Shown here: positions 1-64,000 of the stretch, piece by piece
How positions within the stretch are numbered: the first letter of the stretch is position 1
Layout: every line of letters begins with the position of its first letter
Source of the DNA: a virus
Virus record (IMG/VR): IMGVR_UViG_3300045391_003766
Span: 5,395 to 69,394 of that record
Length of the DNA: 64,000 nt
Direction: 5' to 3' (one strand)
Made by a program: the position numbers and the translations under genes
Notes under the pieces: model-generated
Seen by the model: only the letters and a program-made list of their open reading frames with translations
What the model was told of the DNA's origin: nothing
Database searches by the model: none

Positions 1-2231
<2,231 letters not shown>

Positions 2232-2253
2232 TTCTGTGCTATACTGATAGCCG

Positions 2254-3384
2254 ATGAAACCAACATTGCATCTGCTCGGCATTCCGCACACACTTTCGTT
2301 TTCCGAGAGGTATTCTCACTGTGCCTTCACGACGAAGGTGAATCGATTTGTCCCGATGATGACGCGCGCCGGATACCGTGTCGTCCACTATGGGAACACG
2401 GACATCAGCACAGGGCTGCACGGCACGTCCGGGGGAACGTTCGCCAACGTCCAGATTTTCTCTTCCGAACAACTGGAAAAATATACAGGTCCGTATGATC
2501 CGGCCAGCCCGAAATTGATCGGCAGTCTTGCAGATGTCAACAGCGTTTTATACTGCGACTTCAATCGGCGGCTGGCCAAAGAACTTGACTCGAATGTGCA
2601 GCCCAATGACATCCTTTGTTTTCCGTTTGGAACTGCGCACTGGAGAGCCCTTGGAGAGAGCCGTCAGGCGGGGAAAGCTTATTGGGTAGAGACCGGCATC
2701 GGATATGAAGAAACCTTCACTTCTTTTCGGGTGTTCGAGTCGTCCGCGTGGATGCACTACCACTACGGGAAAAAGAAACAAATTTTAGACGACAACCGGG
2801 GGAGCGATTATAATTGGGTGATACCAAATTATTTCGATCTTTCCGAGTGGAAGTTGAACATCAATCCCGGTAAATACGTCCTCTATTACGGACGCATTGG
2901 CGAACACAAAGGAATGTCCATCGTCAAGGAGATTGCGCTTCGTAGGCCCGATCTGAAGTTCGTTGTGTGCGGGCAAGGAGACGCGACTCCGTTTTTAACT
3001 CCGAACATGGAAGTTCGCCCGCCCGTGCATGGCGCGGCCCGGAGCGATCTACTCGGTGACGCAATAGTGGTGCTTTGCCCCTCACGCTACGTCGAACCCT
3101 TCGGTGGCGTCGCGGTGGAGGCCATGCTGTGCGGGCGTCCAGTGCTCGCGTCCGTGTTCGGCGCGTTCGAGGAAACATTGCCCTCGGCATATTGTCGCCG
3201 GTGCCGCACGCTCAAGGACTGGTTAGACGGCCTGAGAATCTTGTCAGATCACTCACCTATTTTCTCAAAGAAAATTCGGATGCACGCGGAAAAATTTGAC
3301 ATGCATAAACTAGCGAAGAAATACGATGCCGTCTTTCAGCAGATTTCAGATTTGACACGCGGCGGCTGGTATGCGAATGTGTAG
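2254..3384 (+). CDS. Glycosyltransferase, GT-B fold, GT4-like
   Basis: YYGRIGEHKG and the EX7E signature EPFGGVAVEAMLCGRPVL. Confidence 0.9.
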   Translation: MKPTLHLLGIPHTLSFSERYSHCAFTTKVNRFVPMMTRAGYRVVHYGNTDISTGLHGTSGGTFANVQIFSSEQLEKYTGPYDPASPKLIGSLADVNSVLYCDFNRRLAKELDSNVQPNDILCFPFGTAHWRALGESRQAGKAYWVETGIGYEETFTSFRVFESSAWMHYHYGKKKQILDDNRGSDYNWVIPNYFDLSEWKLNINPGKYVLYYGRIGEHKGMSIVKEIALRRPDLKFVVCGQGDATPFLTPNMEVRPPVHGAARSDLLGDAIVVLCPSRYVEPFGGVAVEAMLCGRPVLASVFGAFEETLPSAYCRRCRTLKDWLDGLRILSDHSPIFSKKIRMHAEKFDMHKLAKKYDAVFQQISDLTRGGWYANV

Positions 3385-3386
3385 CC

Positions 3387-4106
3387 ATGAAAGTTTACGG
3401 ATACATTCGAGTCAGCGGGCGAGGTCAGACCGAAGGCGACGGCCCGGAGCGCCAAAAACAGGCGATTGAAAAATTCTGTCAAGCCCAAGGGCTCTCGATA
3501 GACGAATTTTTTTTCGAGCAGATCACCGGCACAAGCGATGCGATGGAGCGACCTAAATTCTCTGCCATGTTGGAGAGTTTTGATGCGCCAGTGCTCGATG
3601 GCCTCGGACGAGTGGATGACACCTGTCCAAAGGTTTTAGTTGTCGAACGCATGGACCGCCTCGCGCGCGACCTCATGGTTTCGGAAATGCTTTTGCGAGA
3701 GTGTCGCCAGCGCGGTATCGAAGTTTTTTCCAGCGATCAGGGCGACTGCACCAACATGGCCAGCGACGGCGGCGATCCTACGCGCGTGCTCATCCGGCAG
3801 ATCATGGGTGCGCTCGCGCAGTGGGAGAAGTCAAACCTCGTCAAGAAACTTTATGCTGCCCGCAAACGCAAGAAGGAAAAGACTGGCCGGTGCGAAGGCT
3901 ATCGTCCGCTCAACGAATGCGCAGGCGGGCAAGAAGTCATAAATCTCATTCACAATCTTTATCGTCCGGGCGAGCGCACCGCGTTACGCATCAAAGAAAT
4001 CGCGCGGCTCTTGAACGAAGACGGCTGGAAGACCCGGCGCGGCAAACAGTGGACTGAATTTTCGGTTCTCTACGTCATCAAAAATCACAAACCAACAAAC
4101 CAATGA
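3387..4106 (+). CDS. Serine recombinase (resolvase family) with short C-terminal recombinase-type DNA-binding segment
   Basis: YGYIRVS catalytic-Ser motif, VVERMDRLARD, and IARLLNEDGWKTRRGKQWT. Confidence 0.9.
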   Translation: MKVYGYIRVSGRGQTEGDGPERQKQAIEKFCQAQGLSIDEFFFEQITGTSDAMERPKFSAMLESFDAPVLDGLGRVDDTCPKVLVVERMDRLARDLMVSEMLLRECRQRGIEVFSSDQGDCTNMASDGGDPTRVLIRQIMGALAQWEKSNLVKKLYAARKRKKEKTGRCEGYRPLNECAGGQEVINLIHNLYRPGERTALRIKEIARLLNEDGWKTRRGKQWTEFSVLYVIKNHKPTNQ

Positions 4107-4285
4107 ACTTAGCCTACACCTGTTATCTCAAACAAAAAGGCACGCCGCCCACTATGAACGCCGTGGAGGACGCCTGCCGGAAACATAAAGAGGATTGTCA
4201 GCTTCGCCTCGCGCGAATCCAGAACGGCACGCACCCGGATTACCAGAACGGCCATCCCAAGGATGCAGAAAAAGGTCGAAAATAA
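4103..4285 (+). CDS. Hypothetical protein
   Basis: 60-aa ORF overlapping the recombinase stop codon. Confidence 0.5.
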   Translation: MNLAYTCYLKQKGTPPTMNAVEDACRKHKEDCQLRLARIQNGTHPDYQNGHPKDAEKGRK

Positions 4286-4310
4286 AGTTGCAGTCGCTAC
4301 AAAAGTGTGG

Positions 4311-4320
4311 CACTGTTTAC
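4311..4320 (+). promoter_or_regulatory. Late motif CACTGTTTAC
   Basis: Exact copy, 4 nt before ATG 4325. Confidence 0.6.
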
Positions 4321-4324
4321 TCGA

Positions 4325-4387
4325 ATGCAGATTGAACAGCAATACCGTTCAACACGGAGCCGAAAGGAGAACGATATGTGTAATTAA
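4325..4387 (+). CDS. Possible 20-aa leader peptide (MQIEQQYRSTRSRKENDMCN)
   Basis: ATG 4 nt after the late motif. Contains AAGGAG-6 nt-ATG TGT AAT TAA in the same frame. Confidence 0.3.
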   Translation: MQIEQQYRSTRSRKENDMCN

Positions 4388-4427
4388 ACCTCTGACCATT
4401 GTTGATCAAAAATCTTAATTGTTACTG

Positions 4428-4459
4428 TCACCCCATCCTGTCGATGGGGTGATTTTTTT
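4428..4459 (+). terminator. Rho-independent terminator
   Basis: TCACCCCATC-ctgtc-GATGGGGTGA, a 10-bp stem followed by T7. Confidence 0.8.
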
Positions 4460-4496
4460 ATGTCTTTTAGAGCATCGGGGGCTGCACTACTTGGTA

Positions 4497-5000
4497 GTGA
4501 AAGTATTCACCTACTACGACTCGACACCGACCGCGCCCCCGAATCAGGCCGAACTGATCCGCGTTTGGGCGCATAGTTGGGAAGCGCAAGGCTGGACTCC
4601 CCGGCTTTTAACCGTCCGGCACGCAAGAGCGTCCCGTCTTGGCAGCGTATGCGCCAAGCTGTCCTGCGATTGGATTGCGGCGCTCGAATACCACGGCGGC
4701 GGGTTCTTTTGTTCGCCCAACATCATCAATTTTTCTTTTCCCGGCAAAGAGGCGTTTCTACGAGCGCCGAAGCGGGATGCTCGATTTTTCAGCGCCGGAG
4801 AATTCATCGGCCTTGCGTGGATTCCGCGTGGAGACATCGACCGGGTGGTGAATCGCGGGCCGTCGTCTGTCCAAACATGGCCCGGCATTTGCACACATCA
4901 CCGAGAGCCGGGCTGGGAGACCTCGAAGCTGGTGCATTTCGATTCGGACTTCACGTTGCAACAAATCCTCGACTGCGGGCGGCGAATTTCCTTATGCTGA
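4497..5000 (+). CDS. GT-A-like protein, paralog of 14277..14948, DxD motif absent
   Basis: VFTYY...LIRVWAHSWEAQGWTPRLL matches VYTYY...LIKVWARSWRKHGWNPVVL. GTG start at 4497 inferred from this alignment. Confidence 0.6.
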   Translation: MKVFTYYDSTPTAPPNQAELIRVWAHSWEAQGWTPRLLTVRHARASRLGSVCAKLSCDWIAALEYHGGGFFCSPNIINFSFPGKEAFLRAPKRDARFFSAGEFIGLAWIPRGDIDRVVNRGPSSVQTWPGICTHHREPGWETSKLVHFDSDFTLQQILDCGRRISLC

Positions 5001-6931
5001 CGGGCGGATACAAAGACCTCGCGATTGAGTCCTCCCGGCTGATCCATCTGGGCGACCGGGCCGGAGCCGCCGAAACAATTAACCGCTGCCTCGGCCTCGG
5101 CGTGAAGGGCGACTTTGACAGGCCCGACAAACACATGCCGGTGATCCAGACCTTCCTCCACTACATGCTTAATGAGAACGGCATGGAAGAAGCCGCCGCG
5201 ATGCTGTGGACGCCCACGCAATTTACCTCGGAGCCCCAATATACTAAAGACCTCTGGAAGCTGTTTGATGAGACCAACGCGGGGTTGATCATGGGTGCAG
5301 CATCGTGCTCGAAATCCTATGGCATCGGCGTCCGGCTGTTTCTCGAATGGATTCGCGATCCTGAATACACAACCATCAAGGTGATCGGCCCAAGTGAAGA
5401 GCATCTTGAGCAGAATTTATTTTCGCACTTGGTCAGTCTTCACAACAGCGCCACGCTCCCCATGCCCGGCGAAGTCGGAGAACTTTTCATCGGCCTCGAC
5501 CGGCGAGACATGGTGTCGTCTATCAAGGGTGTCATCATCCCCGTGGGGAAAGTCAAAAAGGCCGGACGGTTGCAGGGCGCGAAACGGAAGCCGCGCATCA
5601 AACCGCATCCGATCTTCGGCCCGCTCTCGCGCATGTTCGTGTTCATCGATGAAATTGAAAACGTGCCGGGCGGGCTATGGTCCGACATCGACAACGTGTT
5701 CTCGAACATTGGCGATGACGTTCACGGCCTAAAGATTTTCGGCGCATACAACCCCACCAACATGAGCGACGAAGTGGGCAAGCGCGCGGAGCCGCTTTTT
5801 GGTTGGGAAAACTTCGATCCCGACAAACACTTTCGATGGAAGTCGAAGCGTGGATGGGAAGTTCTCCGGCTCGACGGGGAGAAATCGGAAAACGTCGTTC
5901 AGGGTAAAGTTATATTTCCGGGATTGCAAACGCGCGCGGGCCTCGAACAGATTGCGCGCAACGCGGGCGGGAGAAACTCGCCGGGATATTTTTCGATGGG
6001 TCGCGGCGCGTATCCTCCGCAGGGCATCGAACTGACCGTCATTCCTCCGGCCATGTTCTACAAAATGCGCGGAGAGTTTATCTGGTATGAAGCGCCGCAG
6101 CCAACGTCCGGGTGCGACGTGGCGCTTGAAGGCGGAGACGCGGCCAGCTATTCGTTGGGCCGGTGTGGTTGGGCAACCGGAATGAAGCTGCCGCCGTCGA
6201 TTGATTTTCCGAATGGCCGGACGGTGATGTTCAAGTCCCCGAAGGGCCGCGTGGTGCCGCGCTGGGGCGTGCAGCTTGATCAACAATTTTCGTTGGAGAA
6301 GGGGGACACGCCTCACATGAAAAACGGTGTGCTTAATGTCACGAAGCGCGCCGGGGTGAAGCCGGAATATTTTGCAATCGACCGAACGGGCGTCGGCGCG
6401 GGTGTGGCGGATTTGATCAAGGACGAATGGTCTCGTGCGATCCACGACATTAACTATTCTCAAGCCCCAAGCACGGACAAAATAATGACCGAGGACTCCA
6501 TGACGTGCGATCAAGAGTATGATCGAATTTGCTCGGAATTGTGGTTTATGACACGCGCATATGCGGAGTTTGGCTATCTGCTCATCGCGCCATCGGTGGA
6601 CATCGCGGAGTTGTCGCAGCAGGTGACGCAGCGCCGATACCGGGCCGCAGGAAAAACGAAGAAGGTGGAAGCCAAGCGAGATTATATGTCGCGCGGTTAC
6701 AAATCACCGAATGAAGCAGATTCGCTCACGCTCATGATCTACGCGGCGCGCAAAGGCTCCGGCATCACTCCAAGTATGACGGGCGAGTCGGTGCGCGGGC
6801 CGGACAACGACGGCGGGCTCGACGATGATTGGTGGACTTCCCGGTATCCGGGCGGCGTCATCATCGATCCGACCAACCGGGCCGACGTTCTTGACGAGAG
6901 TGCCTCTGAGGATCACTTTTTATCGACATGA
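4994..6931 (+). CDS. terL: Terminase large subunit
   Basis: Divergent Walker A GAASCSKS, Walker B FVFIDEIE, and RNase H-like nuclease motifs GCDVALEGGD, FAIDRTGVG, SPNEADSL. Start placed at ATG 4994. Confidence 0.85.
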   Translation: MLTGGYKDLAIESSRLIHLGDRAGAAETINRCLGLGVKGDFDRPDKHMPVIQTFLHYMLNENGMEEAAAMLWTPTQFTSEPQYTKDLWKLFDETNAGLIMGAASCSKSYGIGVRLFLEWIRDPEYTTIKVIGPSEEHLEQNLFSHLVSLHNSATLPMPGEVGELFIGLDRRDMVSSIKGVIIPVGKVKKAGRLQGAKRKPRIKPHPIFGPLSRMFVFIDEIENVPGGLWSDIDNVFSNIGDDVHGLKIFGAYNPTNMSDEVGKRAEPLFGWENFDPDKHFRWKSKRGWEVLRLDGEKSENVVQGKVIFPGLQTRAGLEQIARNAGGRNSPGYFSMGRGAYPPQGIELTVIPPAMFYKMRGEFIWYEAPQPTSGCDVALEGGDAASYSLGRCGWATGMKLPPSIDFPNGRTVMFKSPKGRVVPRWGVQLDQQFSLEKGDTPHMKNGVLNVTKRAGVKPEYFAIDRTGVGAGVADLIKDEWSRAIHDINYSQAPSTDKIMTEDSMTCDQEYDRICSELWFMTRAYAEFGYLLIAPSVDIAELSQQVTQRRYRAAGKTKKVEAKRDYMSRGYKSPNEADSLTLMIYAARKGSGITPSMTGESVRGPDNDGGLDDDWWTSRYPGGVIIDPTNRADVLDESASEDHFLST

Positions 6932-7500
6932 AGATCAACGTCAATCTTTATCCCAAGGAGGGATTTTTTTTCAAGGACGCAGACGGCGTGATTCACCGCG
7001 CGAGTAGCTGGAAGGGGGTAATTTCAAGACTCACGAATTATCGTTCGCGTAGCGGCATGGCTCCGGGCGATCCCGAATCCGAAGTGATGGCGCAGGCGTG
7101 CGCGCGTAACCCGGCTCTTTGTTGTCAACCGAATCCCGAACGCGACTACAAACTCAAGCTGGCTTCATTGAAGGGAAAGGTTTTGTCGTGGCTTTCTGCT
7201 ATCGCACGCGAGAAGGCGAAGGAGCCGCTTCAATTCGTCCGTGAGTCCGAAGCGGCAGAACGTCGAAACGTCTGTGCGACTTGCCCCAACAATCAACCGC
7301 TGGCGGAAGGCTGCTCAGCATGCAAGGCCGCAGTGCGCGAAATGCGCCGGGGACTTCTTGGCCAGAGGCCGATTTATGAAACGCTCAACGGATGCTTGGC
7401 TCTCGGCCAAGATAATGCTGTGGCGGTTCATCTGAACGAGCAGCGTGTGGAAAACCCGGAACTTCCGCAGCATTGCTGGAAGAAAAGAGGTGGCGCATGA
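6928..7500 (+). CDS. Cys-rich hypothetical protein
   Basis: CATCPNN, CSACK and GCLALG; coupled to the terL stop. Confidence 0.55.
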   Translation: MKINVNLYPKEGFFFKDADGVIHRASSWKGVISRLTNYRSRSGMAPGDPESEVMAQACARNPALCCQPNPERDYKLKLASLKGKVLSWLSAIAREKAKEPLQFVRESEAAERRNVCATCPNNQPLAEGCSACKAAVREMRRGLLGQRPIYETLNGCLALGQDNAVAVHLNEQRVENPELPQHCWKKRGGA

Positions 7501-7760
7501 AAATTAAGAAATCCGTTACCTATCGATTTAATTGCCCGGCTTGTGGCAACGCTCATGTGTTCAACGACTCGTGGACGGTGGAAGGCTCGCCGGACAAGCC
7601 CACAGTTAAACCGTCAATAAGAGTTACAGGATGGCACGAAACTCATGGCGGCAGAGACTACGTTTGCCATGTAAATATAAAGGAAGGAATGATTCATTTT
7701 GAGGACGATTGCACGCACCCGTTTAAAGGACAAACCGTCCCGCTTCCAGAACTTATATGA
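7497..7760 (+). CDS. DUF6527-like metal-binding protein
   Basis: CPACGNAH...PTVKPSI...CH...DCTHPFKGQTVPL pattern recognised from memory. Confidence 0.6.
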   Translation: MKIKKSVTYRFNCPACGNAHVFNDSWTVEGSPDKPTVKPSIRVTGWHETHGGRDYVCHVNIKEGMIHFEDDCTHPFKGQTVPLPELI

Positions 7761-8014
7761 AAATTCCCAATCCTTTTCGATTCGCGGTGTCCATGCTGAT
7801 CATGGTATGGTGGAAGCTGCGCGGGTATGAAGTGCTGGCCACGGAAGAAAATTTCACTGACCGGACGTTCAAGTGTCTTTCGTGTCCGTTCTATGACGAG
7901 ATTTTCGGGCAGTGCAAAGTTTGCTCGTGTTTTATCGGCGCGAAAGCCCGGCTGAATCACGAGAAGTGTCCCAAGAATCGATGGGGTCGCCTTTACATTA
8001 AGCGCCCGGTCTAA
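7757..8014 (+). CDS. Cys-rich small protein (DUF6171-like)
   Basis: CLSCP...CKVCSCFIGAKARL...KCPKNRW. Confidence 0.55.
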   Translation: MKIPNPFRFAVSMLIMVWWKLRGYEVLATEENFTDRTFKCLSCPFYDEIFGQCKVCSCFIGAKARLNHEKCPKNRWGRLYIKRPV

Positions 8015-8024
8015 CACTGTTTAC
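8015..8024 (+). promoter_or_regulatory. Late motif CACTGTTTAC
   Basis: Exact copy, 2 nt before the portal ATG at 8027. Confidence 0.7.
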
Positions 8025-8026
8025 CG

Positions 8027-10126
8027 ATGCCGGACATCAGCTACGCTACTACTCCCTCTTCGGTGAGCAATAAATGGAACGCCACAGGCGGTATCATTCA
8101 GTCACCGATGGTCAATGACCAAGGCACGCCGACTCAGAAATCGATCCGCGATGTCACGATGGCCCAAGAAATTGTCAAGCTGGTCGTGCAGGCAAATAAG
8201 AACCGCAACATCGTCAATGCTCGCATTCTGGCGAAGTATAATGCAGAGCGTCCCTATGACGCCGGGAAACTTGAACAAGAGGGTCTCGGCTGGCGGCAGA
8301 ATTTCACGACGAAGCCTCTTCCGTTGATGATCGAGAAAGTCGCTCCCCGATTTGTCGAAGCGGTGCAAGGTTTGAAGTATTTGACGAACGCGACGCTCTC
8401 GGACAAGTGGCAGAACGCCACCGGCAAGACCGAAAAATTTCGCAAGATAATCACCGACACGATCCGGGGCCGCAAGGGCTGGCGCACGTTGATCGAAGAC
8501 ATCGCGTTTGACAATGCGCTGTTCGGGCATACAGTCGTCGCGTGGCTCGATGAATTTACGTGGTTCCCCTCGCACTTCCAGATGGATGCAAACTTTCTGC
8601 CGGACGGAGTGAAGCAGACGGTTTCGTATTGTCAGGTCGCGGTGCTAAAAGAGATTTTTCTTCCCCACGAACTTTTCGACATGATCAAGGACCGCGAGGC
8701 GGCGAAACTGGCCGGATGGAATATCCCCGCCGTGATCGAGCAGATCAATAAGGCTTCTCCTGCGCAGCTTCGTGACCGGCTTAACGTCGGCGGCACTCTC
8801 GAAACATGGTATCAGAACGCCTATCGCGAGTTGGTCCTCGGCGTGTCCTACATGGCCGGGGCGAGCGTTATAGTGGTTTACAACCTGCTCGCGCGCGAAG
8901 TCACCGGCAAGGTCTCGCACTACCGGCTCGCGGGGACCGAGAACGCAGAAATTTTTTCAAGGGACGACCGCTTTGAAAGCATGGAGTCGTGCATGTCCTT
9001 CTTCGCCTTTCAAAAAGGAAACAGCACGATGCACGGAAGCAAGGGCGTGGGCCGCGACATCTACGAACTGGCCGGGATGCTCGACCGGACACGCAATGAA
9101 ATTGTTGACCGCTCGATTCTCTCCGGCAAAACTGTGGTGCAGGGCGACATTAAGCGGCTACACACGTTCAAGATGTCCATCATCGGCTCGACGGTGATCT
9201 TCCCGAACGGCTGGGAGATTTTGGAACAGAAGATCGATGGCAATATCGAGCCGTTCCTGAAACTGGACGCCTATTTTTCGATGCTCGTTGATCAACTTAT
9301 CGGCTCGACCTCGCCCCCGGCGCAGTTGCTCCAAGGCGAACGGAAGTCTCCGGCACTGATCGATCTTTTCGCATCTCGCGAAGAGGAAGCCCGCGATGTT
9401 CGTATCACCCGTTTTCTTGAGCAGTTCACGGACATGGCAGCGACGATGCAACGGCGGATTTGCGATCCCAATACTTCGGACGACGATGCTAAAGCGGCGC
9501 AAAAGGAATTGCTAAACTTTATGACTCGCGAGGAACTCGATGAACTGGCCAAACAACCAGTGGCGAGCACCGTTCGCGATTTGACCCCGCAACAGCGACA
9601 GTTGATTGTTTCCGTCGCTAACGAGAAGAAGGGGAACCCGCTTTACAATCAGCGCGCTCTCGAAGTCGAAGACCTTACGGCGCGCATCGGAATGGACTTT
9701 GCAAACAAAGTTTTGATTGCGGATAACGATCCGACCGAACAAGCTGAACAGCAAAGACAGCAACAGATAGAGATGGCTTTGCTCTCGCTCGGCCAGCCGG
9801 TGCCGGTTTCGCCGCGCGACAATCACGAAATTCATTTGAGTGTCGTGTTGCCCGCCGCCGAACAGATGGCGCAGCATTTGATGGACGGCAAGACGGACAC
9901 GAACGCTTTTGAGGCGATCCTCGCTCATCTAACTGAGCACTATAACCAAGCTTTACAGCACGGCGTCCCGAAGGAAAAACTCGCGGAGGTTGCACAGGTC
10001 GTCAAGAATGCAGGCCCGGCGCTCGCGAAGTTGAAGCAGCTTGATCAACAGGCGGCGGCGCTTGCGCAGCAGTCGCAGGCCCACGATGCCGAAGCCCCCG
10101 AAATGTCACAGTCACCTAATCCCTAA
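8027..10126 (+). CDS. Portal protein (putative)
   Basis: 699-aa largely helical protein with a Gln-rich tail, between terminase and scaffold. Called from gene order and size. Confidence 0.7.
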   Translation: MPDISYATTPSSVSNKWNATGGIIQSPMVNDQGTPTQKSIRDVTMAQEIVKLVVQANKNRNIVNARILAKYNAERPYDAGKLEQEGLGWRQNFTTKPLPLMIEKVAPRFVEAVQGLKYLTNATLSDKWQNATGKTEKFRKIITDTIRGRKGWRTLIEDIAFDNALFGHTVVAWLDEFTWFPSHFQMDANFLPDGVKQTVSYCQVAVLKEIFLPHELFDMIKDREAAKLAGWNIPAVIEQINKASPAQLRDRLNVGGTLETWYQNAYRELVLGVSYMAGASVIVVYNLLAREVTGKVSHYRLAGTENAEIFSRDDRFESMESCMSFFAFQKGNSTMHGSKGVGRDIYELAGMLDRTRNEIVDRSILSGKTVVQGDIKRLHTFKMSIIGSTVIFPNGWEILEQKIDGNIEPFLKLDAYFSMLVDQLIGSTSPPAQLLQGERKSPALIDLFASREEEARDVRITRFLEQFTDMAATMQRRICDPNTSDDDAKAAQKELLNFMTREELDELAKQPVASTVRDLTPQQRQLIVSVANEKKGNPLYNQRALEVEDLTARIGMDFANKVLIADNDPTEQAEQQRQQQIEMALLSLGQPVPVSPRDNHEIHLSVVLPAAEQMAQHLMDGKTDTNAFEAILAHLTEHYNQALQHGVPKEKLAEVAQVVKNAGPALAKLKQLDQQAAALAQQSQAHDAEAPEMSQSPNP

Positions 10127-10138
10127 CGATGAACACCG

Positions 10139-10459
10139 ATGATTACCGCCGACTCTCTTGAATGGACCTCTGAGGACATCGCCATATGGCGTCAGTTTCT
10201 TCAGACCCGAACTGGTTCTCGATTGCTTCCCAAAGTTGCCGAAGCCGCGCCCGCGCTGCTCCCGCATGGCGATACCAACGCCATCTTGATTCGTTCCGGG
10301 GAACTTCGAGGCGTTCAGGAGGCGATCCGAACAATGCTTGCATTGACGCAAGAGGAGCCCGCGCCCGAAAAAGAAGTCACCGCGTATCCGGCGCTCGACG
10401 ACGATTCAGCTTGGAACGACAAGCAAAAGATTGATACTCAACCTGAACAGAATCCTTAA
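10139..10459 (+). CDS. Hypothetical head-module protein
   Basis: 106-aa ORF between portal and scaffold. Confidence 0.55.
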   Translation: MITADSLEWTSEDIAIWRQFLQTRTGSRLLPKVAEAAPALLPHGDTNAILIRSGELRGVQEAIRTMLALTQEEPAPEKEVTAYPALDDDSAWNDKQKIDTQPEQNP

Positions 10460-10462
10460 CCT

Positions 10463-11776
10463 ATGCCCACTCCAAATACACCTACCGACCCGGCACAGAA
10501 CAACGCGGACGTTGCGAAAAAACTGGCCGACCAAGACCAATCTCTAAAGCCGTCTCCGCCAGCGGAGTTGCAGGCTACCGACGCCGCGCTCGATGCGCTC
10601 GCGAAGGAGGCCGAAGCGAAAGCAAAGGAAGCCGCTGCCGCGCCGGAGCCGAAGGCCGATGCGCCACCTGTAACGCCTGACCCAGCCAAGCCAGACGCGC
10701 CTGTTACTCCCGTCGCCCCAGTCGAAGACCCGGCCAAGAAGCGCGCGGAGGAACTTTTCAAGGACTCGCCCAGCCTTCCGACGAATGCGAGCCCTCGGTC
10801 GTCCGAAGCGTTTTCGGCGGTCAAGATCAAAGCTGCACAAGAAGTCAGCAAGCTTGAATCCGCGCTCGCGGAGAGAGACAAAAAGCTGGCTGAAATGGAA
10901 GCCAAACTCAAAGACCCCGTTCCCCCGGAGTTGGCCAAGGAAGTCGAAGACCTCCGGCAGTTCCGCGCCCGGCTCGACGTGGAGGCCGATCCCAAGTTCA
11001 AGGAATTTGACAAGTCCATCGCGCAGACGCAGGAGTTTATTTACGACCAGCTTCGCAAGAACCCCGCGATCACCGAGGACACAATCGCCGCGATCAAGAA
11101 ATACGGCGGGCCGGAGAACGTGAACCTTGACAAAGTTTTCGAGGCCGCGAAAGACCCGGCGCTAAAGCGTATCGTCGATTCTGCGATCACGGACATCGAA
11201 AAGGCGAAGTTCAACAAGGCCGAAGCGATCAAGTCCGTCAAAGCGAACATCGATCAATACATCCAAGAGCGTCAGAAGGCCAACGAGAAATCGGCCACGA
11301 TGCACACGGAGGCTACCAAGCAGGAACTCAACAAAATCATTCCCAAACTGGAATGGCTACAGCCGAAGGCCATCGACGAGAAAGCCGACGCTGAAACTAA
11401 GAAATCGTTGGAGGCCCACAACAGTTTCGTTTCGGAAACGAACAAATCTTTGGAGTCGGCGCTTCACGACGATTCTCCTGAGATGCGCGCCATCATGCTG
11501 ACCGGCATGGCCCAGCTTCTTTATTTGCAGCGGGTCCACGAAGCGGCTCTCGCCAAGAGCGCGGCTCTCGAAAAACAGGTTGGCGAATTGACCAAACAGA
11601 TCGACGGTTACAAGAAGGCCAGCACGAGCCGTCTTCGCGAGAGCGGAGCGCCGCCTACTCCTTCGTCTGTTCCCGGAGTCAAGCCAATCGATCCGTTCAA
11701 CACGCGCGCCGTGGATGCCCTCGACCGCATTCGCGATCAGGTGGTGGAAGCGCATACTAAAGCTGCCGGTCAATGA
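10463..11776 (+). CDS. Capsid scaffolding protein (putative)
   Basis: Pro/Ala-rich N-terminus and long charged coiled coil; position after the portal. Confidence 0.6.
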   Translation: MPTPNTPTDPAQNNADVAKKLADQDQSLKPSPPAELQATDAALDALAKEAEAKAKEAAAAPEPKADAPPVTPDPAKPDAPVTPVAPVEDPAKKRAEELFKDSPSLPTNASPRSSEAFSAVKIKAAQEVSKLESALAERDKKLAEMEAKLKDPVPPELAKEVEDLRQFRARLDVEADPKFKEFDKSIAQTQEFIYDQLRKNPAITEDTIAAIKKYGGPENVNLDKVFEAAKDPALKRIVDSAITDIEKAKFNKAEAIKSVKANIDQYIQERQKANEKSATMHTEATKQELNKIIPKLEWLQPKAIDEKADAETKKSLEAHNSFVSETNKSLESALHDDSPEMRAIMLTGMAQLLYLQRVHEAALAKSAALEKQVGELTKQIDGYKKASTSRLRESGAPPTPSSVPGVKPIDPFNTRAVDALDRIRDQVVEAHTKAAGQ

Positions 11777-12654
11777 GTGATCCGCGCGCATTAGTCCCAG
11801 TCGGCGCGCCGGAGACCGTCACATTCTATGGGAAGAAGATTCTTCTTTGTCTCCCGTGGTATAAGGCGGTGACTCCTGCGACGGCGTTTTCCGTGGCTCA
11901 GTTGAAGGACCGTCGTCGAACGTCTTCAATCGTGGACTATGGTGACGCCTTCATCGCCCACGAGCGAAACAAGATGGCCGACGCTTTTCTTCGCACGGAC
12001 TGCGAATACATGCTTACCATCGACGACGATACGATTGTCCAGTTTGGCAACGCAAAATGGTTTGCCGCGAACACCGGATTCAATCTCCCGGAGCCGTTCG
12101 CCAGCATGAACACGCTCGACCGGCTGATGTCGCACAGGAAATCCTTAATCGGCGCGCTCTACTGGGGCCGCTGGAAGGGCGGCAAACCGATCTTTTGCGA
12201 GGGCATGACGAGTGACGTTTTGGCGGAGGACTTGAGAAAGACCTGCCCGCGAGACGAGATTCTCGAAACCGGATGGGTCGGGACCGGGTGCATGTTGATC
12301 CATCGGAAAGTTTTCGAGGACATCGAAGCCCGCTTTCCCAACCTCGCGCGCAAGCCCGCGCCTGAAGGTAAGTCCGGGGGAAATTGGTTTTCTTCATCTG
12401 AACACACGTTGTTGGATTCGGTGCAGCGTGTCCGGGACATGCTCGCAACCGGCCCAATGACGGGAGAAAAGTGTTTCAAAGCGTATGAGGGTTTAGAGGC
12501 CGCGCTGACGGAGGCCCGATCTATCTCCGGGCTCGGTGTCGGCGAGGACGTGATTTTTTGTCGTCGTGCGCGTCAGGCCGGGCATAAGTGCTACGTCGAT
12601 CTTGGGTGCATTGTGGGCCACATTGGACAACACTGTTATGGACTCGGAAAATAA
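11773..12654 (+). CDS. Glycosyltransferase, GT-A fold, GT2-like
   Basis: YMLTIDDD (DxD), GTGCMLIHRKVFE, GEDVIFCRRARQAG...VGH. Confidence 0.8.
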   Translation: MSDPRALVPVGAPETVTFYGKKILLCLPWYKAVTPATAFSVAQLKDRRRTSSIVDYGDAFIAHERNKMADAFLRTDCEYMLTIDDDTIVQFGNAKWFAANTGFNLPEPFASMNTLDRLMSHRKSLIGALYWGRWKGGKPIFCEGMTSDVLAEDLRKTCPRDEILETGWVGTGCMLIHRKVFEDIEARFPNLARKPAPEGKSGGNWFSSSEHTLLDSVQRVRDMLATGPMTGEKCFKAYEGLEAALTEARSISGLGVGEDVIFCRRARQAGHKCYVDLGCIVGHIGQHCYGLGK

Positions 12655-13387
12655 AATACTCATCGCGCTTCAGTTCTGGAAAGGCGATAAACTTCAGGCC
12701 ATGCGGCTTGCCGATTTTCTTGCGGACCTTGAGCCGGGCCGGAGTGAGCAGGCGGATTTTCTTTTCGTCTCCCGGTTTGATTGCCCACAGGACATCGGCA
12801 CAGTGAGTCGGGTATCCCGAAAATTTAATACATTTCACACAGTCAGTCGCAGGCGCGGCACCGGCTGGCCAGTAGGATGCAACGAACTTTGGCTCGGCAC
12901 AATGGAGTGGGCCGTCCACATGCGCGCGGCTAAGAAAATTCCACGATACAAAGCTATCTTTACTTTTGAAGCGGATGTTGTTCCTTTGGCTCGCGGATGG
13001 ATCGGACATCTTACTCATCATTGGGACTTGGAATATAAGCGCCGGAACGGCCAACTCGCTGTTATGGGCGCGTGGCTCCCGAATGGTTTCAATAACAATC
13101 CAGTGGGCCACATAAACGGAAACTGTATGTGTTCGCTTGACGACAAGATGGGGAAAGACATTTTGAAAACCGTCAACCGATGTCCGTCAGCTATCGGATG
13201 GGACTTTTTCGCCGGAGCGGAGTTTCAACGTCTTGGTTGGGCAAAAATGCCCGGACAGATGTGTGAATGGCGAACAGGAAAATACACCGTTGAAAAGTTC
13301 AACGAGTTGCTGGCCGCTAATACAATTTTGCATCACGGTTGCAAAGACAATTCCTTGCTTGATTTAAGCAGAAAGCATCTATTATGA
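12638..13387 (+). CDS. GT-A-like glycosyltransferase (putative)
   Basis: FTFEADVVPL (ExD), HINGN, and a C-terminal HHGCK. Start at ATG 12638, directly preceded by CACTGTT. Confidence 0.55.
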   Translation: MDSENKILIALQFWKGDKLQAMRLADFLADLEPGRSEQADFLFVSRFDCPQDIGTVSRVSRKFNTFHTVSRRRGTGWPVGCNELWLGTMEWAVHMRAAKKIPRYKAIFTFEADVVPLARGWIGHLTHHWDLEYKRRNGQLAVMGAWLPNGFNNNPVGHINGNCMCSLDDKMGKDILKTVNRCPSAIGWDFFAGAEFQRLGWAKMPGQMCEWRTGKYTVEKFNELLAANTILHHGCKDNSLLDLSRKHLL

Positions 13388-14280
13388 AAATTACGGTATG
13401 CGGGGCCGGGGGCTATGTGGGCCGCAGGCTTTCGGACTATCTGGAAAACAAAGGCCACGAAGTAACTCGATGGGTCCGCGAACAGGGGGACTTGATGTTG
13501 CCCGAATGCGCATCGGCGGCGTGTGAAGGTGCGGAAATGGTTTTCAATCTCGCGGCCAACGTGGGCGGGATCGGTTTTGTGTCAAAAGAGAAAGCCTCGT
13601 GTTTGCTTTCCTCGGTGATCAATTCCAACTTGCTGCAAGCTTGTGTAAAGCACAAAGTCGCTCGATATTTCTTCGCGTCGTCGTCTTGTGTGTATCCGTC
13701 CAACCTGACTGAAACGCCAGAAGAGGCCGCGTATCCCGCCGATCCTTCTACTGAGTATGGCTGGGAAAAACTTTTCAGCGAACGCTTGTGCCAAGCTTTT
13801 TCGTCGGACTACAACCTGCCAACAACTGTGGCGCGATTGCACGGAGTCTATGGGCCGGGAGACGTGAGACAACCCGGACGGGATCACGTCATTGCCGCGC
13901 TTTGTAAGAAAGTTATCAGTGCGAAGCTTTCCGGCGTCCACGAGATTTCCATCTGGGGAGACGGCGAGCAGACGCGGAGTTTTCTTTTCATCGACGATTG
14001 TGTTGAGGGCATCTGGCGGCTCGCGTCACAAGGAATTTCCGGGCCGGTCAACCTCGCGAACAGTCAACAGGTTTCGGTCAATGACCTCGTTACATTGATC
14101 GAAGAAATCTCTGGTGTGAGGCTGCAACGGTTCTATTCCACCAACGCGCCGATTGGGTGCAAGCATAAAGTCAGTTCTAATGCCCAGCTTCGTCAGCTAC
14201 TACATTGGGAACCATCGACTCTTTTGCGGGTGGGTCTTGAGGCTACATACAATGACTTTTGGGATCGGAGTTTGAAATGA
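13384..14280 (+). CDS. NAD-dependent NDP-sugar epimerase/dehydratase, GDP-mannose 3,5-epimerase-like
   Basis: GAGGYVG Rossmann motif, FNLAANVGGIGF, SSSCVYP, catalytic YxxxK (YGWEK), RLHGVYGP, WGDGEQTRSF. Confidence 0.9.
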   Translation: MKITVCGAGGYVGRRLSDYLENKGHEVTRWVREQGDLMLPECASAACEGAEMVFNLAANVGGIGFVSKEKASCLLSSVINSNLLQACVKHKVARYFFASSSCVYPSNLTETPEEAAYPADPSTEYGWEKLFSERLCQAFSSDYNLPTTVARLHGVYGPGDVRQPGRDHVIAALCKKVISAKLSGVHEISIWGDGEQTRSFLFIDDCVEGIWRLASQGISGPVNLANSQQVSVNDLVTLIEEISGVRLQRFYSTNAPIGCKHKVSSNAQLRQLLHWEPSTLLRVGLEATYNDFWDRSLK

Positions 14281-14948
14281 ATGTTTACACATATTATGAA
14301 GTCGTCCCCGGCCTTTGGTCGGAAGAATCACAACGGGCGCTAATCAAAGTTTGGGCGCGCTCGTGGAGAAAGCACGGATGGAATCCTGTTGTTCTGAACG
14401 AGAGCCACGCACGGCGTCATCCCCGGTATAAGTTTTTCAAGGAGATGTTTTGGTCGCTGCCAACAGAATATGGCCACGATTACGAAGGGTCTTGTTTCCT
14501 GCGCTGGCTGGCCGTGGAGCATGTGGGCGGCGGCATGCTGGTTGACTATGACGTTATCAACTACGGGTTCAAGCCGCGTTCTCCTTCTCGGTCTCAGATG
14601 GTTCTTTTCACAGACGGACCTCCGGTTTCAATGGGGGCTGTTCTGGGTTGCAAGCAGCACTATCTGGATATGTGCGAACTCATGGCGGCGTGGAAGCCCG
14701 ACGACCACGATATAAACCGAGGATCAAAAACGTATAATGGACACCACTGTTCAGATATGCGGTATCTTATCCGCATGTTTGATGACAAGACTCTCCCGAA
14801 GCCTGACTGGCTGGTTCAAGAACCGGGCTCAGCAACTTTTCCAAACCCCGGCTGGGATTCTTCCCCCATGACGCACTACTGTTACGCGATGCACGCGGCG
14901 GGATACTGGCCCAAGCATGAATGGATCGACCGCATTCGACCAATATGA
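14277..14948 (+). CDS. GT-A glycosyltransferase, GT32-like DxD family (putative)
   Basis: GGGMLVDYDVINY resembles the GGxYxDxD motif of GT32-type enzymes. Confidence 0.65.
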   Translation: MNVYTYYEVVPGLWSEESQRALIKVWARSWRKHGWNPVVLNESHARRHPRYKFFKEMFWSLPTEYGHDYEGSCFLRWLAVEHVGGGMLVDYDVINYGFKPRSPSRSQMVLFTDGPPVSMGAVLGCKQHYLDMCELMAAWKPDDHDINRGSKTYNGHHCSDMRYLIRMFDDKTLPKPDWLVQEPGSATFPNPGWDSSPMTHYCYAMHAAGYWPKHEWIDRIRPI

Positions 14949-15136
14949 CAACTGGCGAGATTGCAAGACCGATTCGGGAAATCTTGTGGCGGCACGCGCC
15001 GGAGTTTCTCGACGCGAAGGTTGAAATTCTGGCGACTGACATTGCTCGATACATTGAACAGCTTGTCGAAAGAAATCGCGCCAACGTGGAAAAACCTTGG
15101 AGTGACGTTGACACAGCCGATCCCGGTTTACACTGA
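14945..15136 (+). CDS. Hypothetical protein
   Basis: 63-aa ORF overlapping the upstream stop. Confidence 0.45.
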   Translation: MTTGEIARPIREILWRHAPEFLDAKVEILATDIARYIEQLVERNRANVEKPWSDVDTADPGLH

Positions 15137-15263
15137 TTGCTGAGCTTAAACCACTCGGAACTGCTCAATCCGAGACGGCCTACCCGCTGATGGCCACAGC
15201 GACAAACGCGGTCAAGACGATTCTTGACAACGGCAAACAAAGAGACGCCGTGCGTAAGTCTCT
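15135..15263 (+). ncRNA. Candidate structured 5' leader RNA of the MCP gene
   Basis: Three pseudoknot-compatible stem pairs and a 7-bp hairpin found by eye (see findings). Confidence 0.45.
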
Positions 15264-15281
15264 GGTTAGAAAAATCTTTTT

Positions 15282-16580
15282 ATGGCTTTTTTCTGCGATG
15301 ATCCCAGTGCAATTTCCGATATTGCATCGAAGGATACAAACCGTATCATCGGCACAATTGCGAAAGCGTTGGCCGCGAATTCGGTTTACATGAATGTCAT
15401 CGGAGGCGGGGTTTTCCCGTCCGGCGTGTCTGACACCGTTCGTTCGGTGGTCCAGATGCAAGCAGCCCCCGGCGATTCGTTCGCCATCCCCACTTTCGTA
15501 TGCGATACGGAAATCTGCGGTCAGACGGGGCATCAAGACCTTACCGACACGGTTGAATTCACGCTCCGGCTTGAGTCATTCCGTGGCCGTGGTCCGAACA
15601 TCTGCGTCAAGAAAGGTTACGCGGCGTTCAAAGGCAGCTACACGATGGCTGAGGACAGTTTGAAGAAACTCGTCACTCAATACATCAACGCTGACGTGCG
15701 CGCTCAACTCTACCTGCGCTCGGCCTCGAAGTTCACCGCGAATGCGAACTACGACTTCAACTCGTTGTTCACTGGCGGTCTCGAAACCGACCTCGGTGTG
15801 CAGTTCGCCCCGCTGTTGCCTACTGGTCCTATGACCTTCAAGGCGCTCCACTACATCGCTCGCTACCTCCGCGAAGTCCTCTTCGGCGAGTGGTATGAGA
15901 ACTCTGGCGGGATGCCTCATTTCCGCTTCATCGGTGGCTCCGATCAGATCGAATATTTTCGTTCTGAAATCGGCGTCCAGAACGTGATGGTTGCCCTTAC
16001 CACGGGCGGCTACAAACTCGGCGAGACCACGCTGACCGCGTATTCGTTCGAGCAGTCTCCGGCTTACCGGGGCATCGCGTTTGGTGTCGATCAACGCCCG
16101 CTGCGCGCTACCGGCTTCAACCCGGACGGCACGCTCGCGCTTGTCGATCCCGTTACCATCGTGAGCAATCCTGCTCGCGGCACCGCATTTGCGAAGCCGA
16201 ATCCGGCTTGGCTGAACGCCGATTATGAAGTTGGCGTGTTGATTGCTGACGGCTCGTTCGAGCGCCTCGTCCCGGAGAAATACGTGGGCGAAAGCACGTT
16301 CAAGTTTGCTCCGCAACTCCACATGGGAGAACTCGAATGGCACTACATCATGGACAATGAGTGCAATCAGTGGGGAGATTTCGGCTGGCACAAGTATCAG
16401 GTTACTCGCGCCTACCGTCCTCTGCGCCCGCAGCACATCATCCCGATCCTGTATAAGCGTTGTCAGGCCGACCTCGGCTTGGTGAACTGCGCCGACACCA
16501 GCGCCAGTAGCTATACCGGCAGCGACGCCTTCTCCACCATTGGAGTTTGCGACGACGACGAAACTCCGGTGATCCACTAA
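15282..16580 (+). CDS. Major capsid protein
   Basis: 432 aa, after scaffold and GT block. Strongly biased codon usage suggesting high expression; structured leader and downstream hairpins. Confidence 0.75.
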   Translation: MAFFCDDPSAISDIASKDTNRIIGTIAKALAANSVYMNVIGGGVFPSGVSDTVRSVVQMQAAPGDSFAIPTFVCDTEICGQTGHQDLTDTVEFTLRLESFRGRGPNICVKKGYAAFKGSYTMAEDSLKKLVTQYINADVRAQLYLRSASKFTANANYDFNSLFTGGLETDLGVQFAPLLPTGPMTFKALHYIARYLREVLFGEWYENSGGMPHFRFIGGSDQIEYFRSEIGVQNVMVALTTGGYKLGETTLTAYSFEQSPAYRGIAFGVDQRPLRATGFNPDGTLALVDPVTIVSNPARGTAFAKPNPAWLNADYEVGVLIADGSFERLVPEKYVGESTFKFAPQLHMGELEWHYIMDNECNQWGDFGWHKYQVTRAYRPLRPQHIIPILYKRCQADLGLVNCADTSASSYTGSDAFSTIGVCDDDETPVIH

Positions 16581-16616
16581 AAGTGGAACATCGATAGGGT
16601 AGGTGAACCCGACAAG

Positions 16617-16644
16617 GGCCGGTGGACGTGAAAATCCACCGGCC
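16617..16644 (+). terminator. Strong hairpin after MCP (terminator or stabilising element)
   Basis: GGCCGGTGGA-8 nt-TCCACCGGCC, a 10-bp stem with only a weak T tail. Confidence 0.5.
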
Positions 16645-16668
16645 TAAATTCTTCAAAGAAAAATTTTT

Positions 16669-17301
16669 ATGGCCGCAAATGACACACAATTTCGTCCGGG
16701 AGATACGGACAATAACCTGCTTCGCAAAATTCTTCAGGAACTGCAAGGCAGTGGCAGTTCAGGCTCCGGCAGCGTTATTCAAGGCGCGCAGGCTCAGGAC
16801 GCCTCTCCGAGTGGCAACCCCGTAGTGGCCGCAGCGGAACTCGCGGACCCAGCCGCCCTCCCGGCAAACGGAGTCGCAGGCACGATTCGTCGCCTTCTCG
16901 CCTCTCTTAAAGGCATTCTTTTCGTTCAGCAGGCCGATCTTGACCGAACATTGGACGCAGTTACAGTGTGGCCCAATTCGGGCGGCACTACTGTCGCGAC
17001 AACGGCTCTTGCCGCGAGTCTGGTTATTAAGGCCACTCCGGGAAAGCTTTTGATGTTGACGATTTACAACAACAAAGGTTCTTCGCAGTTCATTCAATTA
17101 CACAATGCAACTGCTCTGCCATCGAATGGCGCGGTCCCGGTGCTCTCGATCAACATCGCCACCGTAACGACTATTCTGTTGCCGATTCCTCAATTGACCG
17201 GGATGGATTTTTCCACCGGCATCGTTGTGGCGAATTCCAGCACCGCAGCGTCATTGACTGTTGGATCGGCTGATTGCTGGTTTACCGCCGTGGTGATCTA
17301 A
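16669..17301 (+). CDS. Virion protein, possible capsid decoration
   Basis: 210 aa with a beta-rich C-terminal domain, immediately after MCP. Confidence 0.5.
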   Translation: MAANDTQFRPGDTDNNLLRKILQELQGSGSSGSGSVIQGAQAQDASPSGNPVVAAAELADPAALPANGVAGTIRRLLASLKGILFVQQADLDRTLDAVTVWPNSGGTTVATTALAASLVIKATPGKLLMLTIYNNKGSSQFIQLHNATALPSNGAVPVLSINIATVTTILLPIPQLTGMDFSTGIVVANSSTAASLTVGSADCWFTAVVI

Positions 17302-18770
17302 TGGCCTTACTTGGAAACAGGACGTTTGGTGCCACGAGGGCATATCACACAACGCGCGCCCGTTCTACGCGATCCCGCGCAACGCGGAGAGATTATCATC
17401 CGGTTGTGCTGGACTGGCTCGCGCGCGTAACCCAAGTGGGCGGGACTGTCTCTGACACGATCCTCGGTTATCATAACGACTTTGTTTATGCCTTGGAGCG
17501 AGCGGGGATTGTTGACAAAATTTGGCGTTTAAACACCTTTAGCGGCGACAGTTTTACGTCTGCTCTCGTTCCGCTAATTCGTCGATATGGTAATGCCGCC
17601 GATCATTCGTTCGGATTTGTTTCCGGGAACTGGACTGCCGTGGATGGCTTGAAGGGAGATGCCGCGACGACCCAGTTGCGAACCGGGATCATGGATTCGG
17701 CGGTGAATGTCGCCGATCTTTCGTTGATTTTCGCCGGGAAATCTTTTGAGCAGACCGCGACTACCAACACTGCCATTGGCGCGCTCACGGGTAGCACTAG
17801 CCCGCAGATCAGTTTGCATGTTCGCCGGACCACGAACCCAAATGCCCCCGCGTTCGCCGCCGCCAGTTTCGGAAGCGCTAACAAGGAACTAGGATTCGCG
17901 GCGACCCATTCACAGGGATTTATTTCTGGTAGTTGCACGTCCCTCGGCCCCATGCGGGTTTATTTTCAGGGCAATCTCGAAAACAATCAAGTGGCCGGAA
18001 CAAATAGAACCGCGCCAACCACGTCCTCAGCCAGAGACTTCTATGTTTTCTCGCGCAACTTCGGAGCCCCCTACGACACCGGGACGGCCTGCTATGGACA
18101 TTTATATAGTATTGCACTCGGCCTGACTGATGACCAGATGTGGGATTTCTTCAATGCTTTCTATACGCTCAACGTTTCGTTAGGCCGGGAAGCACTCGTT
18201 TCTTTTCTGTCGTGCTGGGGTGATTCATTGACAAGCGGAACTGGGGGTTCTCCATTTCCTTTGCAGATGTTTCCTTTGGGAGCGGCGAACCGGGCGATCT
18301 ATAATGGCGGCGTTGGCGGAGAAGATTCCAGCCAAGTGCTTGCGCGTTTTACGGCCAGCACTCGCCGGGCGGATCAAGTCACGACGATTTGGGTGGGACA
18401 ACACGGAACGGACTACACCAATCCAACGCTGTGTATGTCGAACATCGCGGCGATGGTCGCGCATTTGACGACTTCCAAGTTCGTCATCTTGACGGCGCTC
18501 AATGACGCGGTGACTCAGCCGATCAACACCACGGGATACAATCAGATTCAGGCGCTTAATGCCCTGATCACTTCGACATACCCGAACAACTCCCTCGACA
18601 TCCGCGCGTATCTGCTGACTCAAGGCGATGGAGGCGCAACGGATAACGCCGATGTTGCGAATGGAGTCACTCCTACGTCATTGCGTTTTGATTCACTTCA
18701 CTTGAACACTTTGGGATATTCCAAAGTGGCGTCCCGCGTTCAAACTTTTCTGACAGCTAAAGGCTGGTGA
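17301..18770 (+). CDS. Virion protein with beta-sandwich region and C-terminal SGNH/GDSL esterase
   Basis: WGDSLT (block I), GVGGEDS (block II) and DSLHLN (DxxH block V). Confidence 0.75.
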   Translation: MALLGNRTFGATRAYHTTRARSTRSRATRRDYHPVVLDWLARVTQVGGTVSDTILGYHNDFVYALERAGIVDKIWRLNTFSGDSFTSALVPLIRRYGNAADHSFGFVSGNWTAVDGLKGDAATTQLRTGIMDSAVNVADLSLIFAGKSFEQTATTNTAIGALTGSTSPQISLHVRRTTNPNAPAFAAASFGSANKELGFAATHSQGFISGSCTSLGPMRVYFQGNLENNQVAGTNRTAPTTSSARDFYVFSRNFGAPYDTGTACYGHLYSIALGLTDDQMWDFFNAFYTLNVSLGREALVSFLSCWGDSLTSGTGGSPFPLQMFPLGAANRAIYNGGVGGEDSSQVLARFTASTRRADQVTTIWVGQHGTDYTNPTLCMSNIAAMVAHLTTSKFVILTALNDAVTQPINTTGYNQIQALNALITSTYPNNSLDIRAYLLTQGDGGATDNADVANGVTPTSLRFDSLHLNTLGYSKVASRVQTFLTAKGW

Positions 18771-18772
18771 TT

Positions 18773-19072
18773 ATGAAAAATCTCACCCACGAGTATCAGG
18801 CGCTCGCGATCCTAAGCGCCAACACAATTCTTGAACTCGTCAAGAAAGCCGTTGTGGCCATCGAGCCTTTGCTCGGTCCCATCTTGGTTATGGGCCAGAT
18901 CGGGGTCGCGGTGGTTACGGTCGTGTGGATTTGGCGGCGAGCCAAGGGAGCGAAGTTGGAAAACCAAAATTTGGAAAATCGAAATCGAGTCGCTGAACGT
19001 AAGCTGGCGGATCGTCATCGACGCAAGGAGCGCGCGTTTGAGGACTCGAATCGTGAAACTGAAAGAGAATGA
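18773..19072 (+). CDS. Membrane protein, holin candidate
   Basis: Hydrophobic segment LLGPILVMGQIGVAVVTVVWIW followed by a highly charged tail. Confidence 0.45.
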   Translation: MKNLTHEYQALAILSANTILELVKKAVVAIEPLLGPILVMGQIGVAVVTVVWIWRRAKGAKLENQNLENRNRVAERKLADRHRRKERAFEDSNRETERE

Positions 19073-19677
19073 CAATGAAAATTCACCTACACTACATCGC
19101 GTGCGCGTTGCTGGCGCTCGGCTGCGGCTGCGGCATTCTTCCGCTTAAGGGCGGGAAGCACGCCATCAAAACGACGGACCTTAGCAGCACTCTAACACAG
19201 CCCCAGAACCCCAAAGATGCGTCCACGCAGGAATACGACCGCGTGATCGAGGATGCGATCCCGGTCAGGCCCGGCGACAAGGTTGACGGCGTGGAAATCA
19301 AAGAAGCCACGGTGATCCATCGAAAGACAACCGAGCACGTCTCGGCTAAAGTCGGCGCGTCCCAAAAGGACACTGCCCGCGAGGCGGCGGCAAAGCTGGC
19401 GTCCCTCCGGCCTGTTGTCTGGGTTGGCATTCTGCTTTTCATTGTCGGCGCGGCCTCTGCGGTTTATCCTCCGCTCAAAGTCCTCGTCGGCAGCATCACG
19501 ACCAGCGCGGTTGTCGCCGTCGCAGGTCTCGCGCTTATTGTCCTGCCGTCTCTCGTGGTTGGAAACGAAATCCTGATTATGTGTGTCGGCGTTGGCGGCG
19601 CGGGTCTTTACTTTTTCGCGCACCGTCACGGGCATCTGAAAGGCCAACTTACGGCGATGCTCGAAAAGAACAAGTGA
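19069..19677 (+). CDS. Lipoprotein-like membrane protein, spanin candidate
   Basis: N-terminal lipobox-like LLALGC, soluble middle region, about three C-terminal hydrophobic helices. Confidence 0.5.
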   Translation: MTMKIHLHYIACALLALGCGCGILPLKGGKHAIKTTDLSSTLTQPQNPKDASTQEYDRVIEDAIPVRPGDKVDGVEIKEATVIHRKTTEHVSAKVGASQKDTAREAAAKLASLRPVVWVGILLFIVGAASAVYPPLKVLVGSITTSAVVAVAGLALIVLPSLVVGNEILIMCVGVGGAGLYFFAHRHGHLKGQLTAMLEKNK

Positions 19678-19696
19678 CTCATCGTCGGATTTTCGG

Positions 19697-19706
19697 CACT
19701 GTTTAC
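19697..19706 (+). promoter_or_regulatory. Late motif CACTGTTTAC
   Basis: Exact copy, 5 nt before ATG 19712. Confidence 0.7.
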
Positions 19707-19711
19707 TGATT

Positions 19712-20761
19712 ATGTCCTGCTCTAATTGTAACACTGGGACTCCCATTGGCTGCGGTTGTGGAAGCCCGTGCGCGGATGCGCCGGTAAACACGGCAGCGAA
19801 CGAGTCCCTTCAATCCCAGATTGAAAATTTCACGCTCGCATTTTTTGGCACCGTCGTCAAAACGGAAGTGAATGGCGAAGTCACATGGTCTCTCCCGTGC
19901 AATTTAGACGTAGGACTTGAGAACAATCCTCGCGCGGACGGCGAAGGACTTGCATGCTATTTTCTCCGGCTATTTCGCGACGGAATTACAGGCCTCACTG
20001 GCCCGAAGGGCGACACAGGCGCGTCCGGCGCGGATGGCCATAACGCCTACACAGTGACGCTCGTCGGCTTTACTCAGCCCACGATTGGCAGTCCCTATGT
20101 CACGGTAGTTTGCGCCGACAACCCGGCCATTCTTGCAGGACTCTACGTTTTCATTCAAACCTCCGGCTGGTATTTCGTCAACAGCGTGAGCGCCGGGCTT
20201 CTTAGCCTTACGTTGGTCAAAGCAGTGGATTCACCGCCTTCGACCGTGAGCGCGGGAAAGCTTGTCGTCTCGTCTGGCTTCCCCGGCGCGAGCATCGTTG
20301 GCCCGGCAGGACCACAAGGCACCAAGGGCGATACCGGAACTCCGGGAACGTCCTTTACGTCCACGCATGCGAGGTATGTCGCGTCAGTCGGAACCGATTA
20401 CAATTTGCAGGTCGTTTATCAGGCCATTGATTTTGTGAACTCCGCTCCGGCGCTGTTGCTTCCAGTCAAAGGAGCCTATTTAGTTACGGCAATCGTGGAT
20501 GTCGAAGGGCTCGCGGGCGTCAATCTCGCAGACGTGGTTTCAATTAAACTCTACAATCAGACGAATGCGAGCGACGTTGAGGGAACAGAACATTCCATTT
20601 CCAATTTGGTCGTCGATCAGTTCGCGCAGGTTGTCGTATCAATTACAATGGACACAGACGGCGACAATCAAACCGTCGCGATTTTCGGGAAGTGCTCGAC
20701 CGCCGACAAGGTAAAAGTTATTGCCCTTAAGACAACGTTTTCGTATGTCCGCCTGTCGTGA
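19712..20761 (+). CDS. Tail/fibre-related virion protein
   Basis: Cys-rich N-terminus, short G-X-Y runs (GLTGPKGDTGASGADG, GPAGPQGTKGDTG) and a beta-rich C-terminus. Confidence 0.6.
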   Translation: MSCSNCNTGTPIGCGCGSPCADAPVNTAANESLQSQIENFTLAFFGTVVKTEVNGEVTWSLPCNLDVGLENNPRADGEGLACYFLRLFRDGITGLTGPKGDTGASGADGHNAYTVTLVGFTQPTIGSPYVTVVCADNPAILAGLYVFIQTSGWYFVNSVSAGLLSLTLVKAVDSPPSTVSAGKLVVSSGFPGASIVGPAGPQGTKGDTGTPGTSFTSTHARYVASVGTDYNLQVVYQAIDFVNSAPALLLPVKGAYLVTAIVDVEGLAGVNLADVVSIKLYNQTNASDVEGTEHSISNLVVDQFAQVVVSITMDTDGDNQTVAIFGKCSTADKVKVIALKTTFSYVRLS

Positions 20762-20960
20762 TAACATTCCCAGAATTTCTGATCCCGACGAACTGATTGT
20801 TCATTCGTGTCATCGGAGTTGCACTCAGACCATCGCGGCTCCCCGATATTCGCTTTCGGTTACAAATCCTGACGGGCAGGTGGCGTGTATTCTCGCAGAT
20901 GACAACGCCGACATTCTTTACGATGACGACGGCTCTTCGCTTTGTCCAGACGACGTGTAA
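20745..20960 (+). CDS. Small Cys/Asp-rich protein
   Basis: In-frame ATG at 20745; fills the gap between fibre genes. Confidence 0.4.
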   Translation: MSACRDNIPRISDPDELIVHSCHRSCTQTIAAPRYSLSVTNPDGQVACILADDNADILYDDDGSSLCPDDV

Positions 20961-20963
20961 TTT

Positions 20964-21668
20964 ATGCTAACATCCCAAATCCCAATTTTTACTGATCCCG
21001 TCGCGGGCGCGTATGTCATCAGTTCGGTAGAAGTCGAACCGGGCGTCCGGCGACTTCGCCGAGTCCCGGCTGAAAATTTAGGCGCGACCGGCCCCACGGG
21101 TCCAATCGGACCAGACGGTGCTTCCGGGCCTATAGGTTTGACCGGCGCTACTGGTCCAACCGGCCCAGCGGGCGGTCCTACGGGTCCAACCGGCCCAGCG
21201 GGCGCGACCGGACCTGCGGGTGCAACCGGGCCTTCGGGTCCAGCGGGCGCGACCGGCCCAGCCGGTGCTACAGGCCCAGCCGGTGCTACAGGCCCAGCGG
21301 GCGCGACCGGCCCTAGTTCCCCATTTATTATCGGAGTTGCCGCGAGCGACGAAACGACGGCGATCACAACCGGCACATCCAAGATTACTTTTCGCATGCC
21401 AGCGGCCATGACGGTGACGGCGGTTAGAGCAAGTTTAAACGTCGCATCTTCTTCAGGTCTAGTCACGATTGACATCAACGAAGGCGGCGTCTCGATACTC
21501 AGCACCAAACTCACCATCGACGCGAACGAATTGACTTCCACAACGGCGGCGACACCCCCGGTGATTTCGGACTCGGCCCTCGCGGACGATGCAGAAATTA
21601 CTATTGACATCGACGGCGCAGGAACGGGAGCTAAAGGTCTTAAAATTTGGCTTATCGGCTCTTACTAA
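20964..21668 (+). CDS. Collagen-like fibre protein
   Basis: About 27 G-X-Y triplets with one interruption. N-terminal [13 protein letters not shown] is shared with 432..860; beta-rich C-terminal domain. Confidence 0.85.
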
Positions 21669-22336
21669 TGCAAGCCTTCATCATTAACCCGTTCATGTCG
21701 TTTCCGACGGTTCTTAATCCACCGAGTTTTCCGAATTTGCAAGGCTGGTGGAAAGCCGACAGCCTTTCCTTGAACGACGGAGACCCCGTTACAACGTGGG
21801 CCGATTCGTCAGGAAACGGCCAGACCTTGACGGCCAGAGCGACATCCACGTATCACACAAATATAGCGGGCTCGATGCCCGCCGTTACGGTTGGAGGGGG
21901 ATTTACTTTTCCCGGAATTACGCTATCGAGCGATTTCAGCATCGTGTCGGTTTTGAAAATTGCTTCGGACAGCATGTTGTTAGGAAATCAGACGGTAAAT
22001 CGTCAGGTTCGAGTGGATCGTAGCAACGGAAACACCCTTTCTTTTTACGCGGGCGGTTCAGAAATTATCAGTAGTTCCTTCACTATGGCGAACGTCCTTC
22101 TCGCCCTCGCGTGGCGCAGGGCGTCCTCTACTCTTTCTTTTCGTCAGAACAAGACCGCTGAGGGAACCGGCTCGGATGGAAACAGCTTGACCCTGAATCT
22201 GGTTGGGGACACTAGCTTCGGACTCGGATATAACGGGTATCTTATGGAGCTATTCATCTATTCGTCAGCACTGTCAGACTCAGACGTTGACCTGCTTTAC
22301 GATAGCTATCTACAAATAAAGTGGGGCTTGCCGTAA
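21668..22336 (+). CDS. LamG/concanavalin-like fibre tip protein (putative)
   Basis: IINPF start, LQGWWKADSL...VTTWADSSGNG, YNGYLMELFIYSSALSDSDV. Confidence 0.65.
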   Translation: MQAFIINPFMSFPTVLNPPSFPNLQGWWKADSLSLNDGDPVTTWADSSGNGQTLTARATSTYHTNIAGSMPAVTVGGGFTFPGITLSSDFSIVSVLKIASDSMLLGNQTVNRQVRVDRSNGNTLSFYAGGSEIISSSFTMANVLLALAWRRASSTLSFRQNKTAEGTGSDGNSLTLNLVGDTSFGLGYNGYLMELFIYSSALSDSDVDLLYDSYLQIKWGLP

Positions 22337-22350
22337 GCCCTGAAAAACAA

Positions 22351-22360
22351 CACTGTTTAC
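22351..22360 (+). promoter_or_regulatory. Late motif CACTGTTTAC
   Basis: Exact copy, 3 nt before ATG 22364. Confidence 0.7.
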
Positions 22361-22363
22361 CGA

Positions 22364-22741
22364 ATGAAAGTCAACATCGACCTCGACCAATCGGACTCCT
22401 ACCCCTCAATGGCGGTTGCTGGTCCTGAAGACAAACCTCACTACCCATCATTCCAATACTCCGGGGAGGAATCACTCAATCTGCCGAAGGAAGGGACGAT
22501 GCTCGTTCATTTCAGAACCGTTTCCGAAACGGAGGCCACGGACGAGAACGGTGACGACCGTTATACTTGCGTCGTCGAACTCCGGGAGATTTTAGCCATA
22601 ACGTCAGAGAAAAAGGCTCCGACAAAATCTGGCAGTGAAGCCGAAGACGCTCTCGACGCGCTCATGCGAAAACGCATGGAGGAAGAGGAAGCCGGGGAAA
22701 GTGCGGAAAAAGAGGCCAGCGAGGACGAGGGGAAGGAATAA
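22364..22741 (+). CDS. Acidic hypothetical protein
   Basis: 125-aa Glu/Asp-rich ORF at the head of the tail block. Confidence 0.55.
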   Translation: MKVNIDLDQSDSYPSMAVAGPEDKPHYPSFQYSGEESLNLPKEGTMLVHFRTVSETEATDENGDDRYTCVVELREILAITSEKKAPTKSGSEAEDALDALMRKRMEEEEAGESAEKEASEDEGKE

Positions 22742-23745
22742 TGTTCATCGTTGACGACATCTACGACGAGGCGAAAAAAATCTTCGGCGCGTGTGACGAC
22801 ACCAAACTTTTTCGGTGGATCGGCGACGCGGCGTCTTTAATTATCAACAAGGGTGATTTCGAGGGTCTCAAGGGGACTCTGGACATTTGCACGGCTGGCG
22901 GCTGTGGATGCTCTCAAGGGGTCAACACCTGCACGTCTAACGCGCGCTGTGGTCGCAGATGCGTCACGCTTCCGCGCGAAGTCAACAATGTGTTGGCGGT
23001 GAATATTGGCGGCAAACCCACACTCGGCTACGGTCAGCTTTTCAATTTTCATCTCAATGGTCCCGGCGATTGCAAGACAACTTGCGATTGGAGTTGGCAG
23101 GATCAAGGCAACTGGCACGCAACTTTTCGTGACATTGGGACGCCGACCAAAGTGATTTCATATCTTCAAACCGACGAGGACAACGGGAAAAAGCTTATCG
23201 TTTACGGCTACGACGACAAGGGTCAAAAGCTTCGCCGAAAAGTTGGTGGCGACTGGCTCGACGGCTACCAAGTCCCCACGATTTTTGGTCTTGCGGTCCC
23301 AGATACTTCCGCGCCAAAAATTGCCCGAATTACCGGCGTCTTCAAAGACCTGACGGCGGGCTCGATCCGGCTTGCGTCCATCGACGAGGACAACAATAGC
23401 GTTCCGCTGGCGGTCTATGAGCCAGATGAGAGAATCCCGCAGTATCGCCGGATTCAATTGAACCGCAGTTGCAACTGGGTCCGCATCGCCTACATGAAAG
23501 CGCCCGGCACTTTTTCGAGCCGCTACGATCACATTCCGTTACACAGCCGCGTTGGCTTTTTGCTCGCGATGACGGCCCGCAAACGCTACTCTGAGTATGA
23601 ACTCGCTGAAGCGCACGCCTTCGAGGCGGACGCCGCGCGTTTGGAAATCGAGGCGCAGATGAAAGTCGAACCCGCGACTTACAATCCTCTTCAGGTCGTC
23701 GATCTTAACAACCCGCGTGATAAGGCGGATTATGACATCCGGTAA
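22741..23745 (+). CDS. Head-tail adaptor / tail tubular protein A-like (putative)
   Basis: Position before the nozzle-like gene; helical termini with a beta insert. Gene-order inference. Confidence 0.5.
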   Translation: MFIVDDIYDEAKKIFGACDDTKLFRWIGDAASLIINKGDFEGLKGTLDICTAGGCGCSQGVNTCTSNARCGRRCVTLPREVNNVLAVNIGGKPTLGYGQLFNFHLNGPGDCKTTCDWSWQDQGNWHATFRDIGTPTKVISYLQTDEDNGKKLIVYGYDDKGQKLRRKVGGDWLDGYQVPTIFGLAVPDTSAPKIARITGVFKDLTAGSIRLASIDEDNNSVPLAVYEPDERIPQYRRIQLNRSCNWVRIAYMKAPGTFSSRYDHIPLHSRVGFLLAMTARKRYSEYELAEAHAFEADAARLEIEAQMKVEPATYNPLQVVDLNNPRDKADYDIR

Positions 23746-23748
23746 CGT

Positions 23749-25758
23749 ATGCCCGACAAACTTTTTGATTACGACGGCACGTTCTTCCGGGGAATGAACA
23801 GTTCTATGGAGCCGGGGTCTCTCCCGCTCGGCTACTACTGGAATGGTTTGAACATCCTGAATCTCGGTGGCGTCATTAGCTGCCGCCCCGGCCACAAGTG
23901 CCTCGTGCAACTCCCGCGCGGACGCCTTCAGGGTGCCACTATCTTTAAGCCCAAGACCGGCCTTGAACAACTGGTCGTTTGTATCGATGGCGTTGTTTAC
24001 GTCGCGCCGTATCCTTTCGTGGAGTTTCGATTTTTGCCGAACGTCCTCATGTCGCCGTCCGCGAAGCAGGTATTTTGGGCGATGACGACCCAAGCGGCCC
24101 GGCGCATCAACACAGATTTTTCCTCGCCTATCGAAGTGATCGATCCTCGCGCGGTGCTTTTCATTCAGGACGGGGGATTTACCGCCCCGGCATGGTTCGA
24201 CGGCTCCAACTCCGGCCACATTCGAGACAACGAATTCGAGACTCCCGCAGGCAGTTCGATGGCGTGGGTTGGTGATCGACTTTGGGTAGCCGTGGACAAC
24301 AAAGTGTTCGCGAGTGACATTGCGAATCCTTTTTCGTATCGCGAGCAGACCTACCTCGGTGGTAATGACGCCTTCTATTTCCCGTCCGCCGTCACCGCGA
24401 TGACGCCAACCACGGGCCTCGAATTTCCGCAGTTGATTGTCTTCACCGCCGAAAACACTTCGCTCATTCAAGCCAACATCCGCGAGCGCGCGGCATGGCC
24501 CGTCACGGACGGCATGCAAACCGAAATTTTCCAGATCGGTTGCGCGTCTCAGCGTTCAATCATTTCGCACCAAGGTCTAATCACTTGGTTCTCTCAGTCC
24601 GGGATTGTGTTTTTCAACGCGGCCCGCGCCGGAAAAATTTCTTCCCACATGCCGATTCGAGACACGGAGATGCAGGTCAGCAAAGTCAATTTAAGTTCGG
24701 ACCTCAGCACCGTGTCATCGGCGCTTTTTGGACATTTCATTTTGATGAGCGTCCCTTCGGAGGACGCTTTCAATAAACATACGTGGGTGCTTAACGGAGC
24801 GCCTATCGAAAGCTTCGGCGACGACTCCGGCGAAGCGTGGGCTTCTATTTGGACTGGCACGCGCCCTGTGGAGTGGGTTTACGGCACCATCGCCGGGGAA
24901 GAAAGGATTTACCATGTCTCAACTGACGCTGACGGAGAAAACAGATTGTGGCGCTCTTTCACCAAGGAGCGGTTGGACAATGGATGCCCGATTACATGGG
25001 CGATGGAGACCCGTGCGTATTTCGGCCAGACTTCTCAGACCAACAGAACGCTTCCTCGGTCTCCATGCCGATTCACCTATGCTGACGTGGGCCTGTGTGG
25101 TATTGAAGAGGACTTAGACCTCGGCATCTTTTACGCGGGCGGCACTCGCGGCGCATACAAGCAAATCCTCGGAAAGAAAATTTCTGTCGAACGCGGCTCG
25201 ATTCGGTTTGACGAAGAGATTACGGCGATCACGGAACTGTTCGCCTTCAAGCCCCAGACCCGAAGAATTCGGACACAGGACGCAAATCAGCAATCGAACG
25301 ATCTGGACACCGGCACTTGCGGCGTAGAGTCGAAAGACATCGAAGCCATCGACGACAGTTTTCAATTACTTATTGTCGGCCACGGCCCGGCCACGATCAA
25401 GTGGATTCGAGCCTTTGCTATCGACACTCCCGAAGATAAAAGCGGAGAGCCGGATGCGTGCGACGATGAAACCCAATTCAATACTGTTCGATTTGACGGC
25501 GTAGGACTGCGCACCGAAGACCTTGTGGGAATGTCGGACGCGCTCGCCGCGCTGCCAATTGCTCACTATACGTCGGTGAAAACTGCTGCGCTCACTCAAG
25601 ATGGATTAACGGCAGTCGGCGTCGGCACCGCAGAGAGCATCGTTTCGCAAAAGGCGGCAGATCGAGTCGCGACTCGCATCGCGGAGCGCGTAGCAGAAGT
25701 TGAACTCATCAACGCGCTGCCCAAGACTTTCAGCGCCGGAGAAGGATTTGACCAATGA
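23749..25758 (+). CDS. Tail nozzle / tail tubular protein B-like (putative beta-propeller)
   Basis: 669 aa, beta-rich with propeller-like segments (WVGDRLWVAVDNKVFASD); podovirus gene order. Confidence 0.6.
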   Translation: MPDKLFDYDGTFFRGMNSSMEPGSLPLGYYWNGLNILNLGGVISCRPGHKCLVQLPRGRLQGATIFKPKTGLEQLVVCIDGVVYVAPYPFVEFRFLPNVLMSPSAKQVFWAMTTQAARRINTDFSSPIEVIDPRAVLFIQDGGFTAPAWFDGSNSGHIRDNEFETPAGSSMAWVGDRLWVAVDNKVFASDIANPFSYREQTYLGGNDAFYFPSAVTAMTPTTGLEFPQLIVFTAENTSLIQANIRERAAWPVTDGMQTEIFQIGCASQRSIISHQGLITWFSQSGIVFFNAARAGKISSHMPIRDTEMQVSKVNLSSDLSTVSSALFGHFILMSVPSEDAFNKHTWVLNGAPIESFGDDSGEAWASIWTGTRPVEWVYGTIAGEERIYHVSTDADGENRLWRSFTKERLDNGCPITWAMETRAYFGQTSQTNRTLPRSPCRFTYADVGLCGIEEDLDLGIFYAGGTRGAYKQILGKKISVERGSIRFDEEITAITELFAFKPQTRRIRTQDANQQSNDLDTGTCGVESKDIEAIDDSFQLLIVGHGPATIKWIRAFAIDTPEDKSGEPDACDDETQFNTVRFDGVGLRTEDLVGMSDALAALPIAHYTSVKTAALTQDGLTAVGVGTAESIVSQKAADRVATRIAERVAEVELINALPKTFSAGEGFDQ

Positions 25759-26954
25759 ACAGCGTTTACGAATACCTTTTTCTTCGCCGCCCGAAAATCG
25801 AATACGTGTGTCCAGCACTTTGCGAATTTCCTTTTTCGTCGTCTGGCACGCCGATCATCGTCCTCGAAGACATCCATAAGAAGCACGGACCTACCGGGCT
25901 GATTCTCGGCGGCACCGGCAATACTCGGCTCTCATGGGACGCCTATCCGGGCGCGCTCTGCTATACCGTTTACAAAGCGGTGGACGAACTCGACCCGTTT
26001 GGTCCTTATCAAATTGTGGCGGAGTGCATCAGCGACAACTTCATTGACCTCGACAACTTCGGCGATGGAGTTTACCGCATCACGGCGATCACTTTGGATG
26101 GCGAAACCGATCCGAGCGACTCCATCACCTTCCACGGCGGAGGCGGTGGAAGACTGCCGCTTGCTTGGTGGGCCTTCGAGGATGTCGTGGACGGAGCATC
26201 AGACCCCTATTTCATTTATGATAGCGTCAATACTCTTCCTGCGGGTTTGTTCCGAGTGGGCGAGATACGCAATGCCCCTCCCGGCGCGGTTGCAAAAGGA
26301 TTTTACGCGACTGACCTCGTGGATGTCTCGGCGAACTGCGCGTGGAGGTTTGACGCGGGATTTATTGACACGCCGCCTCTCGATCCCGTCGATCTGTCGA
26401 ACGGTTTTGCTTTCGCTTACGATTTCACTAACTACAAACCGAGCCCAGAACACTTTCTTGCGACCTACACGCAGTTCCGGTTTCTCGACGCGAGCAACGC
26501 GATGCTGGGAGAGATTTTCGTCATGGCATCGAGCGTTCCTGCCGGAGAATTTCCTGCGTATCCTCTCGACGGTTCCCCGAACATCGATCAAGGGCCGGGA
26601 ATTTATGTGTGGGCTGTCTATGCGAACGGGACTTTGGCGTTCGAGTCTTACGTTGCGCAAGACACCAGCGTTCAGACTTACCACAATTTGATTTGCAACT
26701 ACGCGGCCCCGACCGGCACTATCGAAGTGCAGCTTGACGGCGTGCAAGTGGTGTCCGGGACCATTACCCCATTTTCGGGAACATGCGATCACTCCTTCTT
26801 CCTGATTCAGCCTTTACTTTTCGGTTTCGGCGAGCCCGGCCTGACCGCTCATATCCGATACGACGAACTTTCTCTCTGGCCGTTTAAACTGACAAATATT
26901 GAAGTCGCTTCGCTCTGGAACGGCGGCGTTTTCCAGACGTGGCCAATGGTATAA
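25755..26954 (+). CDS. Tail-associated protein
   Basis: Acidic and aromatic-rich, with a LamG-like C-terminus (RYDELSLWPFKLTNIEVASLWN). Confidence 0.5.
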   Translation: MNSVYEYLFLRRPKIEYVCPALCEFPFSSSGTPIIVLEDIHKKHGPTGLILGGTGNTRLSWDAYPGALCYTVYKAVDELDPFGPYQIVAECISDNFIDLDNFGDGVYRITAITLDGETDPSDSITFHGGGGGRLPLAWWAFEDVVDGASDPYFIYDSVNTLPAGLFRVGEIRNAPPGAVAKGFYATDLVDVSANCAWRFDAGFIDTPPLDPVDLSNGFAFAYDFTNYKPSPEHFLATYTQFRFLDASNAMLGEIFVMASSVPAGEFPAYPLDGSPNIDQGPGIYVWAVYANGTLAFESYVAQDTSVQTYHNLICNYAAPTGTIEVQLDGVQVVSGTITPFSGTCDHSFFLIQPLLFGFGEPGLTAHIRYDELSLWPFKLTNIEVASLWNGGVFQTWPMV

Positions 26955-26958
26955 TTTT

Positions 26959-27780
26959 ATGGCATCGACACTCCAAGCAACCAGCTTAATTCTCGAAATC
27001 GCCCGACTGTCCACGACGTTCAAAGGGACGCCGCAGCAGCTTGTTGATGAAATTCTTTCTCGCGCGCGAATCGTTTCGCCGACTGGGACCGGATTCATTT
27101 TTACCGGCGATACCGAACCGACTTCCAACGTAGGTCCGTGGCTCCGGGGAGGCACGAAATGGTATGTGTGGGACGACGCCACGAAGCGATACAAGCCGCT
27201 CGACATTAGCGACAGCGAAACCAAGTGGTTTCATGTCGGAGCGTCAACGCCAGCGACGAGCGATCCGCCCGTGTGGCTCCGAACTACGCACGATCAAACC
27301 GAAGCGGACCCTTCAATCGGCGATCCGTTGGGCTGGTATGTATTCAATGGAACAGGATGGGTGCCGATCAGTGGCATCCCTCGCTCTGGTGGAACGGCCA
27401 GTCGTCCTACGAGCCCCATTGAGTTTCAACAGTTCTACGATTCGGACATCTCGTGCCTTCTTTGGTGGGAGCGCGGTGCGTGGAGAACCGTCTCCGGCGT
27501 GCCGGGCGACATCAAATTCGTCGGTCAGACGACCCTTTCCGCCGCGTTGACTCAAAATCCGGGGTGGGCGCTGTTCGGCGCGAGCAACTCAGCCCTCCGT
27601 GGACGATATTTTGTCATGGCAGCGAAGGACAGCGCGGGAACAGACCTCACGGTATCGCCCAACGTGGCCAAACGCCAGCCCTATGAGACCTTCGGCGAGA
27701 CAGATGGTGTGAAAATCGATGGCACGAGCCCAGTTCCATACCCTCCGTCCATCGGTATGTTTGCTCTGATCAAAGAGTAA
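26959..27780 (+). CDS. Tail fibre/needle-associated protein (putative)
   Basis: Trp-rich repeats (WYVWD, WYVFNG, WRTVSG). Start placed at in-frame ATG 26959. Confidence 0.5.
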   Translation: MASTLQATSLILEIARLSTTFKGTPQQLVDEILSRARIVSPTGTGFIFTGDTEPTSNVGPWLRGGTKWYVWDDATKRYKPLDISDSETKWFHVGASTPATSDPPVWLRTTHDQTEADPSIGDPLGWYVFNGTGWVPISGIPRSGGTASRPTSPIEFQQFYDSDISCLLWWERGAWRTVSGVPGDIKFVGQTTLSAALTQNPGWALFGASNSALRGRYFVMAAKDSAGTDLTVSPNVAKRQPYETFGETDGVKIDGTSPVPYPPSIGMFALIKE

Positions 27781-27802
27781 CGACAAAACAGCCCAAAACA
27801 CA

Positions 27803-27812
27803 CACTGTTTTC
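27803..27812 (+). promoter_or_regulatory. Late motif variant CACTGTTTTC
   Basis: 9/10 match, 8 nt before ATG 27821. Confidence 0.6.
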
Positions 27813-27820
27813 TGTCCGGC

Positions 27821-28246
27821 ATGGTCAAAGAATTGAAATCTCACGAAGTCACAGAGCGAATTTCCCCGATTTTTGAGCACATTAGCCAAGAAGCGGGCGT
27901 TCCCTTTGCTTCGGCGCACTTTTTCCCTCACTGGCGGCGCATGATGGACATCGGCGTGGCCCGAATTTGGGAAAATGACGGCTGCGTGCTCGGCGCGATC
28001 TTTTCTCCCGATGTTTTCAATGGAAATTTGCGCGGGCTCGTCTATTTTTGGTTTGCCTTGCCGGAAGCACGCGGCACAGGTCGCCCTTCGGCGCTTTTGT
28101 CAGAGTTTGAAAAAGCCGCAGCGGCATGTGGGTGTCGAAACATCTCTATTTCCTCGCATGTCGCGGTGTCTCCCGAATACATGGAGAGAATGCTGGATCA
28201 AAAAGGTTATGAGGCATCCGAATTGGTTTTTTCTAAGTCGTTATGA
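27821..28246 (+). CDS. GNAT-family acetyltransferase
   Basis: WFALPEARGTGRPSALLSEFEKAA (acetyl-CoA motif A). A GNAT gene before ejection proteins is a common podovirus arrangement. Confidence 0.7.
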   Translation: MVKELKSHEVTERISPIFEHISQEAGVPFASAHFFPHWRRMMDIGVARIWENDGCVLGAIFSPDVFNGNLRGLVYFWFALPEARGTGRPSALLSEFEKAAAACGCRNISISSHVAVSPEYMERMLDQKGYEASELVFSKSL

Positions 28247-29202
28247 GTGAAATTTTCGGCGCAGCCGGACAAATTGCCAGTGCCGCTATCAGCGCGGGCG
28301 CGATCAAGGACGCCACGCAGATGCAAATCGACGCGCTAAACCGTCAGCGCGATTTTGTGTTCAGCCAATTGAATCCTGACGTGATTCAAGGTGCGGCGAC
28401 ATCCGCAGACATCACTCGTGCGCAGCAGAAACTCGCGCTTCAGGCACAGATCGATCCGGCTTTGCTCGGAACTCGATACGCAGCGCAGGGAAATATTCTT
28501 TCGGGTGTTCAGGGGCTTAATGGCGGTCCTGATCAAGCCGTGGCGAACGTGGCGGCACAGGAAGGTGTGGCCGGAGTGCCGGGAATGCAGGATGCGAAGA
28601 AAAAACTCGTCGATGCCGCTCTTCACGAGTTGAGTCTCGGCGCAACGCTTCCCCCAGACATTCAAAACGAACTTGTCCAAACGGGCCTCGAAAAAACCGG
28701 CATGGTAACGGGCTCCGCGTCCGCGAAAGGTTTCGGCGGGCATTTGTTACGACAAATCCTCGGAACGGCGGGCGAACAGCTTCAGGCACAACGCCAGCAG
28801 CGGGCCTCAGCGTTGACCCAGACGGCGCAAGGTCTGGAACAAAGCCGACAGCAAATTCTCGGAACTCTTTTCCCCAATCTGGCTTCAGTGCAACTGGGAA
28901 AATTGACCGGAGCGGAAAATGCGCTTCAGCTTTCAAACAATCTCATGCCCGCTGCGGGACTCGGCGGCACGGACATCGCGAATCTCTGGCTCGCGCGCGT
29001 AGGCGCTACGAATTCTCTCGCGCAATCTGCGGCAGATGCGGCAGCGCGCGGCGGAATGGGTCAGGCACAAGCATGGCAACAGGGTATCAGCGGTGCCATT
29101 CCGTATGGCGCGAGTCTATTGCCCACTACCAAGTCTGCGTGGGGATCAATGTTCGGTTCTGGTGGCGGTGGTGCGGCTGATGCACAAGCTTTGGCTATAT
29201 GA
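28243..29202 (+). CDS. DNA ejection / internal virion protein
   Basis: Ala/Gly/Gln-rich helical protein with hydrophobic ends, directly after the GNAT. Confidence 0.6.
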   Translation: MSEIFGAAGQIASAAISAGAIKDATQMQIDALNRQRDFVFSQLNPDVIQGAATSADITRAQQKLALQAQIDPALLGTRYAAQGNILSGVQGLNGGPDQAVANVAAQEGVAGVPGMQDAKKKLVDAALHELSLGATLPPDIQNELVQTGLEKTGMVTGSASAKGFGGHLLRQILGTAGEQLQAQRQQRASALTQTAQGLEQSRQQILGTLFPNLASVQLGKLTGAENALQLSNNLMPAAGLGGTDIANLWLARVGATNSLAQSAADAAARGGMGQAQAWQQGISGAIPYGASLLPTTKSAWGSMFGSGGGGAADAQALAI

Positions 29203-29990
29203 GTGCGTGGACTGCTTCAATGATTGCTCCGGTTTCAAACCGGCCCGTGCCGGTCGCCGCGTATCCTGCGTCAACTTCGCTGGCTTCACGGACAATGAAT
29301 CTCAGTGGTCCTGCGCCGACACCAGCGCCTTCGACCGTCGGCAGCGTCAACGGCTACGCACAGCTTCCTATTACAGCGGATATGCTGCGGACGACTCCCG
29401 AAACTCTGAACGATCCTTCGCTTGGCTCTCGAAAATTTACGAATCCGCTCGAAGGCATGCGTCAGCCGGTTGCATCGGCTTCTGTTTTCGCTCAGCCGGA
29501 TGTTCCTCCTTATTTGCAGAATGCTCTCGCCAGTCTCAACGCGGAGCAGGCACTTCGTCGATCCATGCAAGCCGAACTGACGAATCGAATCGTCGCGGGC
29601 GCACAATCGGGCGGTCCCAATGCCTACCTGTGGCAAGAAGCTTTGCGCGCAGCGGCTGTGACTCCCGGCGCTCATGTGAACTTCGGCCAGTCCGTTCAAA
29701 ATCCGCTCATCGGCCAAGGTTATTACGATGCCTCGGAAGCTTACAAGCAACGCGCGGCACAGCAAACGCGAGCGATCACTGCGGCCAACACTGCGAATCA
29801 GAACTCGATCATCCCGCCTTTCGAGGGAGTGATGCAGAACCCCGGTGGCGCATTCAACCCGGCGTATCAAGCTTACATCAATCGGCAGATCATGGCTAAC
29901 CAAACAGCTTCGCCGGGGTCATCTGTTCAACAACTGGGCCGCTCCGCTGCGTATGGCGGCGGTTGGACTCCTATGCTACCTTCTTACTAA
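29199..29990 (+). CDS. Internal virion protein (putative)
   Basis: Ala/Gln/Pro-rich ORF within the ejection block. Confidence 0.5.
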   Translation: MSAWTASMIAPVSNRPVPVAAYPASTSLASRTMNLSGPAPTPAPSTVGSVNGYAQLPITADMLRTTPETLNDPSLGSRKFTNPLEGMRQPVASASVFAQPDVPPYLQNALASLNAEQALRRSMQAELTNRIVAGAQSGGPNAYLWQEALRAAAVTPGAHVNFGQSVQNPLIGQGYYDASEAYKQRAAQQTRAITAANTANQNSIIPPFEGVMQNPGGAFNPAYQAYINRQIMANQTASPGSSVQQLGRSAAYGGGWTPMLPSY

Positions 29991-29991
29991 T

Positions 29992-31635
29992 ATGGCTGGA
30001 ATTAACGATGAAAGCGGACGGCTGGGACCAATAAACCCGGCGAGCCTTGTTACCCCAGCGTCACCCGTCGTAACGCCAAGCAGCGTTGCTGCACTGTCTG
30101 ACGCTTTTCGTAACGGCATCATCACTGCGGACGACATTCTCAATCGCGCTGGTGAACTTGGTCGCGCCAAGCGAAAAGCAGAAATTGCCGTTGCCGGAGC
30201 ACAAGGCCAAGTCGCCACAGAAGCAGTCTCTCCTGAAGCTATCGCGGGCCGCAGTGCCGAGTTGGCGGCGCACACACAACTTGCCCAAGAAACTGCTTCT
30301 CCTGAAGCTGTTCAAGCACGCAGAACTGCGCTGACTGCCGCGAGTGCAAACGCAGAATTGCAGCAAGCCTCAGCCACACATGGCCCGGAGGCGATACAAG
30401 CTTTTTTCAAATATGCTCCGCTCGTTCAAGGATACGACGGTCCTCCTAAGAGGGCGGACGGAAGTCTCGACTGGGATTTGATCGGCAAAGAGGGCGCGAA
30501 TTTGGATCGACAAGCTACGGTTAAAGCCCAAGCGTCACTACGCGGCGCGGAGGCGAAACGGCTCTCTGAAAAAGACGAGACGACCGGCGCAACTTACGAA
30601 CGGATTTTCAACGCTTTGGGAGAAGACATTACAAACCCAGACGTGCGCGCGGCGCACACTCGCGCCGCAACGGCCCCGTTTTCTTTTCTCAGCATTAAGC
30701 CCGGCGCTGTCGCTCCATCGGCTCCTTCCGCACCTGCGGCATCGGCTCCGGCACCTACTGCACCCGCTCCGGCTCCTGCGTCACCGCCCCAGACTCTTTA
30801 CGGCACGGACGCACAAGCTGCTGCTGATGCAGCGGAACGCGCAGCGCAAGGGCAAGGACAGCCACAGATTGCTCCATCTCCGGCAGTGACTCCAATGGCG
30901 TCCGCGACTCCGGCTCAACCTGCCGTAGCGCCACGCGCGCCCGTTCCCGCACAGAAGCCAGAAATTTCTCTTGCTCCGCCGCACGCGGTTGGAGAATTCG
31001 TCCCCGGTCGCGGCATTGTCACCGGCGCAGGCCCGACGATGGCCAGCAAAGGGGCATCCGAACTTCGCGGCGAGATTGCTCGAAACCCAGTCATTCAGGA
31101 AGTCCAGAAAGCGCTTCCTCAATATGGCCAGCTTCAGCAAAGCGAGCGCGAACTGTCAAATCCCAATTTTCAACCAGATCGAATTTTCGATTTACGTCTC
31201 GCATTTAATTATTTCAAGTCGCTACACCCGGAGACTCGTGTTACTGAACAGAACTTCAAAGAACTGGAAAAGTTCACTAAGATTTACGCGAATGATATTC
31301 CGCAGACTTTGAAAAATTCTTTCAACGTCCTGACGCGGCAGCAATACCTCGACCCTATGGCCCGGCAAGCAGTGCTTCGCGAAACTCGCGCGGCTCTGCA
31401 AGGGCAGGTGGACGCGGCTCGGCCCGTGCTGGAATCCTACGCTACTCTGGCCGATCAATCTGGCATCCCCCGCGAGGCCGTGCTCACAAAAGAATGGCAA
31501 GACCTGCTCAACACCCAAATGGTCAAACCGGGGCAACCGGGACAACCAGCCGCGAGCAACAATACTCCCGTGATGCAGATTCAGGGCATCGGCGGGATTC
31601 AAAAAGTAAACGGTCGCTATATTCGGGTCAACTAA
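29992..31635 (+). CDS. Internal virion / ejection protein (putative)
   Basis: Start placed at ATG 29992 (MAGINDESG). Ala-rich with a long Pro/Ala linker. Confidence 0.55.
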   Translation: MAGINDESGRLGPINPASLVTPASPVVTPSSVAALSDAFRNGIITADDILNRAGELGRAKRKAEIAVAGAQGQVATEAVSPEAIAGRSAELAAHTQLAQETASPEAVQARRTALTAASANAELQQASATHGPEAIQAFFKYAPLVQGYDGPPKRADGSLDWDLIGKEGANLDRQATVKAQASLRGAEAKRLSEKDETTGATYERIFNALGEDITNPDVRAAHTRAATAPFSFLSIKPGAVAPSAPSAPAASAPAPTAPAPAPASPPQTLYGTDAQAAADAAERAAQGQGQPQIAPSPAVTPMASATPAQPAVAPRAPVPAQKPEISLAPPHAVGEFVPGRGIVTGAGPTMASKGASELRGEIARNPVIQEVQKALPQYGQLQQSERELSNPNFQPDRIFDLRLAFNYFKSLHPETRVTEQNFKELEKFTKIYANDIPQTLKNSFNVLTRQQYLDPMARQAVLRETRAALQGQVDAARPVLESYATLADQSGIPREAVLTKEWQDLLNTQMVKPGQPGQPAASNNTPVMQIQGIGGIQKVNGRYIRVN

Positions 31636-31650
31636 GGCCGGATAAAGCCA

Positions 31651-31660
31651 CACTGTTTAC
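31651..31660 (+). promoter_or_regulatory. Late motif CACTGTTTAC
   Basis: Exact copy, 6 nt before ATG 31667. Confidence 0.7.
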
Positions 31661-31666
31661 TAGCTT

Positions 31667-34600
31667 ATGCCGACTCCTGCCATTGGTGAAGAAGTTCAGT
31701 TGACGCCCGAACAGCAAGCGCAATACGAGCAACTTTCTGCGCCTACCTCTAATGAGGTTGATCCCATTCGGGATTTCAACTCCCAACAGCTTTCGGAGTT
31801 GGCCGTCAAAGACCCCAGCTTTAATCTCGTCGAAGCTTTTCGTCAGCACCCGGACAAATCACCAGAGGTTGTCCAGAAGGTCGCCGACGCGCACGACGCG
31901 ATCACGAAGCGCGGTTTTCAGTTGTCCGATTTGCCGAATCCCGTCAAGGCGGTCCCTCAAGCCGTTTATGAATTCGGCAAAGGCATTCTCAAGCAGGCAT
32001 GGAACTATGCCAATGCCGGTGCGGCAGCAATAGCAGGCGCAACGGTTGGGGGCGCTGCCGAAAACGAAATGATTCAAGAGGCCCAGCGGCGAGTTGGAGA
32101 AAACATCGCCGGGACTGAGCAGGCCGTCACAGGTTTGTCGAATCAAATTCAGGCCACAGGCCGCAAGGCCGCGAATCTCGTCACAGGCGGCGCGCAGACT
32201 CCCGAAGAGCGAGTAAAAAATTTGTGGGACGCGGTTGGTCGTGGAGAAGTGGCTGAAAATATTTCTAAGGGTCACGGCGCTTTCATGTCCGGCGTTGGCG
32301 GCAACGTGGTTCAAGAATTGGAACAAGCCGGTAAGCCGATTCGTCCTGAAGAAGTCAATACGCTCGCGCAAGGCGATCCTTTCACTTTTTGGTCGTTCGG
32401 AAAAGTCCTTGGCGGCGCAGGCAGGCTTGCTGGGAATATTCCGGGCGTGCAGGCCGCTACCAGCAAAGTTGGGGCCGCTTTGTCCACCGCAGCCGCTACC
32501 GGAGTTGGCAAAACAATTCAAGTTGCGGCCCCCGCAATCAAAGCGGGCGGCAAGACGGCGGAATTCCTCGGTGGAGGTATTAAAACCGTAGGCCCGCTAG
32601 TTCAGGGGCTGGAAGCACTCGCCACGGGAAATGTTTCACATGCCGCAGAAGGCGTAGGCAGCTATTACGGCGGTTCGGCGCTCCAGTGGATCGGCCAGCA
32701 GGCGGTAAAAAAAGCACAACCGATCAAACAATTTGGAAAACAAATTACGGGAGAAATCCCGCTCACGTCGCCATCTGCACAGGTCGTGAAAGATGTCGCG
32801 CAAGCCCTGCCCGGTGCTGCCGGAGAAGTTGCCAAAGGTGCCGCGTTAGACCTTGGTCTCGCTGCCGCCACTTCGGAATCGCCGGAGCAAACGCAGAACG
32901 CTCTCGGCCTTGGAACTGCTTTTGGTGCACTGTCCGGCGCGGGCCGCACTTTGGGTCACGTCGTCAGCGGCCAGATCATCGCGCCGCGCTCGTGGGGGAA
33001 TCCAACTCCCGTCGCTCCCTCTGGAAATTTTCCATCGCTCAATTCGGCGCACTCTCAAGCCTACGCTTCGGCTCCTGTCGGTGTGCAGACTCGCATTAAC
33101 GCGATTCGCCAATTCGCCAAAATGGCGGCTCCCGGCACGGACGTTTATTACGTGAACGACAAACCGGCGCTCTCGAAGGCTCTGGTCGATTCTGGTGTTG
33201 CCCCCGCGACGGCGGACCTGTGGTCAAAGCAGCTTGGTTTTTTCAGCACGGATTTGACTGGTAAAGACGGCCAGCAACATCCGGTCCTCGTCGTCACTGA
33301 TGCGGATGCCGCACCGCACGAATCTTTTCACGCTTTTCAAGACGTGCTCGGTGAAGAGGGCAACCGTGCCATTGATGAAATCGTCAAAAAGGACTATGGA
33401 GACCGCTGGGAGCAAGAAGGCCGTCGATACACGGAACGGGCCGCGCAACCCTCCGGCGTCGAAGTCGGACCTGACTGGCGATCCACGTTGCTCGATCTGA
33501 CCGGCTGGGGCCGCAGTGAGGCCATTGAAAAACTTACCTCGTCTCTCGAAAATCAACTCACTTCGGAGGGACAAGAACCGAACGCGGATTTTATTCGCCA
33601 GCGTGTCGATGGAGAGTGGAACAGACTGCGCGAGCAGGCGAAAGCCAACAACCCACAGGCCACTCCGGCAGAACTCGAATCGTCGATTTGGCGTGACGTG
33701 CTTTCGCCGGACGAAGCGAAAGATACCGCCGACCGATACATCGCGCGCGAACTCGCCGCTGAGAATTTTGATGCCATTTTCAAAGCACAGGGTCCGGGCC
33801 TCGTCGAAAACAAATCTTTGCCCGGCCAATTGGCGCGCGTGGTCGCAAAAGTGATGTCCGCATTGGGGAGCAATCCTCTGGCCGGACGACAAACGCAGAT
33901 CGGCAAAGTCGAACCTCGTTTTCAGACGACGGAGGCTGTGCGCAAGGCTGTGTTGGAGCAACAGCCCCCGGCTACTCCAAGTGCTGCTGCGACGCCGGAG
34001 AAACCGACTCCATCGACTCCTACTCCTTCTGCTCCTACTCCTGCCCCCGCGCCTTCTCCATCTCCCGAAGCGGAAAAAATCCGGGACTGGACGGCCAAGA
34101 ATCCGCCCACGGTGCCGGACAGATTGCGCGCCGCCGACACTATCGCTAATGCTATCGACAACGAGCAGACTGTCCAAGTGATCTATTGGGGTGCCAAGGG
34201 AGAACAGGGCGGCAGCATTGAGAGCGTTCGGCCAGAACGGCGCGCGGAAATCGAAGCCCAGCGCGAAGCGGGTAACGAAGACCGTCCTCTGGTTCAGAAA
34301 ACCTTTTTTCCAGAGCGCGTAGAGATGACAGGTAAAGGGCCGCAGATTGTTGGATGGTCTCCCGATAATTTTTACGCCAACGCCAATAAATTTGCGCAAT
34401 GGATTGATCAAGTCGGTGATGCGGCGCGTCAAAAGTTCGCGCTTTACAGAACCGACGGCAACGGAAATTTCACAGAGGACGGCTGGCGGTATCTACAGCA
34501 CGTCCTTAACGCTTTCATGCAGAACCAGCGCGCCGGTGCTACCGGGGCAGGCGAGCCGCTGATTGTCCCCAAGGAAACTCTGGCGAGAGGATTCACTCAG

Positions 34601-37600
34601 CCGAAAAAAGAAGGCACGGTCACACACATTGACCAAGGAGACGCGGACGTAATCAATTATCTTTTCCATGTTCAAATCCCGGAGAGCACTAGCCGGGTTG
34701 CACCGCTGCATATCGCCGGGCAAGAAATTTCTGAAGCCACGCAACCAAGCCGGTTACAAATCCCGGTTCGTCCTCGCGGCGAATACACGGAGGCGCAACT
34801 TTCAAAGGCCAACATCGCCGGGCCGCGCGGAGTCCGGGAAGTCAATCCGCTGCGAAACTGGATCGAGCAGGCCGCGAAATCCTCTGGTGTCGAAGCACCG
34901 TCGCTGATAGATGTTAGCCAACGTTTGAATTTGAGTCGCATTGCGGATGCGACGACGACACCCGAAGTCGCGCCAGTTCGCGGGAACACACTTACGCTCG
35001 CTGCTGGTTTCCAGCCGCCCAGTCTCTCGGACGAACCGGAAGCGATCAAGATTGCGGCGATCCGACTTCCGAACGGAAAAGTTTACGAGGCCGACAACTA
35101 TGGCTATCCCACTCACGGCGGCGCGCTGGCCAAGGCAAGACAGGCCGGAGAAGACATCCCGCAAATGATGCGGAGAAACGTTCCGGGGATCGTCGAAGGT
35201 TTCGTCACGAACAGCGGAGAATTCCTGAATCGCAAAGAGGCGTTTAAACGTGCTAAGGAATATGGCCAGATCACGGGCGAAGAGTTTTTCCCGCGTCCCG
35301 GTGAATTGGAATCGGTCAGTTTTGAACGCACCGCACATGGCCAATTTCAGCCCCCACAAATCGAAGAGATTGAGCGCATGTCGCCCGAAGAATTTACAAA
35401 ATGGGCGGAATCTTTGTCAGGAAATGGGGGATTCACCAGTGTCGCATACAAAGCAGGACTTCGGGCCTTCGAGGCGGGGCCAGAGGCAGTCGCTGGTTTA
35501 CTTGACGCCTACGACCGGGCGACAGCACAGGCTAAAGCGCTGTTCAAGACGGACATTCAGGCCGCAATGACTACCTCTTTCAAAGGCCAATATTTTCGCG
35601 AAGCGTGGGAAGCCGCAACGGGCCTCGGCTCTGGCGGCGAGATGCTCCGCAAACTTAAGGCTGGGCAGTTTCAACCGCAGGCCGCGCGCGAACTTACGCC
35701 GGAAGAAGAGCCTTCGCGCTCTGTCCCTTCATTTTCTACAGTTCGCCGACCTGAAGAGCAACCGGCGCAACCAGCCGGAGCCGCACGACCTTTTCTTCCG
35801 TCGAAGCAAGCCGAACCTGCGCCAAGCGCTGTCAAACTTCCGACCGCCGTTCCCGCTGCGCCCCAAGTGCAGACAGAAGAGGAAAAGAAACGCGCGCAGT
35901 TTCAGGGTCAAACCGATGTCCGAGACGTGGCCGAAAAATACGCCAAGTCTGCGGGCATTGAAGGTTACTCCGCCAATCGAAACTTTGAGCCTGTCCCCGA
36001 AGACTTGGCTCGCAAACTGGCGGACCATTACGAGAGCGCAAAGTCTGATCCCAAAAATGCTGACGTGCAAAAGTCCTACGCGGCACTCACGGACGAAACC
36101 GTTCGGCAGTTCCACGCGATTGAGAATGCGGGATACCAAATTGAACCTTTCACTGGCACCGGCGAGCCCTATAAGTCCAGCGCCGATATGGTCAAGGACG
36201 TGCGAGAGAACAAACATCTTTTCTATCTACCTACGAAAGAGGCGGGCGCGCTCGGAAAAGACAATCCGATGATGACTGACAGCGGCATCGAAATCAACGG
36301 CGAGCGTTTGCCGGTCAACGACGTATTCCGCGCCGTTCACGACTTTTTCGGTCACGCCAAGGAGGGTTTTCAATTTGGACCGCGCGGTGAATTCAACGCA
36401 TGGCGTGAGCACTCCGAAATGTATTCCCCGGATGCGCAAGGGGCGCTTGCGGCGGAGACTCTCGCGCAAAATTTCTGGGTCAACTACGGCAAGCACCTTC
36501 GCACCGGCCCGGAAGGTCGTATTCCGGCGAAAGGCGAAGAGGGGCATGTCGCTCCGCCGAACCGACCCTTCGCCGAACAGAAAAACGTCGTTATCCCGGA
36601 GAAATTTCTGGAGGAAGCTCGCAGTGCGTTTAAACAGCCTGAGCCCACTGCGCAACTTCAACCAAAATCTGAGGAAGACTTCAAAATGCCGAAAGGCACC
36701 GCAGGGGGATTCAAAAAAGCGTGGATCACTCCCGATGGCGCGCCGGTCCAACTGGGCGGACAGTGGCACTCCGATTGGTTGGATCAGAATCGGAACATGC
36801 TGGAACAAAAATATGGCATTACCGGCCTTCCGAAATTTGAGGGGACGGATACCGAAGTCGCGCGTGAAAAAGCTTTGGCTGCTGGATTCGCCCGGCTCAA
36901 CTACGCCATCAATAGCGGCAAGCTGACCGTTGAAGCCCGTGACGCCGATTGGAAAAACCTGAAAGAGCCGGTTCGGCATTTTGCGGAGGCAAATCTGGAC
37001 GATCTGGACAATATGTCAGTGCATCTGCTTGACAACAATTTGAAAGATGTCACGCGGAGCAAGAGCGCGCAGCTTTTCAAATATGGGTCCGACGCTGAGA
37101 AACTCGCCAATTTGCCGTTGCCTGATGTGGGGGAAGCGCCAAGCATGGAGGCCGCTTCAGAGCGTCTTTTCCAGAAGGCCGTCAAGGGCCAGCTTCAACC
37201 GAATGAAGAACAAACGACCTTGTTCGGAGAGAAAAATAAAGAGCCCCTTACCGGCGCGCAGGTCTCCGGTATGACGCGAGACGAATTGCTGAATCATTAC
37301 CCGGAGGCCATTGTTCCTCGAAAGCGCGATGATACCATTCCTTCGGAAATCACCAAGTCGCCGCTCTATAAACAGAGCCGGAATGAGCCGGAAGCGGTCA
37401 AGGCGTTCGGAGAAAAGCTTGCGGACTTCTACAACTCGGTTAAAGACAATCCCGCGACGCAGGCTGGTGCGAAATGGTATTCTGACTTCGTGCCGCGCCT
37501 GAAAAAAGAATTCGGCAAGAACGCTCCGCTCATGGCGGAATTACTCGCGGCCACAAGCCCCCGAACCAACGTTGAAACTAACTTTGGCTACGCCTACGAC

Positions 37601-38326
37601 GCCCTCAAAAGTTTTGAAGCTGGGCGCTTCGACAAGATCATCGCCAAATTCAATCAGGGAATGGACATGATCACTGACGACCGCTGGCTCTCGTGGTATA
37701 ACCGCGAGTTGAACGCTGGGAACATTCCCAATCCGCCGCAAGAACCGACGCCTGCGGCGTTTCTGGAACACTGGATTTTCACGCACAACCTGAAGCCCAC
37801 ACAGAGCAACGGAAAACTCTACGGGACTCACTCCATTCCCGTGCTGAAAGTTTTCGCGCGCCGATGGATGGATGAAAACACCGGCCCGAAGACTAGAACC
37901 TTTGTGTCGAACCTCACCGGCATGGGACACGAGGCGACAATTGATATGTGGGCCGACCGGACGATGCGCCGTCTCGGATATGAGGGCTACAAGGACCGTT
38001 GGAGGATTTTGCCTCAGAACTTGCACAGCGTAAGCGACGAGGATTTCTATTTTTCTCAAAAGGCTTTTCGTGACGCCGCCGAGCGCGTTGGAATTCAGCC
38101 GGACGCGATGCAAGGGGCTTTGTGGTTTGCCGAAAAGCAATTGTGGGCAGACAATGGCTGGGCCAAACTCGATCTAGGGGACTTCAGCAAGGAACTTGAA
38201 AAAGTTCCGATGCTCAAGAGAGCGTTTGAACAAAAACTTGCAAAAACCAAGGAACAGGGTAAAGTAAAGGCGGGGACTGAGGGCGAATTATTCGGCCCGT
38301 CAGTGACACCCCGACCAAAACTATGA
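31667..38326 (+). CDS. Giant polyvalent ejection protein with zincin-like metallopeptidase motif and several C-terminal domains
   Basis: 2219 aa. Gly/Ala-rich amphipathic N-terminal region, HESFH at aa 551-555, HDFFGH...GE from aa 1558, recurring Q[FL]QP linkers. Confidence 0.75.
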   Translation: MPTPAIGEEVQLTPEQQAQYEQLSAPTSNEVDPIRDFNSQQLSELAVKDPSFNLVEAFRQHPDKSPEVVQKVADAHDAITKRGFQLSDLPNPVKAVPQAVYEFGKGILKQAWNYANAGAAAIAGATVGGAAENEMIQEAQRRVGENIAGTEQAVTGLSNQIQATGRKAANLVTGGAQTPEERVKNLWDAVGRGEVAENISKGHGAFMSGVGGNVVQELEQAGKPIRPEEVNTLAQGDPFTFWSFGKVLGGAGRLAGNIPGVQAATSKVGAALSTAAATGVGKTIQVAAPAIKAGGKTAEFLGGGIKTVGPLVQGLEALATGNVSHAAEGVGSYYGGSALQWIGQQAVKKAQPIKQFGKQITGEIPLTSPSAQVVKDVAQALPGAAGEVAKGAALDLGLAAATSESPEQTQNALGLGTAFGALSGAGRTLGHVVSGQIIAPRSWGNPTPVAPSGNFPSLNSAHSQAYASAPVGVQTRINAIRQFAKMAAPGTDVYYVNDKPALSKALVDSGVAPATADLWSKQLGFFSTDLTGKDGQQHPVLVVTDADAAPHESFHAFQDVLGEEGNRAIDEIVKKDYGDRWEQEGRRYTERAAQPSGVEVGPDWRSTLLDLTGWGRSEAIEKLTSSLENQLTSEGQEPNADFIRQRVDGEWNRLREQAKANNPQATPAELESSIWRDVLSPDEAKDTADRYIARELAAENFDAIFKAQGPGLVENKSLPGQLARVVAKVMSALGSNPLAGRQTQIGKVEPRFQTTEAVRKAVLEQQPPATPSAAATPEKPTPSTPTPSAPTPAPAPSPSPEAEKIRDWTAKNPPTVPDRLRAADTIANAIDNEQTVQVIYWGAKGEQGGSIESVRPERRAEIEAQREAGNEDRPLVQKTFFPERVEMTGKGPQIVGWSPDNFYANANKFAQWIDQVGDAARQKFALYRTDGNGNFTEDGWRYLQHVLNAFMQNQRAGATGAGEPLIVPKETLARGFTQPKKEGTVTHIDQGDADVINYLFHVQIPESTSRVAPLHIAGQEISEATQPSRLQIPVRPRGEYTEAQLSKANIAGPRGVREVNPLRNWIEQAAKSSGVEAPSLIDVSQRLNLSRIADATTTPEVAPVRGNTLTLAAGFQPPSLSDEPEAIKIAAIRLPNGKVYEADNYGYPTHGGALAKARQAGEDIPQMMRRNVPGIVEGFVTNSGEFLNRKEAFKRAKEYGQITGEEFFPRPGELESVSFERTAHGQFQPPQIEEIERMSPEEFTKWAESLSGNGGFTSVAYKAGLRAFEAGPEAVAGLLDAYDRATAQAKALFKTDIQAAMTTSFKGQYFREAWEAATGLGSGGEMLRKLKAGQFQPQAARELTPEEEPSRSVPSFSTVRRPEEQPAQPAGAARPFLPSKQAEPAPSAVKLPTAVPAAPQVQTEEEKKRAQFQGQTDVRDVAEKYAKSAGIEGYSANRNFEPVPEDLARKLADHYESAKSDPKNADVQKSYAALTDETVRQFHAIENAGYQIEPFTGTGEPYKSSADMVKDVRENKHLFYLPTKEAGALGKDNPMMTDSGIEINGERLPVNDVFRAVHDFFGHAKEGFQFGPRGEFNAWREHSEMYSPDAQGALAAETLAQNFWVNYGKHLRTGPEGRIPAKGEEGHVAPPNRPFAEQKNVVIPEKFLEEARSAFKQPEPTAQLQPKSEEDFKMPKGTAGGFKKAWITPDGAPVQLGGQWHSDWLDQNRNMLEQKYGITGLPKFEGTDTEVAREKALAAGFARLNYAINSGKLTVEARDADWKNLKEPVRHFAEANLDDLDNMSVHLLDNNLKDVTRSKSAQLFKYGSDAEKLANLPLPDVGEAPSMEAASERLFQKAVKGQLQPNEEQTTLFGEKNKEPLTGAQVSGMTRDELLNHYPEAIVPRKRDDTIPSEITKSPLYKQSRNEPEAVKAFGEKLADFYNSVKDNPATQAGAKWYSDFVPRLKKEFGKNAPLMAELLAATSPRTNVETNFGYAYDALKSFEAGRFDKIIAKFNQGMDMITDDRWLSWYNRELNAGNIPNPPQEPTPAAFLEHWIFTHNLKPTQSNGKLYGTHSIPVLKVFARRWMDENTGPKTRTFVSNLTGMGHEATIDMWADRTMRRLGYEGYKDRWRILPQNLHSVSDEDFYFSQKAFRDAAERVGIQPDAMQGALWFAEKQLWADNGWAKLDLGDFSKELEKVPMLKRAFEQKLAKTKEQGKVKAGTEGELFGPSVTPRPKL

Positions 38327-38517
38327 AAATTGTTGCATCTATCGCACACATTAAGAGTCTCCCGGAGACGGAGAAACAGGAAATGCTCGCCAGCGCCCGC
38401 ATCGCGGACTATAGGCCGGGCGAACAAGAATTTTGGGCTGAAGTTGAGGCCCGGATGAAGGTCCGGGAAAATCAAACCGCCGACCGGGTTGTGCCTCGCC
38501 CCGGCAAGAAGCACTAA
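38323..38517 (+). CDS. Hypothetical protein
   Basis: 64-aa ORF overlapping the giant gene's stop. Confidence 0.45.
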   Translation: MKIVASIAHIKSLPETEKQEMLASARIADYRPGEQEFWAEVEARMKVRENQTADRVVPRPGKKH

Positions 38518-38524
38518 TTACCGT

Positions 38525-39184
38525 ATGGCTGACCAACCCGTAATTGAACCTTCGGCACCCGCTGGAAGTCCACCCCAAGAAATCGATCCTAACGCTTCTC
38601 CGGCTCCTGCCGCGCCCGCCGCACCAGCAAAAGGCGGACTGCCTAACGAACTGCTCCAAATCCCCGCCCTTCAGGCAGTGTTTGCCGGTGCTCCCGCCGC
38701 CGTCTCCGCGCCCATCAAGGAATTCGCCAATCGCCCAGAGGCCAAGCTGATCATCGACAACAAGGATTTGCTTGCTAAAGCAGGTATGGGCCTCTATAGA
38801 AGCATTTCCGGCGATCTGGGGGTCATATTCAACGCTCTGAGGCTTCACCCGGAGGCTCTGGTGGCCGCAGACAAGGCCGGGCAGCTTGCGAAGGTGGCAC
38901 CCCCTTTTGACGCTGTGAACGCAGCAATCGCCCAATCCGGCGCAAATCACCCCGCTCTACATGTCCAGTCCGTCCCGCAAGGACCACCCGCGCCGCCGAT
39001 GCCGACACCGCCCCAGAACGCGGCCATGCCCACGCCCGGCCCGGCACCGTCCCAAAGTCCTGCCAGTGTGCAAAACAAGGTCTCTACCGCTCGTGTGGGG
39101 GCTTTGACGCAGGACAGCCCAACAAGTGGGCCAGCGCCGGGCAGGGGAAGGCTTCTCAATTCGATCTTAAAACCCGTCGTATAG
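38525..39184 (+). CDS. Pro/Ala-rich late protein
   Basis: Start at ATG 38525, preceded by CACTAATTAC (8/10 match to the late motif). Last + strand gene. Confidence 0.55.
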   Translation: MADQPVIEPSAPAGSPPQEIDPNASPAPAAPAAPAKGGLPNELLQIPALQAVFAGAPAAVSAPIKEFANRPEAKLIIDNKDLLAKAGMGLYRSISGDLGVIFNALRLHPEALVAADKAGQLAKVAPPFDAVNAAIAQSGANHPALHVQSVPQGPPAPPMPTPPQNAAMPTPGPAPSQSPASVQNKVSTARVGALTQDSPTSGPAPGRGRLLNSILKPVV

Positions 39185-39335
39185 CAGCGACGAAATGCCG
39201 CCAATGCTCGCGGCGATGCTTTTCTTCTTGCCATTTCTGGACGGCTTTGTGCCATTCATCGCGCGAAATGCTTGGGTCTGGACAACTGTTGCAGAGCAGA
39301 GTCTCCGCCCAATCGAGTAGGTCTTGTTTTTTCAT
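39156..39335 (-). CDS. Hypothetical 59-aa protein (not in the ORF track)
   Basis: MKKQDLLDWAETLLCNSC...; ATGA overlap with the phosphoesterase stop. Confidence 0.4.
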   Translation of the reverse strand: MKKQDLLDWAETLLCNSCPDPSISRDEWHKAVQKWQEEKHRREHWRHFVAAIRRVLRSN

Positions 39336-40567
39336 AATACCGGGAAACCAGCCGGAATGTTGTAAGGAGCCGGGCCGTCCATTTTCGCCTTGGCGAGATT
39401 CAAGTCATAGCACGCCGACCTGCCAAACGTCGGATGGACGAAAAAGAATTTCTGGATCGGACTGCATGGTGTGAAGCTATTCGTCAGTCCGAATTCATCC
39501 ACGCCGGGGAACCCGCCGTTCACAATCACTTCGCCGAGCGCGTGCGGGATTTCCATAGGCCGGTGAAGATGGCCGAGCAGATAATAGTTTACACCGGGCC
39601 GTTCATGCTTGACTCGGATTTGCGTTGTGGCACTGATAGCCCGGCCAATGGAATGAGCGGGAATGCCCAAGGCTTTGTCTCCGCCTCGCAGATGGTCGCC
39701 ATGCGCCGCCAAAAAAGTAAAGCCCTGAACCTTGAACTCAGCAAAGGGCTGCTGGTCGAGCCGGAATTTAATCGTCGGGATGTCCCGGACCAAAGCTTCG
39801 ATGTAGGCATACAAAAATTGATCGAGATTGCTGAAACGGTTTTTTGTCGGCATCTTGTGTTGCGTTCCCCAGCGCGGATGATTGCCGACGCAGGTGTAAA
39901 CCCGGATGCTGGGAACGAGCGTGGACAGATTGCGAAGGAATTGCGCGAGCGCGTGTCCGGCACCGTAGAACTGATTGAAGAGCGTGTTGACCTGACCGCA
40001 CTCTGCCGCGTGTTGCAGCGCGCCATCGATCATGTCCCCGATCATCGGGATCACCAGTTCCGAAATTTTCGTTGTGGTGTGGTCTTGAAGGATCGAGGCT
40101 GCGCTGTCCTCAAGGCGTTTCAACCGGCGACAGAAAACGTCGAAATTGTATTCACCGAATCCGAGGGTCTGCTCTGCTCGGACCTTGGCCCCAACGTGAG
40201 TGTCGGAGAGCAGTAGCACGGCGCTTTGCGGGCTACTCGTGCCTTTGGCAACGTGTTGACGGCAGGCTGGGGCCGGAGAATAGGAAATTGGTGCGATGTC
40301 GCGGACCTGTTCGATCAACACTTCGGTCGCGGTGCTGCCCTTTTGGGCCTTCTCAATTTCCCGCTCTAACTTCAGCGCGCGGTCGCGCCAATAATCCACG
40401 GTGGGATCAGCCGAAGCCTCAGCGACGGGTAAACGTTCAAGATGCCGTTCCACCGCTCGGACGGTTTTTCCGAGTATTGCGGCGATTTCGCGCCGGGGGA
40501 CTTTGGCTGCTCTCAGTTCCTTGAGCCGGGAGATTTCCTGTTCCGTCCACTGCTGATTCTTGTTCAT
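39332..40567 (-). CDS. Calcineurin-like metallophosphoesterase with N-terminal HTH
   Basis: SDTHVG, GDMIDG, GNHPR, HGDH and GHLH motifs; N-terminal WTEQEISRLKEL...REIAAILGKT HTH. Confidence 0.85.
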   Translation of the reverse strand: MNKNQQWTEQEISRLKELRAAKVPRREIAAILGKTVRAVERHLERLPVAEASADPTVDYWRDRALKLEREIEKAQKGSTATEVLIEQVRDIAPISYSPAPACRQHVAKGTSSPQSAVLLLSDTHVGAKVRAEQTLGFGEYNFDVFCRRLKRLEDSAASILQDHTTTKISELVIPMIGDMIDGALQHAAECGQVNTLFNQFYGAGHALAQFLRNLSTLVPSIRVYTCVGNHPRWGTQHKMPTKNRFSNLDQFLYAYIEALVRDIPTIKFRLDQQPFAEFKVQGFTFLAAHGDHLRGGDKALGIPAHSIGRAISATTQIRVKHERPGVNYYLLGHLHRPMEIPHALGEVIVNGGFPGVDEFGLTNSFTPCSPIQKFFFVHPTFGRSACYDLNLAKAKMDGPAPYNIPAGFPVL

Positions 40568-41147
40568 GTGTTTTTTGTTTTGGTAATTCGGGGGGAAGTT
40601 GATCGTTTTGAAAAGCGGTCTCACGCTGCGTCATCCATTCGAGAATGTGTGCAGGCAGGTGGCCCTCGAAAAGCATATCGAAGGCTTTGATTGCTTTGGC
40701 CGGGCAGTCGCCGATGCCAATGAGCGCGTTCTCCAAGTCCTCAACGGTGCCAAGAATGGCGATCCACATGCCGTCAGGAAGTTTTCGGAGCGAAGGCCGG
40801 TATCGAGAGTGCGGAGCAAGGGCTTCCTCGTGGATGGCAACTTGCTTGGCGATGAGTTGAGTGTTCTGATCATACATTTTGGTCAGCGTCGCTTCGAGCG
40901 TGTCTTGATGAACCATTGACCATCGGTCTTTTTCTTCCATCAAAGTGTCGATTCGATTACACACGTTGATGAGCGTTGCTTCGACAGCCGATTTTGCACC
41001 GCCGTCTAATATACCACCATTCTGCTCATCCAAGCCCTGAATCTGAAATAAAAGTCCGCCCATTGTGGCCGCAGTGCTCAACAACGATTCGAGTTGCGCC
41101 CGCGTGATGGAATCCCGGTTCGGCAAAGGTGTTTTTATTGGTGTCAT
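40437..41147 (-). CDS. Hypothetical protein
   Basis: Helical N-terminal part; the C-terminus overlaps the next gene by about 130 nt. Confidence 0.5.
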   Translation of the reverse strand: MTPIKTPLPNRDSITRAQLESLLSTAATMGGLLFQIQGLDEQNGGILDGGAKSAVEATLINVCNRIDTLMEEKDRWSMVHQDTLEATLTKMYDQNTQLIAKQVAIHEEALAPHSRYRPSLRKLPDGMWIAILGTVEDLENALIGIGDCPAKAIKAFDMLFEGHLPAHILEWMTQRETAFQNDQLPPELPKQKTHEQESAVDGTGNLPAQGTESSQSPPARNRRNTRKNRPSGGTAS

Positions 41148-41698
41148 ATGCGAGAAAGATTTTTCTGAGCCCACTTGTGTAACCAAATCGCGTCGATGGC
41201 GTTGTCGTCGATTACCGGACTCAGGGAGGCAAGACCGATCTGAGCCGGATTAAGGGAAGCCACAAGTTGTTTTTTTCCGCGTGTCTCAAACCGATACTCC
41301 TTCGGATAACTGGCCACAAGCGCGCGGGCCATCGCGGTTTTATTCGCATTGCCGTGGCACGCAAATTTTTTCAAGGTCTGAACTGGCACACATTCGATAT
41401 TCGTGTTGGGGAAGGCCAACCACACTGCCGCCCGCAGGCTGCTCCACAATTGCATCTGCAAACGATACTGGCCGAATTCAACATCCTCGAATACCACGGC
41501 ATCAACTAGTCCTTTCCAAGTTGTCACAAAGTCAAACAGACGTTTCACCCGTGCGTCGTTTCGCCGGTCCATCCTTTCTGCCTTGGCGGCTTTGCGTTCT
41601 TTGTCGGAAATCAGCCGGTAGGTGCCGCAACGAAAATCGTCGCCGAAGTTATGCGCCCAGCCGGTCGCCGTCCCTAAGTCTAACGCGAGGATGTTCAT
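41144..41698 (-). CDS. RuvC-like Holliday junction resolvase
   Basis: ILALDLGTATGWA, VVFED, LKKFACHGNANK, DDNAIDAIW. Confidence 0.85.
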   Translation of the reverse strand: MNILALDLGTATGWAHNFGDDFRCGTYRLISDKERKAAKAERMDRRNDARVKRLFDFVTTWKGLVDAVVFEDVEFGQYRLQMQLWSSLRAAVWLAFPNTNIECVPVQTLKKFACHGNANKTAMARALVASYPKEYRFETRGKKQLVASLNPAQIGLASLSPVIDDNAIDAIWLHKWAQKNLSRI

Positions 41699-41699
41699 A

Positions 41700-42401
41700 T
41701 TAACTATTAAATAGTCTCCCATTTTTCATCAACGCGCAACGCACCTTTTTGAGCGCGCGGACATGGGTGAATTGAATAGCGCTGCGCGATACGCCCAGCA
41801 TCTTGCCGATTTTGCTGAAGTCGAATCCGCCGCGATAGAAAAGGTCGAGGACCATTTTTTCCTGATCGCTAAGTTCGCGGTCAATCACGTCCTTCACCAT
41901 TGCCCAACGTTCGCGCAGATCGATGGCATCGAATTCTGGTTCAACCGCAAACGTGCCAGCGCAAACGTCGTTAAAACAATCCTCTAAACGAATAGGCGAC
42001 GCCAACACCGAGTCGCCTAAAAATTCTCCGACTTCTCCAATTTCACGACTGGATTGCATAGAAACTGTAACTCCATTTTTTACCGTGTCTCTTGCCCGCC
42101 ATGCGCGAGAAATCTCGCCCCGAATGTAGGGCTTGGCGTAACCCATGAATCGCGACTTGGCGAACCGATGGTTGCGCTCCGGCTTGTAGTTATTCGCCGC
42201 GTGGCGCACCGCAGAGTAAGCGAGACTGAAAAGTTCGTCGTCCGGCAGGAGGCTCCGGCTGACTCCCTTCGCGTAATAAAACGCATCGCGCATCGTATGC
42301 AGGACCAGCTTCTCGCGGCCTTTTTCGGTGCGGGCGCAAGCAATTTCTTGGGCTATGGTGAGCTTCGCTTCCGGGAGCGACGATAGTAGGGTTGGATTCA
42401 T
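41700..42401 (-). CDS. Phage RNA polymerase sigma factor (sigma70 regions 2 and 4)
   Basis: Region 2-like ELFSLAYSAVRHAANNYKPE...FMGYAKPYIRGEI and region 4 LSDQEKMVLDLFY...FSKIGKMLGVSRSAI. Confidence 0.85.
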   Translation of the reverse strand: MNPTLLSSLPEAKLTIAQEIACARTEKGREKLVLHTMRDAFYYAKGVSRSLLPDDELFSLAYSAVRHAANNYKPERNHRFAKSRFMGYAKPYIRGEISRAWRARDTVKNGVTVSMQSSREIGEVGEFLGDSVLASPIRLEDCFNDVCAGTFAVEPEFDAIDLRERWAMVKDVIDRELSDQEKMVLDLFYRGGFDFSKIGKMLGVSRSAIQFTHVRALKKVRCALMKNGRLFNS

Positions 42402-42402
42402 G

Positions 42403-44532
42403 TTAATTTTTGGGCGTGCGATAAAAAACCCAGATTCGCATTTTGTTTTCCCCGGTTTCAACGGCGCAGCGGAACAGTCCCTCGCGCTGGATCATTTCCA
42501 GATACCGCGCGGTTTGTTCCATCCGCAGGGACCGAACAACGTAGTCGTTGAGTGGATTGCTGGTGATAAGCTTGATCACCTGCGTAACGGTTCCTCGGAA
42601 AGCGTCCTCTGTGGGGTTCATTTCAAAGTAGGTGTTCAACGCTTCGATGAGCAGTTCCTTGAACGGTGCGGCCTTCGAGGCTTGCCGAGTTTGATCGAGC
42701 AGCGATGACTCGTGATATGACGCGAAGCCGAAGCGCGGATCACGCGCGATATGCGCCGGGACTTCCCAATCCACAAGCCAGCGAAGCAGATAGGGCATGC
42801 AGTCGTCACGAATGCGCGTCATTTCTCCCCACGGCGGGAACTGAAATTTTGTCTTGGCGGCGCACCGGAAGATCGACGTTTTGTCCATCGATGTGTTGTC
42901 CATCGGGCCGAGCATTTTCGTGGAAATGAAATCCAAGTTTGTCGTGACGATGACTCGCCCGGACCACGCAACCATGCAGTCCACTTCAAACTTTTTGTTG
43001 TGGGGGCTCGTCTGATTGGCGGCGGTTTTCTTGAGCATCGCGTGAAGAATTTCCTGATCACCAGACGGGGTGTCGTCGTCCAGCGCCCACAGTGCCGCCT
43101 CGAACAAGTGCGAATTGAACGAGCCGCCTCGGACGAGATAAGACGCCGCGTCAGCGAAACCGCCGACCGACCAGCCGACCAGTTCCCGGTTCGTGAAGGT
43201 CTTGCCTGTGCCAGCGCCGCCACAGAGAAAACAATTCTGGCCGGGACGCGGGGTTAGCGAAAGGCCGGACATATAAAAGTATTTCCACCACGCCAGCCAA
43301 TACCAAAGCTGCTCCGGTGGATCAAAAAGCGCTTCCAGCATGGCGCACAGCGGGGCGAACTTTCCTTCGGCACCCCAAGGGGTCCATTCATCAGCCGGTT
43401 TCTTGACTAAATTGCTCCAAGTGTTTAAACGTCTTTTTCCCATAAAGTAAATCAGGCCGGGTTGTTGGAAAACGAATGGGGCCGACCCGAAGATTCGATT
43501 GTGTGTGTAGATGTGATTCAAAGCTTGATCGAGCATCGAGACGCCCTCTTTGCCGGGCTTGGATGATAGCTTGCAATCGACCTTGAAAACATTCGTCATC
43601 TCCGTGCCTTCGCACGAGACGTAAATTCCGCCGACCTTGCGCCAAAAATGTCTGCCATCCCACCACACGTCTTCGGTGGCCTTAGTCATCGCGTTGTCGG
43701 AAAAATCTTTTACGAATTCGTTGCCGAGCAGTTCTGCCCACGAGTAAAAAGCTTTCGTCGCGTGAGCGGAGAACGTAAACATGCCTTCTTTTTTCAAGAT
43801 GGCCGACAGGGGGGATTCGCTGCCCTCAATCCAAAACGACGGGCCTTGGGTCTCTGCCTCGAAGGGACCGGGCCACGAGAAGTTTGAGTATTTGACTTTG
43901 AGCGCGGCTTCGACAGTATCGAGAGGGATCACCACGTCCACCGCGCCCATCTTGAATTCTCGCGCGCACTTGACGAAGAACGATTGCAGTTTGGCTGCTG
44001 GCACGTCGCCGTGGCCAGTGCTGATCCACTCGCCGCCATTACAAAGCAAACGGTTGGGGTCTGTCAGCGCGCCTTCGTCCAAACCCGGAAGCAGATCGAG
44101 CGAGAGCCACTTGCGGCACTGTTCGAGAAAAAACACGCAGAAATCGTAGGTCTCCACCATCACCGGGCGAGGGAAGGTCCAAACAAGGCGCACGTTGCCG
44201 CCGAGAGAGCGTTCGATCCACGCGGGCTTGATACTCATGGCTGCGATGGCCTCATAGACGCGCTCAAGAGCAATCTTCAAATCGAAGTCCACCGGCACGC
44301 CGGACAGCAGGCGCGGAGGATTGTCTTTGGAGGGCCGTTGATTGGGATTCGACGCTTCAATGGCCGTGTAGAAGTTCCAGCGCGTTGAGACGTTTCGGTA
44401 GAAGTCTTGCCGGGTGTCCTTGTCGTGCCGGACCTGTGCGCCCGGTTCGTTTTCTGGTGTGACGACGAACTCCCACGGATTGCCGGGGGCCACTGTTTTT
44501 TCAACTAAGTTAGTTGCAATGGAAAAAGGCAT
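42403..44532 (-). CDS. Primase-helicase (AEP-like N-terminus, D5/SF3-like NTPase C-terminus)
   Basis: Walker A CGGAGTGKT, WALDD, VIVTTN; N-terminal VDFD and RSLGGNVRLVW. Confidence 0.75.
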   Translation of the reverse strand: MPFSIATNLVEKTVAPGNPWEFVVTPENEPGAQVRHDKDTRQDFYRNVSTRWNFYTAIEASNPNQRPSKDNPPRLLSGVPVDFDLKIALERVYEAIAAMSIKPAWIERSLGGNVRLVWTFPRPVMVETYDFCVFFLEQCRKWLSLDLLPGLDEGALTDPNRLLCNGGEWISTGHGDVPAAKLQSFFVKCAREFKMGAVDVVIPLDTVEAALKVKYSNFSWPGPFEAETQGPSFWIEGSESPLSAILKKEGMFTFSAHATKAFYSWAELLGNEFVKDFSDNAMTKATEDVWWDGRHFWRKVGGIYVSCEGTEMTNVFKVDCKLSSKPGKEGVSMLDQALNHIYTHNRIFGSAPFVFQQPGLIYFMGKRRLNTWSNLVKKPADEWTPWGAEGKFAPLCAMLEALFDPPEQLWYWLAWWKYFYMSGLSLTPRPGQNCFLCGGAGTGKTFTNRELVGWSVGGFADAASYLVRGGSFNSHLFEAALWALDDDTPSGDQEILHAMLKKTAANQTSPHNKKFEVDCMVAWSGRVIVTTNLDFISTKMLGPMDNTSMDKTSIFRCAAKTKFQFPPWGEMTRIRDDCMPYLLRWLVDWEVPAHIARDPRFGFASYHESSLLDQTRQASKAAPFKELLIEALNTYFEMNPTEDAFRGTVTQVIKLITSNPLNDYVVRSLRMEQTARYLEMIQREGLFRCAVETGENKMRIWVFYRTPKN

Positions 44533-44612
44533 ACGTCAACTGTGTTGGTTTCGCACGTTCACGCATTCGCTCTTTGATATGAACATACTCTATGTCGAGG
44601 GTTTGAACAAAC

Positions 44613-46610
44613 CTATTTCTGATAACAGGGGACTTCCTTTACGTCGGCGGCGATTGTGCAGCCGGGAAGCCACGGTATCGGGCGGCTCATCTCTTCTTCC
44701 ACCTTCGAGACAGGGGTATCGAGCGGCACTTCCAAAACGGCCTCGTCATGAACTGAGAAAAGCATTGGCAACTGAGCCGAGCAGAGATTGAGAACGCACA
44801 CAGCAAAAGCATCCCGCGCCACAGCCTGTGTGACGTTCTCCGTCAGCTTGCCGCCGTATGTGATGAACCGGCGCTCGCCGATCTGTGCGGTGAAAACCGT
44901 TTTGCGCTTGGGCTTGAGCGTCTCCGGGTCTTTCTCGAACCGAGCCTCGCAGCGGACGCGCTCATAAACCATTTTTCGCCCACTCGGTAAATTCATCACG
45001 AAGTCTCTGCCGATGGAGCATTTAAAAGTGGTATCAAGCTTGTTCCACAGAGCCACAACTTTTTTGCTCTGCTCTCGGAATTCCTTGACGATTCTTTTCG
45101 CATTGAATCCATATCCTGACACCATTTTGACTTCGCCGGTAATGGGGTGCGCCTCTTCGACGGTCTCAGGATCGTCTTTGGTGATGTCGAGCCCGGCCAG
45201 CACCTTCGCCATGAGGATGAACTTCTCCCATCCGGCTTGGTAGCCTAGCGCGAGCACGCGGGCTTTGGCGAGAGCATATCTTTTCGGGTCTTCGGTTTTT
45301 AGGTCCGCGCCGGTATAGTCCATCGTCGCCCGCGCGTGCGCGACATAAGGCGAGTCCCCAGCGGCCATGCGCTCAAGCATCACCTTATCACCCGCGAGCC
45401 ATGCGAGGACGCGCGGTTCGATTTGGCTCAAGTCAGCGGTGATCATCTTCATGCCCGGACGCGCGATGAAAATGTTGCGAAGGTCCACCGCGTATCGAAC
45501 CCACTCCGGCCATGCGCCAGTTTTTTCCTTGGTCTTCAGCGCGGCGTGGATGCGCTCTTCGTTGACTTCCAACAACCCGGTCTCATTACAGAAAATAGGC
45601 CGCTTGCTCATGTTCTGCATATTGAACTTTGATCCACCAGCCCAGCGCCCGGTGTGCGCGCCAAAATATTTCAACTCGAACGGCATGGTGCCATCAGAGC
45701 GAAGCCGGGCTTTGAGCACGAGGAAAATCTTGTAGAGCCGGTTAATGGAGCGCCACGAGCCGAGCGCATGAATCCAAGGGTGCGTCGGCGCATAGGTGTT
45801 CTCCCACTCTTCGTAAGCTTCCTCGTCGTCCGATTTGACCGGGCAGCACGGGATGCCGTCGCGACGGCACTGCTCCGCAATGCACTTGGTTGACGTGGGC
45901 TTGACCTTGAATTCGTCCCAGCTTTCATCGTCCTCGTCTTCGGCACCAGCGATCCACGGCAACACCTTTTCGGTGTTGAGTTTCATCTCGTGGGTTTCGA
46001 TGATGAATTTTTCGAGCAGGTCTTTGTCGATCTGCACGCCTCGAATGCCCGCGTCGATGGAAAGCTGACTCAAGCGGCGCTCGTGCTCCGGCCACAAGTG
46101 GGCGCACTTCTGCCAAAGCATGATGCAGTAAAAAGGATCGTGCGTTGCATACTTCAGCATGTCTTTACGTTGCTCCGGCGTGAAGTCGTCTGGCCAATGC
46201 TTGCCATCCGCATCTGCGCGTGCTTGCTTGCTGACGTGAACCTTGAGCAAGTGTTCGACTGCGGACGCCAAGTCGCCGCGATTGCAAAGATAGCGGCACA
46301 TGTTGGACGTGCAATGAAATTCTTTGACGGAGGCATAGGTGCCTTTAGGAATCATGCCGCGCCGTTCCAGTTCGATGATGACGTTCTGTTCAAAGTAAGC
46401 GTTATGGGCAAGCACCGTTTTTCCGGCTAGACATCCCCAGTTAAAATCTTTGGGATGGCCGACCCACGATTGGGTGCCGTCGCATGCGGCGATGATGTAG
46501 GGATCGAAAAGCGGGGATCGACAATACTGTTCGGCGATCATCACCTTCAGGGAGTATTTCAACTTGCGGCTGTAGAATGTCTCGAAGTCAATTGAGATGA
46601 TGTCGTTCAT
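44613..46610 (-). CDS. polA: DNA polymerase family A with 3'-5' exonuclease
   Basis: IDFET exonuclease motif, motif A ADLSQIEPR, motif B AKARVLALGY (Leu at the F762-equivalent site), motif C SVHDEAV. Confidence 0.92.
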   Translation of the reverse strand: MNDIISIDFETFYSRKLKYSLKVMIAEQYCRSPLFDPYIIAACDGTQSWVGHPKDFNWGCLAGKTVLAHNAYFEQNVIIELERRGMIPKGTYASVKEFHCTSNMCRYLCNRGDLASAVEHLLKVHVSKQARADADGKHWPDDFTPEQRKDMLKYATHDPFYCIMLWQKCAHLWPEHERRLSQLSIDAGIRGVQIDKDLLEKFIIETHEMKLNTEKVLPWIAGAEDEDDESWDEFKVKPTSTKCIAEQCRRDGIPCCPVKSDDEEAYEEWENTYAPTHPWIHALGSWRSINRLYKIFLVLKARLRSDGTMPFELKYFGAHTGRWAGGSKFNMQNMSKRPIFCNETGLLEVNEERIHAALKTKEKTGAWPEWVRYAVDLRNIFIARPGMKMITADLSQIEPRVLAWLAGDKVMLERMAAGDSPYVAHARATMDYTGADLKTEDPKRYALAKARVLALGYQAGWEKFILMAKVLAGLDITKDDPETVEEAHPITGEVKMVSGYGFNAKRIVKEFREQSKKVVALWNKLDTTFKCSIGRDFVMNLPSGRKMVYERVRCEARFEKDPETLKPKRKTVFTAQIGERRFITYGGKLTENVTQAVARDAFAVCVLNLCSAQLPMLFSVHDEAVLEVPLDTPVSKVEEEMSRPIPWLPGCTIAADVKEVPCYQK

Positions 46611-46621
46611 AGAAACTTTGG

Positions 46622-46841
46622 AGCAGCATTTTTTAAAGCGGTGCTGCTTACCATCCGCCGCCTAATGTCACCCGTCAGGCTCCGGGAGTTTTACCGCAAC
46701 TTATACCTCGCGGCAGGTGCCACGACTTAAAGCCTCGTGACAAAGCTTTTCCGATTTTGTGGTCTCTTGCGGGCGTTCGACCTGCTACTGTTACACTACC
46801 GGATCGGATAACCGGATGGGACTTGCACCCATTCCTCCCGC
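46622..46841 (-). ncRNA. Candidate structured RNA upstream of the DNA polymerase
   Basis: About 230-nt intergenic region with a T-loop-like hairpin, at least five further stems and one crossing pair. Confidence 0.45.
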
Positions 46842-47186
46842 TTAGCTGTTGCGTAGGATTTTGCAATCTGCGTTTGGGCTAATGTTGACCGCGCCGCCTG
46901 TGGTCTCTGGCTCGAATTCACGGACTTCGCCGGTTAGCTTGTCCGTGATTCGCACCTTCGATTTTTTCTTGTTCAACGGCAGGCAGCGCGCCCTACAGTC
47001 GTTGACCATTTCGACGACGTGTTCTTCGCCGCCGATTTCGACGACCATTCCCGGCTGTAGCCGGGACAAGGTGCCGTGCTCTGTCACTCGCATTCCCCGG
47101 CGATCCTTGCTCCGGTTCGCTTCGGGCATCGCGGCAAACTCCGCGCGAACTTGGGCGGCGGTCTTTGGAACGGTCTTAGTCTTCAT
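46842..47186 (-). CDS. Hypothetical protein
   Basis: 114-aa ORF overlapping the upstream stop. Confidence 0.5.
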   Translation of the reverse strand: MKTKTVPKTAAQVRAEFAAMPEANRSKDRRGMRVTEHGTLSRLQPGMVVEIGGEEHVVEMVNDCRARCLPLNKKKSKVRITDKLTGEVREFEPETTGGAVNISPNADCKILRNS

Positions 47187-47823
47187 CGCCGTCCTCCAAA
47201 GTGTCGTCTTCCAGTTCTTCGGGAATCTCGAACGTCATCGGTTTGCGATGTTGCGGACACCATGGGGCTCCCGCTTCGTCGATCCACTTACGGCTGGTGC
47301 GAACGACATACCCGCACTCCGGGCATTCGCACTTGACCATCCGGGTAGTTTGCTTTTTCGTTGGCCGCTTCAGGGCGTCGAGCATGGCGTGCGGATACGG
47401 ACCAAGCTTGGTCGCCCACTGCTTGCAGGCTTCCAGCAACTTTTCTCCGGCATAGGTCGCCGTGAGTTTGCCTTCGAGGCCGACTGCACGCGCGCACTTG
47501 CCGAAAACTTTGTTGTGCTTGTTCTCATTGCCGACGACGGTGTGGACAACTTCATGCACGAGGGTATCGAGCACGCCTTGCGGCTTGTCCAGTTCGATCA
47601 GCCACGGCGAGATGAAGATTTGGGCGATACCGTCCTTGGCCGCGTCCTTGCTCCATGCTTCACCGAGGCAACGTTTCTTGGCGCTAAGGCCACGAGATGA
47701 CGGCCAGCCGCAGGCAACCTTTATCTTAGGCACCTTGTAGCCAGCCGATTCAAAGAGCGGGGTCATAAGGCCGACTGAGGCCAAGAGCCACTGCTCGCGA
47801 GTTTCGTATTTTGATTTACTCAT
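47176..47823 (-). CDS. SprT-like zinc metalloprotease with C-terminal Zn ribbon
   Basis: LVHEVVH...H motif and KCECPECGY...CPQH. Confidence 0.75.
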   Translation of the reverse strand: MSKSKYETREQWLLASVGLMTPLFESAGYKVPKIKVACGWPSSRGLSAKKRCLGEAWSKDAAKDGIAQIFISPWLIELDKPQGVLDTLVHEVVHTVVGNENKHNKVFGKCARAVGLEGKLTATYAGEKLLEACKQWATKLGPYPHAMLDALKRPTKKQTTRMVKCECPECGYVVRTSRKWIDEAGAPWCPQHRKPMTFEIPEELEDDTLEDGDED

Positions 47824-47828
47824 GCCTC

Positions 47829-47856
47829 AATGTAGCACAAGACGTTTAAACGTCAA
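47829..47856 (-). promoter_or_regulatory. Sigma70-type promoter TTGACG-16 nt-TACATT with palindromic operator
   Basis: TG extension present; -10 ends 5 nt before ATG 47823; the 14-bp palindrome GACGTTTAAACGTC (47841-47854) overlaps spacer and -35. Confidence 0.7.
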
Positions 47857-47860
47857 AGTA

Positions 47861-48040
47861 TTATTTTTCCAGAGCCAGCAAGAGGACAAGGAAGACCAAC
47901 AAAACAATGATTGCAGGAAGCCACAAAGGCGCGAAGACCCACAGCCACGACCACTTAACTACGCCACAGAGTTTGAGAACGAGGAATGTGACAAACAGCA
48001 CGCCGCCGAGTCCGATACCGCCTGATGAAGAATTTTCCAT
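47861..48040 (-). CDS. Small two-TM membrane protein (59 aa, not in the ORF track)
   Basis: MENSSSGGIGLGGVLFVTFLVLKLCGVVKWSWLWVFAPLW..., the GGIG...LKL.G...WSW.WV..P.W pattern common in phages. Confidence 0.7.
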   Translation of the reverse strand: MENSSSGGIGLGGVLFVTFLVLKLCGVVKWSWLWVFAPLWLPAIIVLLVFLVLLLALEK

Positions 48041-48052
48041 ATTTTTATTTTA

Positions 48053-48094
48053 CCGGGCGGGCGGATTCGCGTATAGCGGGAGACGCCCGCCCGG
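48053..48094 (-). other. GC-rich hairpin (processing, stability or terminator element)
   Basis: CCGGGCGGGCG...CGCCCGCCCGG 11-bp stem with inner pairing; no U tract on the coding strand. Confidence 0.5.
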
Positions 48095-48109
48095 CTTGGG
48101 TTGGGCAGG

Positions 48110-48958
48110 TTATTGTGCCGGTTGAGTCAGAAACGACTTGATGAAGTCGAGAATCGCGGGCGACGTTTTGGGACCGGGAACGAAAACCGGGTTCCAGTAG
48201 GTGCTGTTCCCTTCCGGCGCTTTTTCAGTGCGGCTGGAAACTTGGAACTGAACCGTTGCGATGCCGTCCCGGAGGTAGCCGAGAATGCGATTCGTGTTGA
48301 TGACTTTCTTGACGACCGCCGTATAAGCGGAGCCTTTCATCGCCCAGAGAGCGAGGGCATACTTTTTGCCGTCAATGTCATAGATGAAGGTGTTGCCGTC
48401 ATCCGTGCAGATTTCCGGGCGCTCAACGAGCACGAGCATGTCCGACATAAACTCGAACCGGCGCATGCCGTCCGCCTTTTTCAGATTCCATTCTTTGTAG
48501 TCCGTGGTGCCGCCCATCGCGCGGACTTCTTCCTCGGTGTTGCAGATTGCTCCGCGATCACCACCGGGAAGTTTTTCCACGAAGCGAGTTGGCCGCTTTC
48601 CACAGACAACCATGTTGACCGGGAGCGATCCTTTCTTTTTCACGGTGTTCGTTTTCGCGTCGATGAGAGTCGGCTCGAAAATGATCAGGCTCTGTCCATG
48701 AATCAGCGCGCCGGACGGAAAAGAATCTTTCAGGATGCCCGTGTTCTGCACCAAATTGATGCGGGGCATGATGATGTCCTTGAAGTCCGGGATGTTGTCA
48801 CCGAGTCCGAAGCCGGTAGGCGCAGGCACGCCAACAGGAGCAACGACAGCGGGGACGCCGACAGCGCCGGGTGCTGGATCGGGCGTGACGGTGGCTTGGG
48901 TTTCGAGTGTGGGAACTGTGGTTGCTCCGCTAGGAGAGCCGAATGATACTTCTGGCAT
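48110..48958 (-). CDS. Single-stranded DNA-binding or annealing protein (putative)
   Basis: MPRINLVQ motif and OB-like beta composition; position between nuclease and polymerase. Confidence 0.5.
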   Translation of the reverse strand: MPEVSFGSPSGATTVPTLETQATVTPDPAPGAVGVPAVVAPVGVPAPTGFGLGDNIPDFKDIIMPRINLVQNTGILKDSFPSGALIHGQSLIIFEPTLIDAKTNTVKKKGSLPVNMVVCGKRPTRFVEKLPGGDRGAICNTEEEVRAMGGTTDYKEWNLKKADGMRRFEFMSDMLVLVERPEICTDDGNTFIYDIDGKKYALALWAMKGSAYTAVVKKVINTNRILGYLRDGIATVQFQVSSRTEKAPEGNSTYWNPVFVPGPKTSPAILDFIKSFLTQPAQ

Positions 48959-48990
48959 AACGTTTTATTTCGTTAGTTGTTTTGGTTTGT

Positions 48991-49383
48991 TTACTTGTTG
49001 TGTCCCGGATTGCCCACTTGCCCCGGAGGGACAAAGGAACTGGACGACCCGGAAGATGATGCCGACGCAGCAGAGGCAGCAGAGGCAGACGATTCCCCGT
49101 TGCCGGAGACCGTGACGGACGAGCGCGCAGGCCGGAGCAACGCGGACGCACCGACGTTACCGCCAGCGCCGACAACCGCAGTTGCGATGCCGGGGCCGGT
49201 CGCTGACGTAAGGTAGTTGATACCCTCCGGCGTTTGAACCGCGATCACCGCGACGTTCGGGCCATTGAGACTTTGCTCGTGGATGGAATAATATTTGTTC
49301 TCTCCGATGTTTCCAATGTGGTGAACATTGGACACGCAACCGATCAACGGAAGCGCTAGGAGCAGGTGAAGGAATTTTTTCAT
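48991..49383 (-). CDS. Lipoprotein
   Basis: MKKFLHLLLALPLIGC lipobox; Ser/Ala-rich tail. Confidence 0.65.
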   Translation of the reverse strand: MKKFLHLLLALPLIGCVSNVHHIGNIGENKYYSIHEQSLNGPNVAVIAVQTPEGINYLTSATGPGIATAVVGAGGNVGASALLRPARSSVTVSGNGESSASAASAASASSSGSSSSFVPPGQVGNPGHNK

Positions 49384-49387
49384 GTGT

Positions 49388-50602
49388 TTATTGTTTTGGT
49401 GTTTCAGAGGATGATTTCTCCGAAGTGACGCGGAGAAAAGCGTAAGGCTCGCCTTGGACGACAGCGCCACTATCGATCAGAGCCTTCTTGAAAAGTTCAA
49501 CCGTGGCCTTTTTCTGGCCGCGCGGCGACTTCTCGCTAATTTTTTCTTCGACGCCGCCGAATTCGATGGAGAGAGTCGAATCAAATTCTTCTTTCGTGAG
49601 GAAGCGAAGCGCTTCAGACTTGAACTTATCCGAGTCCACCACCGAACGGCGGGAAGACGTAGTGATGTGGTATCCGGGGGGACACTGTGCAGCGCCGCGT
49701 AACACGCGATCTGTAACCTGAGTGCGAAAAGAACCACTCCACGTCTTCATAAGGTCCGCGAGTCTCATTGCGAGCGCGGTTTGATCGGGGGCCATTACCT
49801 TGTTGGGCGAAATGTCGTCCGGGAGACCGACAGGGTAAAACTTTTTTCCAACGTGACACGCGAACGCGGCAACCTTCGGGCAGATGCCAAGGTTAGCGCA
49901 GAAGTTGCAGGCCGGGACCATTGGGTTCGCCATCGACCAATCGCCAGCCTTCGCGAGAGCGCGGGCTTGGCGAGCGCGAGCGACGACGGTTTGGACGCGC
50001 AGGAAAAGCGCGGGGATGTCTTTGCGCTCGAAAGTCGCTGACGTAAGAGAGCCAATCAGCGGTTGCTTGAAGAAAAACGTCACCCTTTGCAGGTGCAAAT
50101 AGTGACGCATCAGGCCGATGGTGTAGGCGATGCCCTGAAGATTGTTTTCGGCGCTCTCCACCGGCCACATACCGAACTTCCAGTCGAAAAGTTCTGCTTC
50201 CGCACCCCAGACGAGCGCGCGGTCCACGTAGCCCGCTGTCGTCGCTACCACCTTGCCATGCACCACGTCGTCGAACACACAGTCATCGGCACGCAAATAG
50301 GTTTCCCGCAGTTCGACGATTGGGGGAACGCCGGTTCGCCGAATCAACTCTTGGGCTCGGCGATCTTCCATCAACGTTTTTCGACGGTCGTAAAAGTCGA
50401 TACACTCCGCTGCCGCAGCAGAGTCATCATCGGCCAGCCGGTTATCGTCCTCGCGCGTATCGGTGACTTCATGCGCGATGGTGCCGATGATGGTTCGGAC
50501 ATGCTGGCTATCTTTGCTGAGATAGCAAGGGCAGGCTTCTAAGCTTTGCAGGCTGGAAGGGGAATAAGGGTGATGAACCCGTTGTTCGATTTGTTCACTC
50601 AT
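49388..50602 (-). CDS. PD-(D/E)XK exonuclease, DUF2800/Cas4-like
   Basis: HHPYSPSSL...CP, GTIAHE, GYVDR, FDWKFG, CNFC...CP. Confidence 0.8.
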   Translation of the reverse strand: MSEQIEQRVHHPYSPSSLQSLEACPCYLSKDSQHVRTIIGTIAHEVTDTREDDNRLADDDSAAAAECIDFYDRRKTLMEDRRAQELIRRTGVPPIVELRETYLRADDCVFDDVVHGKVVATTAGYVDRALVWGAEAELFDWKFGMWPVESAENNLQGIAYTIGLMRHYLHLQRVTFFFKQPLIGSLTSATFERKDIPALFLRVQTVVARARQARALAKAGDWSMANPMVPACNFCANLGICPKVAAFACHVGKKFYPVGLPDDISPNKVMAPDQTALAMRLADLMKTWSGSFRTQVTDRVLRGAAQCPPGYHITTSSRRSVVDSDKFKSEALRFLTKEEFDSTLSIEFGGVEEKISEKSPRGQKKATVELFKKALIDSGAVVQGEPYAFLRVTSEKSSSETPKQ

Positions 50603-50952
50603 TGGACGACGCTAAGGTTGTGAGATGATTTGTTCAGGAAGAAAAAATCCACAGTCTTGTTTTTAGACTTCGATTTGAAAACGAAGGCGGTAGAGTCCTC
50701 GCAAGACGCCTTATAGGGAGCGCGTAAAGTTATTCCCAACGTTGCTAGTATCGCCGAGATTTGTTTAACGTGGGCGTCCGTGAAGTCCTCCGAGCCTCGC
50801 GGGTAAATGTAGATGTCGAGGTCTTTATCAGAATATCCGGCCATTAAAACGCTACCGCCGAGGGCGCAGTGTGCTCTTGCCGGGATCAGGGCTTTTTCGA
50901 TCTGTCGGATCAGATCAATTGCTTCAACGAGTTCCCAAGTTCCGATTTTCAT
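50599..50952 (-). CDS. Pol beta-superfamily nucleotidyltransferase (minimal)
   Basis: GGSVLMAGYSDKDLDIYIY (hGS...DhD) with a third Asp in VDFF. Confidence 0.65.
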   Translation of the reverse strand: MKIGTWELVEAIDLIRQIEKALIPARAHCALGGSVLMAGYSDKDLDIYIYPRGSEDFTDAHVKQISAILATLGITLRAPYKASCEDSTAFVFKSKSKNKTVDFFFLNKSSHNLSVVQ

Positions 50953-51518
50953 ACCAAAGATTTTGGAGTGGCGTCGTTCTCAAGTGTGACCTTGAAAAGA
51001 GTCTGAGCGGCGGTGTGGTAGATCACGATGCCTTCCGGTTTCATAAATCCGGGCGCGGCCATGCTCCCAGACACACGCAAATTGTGTGCGGCATCCTCAA
51101 TTGAGCCTGTCGAGAAAGCGCCAGTGTAAAGCACCGGCACGACGCGACAGCACGCCGGGGGAACCTCAACAGTTGTCCAGCGGTGTGTGTTGAACAGAGA
51201 AAAATGTTTCTTCGTTTGGTCGTAGCGGCGTTGAATGCCCGCGCCCCACCATTCACCAAAATGTCGTCCGGGACCGAGTTTCAGCAACTCGTCGTGGTTT
51301 TCCGCAACCCAACGAGCAAAGCCGTAGTTGTCGTTCTCTGGCGTGATGAATCGAGAGCGTGAACCCGCGACTGCGTGCTTTCCGTCTTCGGTGATATACA
51401 CCTGTGCGTTGGTTCCGTCGATTTTTTCGGTGATAACGATTTCACGATTGAGTCGGGCCATTTTGGGGAAGCCCTCGAAGCAAATCACGTTATCAAAATC
51501 AGGAAGTGAGTCATTCAT
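50949..51518 (-). CDS. RNA ligase, Rnl2-like adenylyltransferase domain
   Basis: Motif I TEKIDGTN, motif III FGEWWG, FSLFN, motif IV PEGIV, motif V FKV. Confidence 0.85.
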   Translation of the reverse strand: MNDSLPDFDNVICFEGFPKMARLNREIVITEKIDGTNAQVYITEDGKHAVAGSRSRFITPENDNYGFARWVAENHDELLKLGPGRHFGEWWGAGIQRRYDQTKKHFSLFNTHRWTTVEVPPACCRVVPVLYTGAFSTGSIEDAAHNLRVSGSMAAPGFMKPEGIVIYHTAAQTLFKVTLENDATPKSLV

Positions 51519-51527
51519 TACGCATAC

Positions 51528-51555
51528 ACGGTATCACACTTTAGTTGGTGAACAA
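51528..51555 (-). promoter_or_regulatory. Sigma70-type promoter TTGTTC-16 nt-TACCGT
   Basis: TGTG extension; 9 nt before the RNA ligase ATG. Confidence 0.4.
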
Positions 51556-51583
51556 ACCGAATTCTGAAAATCGATGAGAATCC

Positions 51584-51778
51584 TTAGTAGGACTTCATCA
51601 CCTTCTTACGAAGAGCGTCTCGCGCGGGCGCACCTGTCGGTTTCCACCCGTGCTCAACTCCCCGGAGCAGGTTCATCTGACGCTTCGCCTTGGCGGGCGT
51701 GGTCGCTTTGGCTTTGATACCGTGGGGTGAACGAACTTGAACTTTTCCCTTGCCGACTGATTTTGAAGTATAAGGCAT
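51584..51778 (-). CDS. Small basic protein, probably late
   Basis: 64 aa, Lys/Arg-rich, preceded by the late motif. Confidence 0.65.
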   Translation of the reverse strand: MPYTSKSVGKGKVQVRSPHGIKAKATTPAKAKRQMNLLRGVEHGWKPTGAPARDALRKKVMKSY

Positions 51779-51784
51779 AAGCGA

Positions 51785-51794
51785 GAAAACAGTG
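51785..51794 (-). promoter_or_regulatory. Late motif variant CACTGTTTTC
   Basis: On the - strand, 6 nt before ATG 51778. Confidence 0.6.
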
Positions 51795-51827
51795 TTCTAC
51801 ACGGCGGCGGGTGTCAAGGTAACGTAG

Positions 51828-53252
51828 TTAAGCCGTAAGATCACCGTCGTTCAGGGCGTCGAGGTTGTTCAGCTTCGCTGTCAAGGCACGTTGTATCTTC
51901 GCCTCTACGGTCTTCGCCGCGAAAAGCACACGATAGTGTGCCTTAGACTTTCCGCCATCGCGATGAAGCCGACCGAAGACCTGCCGCATACTCACGGCGC
52001 TGAAGTTCGGAAATACAATACCCATGCGCGGATAGTTGCCGTCCAAGTCCTGAAGCGAAACACAAATTCCCCCGGCCTCGTTGTTCACGATTAGCTTGCG
52101 CGTCGCGTTGACCTGAAACCTGTCGATAGTCTGCTGACGCATCCGCACGCTTTCCGGCGAGCCGTCGATGTAATCCGGGCAATTCAACTTCTGCCGGAGC
52201 GCGTCGAGGGTCTGTTTGAAATTGACGAAGAGCACGACCGAAAATCCCTTGGCGAGATAATCCTCCGCCAGTTCGACGGCTACTGGAACTTTGAGCAGTT
52301 CGATCTTTTGCCGAGCGCGAAGAATCTGGGTGAGGGGCGAGTCACTATCGTTTTCGCTGCGCCGGGCCAACTCGTTCAGTGGCTCCGCCATTTCGGAATA
52401 CAAACGATCAATTTGTCCGGCTCCTTCCAAGTCGTAACACTCCGGCACGATGTCTCGTTCCGGGAAGCCGGGAATATCATCAGTCGAGACGCGCACGCCT
52501 CGGACCATAAGACAGTCGCGGATTTTTTTCATTTGTTCCCTCTGCGCATCCGCGCCGAGCATCCATCGAAAATGTCCTGCCTCGTCCTTGCGACAGCCCT
52601 GCCGACGCGCCCACGAGTAGAAGTCCGCCCCATTGTGAAGCCCCATCACTGCGCCCAGCGCGTTCAGCTTCATGGGTGTGGTCGCTGCGGTCGCGGAGAG
52701 GCCGAGGAACTTCAAGCCCTGCCGCCTGACCGCGTGCAGCATGTCCGCGTTGAGCGAGTCCACTTCACCGCAGCGATGAACCTCGTCGAAAATGGTGAAG
52801 CGAACGGCGGGGTTGAAATTGAACTTGCCATACTTCCACGCCTTCTTTTTCGTGATGATGCAATGGAAGCCCGCGCGGTGGCAGTAGCAGGGCCGGTAAT
52901 TGTCGAAATCTACGACACACTGGCAACATTGGCAGACGAAAAATTCCTCGCGCACGAAACCGGGCGGAGGATTGTTATCCCAGTGGCCGAATGGGGATCG
53001 ACCTGTGCGAAGTGCCTCGTAATTTATGACACTGAGCGTGTCATCGAAATGCTCCGCCGCACGCTGCCAAGCTGTAAGAGCAATCTTCGGAGCAACAACA
53101 AGCGTGGGCAGAACAAGCCTTTTTGCGACGGCGCACGCAACATACGTTTTTCCAGTTCCAGTATCCGACAGATCAATAGCCGAGTTGACGGTTTGGAGTA
53201 TGCCGGTAAGACGGTTCGCCGGTTCGATCTGGTGTTCACGAAGCAGCCCCAT
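51828..53252 (-). CDS. SF2 (SNF2/DEAD-like) helicase
   Basis: DTGTGKT, FDEVHR, GLSAT, QVFGRLHRDG. Confidence 0.9.
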   Translation of the reverse strand: MGLLREHQIEPANRLTGILQTVNSAIDLSDTGTGKTYVACAVAKRLVLPTLVVAPKIALTAWQRAAEHFDDTLSVINYEALRTGRSPFGHWDNNPPPGFVREEFFVCQCCQCVVDFDNYRPCYCHRAGFHCIITKKKAWKYGKFNFNPAVRFTIFDEVHRCGEVDSLNADMLHAVRRQGLKFLGLSATAATTPMKLNALGAVMGLHNGADFYSWARRQGCRKDEAGHFRWMLGADAQREQMKKIRDCLMVRGVRVSTDDIPGFPERDIVPECYDLEGAGQIDRLYSEMAEPLNELARRSENDSDSPLTQILRARQKIELLKVPVAVELAEDYLAKGFSVVLFVNFKQTLDALRQKLNCPDYIDGSPESVRMRQQTIDRFQVNATRKLIVNNEAGGICVSLQDLDGNYPRMGIVFPNFSAVSMRQVFGRLHRDGGKSKAHYRVLFAAKTVEAKIQRALTAKLNNLDALNDGDLTA

Positions 53253-53814
53253 GATTACGGGATGATGCAGTTTCTCGGTTCAGCGCGTGACGAATACACT
53301 TTTTCCGCAACCAGTCATACCACAACCAATCAGGAAACAACAACGAGAATTTCTCTGCCGCGTTCATGCGGTATTCTTTCAACTCCCCGGATAACCGAGC
53401 GCGCAGAAGATAGAACCACGCCGGATCGAAGCGCATGGAATACTTATCCGCCCAACAGAGTTTCGACGGTTGGCGACCTTGAGCAGCCGAGAGGTAGCGA
53501 CTGTGAAAAAGGCAAAGTTCGTATAGGTAGTGCTCTCGCGCATTCGCATGAAGAAAAGAACAGTGCCAAGAAAATTTGTGCCATCGCTTATACAGGCGCG
53601 CAATCAAAATCGCGCCAACGTGCGGATGCTGCTCACCCTTAGCGTCGTCCATCTTCTCACAGCCCCAGTAGCCCCAATCATGCACGACGATGGCGACGGT
53701 CTCCCAGAACGACGGCAGCTTCTTATAGAGCGCGATCCACGCGAGCCAGATGGTGAACGGGTGCCACGCGAATTGATGGACGCCGAAGAGAAGAGATTTT
53801 GTGCCGGTCTTCAT
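53236..53814 (-). CDS. HD-domain-like phosphohydrolase (putative)
   Basis: GVHQF...VVHDWGY...HPHVGA...FHSRY...WADKY. Confidence 0.6.
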   Translation of the reverse strand: MKTGTKSLLFGVHQFAWHPFTIWLAWIALYKKLPSFWETVAIVVHDWGYWGCEKMDDAKGEQHPHVGAILIARLYKRWHKFSWHCSFLHANAREHYLYELCLFHSRYLSAAQGRQPSKLCWADKYSMRFDPAWFYLLRARLSGELKEYRMNAAEKFSLLFPDWLWYDWLRKKCIRHALNRETASSRNHGAAS

Positions 53815-53824
53815 TCGAGTGTGT

Positions 53825-53944
53825 TCATTCGTCTTTGTAAAGATTAAATCCGGCATCGTCCATTGCTTTATCTGCACTCTCCATTAAGCGGCGAAGCGGT
53901 GGAAAGACAACCGCAAGCGCCAAGATAATCAGAAGAAGCGTCAT
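53825..53944 (-). CDS. Small membrane peptide
   Basis: MTLLLIILALAVVFPP...; internal ATG at 53944. Confidence 0.35.
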   Translation of the reverse strand: MTLLLIILALAVVFPPLRRLMESADKAMDDAGFNLYKDE

Positions 53945-54102
53945 CGCACTTCGGGAATGGTGGTCGTTTCCTCGTCCCGGCCATCGTCCTTGCTCTTGCG
54001 CGTTCCGGGTTTCAAGGCTTTGTCGCCCGGCCAAAATGGATTCTGGCCGCTGCTGTCGTCGTCTTCCTTGATGGGTTTTCGTTCTGGTGTGTCGTTGTTC
54101 AT
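53941..54102 (-). CDS. Small charged hypothetical protein (not in the ORF track)
   Basis: 53-aa ORF MNNDTPERKPIKEDDD... filling the gap, with a stop/start overlap. Confidence 0.4.
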   Translation of the reverse strand: MNNDTPERKPIKEDDDSSGQNPFWPGDKALKPGTRKSKDDGRDEETTTIPEVR

Positions 54103-54104
54103 AA

Positions 54105-55127
54105 TTAGTCCTCCACAATCATTCCGGTTGTGTTCAAGTCCGGCTGTGCCATTGGCGCAGTCTCTGCGGGCGTGCCGACCAGCGCCAAGAATTCGTTCAC
54201 GGTATAGAGCCGGGGCGAAGGCGGCGGCACGGCGGGGTCGTTCCAGATGACGGCCAGCTTTTTGCCGGTGCGTTGCTTGGAAATTTTTTGCGTCACGTCG
54301 CGATCCAACGCGGCGGCGAGTTGCTCCGAAACATCAGTGACGACGGGCGAATTTGCTTGAAGCCCAGCTTGCTTTAGGCGCGCTTCCCAAGTCGCTTTCG
54401 AGCACATTACGTGATAGTGCCGGAAGCCTTGTTCCTTCAGTCGCGCGAATTCGTGCTCGAACCGGACATTTGTATTGCTCACGCGAGCGCCGGGTTGCGA
54501 GGCCAGATGCTCGTCGATTCGCTGGTTCACCGCGTCGAGCCAGATGTTGTTATTGAAACCGTAGGTTGACCAATCCACCCGGAGAGTGTCCGGGAATTTT
54601 TTACTGAGGGTGCGGACCATCTGAACGAAGACCGCACGCTCCGGGGTCAATGGGTATTGCTCATTGATCACATTGCGACCGACCTGCCCGGCGTATTGCA
54701 GGAACTTCCGCGCGCCGTGCTTGTCCTTGTCCTTAACGCCGAAAAAGAATTCCAGCAGGTAGTAAAGCGGCTCGGAGAATCCGAAGTTTTTTGCGCCGGT
54801 CAGTCCCGCAATATGGTCCTTCCCGGCTTTGAGTCGGCCAGTGTAAAAAATTTTCGACGCATCGATGACACGCGCTTCAACGACGGGCGGAGGCGGCGGA
54901 GCAATCGCGGGCGGAGGCGGCAATTCGGGTGAGATTGCGGCGGTCTCAACGGCGGTTGATTCTCCGGGCGGCACAACAGCGCCGGTAATGCGAGGATCGT
55001 TGAGCATTCCGACCAATCCTCTCAAAGCAGCGGCCTCTTGTCCCATGTTGGCGGGATCAAGGGGCCGCTTGAGGGGCGCGGGTGCGGTTAAACCTTTGGG
55101 TGAGTCAGTCATGGGTATAGATGCCAT
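54105..55127 (-). CDS. Deoxynucleoside monophosphate kinase-like protein with Pro-rich N-terminal extension
   Basis: P-loop TGRLKAGKD, FSEPLY, LQYAGQVGR, NVRFEHE. Confidence 0.75.
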   Translation of the reverse strand: MASIPMTDSPKGLTAPAPLKRPLDPANMGQEAAALRGLVGMLNDPRITGAVVPPGESTAVETAAISPELPPPPAIAPPPPPVVEARVIDASKIFYTGRLKAGKDHIAGLTGAKNFGFSEPLYYLLEFFFGVKDKDKHGARKFLQYAGQVGRNVINEQYPLTPERAVFVQMVRTLSKKFPDTLRVDWSTYGFNNNIWLDAVNQRIDEHLASQPGARVSNTNVRFEHEFARLKEQGFRHYHVMCSKATWEARLKQAGLQANSPVVTDVSEQLAAALDRDVTQKISKQRTGKKLAVIWNDPAVPPPSPRLYTVNEFLALVGTPAETAPMAQPDLNTTGMIVED

Positions 55128-55137
55128 ATATGAAAGT

Positions 55138-55148
55138 AGTGTAGCACA
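55138..55148 (-). promoter_or_regulatory. Extended -10 promoter TGTGC-TACACT
   Basis: Same pattern as at 2235 and 47829; 10 nt before ATG 55127. Confidence 0.5.
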
Positions 55149-55177
55149 TTCCCGCGTGATCACTACTCTTTTTTAAG

Positions 55178-55762
55178 TTATTGCCGGAATTCTCGCTCCC
55201 GCTCTCCGTTTCCGCGAGCATCGAGCGCGGAACTACAACGGCGCGCAATCTCAGCCTCGGCAGCATCGCGGGTCTGATCTAACCTGTCGGCAGTCACCGA
55301 GAGCAGAGCAAGGCCCATCTGACGGCGCGACTCGAAAATTTGTTGATTCACTTCGTTCATCCCTTCTGGTGCGGCCTTTGCTTGCAGCTTCTCATACTGC
55401 CGCTGGACAGTCACACGCCGGGCTGCACAGCGCACCGCAATGTTGCGAAGCTGGCGCAGGTTTTTCTCGCCGATCTTTTTTGCAAGCTTCGCTTCCGCGC
55501 GCTTCTCCGGTTCGATGTAATCTGTGCGCCGGGCATACTCGCCATCCGCGACGACTAATGGACGTTCAGACGAGAAAACCTTCGAGCGCGCCGCCATGCA
55601 CTGCTTGCGCATCCGGTTTGTGAGTTTCACTTTGGGAGTGGTGAGCATCGACGTGGCGACTTCAACGGGCATGTGGTCGCGCTCTTCGGGCTTCGCCGCT
55701 TCGGGTTCCGCATAGGAGGACGACGAGCGGTATTGTATGTTGGTGGCGTTCATATGTTTCAT
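55178..55762 (-). CDS. Basic coiled-coil hypothetical protein
   Basis: Arg/Ala/Glu-rich 194-aa ORF co-oriented with its neighbours. Confidence 0.5.
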   Translation of the reverse strand: MKHMNATNIQYRSSSSYAEPEAAKPEERDHMPVEVATSMLTTPKVKLTNRMRKQCMAARSKVFSSERPLVVADGEYARRTDYIEPEKRAEAKLAKKIGEKNLRQLRNIAVRCAARRVTVQRQYEKLQAKAAPEGMNEVNQQIFESRRQMGLALLSVTADRLDQTRDAAEAEIARRCSSALDARGNGEREREFRQ

Positions 55763-58700
55763 GCTTTTGCTTTTGGTTGATTATTGGTTGCGGCGAGTTG
55801 TGCGTCGAGCCGGAGGAATTCCCGGCTGTCATAAACCGGACGCCACCAGCCCCCATTATCGACGACTTTACGGAGTTTTTCTTTCACCGTCAGCGCATCG
55901 TGTTTCGCTTGCCGTGCTTTGGCTTCGGCCCGTCGCACTTCGCGGCGAGCCCCGCCGAAGGGAGCGTGAGCATAGCCCTCGGTTTTGACTGGACGTTTGG
56001 ATTTTGTGATTTCAGTGTTCATGTGTTTGTGGGAGTTGATTTTTCTACTGTGTAACCGTTATCGCACCATGCGTAGAGATAGGTTACAGTTTTGTGCCAA
56101 CCGTTTTTCGTTTGGCGTCGAACTTCAAGTCTTGGCAAGGAAATAATAGAGCCTGTGTAAAAATGATCTTCTACAGAATGAACCAGAAAACGCTGGCCGC
56201 GTTGCACAACCACGACGCCCGGCTTGAGACCGTGCGCCAGAAAATTTAATTTACTGCGAAGTTCGCGGGCTTTGTTCCGAAGCGCGGAAACAATTTCGTT
56301 GTGTCGCGCGTTCTCCGATGCGATCTGGTCTTCTAGTTGTCTTAGCTCTCGTTGTTCTTCTTGCATAGGTCTTGAGGTTTTAAAACTCGGTTTTGACTGG
56401 GCGTTTGTTATCGTTTCAAAGCGCTGATAAAATCGCGAGCCTGTTGTTTGTTGCCCGATCCGTTACTGTCGTATCCACCACAACAGAAGTGGAACTTCTC
56501 AGACTTCAAATACTTTAGGGTCGTCGGCTCCGGCTTAAACTGCCCTTCAAATCCGTAGCAGGAGCAGTGAGAAGCGTGAACTTCAAACAGCGCTTTGGTC
56601 TTCTTGTCGCGCAGAAGATACCACGCGCTCGAATCGCAGCCCCAAGAGCCGGTGGACTCGTAGGCGATGAGTATGTTGAATCGGTCGAGTTCTTCTTGCG
56701 TGGCTTGGTAATCATTCAACAGCACAGCGCGAACTTCTGCGTCCGTTTTCTTCGCAAGGTCTTCAAGGAATAGTTGTTTCAATTTCATATTACGTTTTTT
56801 GTGATTTTAAAACTCGGTTGCAAGCGTCCTGACAGGCGTAAGCAATGGCGCTGAAGGTGTCCCGGTAGTCCAGCAACGTTTTCTTCAGGATTTCGACTCG
56901 TCCCGCAAGTTGCGCCAGTTCGTGCCGGTGTTCTTTGATTTCCTTAATTACTACATCCCGGTCCTTCATCGCGGCCAAACGCTCCGACTCGATTTGATAA
57001 AACTCTGGCAGCGTTTCAAAGTCGCTGCGGATGTCGGACTCGAACTGCACGCGGATATGCCGCAGCGTGCTCGCGAGGTAGGACTCGCGCGGCAACTGTT
57101 GAAGCATCTGATCAAGGTGTTGGATTTCTTGTTGTTTCGTCATAAGCCTAAAAAAGTTTTCACGGCGTCGATTTCCTCTGGCCGATACATGATCTTCGCG
57201 AATGCAGGTTTGCCGCAAAAAACTCCGGTCTCAATCAGAACCGTGTTTGCCGGAAGTTCCTGTTGCTGGGTCTGCACGGAAAAGTTGTCGCCCTGCTTAA
57301 ACTGAACAGGCGCGCCGGTCTTGTAGTTCAGCCCTTCAAAGTAGCTGCACGAGCCGCCCGACCATCCACCGCGCGGGGCGACGGTAGTTGCAGGCCAGAG
57401 AAAAAATTGTTTCTTTTTGGTGCCGGTGAGTTGTTTCACTTTCGGCGTTACGTTTTGCGTATTCATATAAGTTTGACACCTGCCATTTGAAGACGTTCAA
57501 TCTATCTCAGGCGATAGGGCGATCAGGTATGAAAACCTCGGCCTTGGGCGCGGTGTGCCACTCCCAACGCCAATCGAGCAGGAGGTAATCCGTCCCGGTT
57601 GGATCGATTCTGGCCCGGTGATGGTCGCTCAGAGAGCCGAGGCGATACCAAGTGCCTTTCCACACCACATCGAAGCGGTAATCGTGACACGCGCATTTCA
57701 CAGACGCACCCTCTCGGTCGCTTTGCATTTTTTGTCTTTGCAATCCGGGCGATTGTCCCAGTTGAAAAGTCGGCGCGCTTCTTCCTCGGCAAGCTGGGGC
57801 GACTCCGCCCACAGGATCATGGTATTATCCTTGCTCTCGCCCTCTATCCAGATGTCGTAGGGTCTCAGCATAAGCTATTCCTTGCACGCGCTAATGACTA
57901 CCCCGTAAACGCGCCTGCGAATCAGACTTTCCACGTCCCGAAGGGTAAGGAAGTCCCCAGCGAATTTGTCAACGCCAGCATCCGTATATACGGAAAGGGT
58001 ATTTGTCAGTCGTTCGATTCGATACTCCGAACCGCCAGCGGTGCGGGTTAAGAAAACAATTTTCTTCATAATTTACTGCCTTTCAAGAAGTCGCTGCTTT
58101 GGATTTGAAAACTGCCGGTGCCGGTCTCCATAAAAATTTCAGCCTCGAAAATGCCGCATTCGGTGTCAACACCATGCCGCCCTTTGATCGAGTCTAACAT
58201 CCGGCGCAGGTCTGACCTGCTCAGGACGACGTAGGCTCTCATCGGAGGACAAAGAGGAAGGCAGGCGTCCGTTTCGGCGTGAGGCCCGTTGTGGGTATAA
58301 TCTTTTTCGCGCATATCAGTAGTTGCTTTCGACTTCCTTCGTCGGTTGAGATTTGCCGTCCCATTTGGCGTAGTGCTCTTCTGTCACTTTGTCCAGCGTG
58401 GGATCGACGCAATAGTCACAAACCAATTCGCCCGGCGCGTTGCCGAGCACGAGATACAAGCAGCGCTGCTTGCCCCCGGTTTCGAGAGCAGGAACGGCGA
58501 CGTAGAGCCAAGCCTCGTCACAGGCAATCAGGTTTTCAATAAACTCGGCTTCGCTCAGGTCCGCGCGGTTGAATCTGTCCGCGCCATTGTTGCCACGGAT
58601 AATCGTGCAACCGTGTTTGGTAAGGGTATCGAGCAGGCTTTTGACTTCCGGCTCCCAATTGTTGATAGTTCGTTTCATATGGTGATTTGACAGTGTGGCG

Positions 58701-59699
58701 CGCGGTTCGTTCAAAACTTAATTCGGTATCCTTTTTTGAAAGTTTTCAAGGTTGCTTGTAAAGAGGCATCCCACCGAGACTTGAAAACAAGCGTGTTTCT
58801 TTCCTCGTGGTTCTTGTATAAGCACCAGCCGTGAGATTCGAGGTATCGAAGCGCCTCACTGAATCGAGCAAACCATTTAACTTTAGCCTTCATAAATTGA
58901 TAATCTCGCCAGTCTTCAAGTAGCAAATCGCCAGTTGGCCGTGCTGCCGTCCCAACAATTCGGCATGGCGGCGGTTTGGTTCGAGCCGGACCACATCAAG
59001 GTAGGTGATGCCGGAGAACGTTTCGGTCCACGTCCCAATGGCGTGCCACGTCGAATCAAGAAGCATCGTTTCGTTAGCCCGGATGAAGTTTTTGATGTCT
59101 GCGCCGGTCAGAGGTCCGGCCAGCCGCAATTCGCGCGACTTCCAGATTGATACCGCGAAGAGGTCTTGCCCGGCCAGATTCTCACCGTGGAGGTTGAACG
59201 TCGATCCGCCCTTTTCGAGATGGGCGGCTAGGATTTTGTCGGCTAGGGGTGCGAGTTTGTTCATGGTAGTTTGACAGGTTTGCCTTCGGCACGTTCAAAA
59301 CTATTGGTTTTTGTAGTTCTCAACGGCGTTTCCCATGAGGTCCGGCACGTAATAGTTCTGAAAGGGATCGAGTGGGTTTTCATACCCGGCGCAGTGGCCG
59401 ATAGAGTCGCAGATTTCCCAACACTTTTCGCGACGGTTGAAATACTCAGCCACAAGGCACCAATTGCCGAAACGACGAATCGAGTCGCGGATGGCCTTCT
59501 CGTCGGCGGCGTTGTCCGGTTTGCCGAAGGCATCGAAGTAGTTTTCTTCTTCCGGCTCGGCGCGCAGGCGGACCTTGGATTCGCCGAGGGCTTCAAATTC
59601 CACGATACGGCGCGCCATCGCGTAGGCATGGGCGGCGGGAGACTCTGCGGCGCGGAAGCGTAAGTATAACTTGGCCACTTTTTTCTTGTCGATCTTCAT
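55759..59699 (-). other. Array of about 11 small abutting early hypothetical genes
   Basis: ORFs 55759-56022, 56019-56366, 56408-56788, 56790-57218, 57140-57466, 57507-57812, 57875-58069, 58066-58314, 58316-58714, 58890-59264 and 59301-59699; no function recognised. Confidence 0.6.
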
Positions 59700-59734
59700 G
59701 GTGGTTAGACCGCCATCCGTGGCAGTTCGTTCAA

Positions 59735-59938
59735 TTAAAATCCGCAGGCGGTGAGGAACCGGGCGGTGTCGAAGCGCGGGTTGCCTTCGCCGAAGATTTG
59801 CGCCAGATTGCGCGCGGTGGCTTCGAGGGTGTCCATCTTGGCCACGGTCTGCTCTTGGGAGAGGTCCGTCCGGGCATTGATGCCTTCGGCTTGGGCTTTG
59901 ATCGTTTTTGCGATTGCGATATAATCTTTTTTACTCAT
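59735..59938 (-). CDS. Small early protein (MSKKDYIAIA...NPRFDTARFLTAC)
   Basis: Motif pattern common in phage early genes; starts 5 nt after a -10 box. Confidence 0.6.
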   Translation of the reverse strand: MSKKDYIAIAKTIKAQAEGINARTDLSQEQTVAKMDTLEATARNLAQIFGEGNPRFDTARFLTACGF

Positions 59939-59943
59939 GGTGT

Positions 59944-59971
59944 AAGATACCATGAGAACGTTTAAACGCAA
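59944..59971 (-). promoter_or_regulatory. Sigma70-type promoter TTGCGT-16 nt-TATCTT with CGTTTAAACG palindrome
   Basis: TG extension; -10 ends 5 nt before ATG 59938; palindrome at 59959-59968. Confidence 0.6.
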
Positions 59972-60277
59972 GCAAATAACTACTGAAGATTAGATCGGGG
60001 ATTTACTGATCGACGTTTGTGGCGACGGTTCCTCGGCTTCCTCGGCTCCCGCTCACGCGGGCCTAATCGTTGCTCGGTGGACTGGCACATAGGCACTGTG
60101 CAATCGTCCAGCATGAACTGCCAGTCGAGGTCCGCGTGGCCGGGAATATTCATTTCCTGATCCACCAGCCGAGCAATTGATACACAGAAAAGAACACGAG
60201 GCAGAAAAGCGCGGCCCAGAATAATTCATCGTGCGTTGGAGGCGCGCAGTCGTGAATCAAAATAACGATGTTATTCA

Positions 60278-60766
60278 TTAACACGAAATGTCCAAGTAGC
60301 CGGTCAGTTCGTCCCAGACTTCTTGTATGCGGTCCTCGCCTTTTGGCTCTGGCGGCTCGAATGAACAATCCGCCGATTCGAGATTCGAGATTGCGTCTTC
60401 GAGCGCGGAAATTCTGTCTTGAATAATCTGGCCGGAGTTTCCATCACGCAGACCTTCAGGCATATTGTCCAGCTTGCCCTCTTCCTCGTCCTTGATATTG
60501 TTGAGACCCTCCACCATCGCGTCACGCTCTGTCTCCACTTCACAAATAGAATCTGGCGGGCTCTGGTGTTCCTCTTGCAGCGAATAGACCTTTTGGTAAA
60601 AGTCCGACTGCGTAAGCTGGCTCGGCTTCGGCGCGGTCCTCGAAAAATGTTTTCCTCCACGCCGGAACTTCCACCAGTAATAGGAGTCGCCCTTTTTGAT
60701 GTTCAACGTTTCGCCTGCTTCGGGGTAATCGCGGCGGGCCTTCTTGACGAAGTGTGAGCGTGTCAT
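60278..60766 (-). CDS. Hypothetical phage protein
   Basis: IKKGDSYYWWKFRRGG...PKPSQLT N-terminus and an acidic coiled-coil C-terminus. Confidence 0.6.
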   Translation of the reverse strand: MTRSHFVKKARRDYPEAGETLNIKKGDSYYWWKFRRGGKHFSRTAPKPSQLTQSDFYQKVYSLQEEHQSPPDSICEVETERDAMVEGLNNIKDEEEGKLDNMPEGLRDGNSGQIIQDRISALEDAISNLESADCSFEPPEPKGEDRIQEVWDELTGYLDISC

Positions 60767-61113
60767 ATTTCAAATGCCTTTCGATTGTATTTCGGATCGT
60801 TCATGTATTTTCGGTGAATCGGGTCAGAGGCCAGCGCGTTTCCGTTCTTGAGTCGTAGTGGTTTGTTGCGTATCCGGTGCCGAAGTTCCTCTTGATCCAT
60901 TTCCTGCCAGAACAAGCGCACAGTTTCCTCGCCAGACTCGTGCGACTCCAAACGAATCATGCCGGTATATCCCACTTCAGGCATAACAGCGGTGCAGTCG
61001 ATGGTCAGGGTCCACTCAATCGACGAGTCGAGATAGTCGTCGAGCGGACTATAGCGCGGCAAGCCGAGTTGCGCGGCAGTGAGTGCGCCGAGATGTTGAA
61101 GAGAGAATTTCAT
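60763..61113 (-). CDS. Hypothetical protein
   Basis: Abutting ORF in the early array. Confidence 0.45.
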   Translation of the reverse strand: MKFSLQHLGALTAAQLGLPRYSPLDDYLDSSIEWTLTIDCTAVMPEVGYTGMIRLESHESGEETVRLFWQEMDQEELRHRIRNKPLRLKNGNALASDPIHRKYMNDPKYNRKAFEI

Positions 61114-61439
61114 TCGGGTAACGTTGCAAAATCCAGAAAGGGAATGCGCCGGGTCTCTTGCAGGCGCTCGAAATCATACGGCGCGGGTGCCGCCGTGCGA
61201 CGAAAAGCAATTGCCACTCGGTCTGGCGGCAGCGGGCCAGTATGGAACCTAGGATCAAGCCCGCGATAGGTCTGCATTCGATTCCCGCGTATGCTCTGCC
61301 TACGAAGATGCGCCACGCGAGGATCAATTCGCCGGGGCATCGTTTTGAAGTCAGTGTATTCACTGTGCTCATAGATGCGGCCAAACCAGCGTGGGCCGTC
61401 GCCGCCGAGCATAAGAAAAGCTACTTGGTGTTCTCTCAT
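61110..61439 (-). CDS. Arg-rich hypothetical protein
   Basis: Start at ATG 61439, overlapping the upstream stop. Confidence 0.45.
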   Translation of the reverse strand: MREHQVAFLMLGGDGPRWFGRIYEHSEYTDFKTMPRRIDPRVAHLRRQSIRGNRMQTYRGLDPRFHTGPLPPDRVAIAFRRTAAPAPYDFERLQETRRIPFLDFATLPE

Positions 61440-61846
61440 GCGGGCGAAAATTTGGTGTTGAAAACATCGAATGGCGTTTGGACCGGCCATTCGTCGGTGG
61501 CTTGCAATCCGTTTGGGTTGAACCTGAACATCACGACGTAAGCTTGGCCTTTCGCATCAAAGCCCACGTTCAGTTCTGAGTATGCCTCGTCGTGATACGC
61601 GCGGTTCGGCACTACACATTTGCCGGAGATGTTGTCCACCACTTTGAAGGGAACAAGCATCGTGCCATCGTAACGAAAACGAATCGGCCAAGGGTCGCGA
61701 ACCCAGCGAACTATTTTTGCTGGATAGACGCGCTCTTCACTCGCCCATGCGTCAGGCTCCGGTGTGGAGGCACGCAATGCGAAAGGCGCAGCAAACAGAC
61801 CTGCCGCCGCTACGACGGTTCGACGAAAAAAGTTTCGACGGTTCAT
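61436..61846 (-). CDS. Twin-arginine-signal protein with an MCP-like segment
   Basis: MNRRNFFRRTVVAAAGLFAAPFALRA; aa 51-91 resemble MCP aa 270-316. Confidence 0.6.
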   Translation of the reverse strand: MNRRNFFRRTVVAAAGLFAAPFALRASTPEPDAWASEERVYPAKIVRWVRDPWPIRFRYDGTMLVPFKVVDNISGKCVVPNRAYHDEAYSELNVGFDAKGQAYVVMFRFNPNGLQATDEWPVQTPFDVFNTKFSPA

Positions 61847-61857
61847 AACGAAAGGGA

Positions 61858-62031
61858 CAAGTGAGCAATCGTTATTCAGCGCGCGGTGCTACCGCAACAA
61901 CAGAACAGTTCCCGGATACCTGCGTTTGGCCATCTCAAAAATCCGCAGACGATGTGTTTTGCTTTCCGGCTCACTTGATTAAATTGGTGGAGCACTGGCT
62001 ACGCCGCCAGCCCCCGGTAAAGGAGAGACCG
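61858..62031 (-). ncRNA. Candidate structured leader RNA
   Basis: 9-bp closing inverted repeat with nested stems and two upstream hairpins, in a 233-nt intergenic gap. Confidence 0.35.
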
Positions 62032-62079
62032 GGAATCAAACCTCTATGCAAGGTATGGTTGCGTAAATCTCTCACAGCT

Positions 62080-62313
62080 TCACAGTTTTATGTGCGGCGC
62101 TTTTGCGTCTGGCGTTGGTTCAGCCACTCCGTATCGCTTCACTTTCTTTCCCGGATGCACCTGAACGAATCCGTCGTAGTCGCTGGCTGGAAACGCAATT
62201 TCCTCGAAGTTGGTCCGCCAGTTTTCATCGTGTTTGTAACGTGGTGCGTCGCCTTTTCCTGCGCCGCCTTTGAGACCGAGGTCTCGCCGTCCGCCTTGAG
62301 AATGTCTTGGCAT
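62080..62313 (-). CDS. Small hypothetical protein
   Basis: GAGKGDAPRY...WRTNFEEIAF, a pattern common in small phage proteins. Confidence 0.5.
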   Translation of the reverse strand: MPRHSQGGRRDLGLKGGAGKGDAPRYKHDENWRTNFEEIAFPASDYDGFVQVHPGKKVKRYGVAEPTPDAKAPHIKL

Positions 62314-62317
62314 ATGA

Positions 62318-62584
62318 TCAATTAGTTGGTGTTATTTTGTTTTTGAGATACTCGCGCGCCGCGTCGTTCACTGGCTCAATTGTCCAGCCGTGCATGCGGC
62401 AATGACTCATCACATAATCGAGGGTTTGACGATTGAACAGGTGATACAAGAACGGTGCCGTGGCTGTCACAACTCCATCCTGCCGGACAGCAAGGCCAGC
62501 GCAGAATGGCACTTCGCCAGTTCGCCCAGCTTTAGTTCCTGTGACCTGAAAAGTCATGGGCGAACTATAGCACGAATTTTTCAT
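62318..62584 (-). CDS. Hypothetical protein
   Basis: FCAGLAVRQDGVVTATAPFL...GWTIEP; start position uncertain. Confidence 0.45.
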   Translation of the reverse strand: MKNSCYSSPMTFQVTGTKAGRTGEVPFCAGLAVRQDGVVTATAPFLYHLFNRQTLDYVMSHCRMHGWTIEPVNDAAREYLKNKITPTN

Positions 62585-62597
62585 GGCGCAAACCCAA

Positions 62598-63089
62598 TTA
62601 CTCGTCGAACAATTCGTCCGGCTCTGTGAGCACCACGCATTCGCCACTCAGCGCCAGCGGGATCAGCCATTTGAGATTTGGCAACACATCCCCGTTCGCG
62701 TTGCCAAGCACGCCTTGCGCGTCAAACAATGAAACCAGTTCATCCGTTGCACTGTGTATGGATGAAACGTTTCGCCATTCCGTCATTGCGCGGAAAAAGA
62801 ACACGCGCACGCCGTTCTGAAAAGTGTAGGTCGCGAAATGCCCCCATGATCGTTGGGTATCATCGCCGGTCTCTTCCTTCCATTCGCGGTGCATCGCCAT
62901 AAGAGGCGATTCGCCCGGCTCAATCTTACCGCCGATGCCATTGAGTTTGCCTCGCTGCCACGCGGGTTTTACTTTGAGGATAAGGTAAACGCCGGGCCGT
63001 TGCCAGAGGGCCAGCCGATCCGTGACGAAAAGAAATCCGCACACATAATCGGCGGGCGTTTGTGATTGTTGATCAGACGTTGATGCCAT
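62598..63089 (-). CDS. NUDIX hydrolase
   Basis: Nudix box GGKIEPGESPLMAMHREWKEETG. Confidence 0.9.
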   Translation of the reverse strand: MASTSDQQSQTPADYVCGFLFVTDRLALWQRPGVYLILKVKPAWQRGKLNGIGGKIEPGESPLMAMHREWKEETGDDTQRSWGHFATYTFQNGVRVFFFRAMTEWRNVSSIHSATDELVSLFDAQGVLGNANGDVLPNLKWLIPLALSGECVVLTEPDELFDE

Positions 63090-63381
63090 ACTTGCTTTCG
63101 AGTTCAGAATATTTTCGGATCAGTTCTTCGTGGCGAAGCCATAACTCGCGTCGCAATCGTTCAAGGTGCAGCGGTGATTGCGGCTGGGCATATTTTAATG
63201 CGTCAGCCGCAGACTCGCCTTCGATGACATCAAACCCCTTCGGTCCAATAAAGTTGGTTTGTATCCGCGAGCGAACGCCGGTATTGAAAAGCAGCCGGAC
63301 TTCGTTTGAAAACTCCAACATCACCCGCTTATTTTCGCTGCGGAGTTTGTCGAGTTCCTCTTGCGTAAGTATGAACTGCAT
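63073..63381 (-). CDS. Hypothetical protein
   Basis: Start placed at ATG 63381, just after the upstream stop. Confidence 0.45.
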   Translation of the reverse strand: MQFILTQEELDKLRSENKRVMLEFSNEVRLLFNTGVRSRIQTNFIGPKGFDVIEGESAADALKYAQPQSPLHLERLRRELWLRHEELIRKYSELESKYGINV

Positions 63382-63382
63382 A

Positions 63383-63772
63383 CTACTTGTTTGGATTGCC
63401 AACTGGGATGATGTTCGATGGCGCGCTGTCTCCACCACTGTTTGCTTCGGTTTGCTGTGCAGCTTGAGCGGCGGCGGTGCGTGCGCGAATGTCATCAACG
63501 CGGGCGAGGATGCCAGACACGGCCATGAGCAGCGGCTGGTATTCGCGGTTCAATGTGACCCACGCGCCGAGGAATTCGTCAGCGTGCGCGAGCAGCGAGT
63601 TGTGCAGGAACTTTTTCAAACCCTCCATCTCCGCGTCCTTCGTTGGCGTTGTCAGCTTGGATGAAAGCAACTCGCCCAGCTTGATGTAGGCGGCTTGCAT
63701 CTGCGCGATTTGATTGATCGTCAACGGACGATAGGAATTTGAGGGAGCTTCGGCTTGTGTATCAGTTGGCAT
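63383..63772 (-). CDS. Hypothetical helical protein
   Basis: 129-aa ORF with an A/C-rich leader. Confidence 0.5.
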   Translation of the reverse strand: MPTDTQAEAPSNSYRPLTINQIAQMQAAYIKLGELLSSKLTTPTKDAEMEGLKKFLHNSLLAHADEFLGAWVTLNREYQPLLMAVSGILARVDDIRARTAAAQAAQQTEANSGGDSAPSNIIPVGNPNK

Positions 63773-64000
63773 AAGTGTAGGTGTTGGTTAGTTGTTGATG
63801 TTGTGTTACGAAAAAAGTTCTGAAAGGGGATCAAGCGGTTCTTCTGGCGAAAGCGCCAGAGTCTTCCCGCTTGATTGTGATTCCCCCGTCGGGGAATGTA
63901 TTTTGTCTGATTGACAAATTGGTTTGGCCACGAGCGCGTCATTCTCTTTGACGATGATGTGAGTGACTGGTGCAGGCACTGGTGATACATCCACCACACC

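Follow-up and report, generated by a model that had tools for sequence, protein, structure and literature searches.

Late transcription in bacteriophage T4 depends on gp55, a sigma-like protein that lacks region 4 and needs gp33 and the sliding clamp, acting at late promoters that consist of the word TATAAATA and have no -35 box. In Bacillus phage SPO1, gp28 and gp33/34 are phage sigmas that displace the host sigma and recognise -35 and -10 words of their own in a temporal cascade. In a cryo-EM study, gp36 of the lytic coliphage phiEco32 is described as a two-domain sigma on the host core polymerase, with a sigma2-like N-terminal and a sigma4-like C-terminal domain, which touches the -35 region as well as a -10 region of non-canonical sequence and drives the later genes (PMC12276001).

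The phage analysed here (G000) belongs to a family of uncultivated soil phages whose genomes measure about 70-75 kb and of which IMG/VR contains at least 78 contigs; a comparison of the capsid protein with 50,697 phage records finds zero matches, and the family is without a cultured relative. The genome comprises 72,895 bp, of which bases 5395-69394 form the window, that is, the whole stretch of 64,000 nucleotides that was analysed and from whose first letter all positions are counted. We propose, with a probability of roughly 0.6, that a recurrent 10-mer, CACTGTTTWC, forms the core of two-part promoters that are specific to the phage, are recognised by the sigma factor it encodes and start late mRNAs at the ATG or a few bases ahead of it. 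With T4, such a system shares a phage sigma-like protein and a short invariant word in the -10 region before late genes. The analogy with gp55 drawn by the earlier note, and with it the model of short late promoters without a -35 box, nevertheless fails, and a T4-type late promoter was rejected, as a -35-like box lies at 17 nt and the sigma contains a region-4 (sigma4) domain. With SPO1, it shares a phage sigma and bipartite promoters with their own words, but the words differ, and SPO1 employs two successive sigmas and Shine-Dalgarno leaders. The likeness to phiEco32 comprises a phage two-domain sigma and promoters with a non-canonical -10 plus a -35 element (PMC12276001); in contrast to phiEco32, the -35 here is canonical TTGACA, the promoters abut start codons and the sigma is closest to group-3 sigmas. 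A partner resembling phiEco32 gp79 was not identified in this phage.

The seven exact copies of the 10-mer listed by the earlier note were all recovered at the same coordinates and on the same strands. Dinucleotide shuffles of the window predict 0.20 copies (maximum 2 in 100 shuffles), and an eighth copy lies just beyond the window edge, giving 8 genome-wide. All eight lie on the same strand as the downstream gene, with an ATG 2-8 nt further on; seven of these ATGs open ORFs of 64-2219 codons, and ATG 4325, after the copy at 4311, opens one of only 20. Seven of the eight copies fall entirely outside called ORFs, in a genome called 88.5% coding (about 11% non-coding). Copies with one mismatch away from starts (4042 on the minus strand, 44491, 59676 and 63436), seen earlier at two of these places, stand at chance level (11 found vs 6.2 expected). 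The de novo search discloses CACTGT as the top hexamer in the 32 nt preceding starts (9 vs 0.69, p = 4e-8). As a separate observation on the same starts, Shine-Dalgarno-like 4-mers precede 8% of them vs 10% of random positions, indicating that this signal is unused.

The hexamer is accompanied by a second box. In this phage, the best TTGACA match of all eight sites lies at spacer 17 (mean 4.25 of 6 vs 2.37 in the background, p = 1e-5), and the 79 sites of 12 genomes average 3.10 of 6 at that spacer (p = 1e-19), whereas the remaining spacers between 10 and 24 all give 1.1-1.8; two hexamers 17 bp apart correspond to the sigma70-type arrangement (17 +/- 1 bp). A -35 signal was looked for upstream of the sites of G004 and was absent. 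The distance from the hexamer end to the ATG has its mode at 6-8 nt in the family and comprises 6-12 nt in this phage, in agreement with the host-type promoters of the same genome (5-10 nt). At 7 nt past the hexamer, 78% of the 79 sites have a purine and one has C, part of the purine signal coming from the ATG itself.

Table 1. Promoter-like units and associated features, in positions of the window.
Feature	Positions	Strand	Description
Host-type -10 hexamer	start 2240	+	
Promoter-like unit	4288..4320	+	TTGCAG (-35-like, 4288-4293)-N17-CACTGTTTAC (4311-4320); 20-codon ORF (ATG 4325), then terminator
Strong intrinsic terminator	4427..4459	+	11-bp stem, T7 run; ~105 nt downstream of the 4311 copy
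Degenerate copy	4485..4494	+	CACTACTTGG; 6 nt before GTG 4497 (GT-like gene, head of packaging block)
Probable same-class promoter	6891..6923	+	TTGACG-N17-CACTTTTTAT; 4 nt before ATG 6928 (190-aa gene)
Promoter-like unit	7992..8024	+	TTTACA-N17-CACTGTTTAC; 2 nt before ATG 8027 (699-aa virion gene)
Putative major capsid gene promoter	15108..15140	+	Perfect TTGACA-N17-CACTGATTGC (15131 copy); ~140-nt leader; ATG 15282
Promoter-like unit	19674..19706	+	GTGACT-N17-CACTGTTTAC; 5 nt before ATG 19712 (349-aa fibre-like gene)
Promoter-like unit	22328..22360	+	TTGCCG-N17-CACTGTTTAC; 3 nt before ATG 22364 (125-aa gene, head of virion-gene block)
Promoter-like unit	27780..27812	+	ACGACA-N17-CACTGTTTTC; 8 nt before ATG 27821 (141-aa GNAT-like gene)
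Promoter-like unit	31628..31660	+	TCAACT-N17-CACTGTTTAC; 6 nt before ATG 31667 (2219-aa protein)
Looser copy	38489..38521	+	TTGTGC-N17-CACTAATTAC (38512 copy); 3 nt before ATG 38525 (219-aa ORF)
Sigma70-family factor	41700..42401	-	233 aa from ATG 42401; one base past primase-helicase stop
Looser copy	41707..41739	-	TTGCGC-N17-GACTATTTAA; 8 nt before ATG of RuvC-like gene; within 3' end of sigma gene
Host-type early promoter (example)	47829..47856	-	TTGACG-16-(TGc)TACATT; 5 nt before ATG
Promoter-like unit	51785..51817	-	TTGACA-N17-CACTGTTTTC; 6 nt before ATG 51778 (64-aa basic protein)
Host-type -10 hexamers	start 55143, 59949, 62569, 64921	-	

The looser copies reported previously all exist, and those at 15131 and 38512 carry a box 17 nt upstream (Table 1), but the CACTGTT abutting ATG 12638 cannot serve that ATG, from which only 1 nt separates the hexamer. 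Nor does the copy at 4311 directly head the packaging genes, as had been supposed, given the short ORF and the terminator behind it. The degenerate copy at 4485 has orthologous counterparts in G015 (CACTACT) and G004 (CACTGTT), both of which follow a terminator.

No relative shares the 10-mer in its exact form, which is confined to this phage. The motif search in related genomes that the earlier note had called for reveals a core, NACT(G/A)T, common to 16 complete relatives, with flanks that differ per genome, including GGTGACTGTTRGATT, CACTRTTTAGAGAC, GGTAACTATCT and others; a clear lineage motif was not seen in four of the 16 genomes. Each genome displays 9-11 invariant bases around the hexamer, which differ between phages with capsid proteins 82-92% identical, and these private -10 flanks render the cross-count matrix between genomes almost diagonal. 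The element is kept at orthologous gene starts although the spacers are otherwise unalignable, including (i) the start of the 699-aa virion gene, where the core motif is kept in G002-G005 and L056-L061; (ii) the unit at 22328..22360, with orthologous copies in G001-G004 and many loci; (iii) the unit at 27780..27812, with copies in G001, G003 and G004; (iv) the start of the 64-aa basic protein, where TTGACA/TTGTCG-N17-NACTRT is kept in G001-G003, and which is followed on the same strand by RNA-ligase-like, nuclease, polymerase, primase-helicase and sigma genes; and (v) the place equivalent to the looser copy at 41707..41739, which bears full lineage motifs in G003 and G004. Of 50 distinct relatives, 39 have TTGA[CT]N-N17-NA[CT].. 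upstream of the capsid gene, 132-182 nt ahead of its ATG; the -10 word of this promoter is frequently unlike its lineage word, and in G001 the element bears the complete private motif of that lineage. The preference for a promoter over a translational element is thereby well supported on sequence grounds: the element is best read as a promoter of sigma70 type rather than as a translation signal because of the box at 17 nt, with its sharp spacing, and of the same element far upstream of the capsid gene, and the orthologous conservation and host-type geometry argue for the same reading.

The sigma70-family gene that the earlier note had pointed out is confirmed on the minus strand by Pfam, PHROG, profile matches and a structure model, with both region 2 and region 4 recovered in its product. 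The sigma4 domain (PF04545) scores 33.9 bits vs a cut-off of 24.1 and is matched by all 16 orthologues; sigma2 (PF04542) scores 17.6 bits in this protein, below the cut-off of 24, and is matched by 7 of the 16, at best with 8e-8. A profile of the 16 orthologues matches RpoH, RpoS and SigF over positions 15-140 and, overall, FliA, RpoH, SigF and RpoS down to 3e-20, the closest being the group-3 sigmas (FliA, SigF and RpoH), and the PHROG sigma factor family is matched over residues 41-252 (4e-16). The AF2 model comprises two helical domains separated by a disordered linker, with a confident N-terminal domain and residues 157-226 helical at a pLDDT of about 95; the top Foldseek hits are sigma factors throughout. 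The best match in a cultured phage, from Bacillus phage Goe8, is 28.6% identical. The 709-aa neighbour is a primase-helicase (DUF5906).

The sigma is the sole promoter-recognition protein found in the phage. A six-frame search of the genome with PF00940 for a single-subunit RNA polymerase gave no match, and control genomes likewise gave none; a T7-like promoter, suggested by the resemblance of CACTAT..AGAGAC to CACTATAGGGAGA, was rejected, as no such polymerase was found and a -35 at 17 nt is unfitting. The sigma gene is present in 16 of 16 genomes and, of the core proteins checked, its product is the least conserved (24-50% identity vs 68-92% for the capsid protein). That this sigma reads the promoters is plausible, since it is the only recognition protein found, none of the 16 genomes lacks it and its rapid evolution parallels that of the -10 flanks; the link is circumstantial. 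Motif types track phage clades in both the sigma tree and the polymerase tree, and therefore no sigma-motif covariation beyond kinship was obtained.

We infer the start sites, the timing and the reader as follows. Host core RNA polymerase carrying the phage two-domain sigma would recognise two elements: the -10 hexamer CACTGT, whose second base is A and sixth base T and which runs on into a conserved TT(A/T)C, and a TTGACA-like, variably degenerate -35 box 17 bp upstream. RNA would start about 7 nt past the hexamer; in this phage the first base would thus be the A of the ATG itself or one lying no more than about 6 nt ahead of it (predicted leaders, 0-6 nt), and most late messages would therefore have a very short leader or none; the geometry is the basis of this prediction of leaderless or near-leaderless mRNAs, which would suit a phage/host system that makes no use of Shine-Dalgarno sequences. 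The capsid gene would be served by the same promoter type with a longer leader. From its place at the far end of the replication operon, the sigma gene would redirect transcription to the virion genes and away from the early promoters of host type.

A host sigma could in principle read the sites as well, since the -35 is a canonical TTGACA box at the canonical 17-nt spacing and the hexamer retains A and T at positions 2 and 6, respectively; moreover, the host-type promoters with hexamers at 64921 and 55143 hold near-copies of the 10-mer (TACACTGCTTAC and TACACTACTTTC, respectively). We nevertheless consider it unlikely that a primary or alternative host sigma, perhaps with a phage activator, serves these promoters while the phage sigma acts elsewhere: the divergence of the flanks between close phages points to a rapidly changing, phage-encoded reader, the early arm has a clearly distinct -10 (TGnTAYAYT at spacer 16 from TTGAC), and the sigma gene is retained in every genome.

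Lineage-private flanks that reach past a normal -10 hexamer, the many small phage ORFs without annotation, and the terminator after the 4311 copy, which loosely recalls late promoters controlled by anti-termination, would also fit a binding site for a different regulatory protein of the phage, be it one that activates, represses or loads an anti-terminator, superimposed on the -10 of weak promoters. This is distinctly improbable, because the word occupies the exact -10 position relative to the -35 box, is non-palindromic and occurs in one copy per site, and the sole HTH candidate noticed, a 430-aa exonuclease fusion, is missing in the motif-bearing G001 and G002. An action of the word in RNA, as a translation enhancer, a RegA-like translational operator or a processing site, would accord with its proximity to the ATG in a genome without Shine-Dalgarno use and with conservation that extends nearly to the ATG in G001 and G003, but is very improbable, as it has no need for a TTGACA box precisely 17 nt upstream, the capsid-gene element lies 130-180 nt from its ATG and keeps the private extension in G001, the word stands anywhere from 2 to 16 nt before the ATG, depending on the site, and an Rfam search returned zero family matches.

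Returning to the two-part promoters read by the phage sigma, they most likely represent a familiar phage strategy, a phage sigma with start-abutting late promoters, in an unstudied family of soil phages. More tentatively, each lineage may have its private promoter word on the ACT core, together with a fast-diverging sigma, among phages with capsid proteins 82-92% identical in most pairs; co-infecting relatives would then not cross-activate their late genes, and the pairs would be mutually orthogonal on one host core polymerase, with leaderless messages.

The result is a testable transcription map for a large uncultivated soil-phage family, in which host-type early promoters would serve the replication arm, ACT-core promoters the virion arm, and the sigma gene ends the replication operon. 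The element combines a canonical -35 and spacing with a non-canonical, lineage-private -10 and predicted near-leaderless messages in a system devoid of Shine-Dalgarno use. If the pairs prove orthogonal, they would be of use as components in synthetic biology and as an example for studying how promoters and sigma factors co-evolve.

The window contains seven copies of the 10-mer CACTGTTTWC against 0.20 expected, a strong excess in which every copy that the earlier note had read off the sequence was recovered, and an eighth copy lies just beyond the window. All eight share the orientation of the next gene, with an ATG 2-8 nt downstream; seven copies fall wholly outside called coding sequence, in the remaining 11.5% of the genome, and copies with one mismatch are no more frequent elsewhere than chance would give. 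In addition, among hexamers in the 32 nt preceding start codons, CACTGT shows the highest enrichment (nine windows versus 0.69 expected, p = 4e-8).

When the sites are aligned on the hexamer NACTNN and the upstream sequence is scored for matches to TTGACA, a second box becomes visible. In the phage studied (G000), the best match stands at a spacer of 17 nt between the two boxes in all eight sites, with a mean of 4.25/6 versus 2.37 at random (p = 1e-5). Across 12 genomes, 79 start-proximal sites average a match of 3.10 at a spacer of exactly 17 and of 1.1-1.8 at all other spacers from 10 to 24, and 51% of them, versus 10% of random positions, reach at least 4/6 (p = 1e-19). The earlier note had proposed a late promoter, by analogy with phage promoters that lack a -35 box, and kept a translational element as the alternative. 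Because an RNA-level signal has no use for a -35-like box, the element is very probably a bipartite promoter; the promoter part of the proposal thus stands, and the missing -35 box gives way to a TTGACA-like box at spacer 17.

The register adopted for this promoter places NACTGT at positions -12 to -7, with the A at position 2 kept and T at position 6 in both the GT and AT variants. The hexamer ends 6-12 nt from the ATG in G000, with a family mode of 6-8 nt, and the host-type promoters of the phage (TTGACG/TTGTGT/TTGCGT-16-TGnTAYAYT) display the same geometry, their hexamers ending 5-10 nt from the ATG. Of the 79 sites, 78% have a purine 7 nt past the hexamer and a single one has C there, a preference due partly to the ATG itself. 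Taken together, the geometry and the purine at offset 7 predict leaders of 0-6 nt in G000. Two other registers were rejected: (i) with nnCACT taken for the -10 hexamer, the spacer would shrink to 15 nt and the predicted +1 would be a pyrimidine in 8/8 G000 sites, and (ii) with TGTTAGATT of the related genome G001 taken for an extended -10, transcription would begin within coding sequence and the -35 spacing would come to 22 nt. A T7-like promoter, considered for the resemblance of the words to CACTATAGGGAGA, was dismissed, since no phage RNA polymerase was found (nothing matches PF00940, and the 709-aa protein turned out to be a primase-helicase) and such a promoter is at odds with a -35 box at 17 nt.

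A search with the capsid protein retrieved 78 IMG/VR loci at 37-92% identity, and 16 complete genomes (G000-G015) were assembled from the fetched loci. The capsid protein has no relative in the collection of genome contigs and none in the phage collection, and the best polymerase and sigma matches in cultured phages are below 29% identity; these phages form a large soil-phage family without a cultured relative. The exact 10-mer is found six times in 1.27 Mb of the relatives, the background level. Non-conservation of the element was nevertheless rejected as an explanation, since a common ACT core recurs within a word particular to each lineage: CACTGTTTWC in G000, GGTGACTGTTRGATT in G001, CACTRTTTAGAGAC in G003, GCACTGTTT in G004, AGAGACTAYT in G006, CTGACTATTA in G008, GGTAACTAC in G011, GGTAACTATCT in G013 and GCACTAAT in G015. 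In each of these nine genomes, a hexamer with ACT ranks first or nearly first among the words enriched before starts (p down to 1e-12), and the cross-count of each extended word against all 16 genomes is almost purely diagonal, so that the motif search suggested earlier discloses a kept core with lineage-private flanks. Pre-start enrichment gave no clear lineage word in G002, G005, G007 and G009, in which individual bipartite sites are present. The core is kept at orthologous starts amid unalignable spacers, upstream of the genes for the 699-aa, 125-aa, GNAT-like and 64-aa proteins, the last preceded in four lineages by TTGACA (TTGTCG in G002)-N17-CACTGT, GACTGT or CACTAT. This 64-aa protein of the replication arm is very basic (MPYTSKSVGKGK...) and matched no family.

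The element is also located, as TTGA[CT]N-N17-NA[CT].., 132-182 nt 5' of the capsid ATG in 39/50 distinct relatives, the G001 copy comprising the complete private word of that lineage; the element therefore seems, from its placement, to work away from start codons too. The capsid promoter 8-mer showed no significant recurrence elsewhere in the same locus. Alone among the late genes, that for the capsid protein has a long predicted leader, of 125-180 nt in the family as a whole, which lies 3' of this strongly conserved TTGACR-N17 promoter, and hairpin-like words (gaagcc..ggcttc) recur in relatives.

The 4311 copy is the odd one: the ORF that it leads has just 20 codons and is succeeded by the region's strongest terminator, from which an RNA of about 135 nt ending at 4459 is predicted; the fold of the 4321-4462 transcript is unremarkable except for the terminator (z = -1.4). 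The packaging block begins past this terminator with a degenerate copy, CACTACT, 6 nt before a GTG start, whose orthologous copies in G004 and G015 likewise come after a terminator, and the order terminator, promoter, gene is found in G003, G004, G012 and G015. Within the block, a large ORF overlaps the GT-like ORF by about 420 nt in a different frame, and its homology with relatives starts near codon 140, which points to a true start at about 4994. Several relatives carry tRNA genes next to the packaging block: G003 has one for tRNA-Met, directly 3' of a lineage promoter copy, and G005 has those for tRNA-Met, tRNA-Trp and one odd tRNA.

The candidate reader of these promoters is a sigma70-family factor, whose gene the earlier note had recognized. 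All 16 orthologues exceed the Pfam cut-off for region 4 and 7/16 match region 2, the PHROG sigma family scores 4e-16, and the 16-sequence profile matches FliA, RpoH, SigF, RpoS and SigA, down to 3e-20. In the AlphaFold model, residues 1-110 and 157-226 form two confident helical domains, the linker of about 40 residues between them is disordered and a sigma3 domain is lacking; all top Foldseek matches of the model are sigma factors. The sigma ATG lies one base past the primase-helicase stop at the far end of the replication operon, and no strong terminator was found on the minus strand between the 51794 copy and the sigma gene. Present in 16/16 genomes, the factor is the least conserved core protein checked, with 24-50% identity to G000 versus 33-59% for the primase-helicase, 45-67% for the DNA polymerase and 68-92% for the capsid protein. 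Its region-4 recognition helix is comparatively conserved and its region-2 segment variable, just as the -35 box is conserved and the -10 flanks vary. Motif types follow the clades of the poorly resolved sigma tree and of the polymerase tree alike, and thus provide no evidence of covariation independent of kinship. The full statement, that the ACT-core elements are promoters read by the phage sigma factor, is given a probability of about 0.6; the step from promoter to this particular reader is one that we infer.

The 72,895-bp virus record, of which the window covers bases 5395-69394, carries a 70-bp end overlap and is therefore a complete genome, circularly permuted or terminally redundant. 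The plus strand encodes virion, packaging and fibre genes, most virion proteins matching no Pfam or PHROG family, and the minus strand encodes the replication/recombination genes, including a helicase, a PD-(D/E)XK nuclease, an RNA-ligase-like protein, a family-A DNA polymerase, the primase-helicase, the sigma factor and a RuvC-like resolvase. Also encoded on this strand is a 430-aa protein, missing in G001 and G002, in which an N-terminal HTH (D5-like regulator PHROG, weak Sigma70_r4_2 match) is fused to an SbcD/Mre11-like phosphoesterase. Shine-Dalgarno (SD)-like 4-mers precede 8% of starts versus 10% of random positions, and the phage thus makes no use of such signals; no family reached the gathering score in an Rfam scan of the window. 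The early-gene leaders are C/A-rich and G-poor with recurring AACTAA(C/T) words (ACTAAT in five windows versus 0.23 expected in G000; ACTAAC in eight versus 0.66 in G003), and may act as unstructured translation enhancers in an SD-less system. The palindrome GTTTAAAC has 10 genomic copies versus about 0.6 expected, with similar enrichment in G001-G004; eight are located within ORFs of both arms and two in spacers of host-type early promoters.

Coordinates of promoters, genes and associated features (window positions unless a locus or the genome is named)
Feature	Position	Strand	Remark
Host-type promoters, -10 hexamer starts	2240	+	
Host-type promoters, -10 hexamer starts	47834, 55143, 59949, 62569, 64921	-	
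ATG of 20-codon ORF	4325		
Terminator	4427-4459		
Degenerate copy	4485		GTG at 4497
GT-like ORF	4497-5000		
Large packaging-block ORF	4577-6931		as listed
Capsid promoter, G000	15108-15140		TTGACA-N17-CACTGATTGC
Capsid leader, G000	15141-15281		
430-aa HTH-phosphoesterase fusion	39332-40624	-	
Sigma70-family factor	41700-42401	-	Pfam, PHROG, profile, AlphaFold/Foldseek
Early-gene leaders	47900-64000	-	
64-aa basic protein	51584-51778	-	
Palindrome, in-window copies	17527, 21433, 26882, 35242, 36628, 43423, 47844, 59960		
tRNA genes, related IMG/VR loci	L087:7046-7120; L095:10833-11173		
tRNA position, genome bases	about 3820-3895		outside window

The T4 protein gp55 lacks region 4, and its promoters lack a -35 element. 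The analogy with this system drawn in the earlier note fails on these two defining features, as both a -35-like box and a sigma region 4 are present here. The closest studied system is phiEco32 gp36, a phage-encoded two-domain sigma factor contacting both the -10 and -35 regions (PMC12276001). SPO1 gp28 and gp33/34 follow a similar logic. The arrangement of a phage sigma factor, a private motif at start codons and predicted leaderless mRNAs is already familiar as a kind; what distinguishes this family is the combination of a canonical -35 box, at the canonical spacing of 17 nt, with an ACT-core -10 that is non-canonical and has flanks private to each lineage.

Follow-up and report, generated by a model that had tools for sequence, protein, structure and literature searches.

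Predicted glycosyltransferases between the scaffold-like and capsid-like genes of an uncultured soil phage and their possible role in virion glycosylation

The complete 73-kb genome of an uncultured tailed soil phage carries a cassette of four plus-strand genes that fills positions 11773-14948 of the window, by which we mean the whole 64,000-nucleotide stretch analysed. A glycan-building role for this cassette is supported by its content: two core glycosyltransferases of predicted GT-A fold (GTa and GTb), a third transferase candidate for which the evidence is weaker (GTc) and, between them, a GDP-mannose-type epimerase (SDR). We regard it as somewhat probable that the system glycosylates the virion, with the tail of the capsid-like protein as lead acceptor. 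A first-pass annotation of this DNA had proposed such a virion glycan; what it observed is, as a whole, partly confirmed, and its interpretation is partly supported.

Gene order and expression signals

The genes that concern us, all on the plus strand, are the following:

2254..3384, +, GT4-family (GT-B) glycosyltransferase, accessory gene (predicted; Pfam and PHROG)
4497..5000, +, GTd, 167 aa, paralogue of the N-terminal half of GTc
10463..11776, +, scaffold-like gene, 437 aa, Ala/Glu/Lys-rich
11773..12654, +, GTa, 293 aa, core GT-A glycosyltransferase (predicted)
12638..13387, +, GTb, 249 aa, ATG start, core GT-A glycosyltransferase (predicted)
13384..14280, +, SDR, 298 aa, NAD-dependent, GDP-mannose 3,5-epimerase-like
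14277..14948, +, GTc, 223 aa, accessory GT32-like candidate glycosyltransferase
14945..15136, +, small ORF, 63 aa
15108..15136, +, promoter-like TTGACA-N17-CACTGA, 146 nt 5' of the capsid-like gene
15282..16580, +, capsid-like protein gene, 432 aa

The stop of the scaffold-like gene overlaps the start of GTa in an ATGA (11773-11776), and the same arrangement joins GTb to SDR (13384-13387) and SDR to GTc (14277-14280), for which an ATG at 14277 is a better fit than a TTG at 14259; GTa and GTb overlap by 17 nt (12638-12654). These ORF junctions bear out the earlier description of four genes with overlapping stop and start codons between the scaffold-like and capsid-like genes, and the cassette genes are translationally coupled. 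The small ORF, itself ATGA-coupled to the GTc stop, had no tblastn match in relatives and is unique to this genome. As to the flanks, named "scaffold" and "MCP" in the first pass, their positions hold but their identities are putative: Pfam, PHROG and PDB sequence searches lent no support to "scaffold" or "MCP", nor to "portal" or "terminase", names that derive from the order, size, composition and motifs of the genes.

Inside the coupled run from the scaffold-like gene to GTc there is no terminator or promoter signal above chance, and from the sequence we read the cassette enzymes as part of the late portal-scaffold unit. The CACTGTT that abuts the ATG at 12638, previously taken as a sign of co-regulation with late genes, is indeed present, but the argument from it fails: 43 of 44 distinct relatives lack it before GTb, neither the T(A/T)C extension nor the -35-like element of the intergenic copies accompanies it, and it is probably a chance occurrence. 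The TTGACA-N17-CACTGA pattern, which would act as a promoter, recurs 146-177 nt 5' of the capsid-like gene in relatives: 5 of the 52 distinct ones have it, where the background rate is 0.003 per search window.

Predicted activities of the cassette enzymes

The AlphaFold2 model of GTa (pLDDT 87.8) matched many GT-A enzymes of the PDB in Foldseek with probability 1.0 (E 7e-7 to 1e-4), among them the GT domain of LH3, COLGALT1, STIV A197, Mnn9, mimivirus R699, GlfT2 and ppGalNAc-Ts, and in BFVD it matched phage GT-A proteins (E 4.5e-15). The motifs D84-D85-D86, E258-D259 and H283 are invariant or nearly so in 29 sequences, D84 and D86 being invariant and D85 nearly so. By its model, GTa is thus a GT-A fold glycosyltransferase. 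No Pfam family matched it at E <= 0.01, PF00535 (the CAZy GT2 model) included, and PF00535 or Anp1 occurs in only a minority of its Atlas neighbours, so that the earlier name "GT2-like" stands as a fold neighbourhood only and fails as a sequence family.

GTb, modelled with a pLDDT of 95.6, likewise matched many GT-A enzymes with probability 1.0 and TM up to 0.63, including glycogenin, CHSY3, B3GNT2, B3GalT5 and PBCV-1 A64R (E 1e-8 to 1e-6). D17, D113, H158-N160 and H233 are invariant; D113 occupies the ExD position, the E of which varies. GTb, too, is a GT-A fold glycosyltransferase on the strength of its model, in agreement with its initial description as an ExD GT-A-like protein. It belongs to a large family without a Pfam model: its profile matches 1194 clusters at 50% identity, some of them fusions with GT2 or with a perhaps GH130-like domain at the C-terminus.

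The structural basis for GTc comes from the ESM Atlas, whose features and own model place it close to the Gly_transf_sug, Gb3_synth, Caps_synth, NleB and TcdA clusters (TM 0.60-0.64, the range also obtained to PF04488 clusters). D90-Y91-D92 is invariant in 30 homologues. Pfam, PDB profile searches and hhalign returned nothing for GTc, and PF04488 (GT32) matched neither it nor 29 homologues; the "GT32-like" assignment thus survives through the Atlas and finds no backing in the other three. GTc therefore appears GT-A-like on weaker evidence than GTa and GTb, and few relatives carry it.

Two further GT-like genes had been pointed out. The one at 2254 matched PF00534 (49 bits against a cut-off of 26.4), PF13692 and PHROG 3408, glycosyltransferase (2.9e-44), and is by these matches a GT4/GT-B enzyme. 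It adjoins a small serine recombinase gene (3387-4106). GTd, at 4497, shares 32% identity with GTc (BLASTP, E 1e-12) and has S-P-N aligned to the D-Y-D of GTc; with the DxD lost, it does not hold up as a working glycosyltransferase.

The SDR matches the Pfam Epimerase family (1.2e-43), and its best PDB matches, over the full length, are the GDP-mannose 3,5-epimerases (GME, EC 5.1.3.18) 8sg0 and 2c59 (E 6e-52, 180 bits), compared with E 4e-26 and 95 bits for GDP-fucose synthase (Fcl); NCBIfam gave a sub-threshold Fcl match only. The earlier call of a GDP-mannose 3,5-epimerase-like enzyme is in line with this closeness to GME. The equivalents of AtGME C145, Y174 and K178 are kept, whereas K217, the second acid/base residue, is replaced by His and the chain falls some 80 residues short of plant GME in length. 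The His at this position presumably recalls the Cys/His pair of GDP-fucose synthase. We consider the SDR probably a candidate donor enzyme for GDP-L-galactose or GDP-L-gulose, as judged from its sequence. At the SDR place, relatives encode Gmd (above the equivalog cut-off) and Fcl (near the cut-off), the enzymes for GDP-L-fucose, and therefore synthesis of an own donor sugar, as claimed initially, holds for the phage family; for the present phage it is a prediction from the GME-like SDR.

Conservation in relatives and the capsid-like tail

Whether relatives keep glycosyltransferases beside the scaffold-like and capsid-like genes had been suggested as a check, and they do: GTa and GTb lie between the two in 70 of 72 related loci, spanning capsid identities of 37-92%. 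The scaffold-like gene is kept 5' of GTa at 25-57% identity. Divergence of GTa follows that of portal and capsid (Spearman 0.53-0.57), and GTa therefore behaves as a core head-module gene and not as a moron. The genes 3' of GTb vary among relatives, yet they are always sugar-related, comprising Gmd, Fcl, GME-like enzymes, further GT-like genes, a pyruvyl transferase, an FkbM methyltransferase and Stealth/DUF6492-like genes. The minimal cassettes (L028 and L056 among them) consist of GTa and GTb only, without a sugar-nucleotide enzyme.

The capsid-like protein is the most conserved protein of the phage family (84-92% identity in most relatives) and ends, at residues ~401-432, in a hypervariable Ser/Thr-rich tail, which is indeed the stretch quoted in the first pass. 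Entropy is 1.6-2.0 bits in the tail and 0.36-1.2 elsewhere in the protein, the S+T fraction is 0.32 compared with 0.12 in the body, and tail length ranges from 23 to 67 aa among relatives. The protein also carries the motif C..DLGL..C...SS[FY][ST]G. In the one GT-less relative (n=1; L073, 58% identity) the Cys pair and SS[FY][ST]G are missing, and the GT-bearing L163 (61% identity) retains C..DLGL..C and Y-T-G. Since the GT-less protein still has a short tail with Thr and Ser-Ser, and tails are short and free of SS[FY][ST]G throughout the GT-bearing L079 clade, the presence of the tail tracks that of the transferases uncleanly, with a single GT-less lineage for comparison. Covariation of tail and cassette is weak (partial r 0.08-0.19, with portal, scaffold and g10139 controlled), and the tail covaries equally well with the adjacent scaffold gene.

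Virion glycosylation, known systems and other explanations

Freeman et al. (2023, Cell Host Microbe 31:1216) reportedly described virion glycosylation in mycobacteriophages. Capsid and tail-tube subunits of Che8, Corndog, Myrna and other mycobacteriophages are glycosylated by transferases that the phages themselves encode, joined in cluster O by an O-methyltransferase, and a glycan shield of the particle is proposed (PMC11600133, PMC11256854, PMC12582341). The present, putative system resembles it in its several phage transferases, in the tailoring enzymes of relatives and in the mycobacteriophage-type Ser/Thr-rich C-terminal extension of the capsid-like protein, a putative capsid. It differs in that its transferases have no sequence homology to the proven mycobacteriophage enzymes: a tblastn search of 50,697 GenBank phages gave no match for GTa, GTb or the capsid-like protein, and the likeness to Ardmore gp87 (cluster F1) in BFVD (E 2e-4, TM 0.39) is generic to GT-A. 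The F1 transferase genes lie near the right genome end (PMC11256854), whereas here they occupy the scaffold-like/capsid-like interval and are core to the family, which adds GDP-sugar biosynthesis genes. PBCV-1 encodes GMD, GMER and cytoplasmic GT-A enzymes for the glycan of its capsid protein Vp54 (PMC4691112); its A64R is among the structural matches of GTb, and its GMD and GMER make GDP-L-fucose, as the Gmd and Fcl in the relatives' cassettes would. However, it is a giant virus of eukaryotes whose atypical glycans are N-linked and whose genes are scattered around its genome (PMC4691112), in contrast to the compact operon of a 73-kb tailed phage in which a GME-like enzyme takes the place of Gmd and Fcl.

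We propose that the cassette would act in the cytoplasm as a soluble system for glycan assembly, produced along with the head proteins. GTa and GTb are the vertically inherited core transferases of the family, and the swappable module behind them would supply GDP-mannose-derived L-sugars, here probably GDP-L-galactose or GDP-L-gulose from the GME-like epimerase and in relatives GDP-L-fucose from Gmd and Fcl. The module would also add transferases, GTc in this phage and in relatives the c2 family along with pyruvyl- and methyltransferases. The product would be a short O-glycan, differing between lineages, on a protein of the virion surface, with the exposed tail of the capsid-like protein as lead acceptor and G-X-T collagen fibres as second. 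What the analysis shows is how GTa and GTb fold in their models, which catalytic motifs they keep, the synteny, and, by sequence, which donor pathways are encoded; we infer the virion protein as acceptor, the sequence in which the transferases act and whether the glycan serves to shield or to adhere.

Bacillus BclA-type collagen repeats offer an O-glycosylation comparison for the second acceptor. On that account the glycans would sit on Thr of G-X-T collagen-like or other fibre proteins 3' of the capsid-like gene, which we find rather unlikely. The four collagen tracts of the genome carry Thr at position Y of 71-100% of their triplets, LH3 and COLGALT1, both collagen glycosyltransferases, are among the nearest solved folds of GTa, and the GT-less L073 has a Thr-poor collagen of the G-X-Q/E type; yet the collagen of the GT-bearing L045 is also low in Thr (0.12-0.13), several GT-bearing loci have no collagen tract within 8-10 kb, the likeness to LH3 and COLGALT1 is generic GT-A (TM ~0.43), and the transferase genes adjoin the capsid-like gene outside the fibre block. 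A little less improbable, though still unlikely, is that the enzymes modify lipid-linked LPS, EPS or capsule precursors of the host late in infection, blocking superinfection, preventing re-adsorption of progeny to debris or easing release. The variable module does resemble bacterial O-antigen/EPS clusters in its modular, swappable transferases, GDP-sugar enzymes (Gmd and Fcl among them), pyruvyl- and methyltransferases and high diversity between lineages, and a distant GTc homologue lies in a cellular polysaccharide gene cluster with Wzy_C and MBOAT, so that GTc-type enzymes can act on lipid-linked glycans. Against it, the cassette has no Wzx, Wzy or Wzz, no flippase, polymerase or initiating polyprenyl-phosphate transferase, and no membrane protein, none of its enzymes containing a membrane segment; it is embedded in the head operon and coupled to scaffold translation, and its head-module position has been kept by vertical inheritance over a deep phylogenetic range, unlike lysogenic-conversion morons.

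Two explanations dispense with a glycosylated surface altogether. Draining or redirecting the host GDP-mannose pool, or glycosylating a metabolite with no virion product, would agree with the predicted use of GDP-mannose-derived substrates by all donor enzymes of the family; we find it very improbable, because a drain would not require a set of two to five transferases whose catalytic motifs are conserved, and the minimal cassettes have no sugar-nucleotide enzyme. We know of no GDP-sugar pathway in DNA glycosylation, and that the transferases act on modified bases of the phage DNA during or before packaging strikes us as the least credible account. Phage glycosyltransferases on 5hmC or 5-hydroxycytosine do exist (10.1101/2023.12.21.572611; PMC13326640) and packaging genes lie near the cassette, but the complete genome has no TS-like hydroxymethylase (PF00303), C5-methyltransferase (PF00145) or Tet/JBP (PF12851), the last a weak point as its control was matched nowhere either, and Pfam scans of the replication module likewise found no such genes.

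More tentatively, and as a possibility that we think doubtful at present, capsid glycosylation may be core to head assembly in this large, wholly uncultured soil phage family, the family-specific GTa and GTb priming the tail glycan, and the swappable O-antigen-like module of GDP-L-fucose or GDP-L-galactose synthesis, extra transferases and pyruvylation or methylation would give each lineage its own "capsid serotype". On this reading GTb would represent a new GT-A family of protein-modifying enzymes, counting some 1200 clusters at 50% identity, and the SDR would be, to our knowledge, the first viral GDP-mannose 3,5-epimerase.

Organization and conservation of the cassette

The head operon of this phage family contains a real, well-conserved glycan-assembly cassette, which in this genome comprises four sugar-enzyme genes, GTa, GTb, SDR and GTc. 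The source record is a complete IMG/VR virus of 72,895 bp with terminal repeats (70 bp, determined by script), of which bases 5395-69394 form the window. Late genes occupy the + strand and the replication module the - strand, the latter encoding a family-A DNA polymerase, a helicase, a PD-(D/E)XK nuclease, an RNA ligase and a sigma-70-like factor. The cassette and its flanking genes are arranged as follows (window coordinates):

10463-11776, +, scaffold-like gene (437 aa, Ala/Glu/Lys-rich)
11773-12654, +, GTa, predicted GT-A glycosyltransferase
12638-13387, +, GTb, predicted GT-A glycosyltransferase
13384-14280, +, SDR, short-chain enzyme nearest to GDP-mannose 3,5-epimerases
14277-14948, +, GTc, D-Y-D motif, GT32/NleB/TcdA-like by ESM Atlas only
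14945-15136, +, small ORF (63 aa), coupled by overlap like the cassette genes
15282-16580, +, capsid-like gene (432 aa)

All cassette junctions overlap (in order ATGA, 17 nt, ATGA and ATGA), in agreement with the first-pass annotation, which had described four sugar-handling genes with overlapping stop and start codons at this location. The labels scaffold, MCP, portal and terminase found no support in Pfam, PHROGs or PDB; they are based on gene order, size and conservation, and for the terminase also on visual inspection, which showed Walker-like and nuclease-like motifs. Portal and capsid profiles gave no match against PDB and PHROGs, and the presumed portal (8027-10126), capsid (15282-16580) and large terminase (5000-6931) were matchless in Pfam, PHROGs and PDB sequences even as family profiles. 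The structural protein families of this phage family are undescribed.

Soil phages of 70-75 kb that share the capsid-like protein form a large family, with 682 homologues at E <= 0.001 in a protein search, each representing one 90%-identity cluster. GenBank phages gave no match when the region, GTa, GTb and the capsid-like protein served as blastn and tblastn queries. The family is abundant in soil metagenomes and has no cultured member; near-identical sequence was confined to soil metagenome DNA runs in a sequencing-run search that also covered RNA evidence, and two MAG contigs that carry relatives bear discordant host labels (Peribacteraceae and Rhodoferax). Whether relatives keep transferases next to scaffold and MCP, a question raised at first pass, could be answered in the affirmative: of the 72 loci that span portal to capsid, 70 have GTa and GTb at this place, flanked by the scaffold-like and the capsid-like gene. 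Among them are a clade at only 37-40% capsid identity and L163, a relative at 61% identity with a fused GTb. The exception is a GT-less contig (L073/L152, 58% identity), whose capsid type proved a singleton when IMG/VR was searched for more GT-less relatives. GTa identity correlates with that of portal and capsid (Spearman 0.53-0.57), which indicates vertical descent. GTa and GTb belong to the fixed core of the head module and are not accessory genes.

Transferases and sugar donors

Sequence searches of Pfam, PHROGs and PDB gave almost nothing for the three proteins GTa, GTb and GTc, with no matches in Pfam or PDB. We therefore relied on alignments of 28-29 homologues from related loci and on models of GTa and GTb, the two conserved proteins. 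The GTa model (pLDDT 87.8) matched GT-A enzymes at probability 1.0, among them the LH3 GT domain, COLGALT1, STIV A197, Mnn9, mimivirus R699, GlfT2 and polypeptide GalNAc-transferases, as well as uncultured-phage GT-A proteins in BFVD (E 4.5e-15); D84, D86, E258-D259 and H283 are invariant and D85 nearly so. The GTb model (pLDDT 95.6) matched glycogenin, chondroitin synthase, B3GNT2, B3GalT5 and PBCV-1 A64R, and its invariant columns include D17, D113, H158, N160 and H233. Model and structure search thus point to a GT-A fold for both proteins, initially called GT2-like (GTa) and ExD GT-A-like (GTb). The GTb family has no Pfam model, and its profile retrieved 1194 clusters at 50% identity. In L163 (7001-8776) GTb is fused to a C-terminal domain, maybe GH130-like, within the same head-module architecture, and in L164 (125-3115) a GTb-like domain lies within a 996-aa protein that also carries a GT2 domain.

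The GT32-like assignment of GTc is tentative: D-Y-D is invariant and ESM Atlas suggests a GT32/NleB/TcdA-like protein, but the GTc profile retrieved nothing from PDB or Pfam, and hhalign detected no relation to GTa or GTb. The two further GT-like genes lie between the fibre block and the terminase-like gene. Gene 2254 was identified as a GT4 enzyme. Gene 4497 is a truncated GTc paralogue which lacks DxD and is probably inactive. Gene 4497 (4497-5000) overlaps, in another frame, a long TTG-started ORF of the terminase-like gene (4577-6931), whose true start is probably near 5000. The 2254-4285 stretch holds, besides the GT4 gene, a 239-aa serine recombinase of the resolvase/invertase type and a 60-aa ORF; an inverted-repeat scan near the fibre genes yielded two weak pairs only (482-500/1108-1126 and 2394-2414/3139-3159).

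GDP-mannose 3,5-epimerases (GME) were the best matches of SDR (E 6e-52, compared with 4e-26 for GDP-fucose synthase, Fcl). SDR is thus a candidate GME-like enzyme; the equivalents of AtGME C145, Y174 and K178 are retained, and K217 is replaced by His. Among relatives, the stretch 3' of GTb varies from 0 to ~4 kb and may encode Gmd together with Fcl (Gmd scoring 436-524 bits on TIGR01472, whose cut-off is 415), only Fcl, a GME-like enzyme alone or a GME-like enzyme with Gmd. Donor enzymes across the family all start from GDP-mannose. L-fucose is 6-deoxy-L-galactose; the GME-like enzyme of this genome and the Gmd and Fcl of relatives would thus yield sugars that share one configuration. GDP-mannose is a substrate of some NUDIX hydrolases, and a link of the NUDIX hydrolase in the early region (62598-63089, -) to this sugar-nucleotide theme is therefore conceivable.

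The same variable stretch also holds a polysaccharide pyruvyl transferase, homing endonucleases and a 250-aa family with GTb-like motifs (c2), a possible GT whose YAGD, DADS and HSxK motifs align with GTb, at only 6.7% probability in hhalign; in the distant clade it carries an FkbM methyltransferase and DUF6492/Stealth-like proteins. Homing endonucleases inside the cassettes of several relatives (L047:9324-9806, L023:5538-6146; Endonuclease VII type; GIY-YIG with NUMOD3) may drive module exchange.

Inferred transcription units

Scans detected no promoter or terminator signal above chance inside the cassette block. A promoter-like TTGACA-N17-CACTGA lies at 15108-15136, 146 nt before the capsid-like ATG, and 5 of 52 distinct relatives have this pattern 146-177 nt upstream; the capsid-like gene hence appears to form a unit of its own, preceded by a long leader. 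We infer that the cassette is transcribed as part of the portal-scaffold unit and that the capsid-like gene has its own start. Late co-regulation of GTb through the CACTGTT before its ATG (12638), as first proposed, was rejected: the motif occurs in one of 44 distinct upstream sequences, that of the window genome, and this copy lacks the features of the intergenic copies. Elsewhere, CACTGTTTAC/TTC stands 5-11 nt before late-gene start codons at 8015, 19697, 22351, 27803 and 31651 (+), with a TTGxCx-like hexamer 17 nt upstream; its 14 copies exceed the 5.4 expected. It resembles a -10 element from which leaders would be very short, and the phage sigma-like factor (41700-42461, Sigma70_r4) may recognise it.

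Candidate acceptors and possible role of the glycan

The capsid-like protein is extremely conserved save for its last ~30 residues, where entropy reaches 1.6-2.0 bits against 0.36-1.2 elsewhere. This tail varies between 23 and 67 aa and is rich in Ser and Thr (0.32, compared with 0.12 in the body); most family members show C..DLGL..C, then an S/T-rich stretch, then SS[FY][ST]G[AS]D, a motif found at no other place in the proteome. GT-less L073 has neither the Cys pair nor the tail motif, whereas GT-bearing L163, of similar divergence, keeps C..DLGL..C and Y-T-G, a comparison limited to the one GT-less lineage. Counting against the tail as acceptor, tails in the GT-bearing 37-40% clade are short and lack the motif. 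At residues ~394-423, the Ser/Thr-rich segment is flanked by three cysteines (C..DLGL..C and GVC) that GT-bearing relatives keep, the first two being absent from L073; a disulfide or metal-locked loop may be what these cysteines form. Tail and cassette covaried in a partial Mantel test controlling only for the capsid body (r 0.24, p 0.0005), but with portal, scaffold and g10139 also controlled the signal was weak and threshold-dependent, and the scaffold gene did equally well, so we discounted it. Complex prediction with GTa, GTb and the capsid tail (residues 385-432) returned no answer (score 0.00) and is evidence neither way.

The second candidate acceptors are the collagen fibres:

genome 4324-6254 (window up to 860) and window 20964-21668, G-X-T collagen tracts

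In four collagen tracts, 71-100% of triplets have Thr as their Y residue, and in two further tracts 45-47%. The G-X-T collagen of this genome is unusually pure and abundant, but Thr-rich collagen does not follow GT presence cleanly across relatives, and we consider fibres quite unlikely acceptors. Remodelling of the host envelope would fit the O-antigen-like content of the cassette and the context of a 33%-identical GTc homologue, whose neighbours in a cellular polysaccharide cluster include GT2s, FkbM methyltransferases, Wzy_C and MBOAT; we judge it unlikely, given a head-module position that is fixed and vertically inherited and a cassette with no membrane component (GTa, GTb, SDR, GTc and genes 2254 and 4497 all lack membrane segments). 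DNA glycosylation, whose known precursor enzymes were not found in searches of the complete genome, is extremely improbable, and other readings are very improbable. We lean towards virion glycosylation, with the capsid tail as the likeliest, putative acceptor; of the original proposal, the glycan cassette conserved in the head operon speaks for it, and the acceptor stands as a candidate.

Virion glycosylation by phage-encoded enzymes has, to our knowledge, been shown experimentally for a few actinobacteriophages only; among eukaryotic viruses, it occurs in chloroviruses and mimiviruses. If virion-directed, the cassette would be a new variant of the kind of glycosylation found in mycobacteriophages and chloroviruses. 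What sets this soil-abundant, uncultured family apart is that its transferases form a fixed, core part of the head module, and the cassette genes are small, soluble and amenable to testing. Were the glycan attached to the capsid, glycosylation of particles would be both old and common among tailed phages. Virions would then have a natural means of switching glycan 'serotype', and a defined peptide acceptor would be at hand for two GT-A families that are uncharacterised. Such families would be of use in glyco-engineering and would help to explain persistence, adhesion and recognition of phages in soil.

Follow-up and report, generated by a model that had tools for sequence, protein, structure and literature searches.

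A short motif of the form Q-[F/L/A]-x-P recurs at the module junctions of P0001, a 2219-residue phage protein, and across its homologues the third residue of the motif varies in concert, being the same throughout a protein and differing between lineages. We lean towards the reading that the motif is a site recognised by a co-evolving factor, likely an endopeptidase that cuts P0001 into its modules.

P0001 and its junction motif

The window, a stretch of 64,000 nucleotides from the IMG/VR record IMGVR_UViG_3300045391_003766, belongs to a phage of an uncultured lineage with ~70-kb genomes (here 72.9 kb) and direct terminal repeats. The frame at 31667-38326(+), which an earlier note on this DNA had described as a 2219-aa injected polyprotein, is open and of that length. 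It is the final gene of the structural block and strand, in an order kept in relatives, and the 10-mer CACTGTTTAC upstream of it is one of 7 copies in the window (0.2 expected), which additionally head other late or structural gene blocks. Judged by this setting, P0001 is probably a late, virion-borne protein, and gene order suggests that it would be packaged and ejected; the label "injected" comes down to the position of the gene in the late structural block and the shared late upstream 10-mer. The N-terminal 1113 residues form a constant part, made up of a Gly/Ala-rich region, an HExxH domain and a conserved domain of ~300 aa, and are followed by the cargo modules. The features are as follows, with motifs numbered from the N-terminal end.

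31651..31660, + strand: late 10-mer CACTGTTTAC, 7 nt 5' of the P0001 start codon
31667..38326, + strand: giant ORF, polyvalent-type protein P0001, 2219 aa
31667..32953, + strand: conserved N-terminal Gly/Ala-rich region, aa 1-429, with VQLTPE conserved at aa 10-15 and lacking any classical transmembrane helix
32954..33976, + strand: HExxH domain, zincin-like, aa 430-770, with HESFH at aa 551-555 and ARELAAE from aa 693
33977..34081, + strand: Pro/Ala/Ser/Thr-rich spacer, aa 771-805, without junction motif
34082..35002, + strand: most conserved domain in the family, aa 806-1112, with RGNTLTL.AG at its end, just before motif 1
35006..35017, + strand: motif 1, GFQP, aa 1114-1117, at the border of constant part and cargo; pLDDT <50
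35018..35338, + strand: module M1, alpha/beta, aa 1118-1224, segment family 1 (~100 aa); weak phrog_839 match
35339..35353, + strand: motif 2, GQFQP, aa 1225-1229, at the low-pLDDT segment aa 1220-1228
35354..35662, + strand: module M2, helical, aa 1230-1332, segment family 4
35663..35677, + strand: motif 3, GQFQP, aa 1333-1337, at the edge of a disordered segment
35678..35893, + strand: disordered Pro/Ala/Glu-rich spacer, aa 1338-1409, pLDDT ~30; missing in co-linear homologues
35894..35908, + strand: motif 4, AQFQG, aa 1410-1414, a Pro-to-Gly variant; QAQP here in homologues
35909..36649, + strand: module M3, T4_Y16D / phrog_3170 type, aa 1415-1661, with an HDFFGH motif
36650..36664, + strand: motif 5, AQLQP, aa 1662-1666, in the low-pLDDT segment aa 1656-1668
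36665..37186, + strand: module M4, alpha/beta, aa 1667-1840, segment family 2
37187..37201, + strand: motif 6, GQLQP, aa 1841-1845, in the low-pLDDT segment aa 1825-1857
37202..38326, + strand: module M5, helical, aa 1846-2219, holding DUF7178, segment family 0

All six motifs were recovered at the positions given in the earlier note, with spacings of 111, 108, 77, 252, 179 and 379 aa after motifs 1 to 6. This number compares with 0.0585 expected from 20,000 protein shuffles (Poisson tail ~5 × 10−11) for a pattern set post hoc on P0001, and 120 homologues served as the independent confirming set. The C-terminal halves of these homologues contain 157 copies of QFQP where 0.87 would be expected, and 284 of Q[FLAMIV]QP where shuffles gave 6.3 (shuffle maximum, 14), with no conservation of the residues flanking the motif; the N-terminal halves contained 11 matches to Q[FLAMIV]QP against 9.3, and thus no enrichment. 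The motif was not found in the constant half of P0001 or in the long Pro-rich spacer of that half, and among the real genes of the 72.9-kb genome it is confined to P0001. A match in a minus-strand ORF at 38351-38950 was set aside as spurious, that frame being antisense to a conserved plus-strand gene. The motif codons differ synonymously (CAA/CAG, TTT/TTC/CTT and CCG/CCC/CCA), which indicates conservation at the protein level and makes a cause at the DNA level less likely.

The five C-terminal modules fold separately in an AlphaFold model of aa 1100-2219. Confidence falls below a pLDDT of 50 in five inter-domain segments (aa 1100-1119, 1220-1228, 1338-1414, 1656-1668 and 1825-1857) and in the C-terminal tail (aa 2200-2209). 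Five of the six motifs lie inside the inter-domain segments and motif 3 adjoins one, while all five segments contain or adjoin a motif. The boundaries at which the earlier note had placed the motifs by composition are thus predicted to be disordered linkers between folded modules, with no motif inside a folded domain.

Cassette exchange and concerted variation among homologues

We found at least 338 giant homologues, all from uncultured sources, which have ~1100 N-terminal residues in common and diverge in the C-terminal half. The ends of BLAST HSPs on P0001 cluster at the six motif sites, and over all pairs a motif lies within 10 aa of 30% of the internal HSP ends, compared with 5.8% of random positions. 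The segments between motifs fall into families, each of constant length, whose members are permuted, duplicated or inserted among homologues: the order of segment families is 1-4-3-2-0 in P0001, 4-3-2-1-0 in P0004, 4-1-3-2-0 in P0012 and 4-2-3-5-0 in P0044, and P0082 carries family 1 in triplicate. These families correspond to whole domains, namely GNAT, radical SAM, DUF3293/SAM-lyase-like and DUF7178, and His-phosphatase and ART-PolyVal domains also occur among the homologues. The modular cassette scaffold proposed in the earlier note, with modules swapped exactly at the motif, is therefore what the homologues display. Module M5 is the final module in almost all of them, and its fold weakly resembles HhH 8-oxoguanine glycosylases.

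Ten co-linear homologues, at 40-50% identity, retain the motif at the same junctions and not the surrounding linker. At some junctions of some homologues the motif is lost (e.g., AAAP or QFAG), which indicates that it is not needed everywhere. In three relatives without the last module, no natural split of the gene at the motif was found. Module M3 is found in unrelated phage proteins too, and when all of P0001 was run by tblastn against 50,697 phage records, M3 alone gave matches. In a large polyvalent protein of a cyanophage that contains M3 there is no comparable motif series.

The third residue of the motif is the same throughout a protein and depends on lineage, giving QFQP, QFLP, QFEP, QFKP and QFAP types. 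With Q at this position in the first junction, 134 of 193 residues at the other junctions are Q as well; with another residue there, only 2 of 52 are. Lineages that are uniform internally include EEEE, LLLLL, RRKSKKK and AAAAS, further representatives carry QFKP five times, QFEP three times or QFLP repeatedly, and no fewer than five or six separate lineages have a uniform residue other than Q. P0029 reads EEEE, and its tree neighbours P0012 and P0085 are of Q/S types. This concerted variation is a new observation. By analogy, uniformity within a protein combined with change between lineages is the behaviour of polyprotein cleavage sites that co-evolve with their protease.

The HExxH domain

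The HESFH sequence and the downstream Glu that the earlier note had picked out belong to a conserved site. In an alignment of 60 domain sequences, H551, E552, H555 and E695 are invariant and Y691 and E699 nearly so; E695 and E699 both lie in ARELAAE, and E695 is the candidate third ligand on the basis of the alignment. No histidine of the constant half other than H551 and H555 is near-invariant, and no Ser or Cys is near-invariant there at all. The domain is modelled with a pLDDT of 95.4: strands 96-102 and 108-114 (model numbering) precede an HExxH helix at 117-147, and Y691, E695 and E699 are all on helix 252-279. The distance from HExxH to the putative Glu ligand, ~140 residues, is unusually long, and a helical insert of ~120 residues separates the two.

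The zincin reading of the earlier note stands in part. The closest structural matches over the whole domain are zincins (the anthrax lethal factor catalytic domain, Certhrax, PPEP-2 and PPEP-3), over 150-163 aligned residues and with Z scores of 5.8-6.7 that lie in the uncertain range of the tool, and further weak structural matches were to M48, M78 and DUF2927. Foldseek searches with the domain gave no match below E = 0.01 (all E ≥0.015), and weak rows in BFVD point to LPD38 or ART-PolyVal proteins. No Pfam peptidase family matched the domain, a Pfam scan of the whole of P0001 and of 60 HExxH domains found no MPTase-PolyVal or LPD family, and searches of the whole genome up to E = 1 gave no match to PF18818 (MPTase-PolyVal) or to ATLF (PF07737, peptidase family M34). 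The S78 head protease, the one head-protease family searched, likewise gave no match. The model thus portrays a well-folded domain, conserved family-wide, with zincin-like topology and a weak likeness to zincins, and by sequence comparison it is a family separate from the known MPTase-PolyVal.

The domain is restricted to this giant-protein family (~200 cluster representatives), all but a few of which retain H-[E/D]-x-x-H; several other representatives have a one-residue insert in it. In a divergent subclade HDxxH replaces HExxH while QFLP motifs are still present, a poor fit with the idea that the catalytic Glu is strictly required. No residue of the domain clearly determines specificity by tracking the motif type. 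Lys-type motifs go with Asp/Glu at residue 558, an association that has an exception and is confounded by phylogeny.

Readings of the motif and comparison with known systems

We envisage P0001 as a constant N-terminal part followed by a variable string of independently folding cargo modules, in which each junction is a short, predicted disordered linker bearing the motif. A factor co-evolving with the motif would read it, an endopeptidase being the likeliest reader and the HExxH domain of P0001 itself the simplest candidate. The chain may be handled as a single unit and then cut into separate modules, much as viral polyproteins and MARTX toxins are. Cutting at the motif, the enzyme that cuts, its timing and self-cleavage by the HExxH domain are what we infer from motif placement, exchange and covariation, and the overall interpretation in the earlier note, a cleavage or translocation signal that may be cut by the protein's own peptidase, is partly supported.

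It is possible, but in our judgement rather unlikely, that the motif instead serves for docking or handling and is never cut, with the linkers binding a phage partner (the inner surface of the capsid, the portal, the scaffold, or a chaperone of packaging or ejection) and the modules acting while tethered. Such binding would serve to arrange the long chain inside the head or to pass it through the tail. Every linker exposes an aromatic residue, which, like the concerted variation, would suit any co-evolving partner as well as a protease; the motif is retained in the HDxxH subclade; and PMC5512222 notes that phage N4 packages its virion RNA polymerase without processing. However, a binding signal needs neither a place at every junction nor a precise fit to the bounds of exchangeable cassettes, the motif is missing from the constant half and its Pro-rich spacer, and the constant half has just one conserved signature of a catalytic type, a metal site like that of peptidases. 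We give still less credence to recognition or cleavage by a host protease or chaperone, under which the lineage variants would reflect hosts and the HExxH domain would have another role, such as effector or cell-wall/envelope penetration. Host switching would also yield internally uniform, lineage-specific variants, no residue of the domain clearly tracks the motif, and an envelope-degrading role has been proposed for the metallopeptidase of the phi24B giant ejection protein (bioRxiv 10.64898/2026.04.10.717836). Against this, the difference between close tree relatives (P0029 and its neighbours P0012 and P0085) would demand frequent changes of host factor, and we found no bacterial protease specificity of the motif's form in the literature.

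The possibility that the motif has no biochemical reader at all, and is a passive junction signature inherited with the cassettes like a recombination scar or demarcation motif, seems to us very improbable. It would account for a motif at the exact borders of exchangeable cassettes, and VENN or DPxGL motifs similarly stand ahead of variable toxin domains. Four residues are nonetheless kept at 30-45% protein identity with adjacent linker residues free to change, their codons vary synonymously, homologous exchange would need more than 12 nt, and a third residue that changes together at all junctions needs a common reader. Recognition by a co-evolving factor, likely an endopeptidase, is the reading that we carry into the comparisons below.

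Virus-encoded proteases such as picornavirus 3C and potyvirus NIa cut polyproteins at short junction motifs. P0001 shares with that class a short motif that occupies accessible linkers where domains meet, is uniform within a genome and diverges in concert between lineages; unlike those polyproteins it comes from a DNA phage, its candidate protease is metallopeptidase-like rather than chymotrypsin-like, and the products of the cleavage that we predict would be accessory cargo and not replication proteins. MARTX toxins, in which autoprocessing by a cysteine protease domain activated by a eukaryotic cofactor cuts inter-domain linkers and releases effector cassettes that are shuffled between strains, likewise combine a constant delivery part and a variable cassette array in a single chain, but they are secreted bacterial toxins, and P0001 is a phage protein whose candidate protease and candidate site are of another kind. 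In head processing, T4 gp21 cuts at L/I-x-E and phiKZ gp175 at S/A/G-x-E in internal head proteins that enter the host; these are also short consensus motifs, which however occur in capsid, scaffold and portal proteins as well, whereas that of P0001 is confined to one protein. PPEPs, zincins of family M34, cut proline-containing linker motifs. With M34 zincins (anthrax lethal factor, PPEP-2 and PPEP-3) the modelled domain shares an HExxH on a helix after a sheet; it differs in having no ATLF match, in its ~120-residue helical insert and in the uncertain Z scores.

Like the N4 virion RNA polymerase and phi24B gp47, a 2811-aa large polyvalent protein with a metallopeptidase domain that was detected in virions and proposed to be ejected (bioRxiv 10.64898/2026.04.10.717836), P0001 is of very large size and its gene stands last among the structural genes; it has no sequence relation to either, and no junction motif is reported in them. 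The closest setting is that of the phage and plasmid polyvalent proteins, for which autoproteolytic release of domains has been proposed (Iyer, Burroughs, Anand, de Souza, Aravind 2017, PMC5512222). As in those, P0001 is giant and multidomain, lies among late or virion genes and joins a zincin-like HExxH domain to many unrelated enzymatic domains; having several unrelated effector or enzymatic domains in one phage polypeptide, it is polyvalent as the earlier note had said, but the signature MPTase-PolyVal and LPD domains were not detected in it. We found no defined recurrent inter-module motif in PMC5512222 or in literature containing "QFQP". The junction motif of P0001 thus gives the older idea that polyvalent proteins are processed into separate effectors a set of exact candidate cut sites.

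A giant late gene carrying a recurrent junction motif

The virus record from which the window is drawn is 72,895 bp long with direct terminal repeats, and along its structural strand the terminase, portal, capsid and fibre genes and several unknown virion-block genes are followed, in last place, by a giant gene, beyond which lies a convergent replication block encoding an exonuclease, a sigma-like protein and a family A DNA polymerase. Gene order around the giant gene is the same in relatives, and a 10-mer, CACTGTTTAC, that lies 7 nt before its start codon heads other late blocks as well (7 copies vs 0.2 expected). From the conserved order and the common 10-mer we infer that the giant protein (P0001) is expressed late and is probably virion-associated; it may be packaged. 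The features discussed here are as follows.

27821-28246 (+): free-standing 141-aa ORF in the structural block
31667-38326 (+): giant gene, open throughout, product of 2219 aa
31694-31711 (+): aa 10-15, VQLTPE at the extreme N-terminus
33338-33340 (+): residue 558, the Q of HExxHxx-Q
34082-35002 (+): aa 806-1112, the most conserved domain of the protein family
35909-36649 (+): aa 1415-1661, cargo module M3 (T4_Y16D / phrog_3170, HDFFGH)
37202-38326 (+): aa 1846-2219, cargo module M5 (DUF7178)
38489-39184 (+): conserved Pro/Ala-rich protein of 231 aa, directly after the giant gene

The relative L002 has counterparts of the first and last of these features: the one at the position of the 141-aa ORF has weak GNAT matches, GNAT also being a cassette within homologues of the giant protein, and the one for the Pro/Ala-rich protein is 233 aa long and 55% identical.

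An earlier note had read P0001, from the sequence, as an injected polyprotein with a zincin motif and a repeated motif inferred to be a cleavage or translocation signal, and the six copies lie where it placed them: GFQP at aa 1114, GQFQP at 1225 and 1333, AQFQG at 1410, AQLQP at 1662 and GQLQP at 1841, six matches to its pattern vs 0.0585 expected in shuffles of P0001. Among the real genes of the genome the motif is confined to the giant protein; a seventh match is spurious, falling in a minus-strand ORF at 38351-38950 that shares its DNA with a conserved gene of the plus strand.

Across 120 homologues, 157 instances of QFQP were counted in the C-terminal halves vs 0.87 expected, and this was the sole highly enriched 4-mer with non-conserved flanks. 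The broader pattern Q[FLAMIV]QP occurred 284 times there vs 6.3 in shuffles and showed no excess in the N-terminal halves (11 vs 9.3). Ends of high-scoring alignments (HSPs) on P0001 clustered at aa 1101-1140, 1221-1260, 1321-1360, 1381-1420, 1641-1680 and 1801-1860, which are the six motif positions, and when every protein pair was counted, 30% of the internal ends lay no more than 10 aa from a motif, where random positions gave 5.8%. Ten co-linear homologues (40-50% identity) keep Q-[F/L/A]-Q-P at the same junctions while the remaining linker varies freely. A DNA-level repeat or recombination site was ruled out because the codons of the six copies differ synonymously. A transglutaminase explanation, taken from a literature match to QxP, was also dropped: the spacing is at odds with it, and an enzyme of that kind is absent. 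The motif is real, belongs to the protein level and is specific to junctions.

An AlphaFold2 model of aa 1100-2219, built on a 24-sequence alignment (mean pLDDT 78), consists of five well-folded modules. Segments with pLDDT <50 occupy the boundaries (aa 1100-1119, 1220-1228, 1338-1414, 1656-1668 and 1825-1857), with one more at the C-terminus, a short tail at aa 2200-2209. Of the six motifs, five lie inside boundary segments and the one at aa 1333-1337 abuts such a segment; every boundary segment has or adjoins a motif. Motifs 3 and 4 are separated by 77 aa of disordered spacer, absent from the co-linear homologues. For the 1120-residue cargo model as a whole, Foldseek gave nothing but weak rows; M5 bears a weak fold likeness to the HhH 8-oxoguanine DNA glycosylases 3knt and 3n0u (Foldseek E ~0.8-1 and probability 0.66-0.8, with TM ~0.5 by target).

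Exchangeable cassettes behind a constant half

A search of 5.8 billion proteins found at least 338 homologues of the giant protein, the best 120 of which are all metagenomic and mostly 1900-3400 aa long. Their first ~1100 residues are common to the family and their C-terminal halves differ, variously carrying GNAT, radical SAM, DUF3293, His-phosphatase, ART-PolyVal, T4_Y16D and DUF7178 domains. The giant gene had no megablast match among 50,697 phage records, and a back-translated peptide scan of IMG/VR found no relative of its product. By tblastn against the phage records, the constant half is missing from every cultured phage, and the sole matching part was module M3 (aa 1418-1700). It is embedded in unrelated proteins, which are encoded by cyanophages, a Rhodococcus phage and cluster-C mycobacteriophages; one of these proteins has the annotation 'large polyvalent protein'. 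M3 occurs in 213 phage records altogether, in otherwise unrelated proteins whose annotations include lysin, RelA/SpoT and structural protein, and the matches begin at aa 1412-1422, right behind motif 4.

We cut the homologues at the motif into 552 segments and clustered them. The resulting families, of which the five commonest have medians of ~101, 127, 167, 241 and 372 aa, are nearly constant in length and vary in order and copy number: numbered by family, the cargo runs 1-4-3-2-0 in P0001, 4-3-2-1-0 in P0004, 4-1-3-2-0 in P0012, 4-2-3-5-0 in P0044 and 4-10-u-5-12-1-2-0 in P0054, and P0082 has family 1 three times. The DUF7178 module (family 0) is nearly always the final cassette. Representative segments are whole domains, among them GNAT (families 7 and 16), radical SAM (10), DUF3293/SAM-lyase-like (17 and 20) and DUF7178. 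The modular cassette scaffold of the earlier note is thus borne out, and cassettes are exchanged at the motif. Natural gene splits at the motif were not found in three relatives with shorter proteins; these proteins lack the last module, and the gene after them encodes a conserved unrelated protein of ~230 aa.

Cutting at the motif yields >130 segment clusters, of which ~40 recur and most have no Pfam match; anti-defence or host-takeover functions are probable for them. DUF3293 cassettes at P0117:2207-2356 and P0079:2568-2984, one of which also matches the S-adenosylmethionine lyase family below the cut-off, hint at anti-restriction cargo.

Concerted variation and a candidate reader

More generally the motif is Q-F-x-P, in which x is uniform within a protein and differs between lineages. 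P0029 has GFEP and three copies of QFEP, P0193 three of QFEP and P0155 five of QFKP; x is always L in P0044, P0074 and P0070, RRKSKKK in P0067 and AAAS in P0031, P0040 and P0041, and QFLP is found in P0200, P0201, P0210 and P0215. The other junctions have Q at x in 134/193 cases when Q stands at the first one, and in 2/52 when another residue does. Copies within one protein have flanks unrelated to each other, which excludes linker duplication as the source of the uniformity. Uniform x amid unrelated flanks implies a common reader co-evolving with its sites. The N-terminal VQLTPE element, which is Q-L-x-P-like, is kept in many homologues and doubled in P0128, P0151, P0159 and P0169; its third residue is independent of the lineage-specific x at junctions, and it may mark a processing site at the N-terminus or be a signal of its own.

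Within P0001 the candidate reader is the domain at aa 430-770, which contains HESFH (aa 551-555) and ARELAAE (from aa 693). In a 60-sequence alignment H551, E552, H555, E695, A698 and G734 are invariant and Y691 and E699 nearly so. The domain model (pLDDT 95.4, pTM 0.90) has two strands and then a long helix with HExxH at its start, the Glu residues lying on a later helix. Exhaustive structural comparison gave zincins and their relatives as the best whole-domain matches, namely the Certhrax N-domain, the anthrax lethal factor catalytic domain, PPEP-2 and PPEP-3, together with the N-domains of lethal factor and edema factor, at Z 5.1-6.7 over 150-173 residues (at least 5.7 except for the edema factor N-domain), a range in which Z is uncertain. 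No Foldseek row from PDB, AFDB clusters or BFVD had an E below 0.01, the weak rows including peptidase M48 at E 0.02 and polyvalent proteins among viral models at E ~0.03, and an ESM Atlas shape search reached TM <=0.37 by query, with M78 and DUF2927 clusters among its rows. None of 60 members had a Pfam match in this domain, its profile identified nothing among PDB sequences, and neither MPTase-PolyVal (PF18818) nor ATLF (PF07737) matched anywhere in the genome.

Of 1.84 billion cluster representatives, just 200 were found by the HExxH profile, and, short partial entries aside, these carry the domain at a similar position in giant proteins and almost throughout retain H-[E/D]-x-x-H and E-x-x-A-E-N. 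P0166, P0171, P0192, P0194, P0196, P0198, P0203, P0205, P0209, P0210, P0214 and P0215 include a divergent HDxxH subclade, with Asp for the catalytic Glu, some of whose members keep QFLP or QFAP motifs, and several other proteins in which HExxH is one residue longer (HExxxH). In the constant half, histidine is near-invariant at H551 and H555 alone and no Ser or Cys is near-invariant; the genome has no S78 head protease. The conserved domain, which has many near-invariant Arg, Pro and Asn residues and no relative in Pfam, PDB sequences or an Atlas feature search (aa 806-1118), was rejected as an alternative protease because it lacks near-invariant His, Ser and Cys.

A search for specificity-determining residues singled out residue 558 alone: several lineages without the Q-type motif have Asp or Glu there, a weak link. 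Lys or Arg stands at x in 28% of motifs where residue 558 is Asp, 8% where it is Glu and 3% where it is Gln, in few lineages. Six of the seven proteins with at least two Lys/Arg at x have Asp or Glu at 558 (P0101, P0106, P0155, P0159, P0135 and P0149), P0067 being the exception. This pattern may reflect charge complementarity between reader and site. A complex prediction for the HExxH domain with the linker peptide aa 1318-1352 scored 0.01 and is uninformative either way.

Competing readings and known systems

The observation is solid, in that the motif, its place in junctions and linkers, the exchange of cassettes there and the concerted variation are all demonstrated; the cleavage mechanism is plausible. 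We somewhat favor cleavage of the motif by a phage-encoded reader, most simply the protein's own HExxH domain. Zincins usually prefer a hydrophobic residue directly after the cut, and the hydrophobic second residue of the motif (F, L, A or M) fits this preference, which is only a lead. The motif could instead be a docking signal that stays uncut; we consider this unlikely. A host-encoded reader seems less probable still, and we give least credence to a passive signature of junctions, for which a common reader would play no part.

The protein itself may be packaged, ejected and cut in the host. We propose, tentatively and with more doubt than we attach to cleavage itself, that a hitherto unrecognised metallopeptidase family, restricted to these giant phage proteins, uses Q-[F/L/A]-x-P as its self-cleavage code. 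The phage would thread a single 240-kDa chain into the host and there free between 3 and 12 anti-host enzymes, a set that can be customised; protease and sites would co-evolve inside one polypeptide, and the motif would double as a standard border for cassette exchange between phages. This would amount to a plug-and-play effector delivery platform whose processing map can be read and predicted, and protease/site pairs, if confirmed, could serve as orthogonal processing tools. The motif also offers a simple rule for splitting these giant ORFs into domains.

For phage polyvalent proteins, Iyer et al. 2017 (PMC5512222) proposed autoprocessing through zincin-like domains, and the 2811-aa polyvalent protein gp47 of phi24B, which is found in virions, has been proposed to be ejected (bioRxiv 10.64898/2026.04.10.717836). 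The giant protein would work like the former and also resembles gp47; none of their signature families is present in it. Neither PMC5512222 nor the literature mentioning 'QFQP' describes a defined motif between modules, a cyanophage large polyvalent protein with M3 has no comparable motif series, and the literature searched defines no processing sites for polyvalent proteins. The present family supplies hundreds of natural examples with a candidate site at nearly every module border, variants that differ naturally in specificity (types Q, L, E, K and A) and one candidate catalytic centre, making the 2017 autoprocessing hypothesis directly testable. The closest systems in logic are MARTX toxins and viral polyproteins, in the latter of which protease sites likewise co-evolve with their reader.

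Follow-up and report, generated by a model that had tools for sequence, protein, structure and literature searches.

Exclusion and host takeover are functions that phages entrust to small exported early proteins, the majority of which are uncharacterised. The locus studied here raises the question of why an early gene of a soil phage would carry a leader of the twin-arginine translocation (Tat) type next to a sequence with a proposed resemblance to the phage's own major capsid protein (MCP). An earlier note on this DNA had proposed that residues 51-91 of the encoded protein, P0001, are a copy of a segment of the MCP and that the product is an exported or membrane-tethered capsid mimic. Our analysis was conducted on a window of 64,000 nucleotides, which corresponds to bases 5395-69394 of a 72,895-bp IMG/VR virus record that presents 70-bp direct terminal repeats and was judged complete. 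The phage is an N4-gp56-type soil phage with a complete genome of 72.9 kb. Its structural genes are found on the plus strand of the window up to ~38.3 kb. From there to the right end, the minus strand contains replication and accessory genes, including those of a family-A DNA polymerase, a helicase, a metallophosphatase and a NUDIX hydrolase.

The gene of P0001 (61436..61846, minus strand) is a real gene of this replication/early-strand block. It encodes 136 amino acids plus the stop codon and begins at the first possible start codon. The coordinates, the strand and both peptide strings reported in the earlier note proved correct, as did its mapping of MCP residues 270-316 to nucleotides 16089-16229. 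The stop of P0001 and the likely start of the next ORF (61110..61439, minus strand), an ATG at 61439 read from the sequence, overlap as ATGA; this downstream ORF presented no family match. Upstream of P0001 there is a gap of 233 nt, and neither a sigma-70-like promoter nor a copy of the late-gene 10-mer was seen near the gene. No holin or endolysin was found beside it. Two further genes define the upstream neighbourhood: a NUDIX hydrolase gene (62598..63089, minus strand; Pfam NUDIX E = 8.8e-9) and a conserved gene encoding a 129-aa protein (63383..63772, minus strand), which blastp of the G000 ORFs against 10 sister genomes detected in nine of them and which we used as an anchor. Most other early ORFs of the phage have no homologue in ten relatives (blastp) and the region is therefore hypervariable. 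Pfam and PHROGs also gave nothing for the MCP, for the proteins that we read as portal and terminase and for most early proteins. A search for related loci based on the NUDIX gene found nothing. Finally, genome contigs were scanned with the MCP for the host, which yielded three MAG contigs only, with inconsistent taxonomy: of the bins with related MCPs, one is assigned to Peribacteraceae and one to Rhodoferax.

Does P0001 possess a Tat signal? Its first 26 residues (61769..61846, minus strand) appear to fit one, and the features of the N-terminus support this assignment. Residues 2-8 read NRRNFFR, which places the twin-arginine motif inside the first ~10 residues. They are followed by an Ala/Gly-rich h-region of 15 uncharged residues (mean Kyte-Doolittle value of 1.98) and by LRA, with its basic residue and alanine, just before the mature part. 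The Tat-like N-terminus described in the earlier note is therefore borne out, and P0001 is the sole small Tat-like ORF in the genome of the phage. Tat profiles did not match P0001 at E<=1 (Pfam) or E<=10 (NCBIfam). The Pfam profile TAT_signal (PF10518) matched six of the 11 members of the protein family described below (best E = 5.8e-4), P0001 not being among them. The twin arginines are present in 12 of 13 tabulated members (the 11 of the core set, P0001 and a tandem paralogue from sister phage G001), and one member presents LR where the others have RR. Many members have no clear AxA cleavage site after the h-region. The nearest neighbours of P0001 in a protein language model are Tat substrates, UCR_Fe-S_N among them, with scores of 0.83-0.86 that we consider a lead only. 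The motif, the h-region, the charge of the c-region, the Pfam matches in relatives and the language-model neighbours all point to probable Tat targeting of P0001.

Known Tat signals and small Tat substrates (PF10518 and TIGR01409; hydrogenase small subunits and the N-terminal anchor of Rieske proteins) share with P0001 the pattern [N/S/T]-R-R-x-F-[FL]-[KR], an h-region that is rich in Ala and Gly and weakly hydrophobic, and a c-region with a basic residue. P0001 differs from them in being phage-encoded, cofactor-less, small and hypervariable and in falling under the profile thresholds, and its export is predicted only. When the DNA pattern of the leader was searched in IMG/VR, two matches only were obtained, one of which is a Tat-leader protein of another phage with a different cargo.

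Standard homology searches did not place the protein as a whole. Among 5.8 billion clusters, the sole match of P0001 was itself. Searching 1.8 billion representatives with phmmer returned two hits, both of them long repeat proteins whose scores sum over the repeats, and these were rejected as artefacts. No match was found among the profiles of Pfam, PHROGs, NCBIfam and PADLOC, including those of defence and exclusion families. The C-terminal part of the protein (residues 60-136; 61439..61669, minus strand) is lineage-specific and predicted to be beta-rich; it is without relatives and presented no match in 10 sister genomes. A single-sequence AF2 model of P0001 is all-beta with a pLDDT of 43, which is too poor for a fold search. 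We also considered a similarity (GTMLV.F) between P0001 and the product of positions 22364..22741 of the window, which was discarded: hhalign assigned it a Prob of 13-25% and E-values of 8e-4 to 2e-3, which are not significant after correcting for 40 comparisons.

The proposed capsid resemblance depends on the identity of the second partner, P0002 (432 aa; 15282..16580, plus strand), a protein that no sequence profile names. Its language-model neighbours are Phage_capsid_3, Gp13-like, Phage_capsid_4 and N4-gp56, with scores of 0.96-0.97. An AF2 model of P0002 built from 25 relatives presents a long spine-like helix at residues 116-145 and a confident beta-rich region at residues 265-330. When this model was compared to the PDB with Foldseek, each of the best 50 matches was a chain of a phage capsid or an encapsulin (best E = 2.4e-3). 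Based on these neighbours, this model and these matches, P0002 is therefore the major capsid protein of the phage, with an HK97 fold. More than 680 relatives of P0002 were found at 70-90% identity, many of them on contigs of ~72 kb.

The segment at stake in P0001 (residues 51-91; 61574..61696, minus strand) had been aligned by eye to MCP residues 270-316. We were able to reproduce this alignment, with ~15 identities and five to six gaps, at a level expected by chance: the Smith-Waterman score of full-length P0001 against the MCP is 31, relative to 30.8 +/- 4.6 for shuffled sequences (p = 0.47). Under standard gap costs, the MCP came 32nd when 79 proteins of this phage were ranked. Under very permissive gap costs, it ranked third in the list and second of 78 non-self proteins (z = 2.6), below an unrelated protein, with p = 0.024 as a single test. 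The two excised segments alone yielded a z of 5.5, a value that is not meaningful because the segments were chosen after seeing the match. BLASTP of P0001 against the MCP did not report the alignment (best HSP at E = 2.2), and HMMs of the MCP segment did not retrieve P0001. The profile comparison with HHalign that the earlier note had recommended gave a Prob of 0.2% and placed the MCP 19th of 40 families. These results leave a slim chance that residues 51-91 constitute a second diverged stretch derived from the MCP. A leaderless ORF of sister phage G005 presents the motif DLRPLRFR and then, ~30 residues on, APYEV, in the same order as in the MCP; the MCP is the best hhalign match of this ORF, but with a Prob of 2% and E = 0.022.

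A clearer picture emerged from the relatives of the phage. P0001 was searched against 18 near-complete sister phages, which yielded weak matches at the level of the leader in two of them. One matching protein, P0125 of phage G009 (120 aa), can be aligned to P0001 in the leader and at a DPxPxRFR motif (BLASTP E = 2e-6) and has two relatives of its own. A profile built from these four sequences identified a phage-specific family, which is represented in 10 of 17 near-complete relatives by proteins of 89-120 aa. These proteins start with a leader of the form MNRR[NS]F[FL][KR], after which comes an h-region rich in Ala and Gly; they continue with the core [VI]xNPx[WY]xxAPYE[IL]xF and present DPxP[FVLI]RF[RH] further on. 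The most conserved element of the family, and the sole one of its mature part that is strongly conserved, is NPxWxxAPYE[IL]GF.

The family gene occupies two sites. In G000, G002, G005, G009, G010 and G011, the family member is located 1.3-2.8 kb downstream of the 129-aa anchor gene, as in the window; elsewhere it lies beside the NUDIX gene, which is found directly upstream of the family member in G004 and G016. Copy number and integrity also vary at these loci. Sister phage G001 has two copies of the family as tandem paralogues, G015 has a 50-aa fragment upstream of its own family member, and in G016 the core motif forms the end of a NUDIX ORF that is followed by a truncated leader ORF. The family is optional and fast-evolving, as seen from its presence in part of the relatives, its tandem and remnant copies and its neighbours without homologues. 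In the literature that we searched, we found no description of a Tat leader, which serves the export of folded proteins, joined to a capsid fragment, and this type of family is undescribed there.

We then compared the family with the MCP. An alignment of four members matched 25 MCPs with hhalign at E = 1.1e-4, and an alignment of 11 members did so with a Prob of 91.9% and E = 6.9e-7 over 26 columns, pairing family positions 42-67 with MCP residues 302-327. For an empirical null, the family was compared to 40 alignments, each of a protein family conserved in these phages. The sole match was the MCP, with a score of 48; the next best family scored 18 with a Prob under 1%, and this held with or without the leader. 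HMM searches over the 6901 ORFs of 11 genomes gave the same picture in both directions. An HMM of the mature part retrieved the 11 MCPs right after the family members, interleaved with the NUDIX ORF of G016, at E-values of 2e-5 to 0.03, and an HMM of the 30-column core retrieved the MCPs and the same NUDIX ORF at E-values of 1.3e-7 to 0.026. Below the MCPs, the list of the family HMM consists of noise (E of ~0.7 and above), save two short ORFs that are remnants of the family. Conversely, an HMM of MCP residues 300-330 retrieved eight small family proteins at E-values of 2e-6 to 7e-3, and within this range it also found the tail of the G016 NUDIX ORF and the short ORF of G015. The pattern NP.[WY]..A.YE occurs 19 times in the 705,782 ORF residues of the 11 genomes, in 11 MCPs and eight family members. 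Over a run of 18 residues in G009, 12 are identical between the family member and the MCP.

The matching piece of the MCP (residues 302-327; 16185..16262, plus strand) belongs to the A-domain region and is modelled as strand-helix-strand, with the two strands at residues 301-306 and 315-322 and the short helix at residues 308-311; the block presents a pLDDT of 73-89. The motif NPxW..APYE is ancient in the MCP lineage, being kept in MCPs that are only 37-58% identical to P0002, and the small family occurs in a subclade only; the piece was therefore passed from the MCP to the small protein. At residues that are identical between the family and the MCP, about half of the codons differ synonymously. 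Conservation therefore acted at the level of the protein, and a shared DNA element or a recent gene conversion can be ruled out. Judged by these sequence comparisons, the core of the family is an old copy, conserved at the protein level, of a piece of 20-26 residues of the MCP. The claim of a capsid fragment thus stands for the family, whose core corresponds to MCP residues 302-327, and falls for the particular alignment on which it had been based. Relative to HK97-fold MCPs (N4-gp56, Gp13-like, Phage_capsid_3 and Phage_capsid_4), the family core retains the same conserved residues; it differs from them in representing ~6% of the MCP and in having no capsid fold, and in P0001 the piece is eroded.

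What does P0001 itself retain of this family? Its first eight residues are identical to those of the members of G002 and G004, and the family HMM retrieved it at E = 6.7e-5 (6901 ORFs). The second family signature is present as DPWPIRFR (residues 51-58; 61673..61696, minus strand), which was aligned by hmmsearch. The pattern P.P[FVLI]RF[RH] occurs six times in the 705,782 ORF residues of the 11 phage genomes, always in the family, P0001 included. The position of the gene, near the NUDIX gene and downstream of the anchor gene on the early strand, agrees with the synteny of the family. The mature part of P0001 alone does not match the family significantly (E = 4.6), which leaves the leader, a single motif of eight residues and synteny as the grounds for the membership of P0001. 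The slot where the core is expected (residues 27-46; 61709..61768, minus strand) is shortened by ~19 residues and degenerate (PDAW..., then SEERVYPAKIV), PDAW being all that is kept. The HMM of the family core did not match P0001, which lacks the motif [VI]xNPx[WY]xxAPYE[IL]. The best BLASTP HSP to the MCP mentioned above, itself non-significant, falls in this slot and aligns to MCP residues 322-335. These results show that P0001 is a diverged and re-modelled member, which has lost most of the capsid copy through deletion or erosion and gained a new C-terminal domain. The gene of the window is a real but atypical member of the family.

We consider it somewhat probable that P0001 is best explained, overall, as an optional and fast-evolving Tat-leader accessory gene that carries an eroded capsid copy and plays a role in conflicts at the level of the cell envelope. 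The leader would address the protein to the Tat translocase of the host, a system that we assume for this host. The beta-rich mature part of ~110 residues would then reach the periplasm or stay tethered to the inner membrane through an uncleaved leader. The most likely role would thus be one at the envelope, such as the exclusion of related phages or the modification of the host envelope; it is suggested by the leader and by a gene that is optional, hypervariable and located in the early block of the genome. T4 Imm, Sp and antiholin RI and T5 Llp are superinfection-exclusion or early periplasmic phage proteins. They resemble the family in being small, non-essential, early, envelope-directed, fast-evolving and strain-specific, properties that are deduced here from sequence and position. 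They differ in presenting no sequence similarity and in using Sec-type, lipoprotein or transmembrane signals. To our knowledge, none of them contains a copy of a capsid piece. T4 Sie is cited in PMC13128918. The exclusion role of P0001 is proposed by analogy only, and nothing in its sequence ties it to DNA entry or receptors.

Alternatively, the copied piece might act on the capsid itself, a reading that we regard as unlikely. According to it, the MCP piece still binds the capsid protein or a factor that recognises this surface of the MCP, and the leader tethers or exports the resulting complex; the proteins would thereby poison capsid assembly or set its timing, with co-infecting relatives as one conceivable target. 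In P0001, such an activity would be fading or altered. The residues that the family keeps (N, P, W/Y, A, P, Y and E) are those kept in the MCP while the rest diverges, and the match of the family is specific to the MCP. There is also precedent for small proteins with such targets. SaPI CpmB and P4 Sid are satellite proteins that redirect the capsid assembly of their helper. Blockers of virion assembly include Tab, a phage defence protein of P. aeruginosa prophages (Patel et al. 2024, PMC10884400), and the Tai systems (PMC11364771). In common with these four, the family is made up of small accessory proteins that are encoded by mobile elements and might target phage structural proteins; a copy of an MCP piece would provide an obvious means of engaging the capsid protein. 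Tab, Tai, CpmB and Sid differ from the family in that they act in the cytoplasm, lack an export leader and do not copy parts of their targets. Several observations speak against a capsid-directed activity: we detected no cognate co-variation between the motif of the small protein and the MCP of its own phage (permutation p = 0.30-0.40), a Tat-exported domain would miss a capsid protein located in the cytoplasm, and P0001 does not possess the piece. When the mature part of the G009 member was co-folded with the MCP of that phage, the score was 0.00, which counts neither for nor against binding.

It is also possible, with a rather low probability, that P0001 is an uncleaved signal anchor of the inner membrane with a role in lysis timing or membrane remodelling, similar to T4 antiholin RI, and that the MCP-like piece is a structural relic. 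P0001 is small, encoded on the early strand and equipped with a hydrophobic N-terminal segment, several members present no AxA site after the h-region, and uncleaved Tat anchors are an accepted class (Rieske proteins), to which the language-model neighbour UCR_Fe-S_N relates. Against this reading stand the lack of an adjoining holin or endolysin, the lack of similarity to RI or any lysis protein, and the conservation of the MCP-like motif, which argues for more than a space-filling piece.

Two further readings keep P0001 itself as a mimic of the capsid. In the first, which we also find rather improbable, the Tat-type leader sends or tethers copies of contact pieces of virion proteins as capsid-piece mimics; P0001 would still be functional, with residues 51-91 as its second MCP-derived stretch, and such mimics would be aimed at the capsid protein, at the way competing phages assemble or at a host factor for capsid recognition. 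The second is the reading of the earlier note, in which residues 51-91 genuinely reproduce MCP residues 270-316 in colinear order and the exported mimic acts as a decoy of capsid-sensing immunity; we judge it very unlikely. The alignment is colinear, permissive gap costs bring the MCP near the top of the non-self proteins, the relation of the family to the MCP raises the prior, and the leaderless ORF of G005 presents two motifs in the order of the MCP with the MCP as its best match. However, the alignment does not exceed chance under standard scoring; BLASTP, HMM searches and hhalign all fail to detect it, and an unrelated protein outscores the MCP under the same permissive costs. The known capsid sensors CapRel, Lit and PifA act in the cytoplasm, and Tat substrates end up elsewhere. 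A decoy for such sensors fits poorly because a Tat leader implies export.

Finally, we give hardly any credit to the possibility that the match between the family and the MCP reflects convergence or chance and that P0001 is an unrelated ORFan with a signal peptide: only 20-26 residues are shared, P0001 shows no significant match to the family in its mature part and hhalign statistics are imperfect for shallow alignments, but this reading is contradicted by the null of 40 families (48 vs. at most 18), by HMM E-values that reach 1e-7 across the two directions, by pattern counts exclusive to the family and the MCPs, and by the DPxPxRFR motif, the leader identity and the synteny that bind P0001 to the family.

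If the capsid piece is functional, the family would represent a new route by which phages act on capsid protein or on capsid recognition, with the motif NPxWxxAPYE and the twin arginines of the leader as testable handles. The value of P0001 lies mainly in its being a natural loss-of-motif variant: set against intact members, it would reveal whether the family depends on the capsid piece for its role.

Two motifs in the order seen in the major capsid protein (MCP) were also found in a protein that lacks the leader of the Tat-leader family. In the sister phage G005, a Cys/His-rich ORF of 100 aa without a leader (G005:C1:73072-73374, plus strand, inside locus L113) presents DLRPLRFR and, about 30 residues further on, APYEV, in the same order as the motifs DQRPLR ... 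A.YEV of the MCP. The MCP was the top hhalign match of this ORF among the 40 families of conserved phage proteins used as empirical null, yet with a Prob of only 2% (E=0.022). A second resemblance shows how easily by-eye matches can arise. Residues 61-67 of P0001, the 136-aa Tat-leader protein, have the pattern GTMLV.F in common with a conserved acidic protein of 125 aa from the structural block (window 22364..22741, plus strand), and hhalign assigned this pair a Prob of 13-25%, which is without significance after 40 comparisons.

The leader was also found apart from the family core. A protein of about 185 aa encoded on a 50-kb IMG/VR contig of another phage (L143:1481-2040, plus strand) has its first eight residues (MNRRNFFR) identical to those of P0001, plus an h-region, and its mature part is unrelated to that of P0001. 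In the sister phage G016 (L080:1423-2122, minus strand), a NUDIX ORF of 172 aa carries a family core motif, NPEWANATHEI, at its C-terminal end and is directly followed by a truncated ORF of 59 aa whose N-terminus is a Tat-type leader (MKRRDFFRR). This arrangement has the look of two family copies, joined to NUDIX, that are decaying or have been rearranged. The sister phage G001 presents two tandem family genes (L086:1459-2080) that share ITFDRCWK as well as the leader, and the core motif of the second gene is degenerate.

This phage group is barely covered by current profile libraries: neither Pfam nor PHROG yielded a single match for the large gene products interpreted as terminase and portal or for the giant protein of 2219 aa (window 4577..11776 and 31667..38326, plus strand). 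Relatives of the MCP were found on contigs binned in two MAGs, one of Peribacteraceae and the other of Rhodoferax (L140 and L141). These are probably mis-binned phage contigs, and their taxonomy is therefore an unreliable indication of the host.

The early ORFs were compared with ten sister genomes, chosen at an MCP identity of 70-90% to this phage; at E<=1e-5, only a handful of the approximately 30 candidates (window 56790..63500, minus strand) had a homologue in any of them. The early region is hypervariable. In the sister phage G009, a Cys-rich protein of 149 aa with a Sec-type signal peptide (L081:1594-2043, minus strand) is encoded directly upstream of the family member, and small proteins whose signals predict export seem to cluster in this region.
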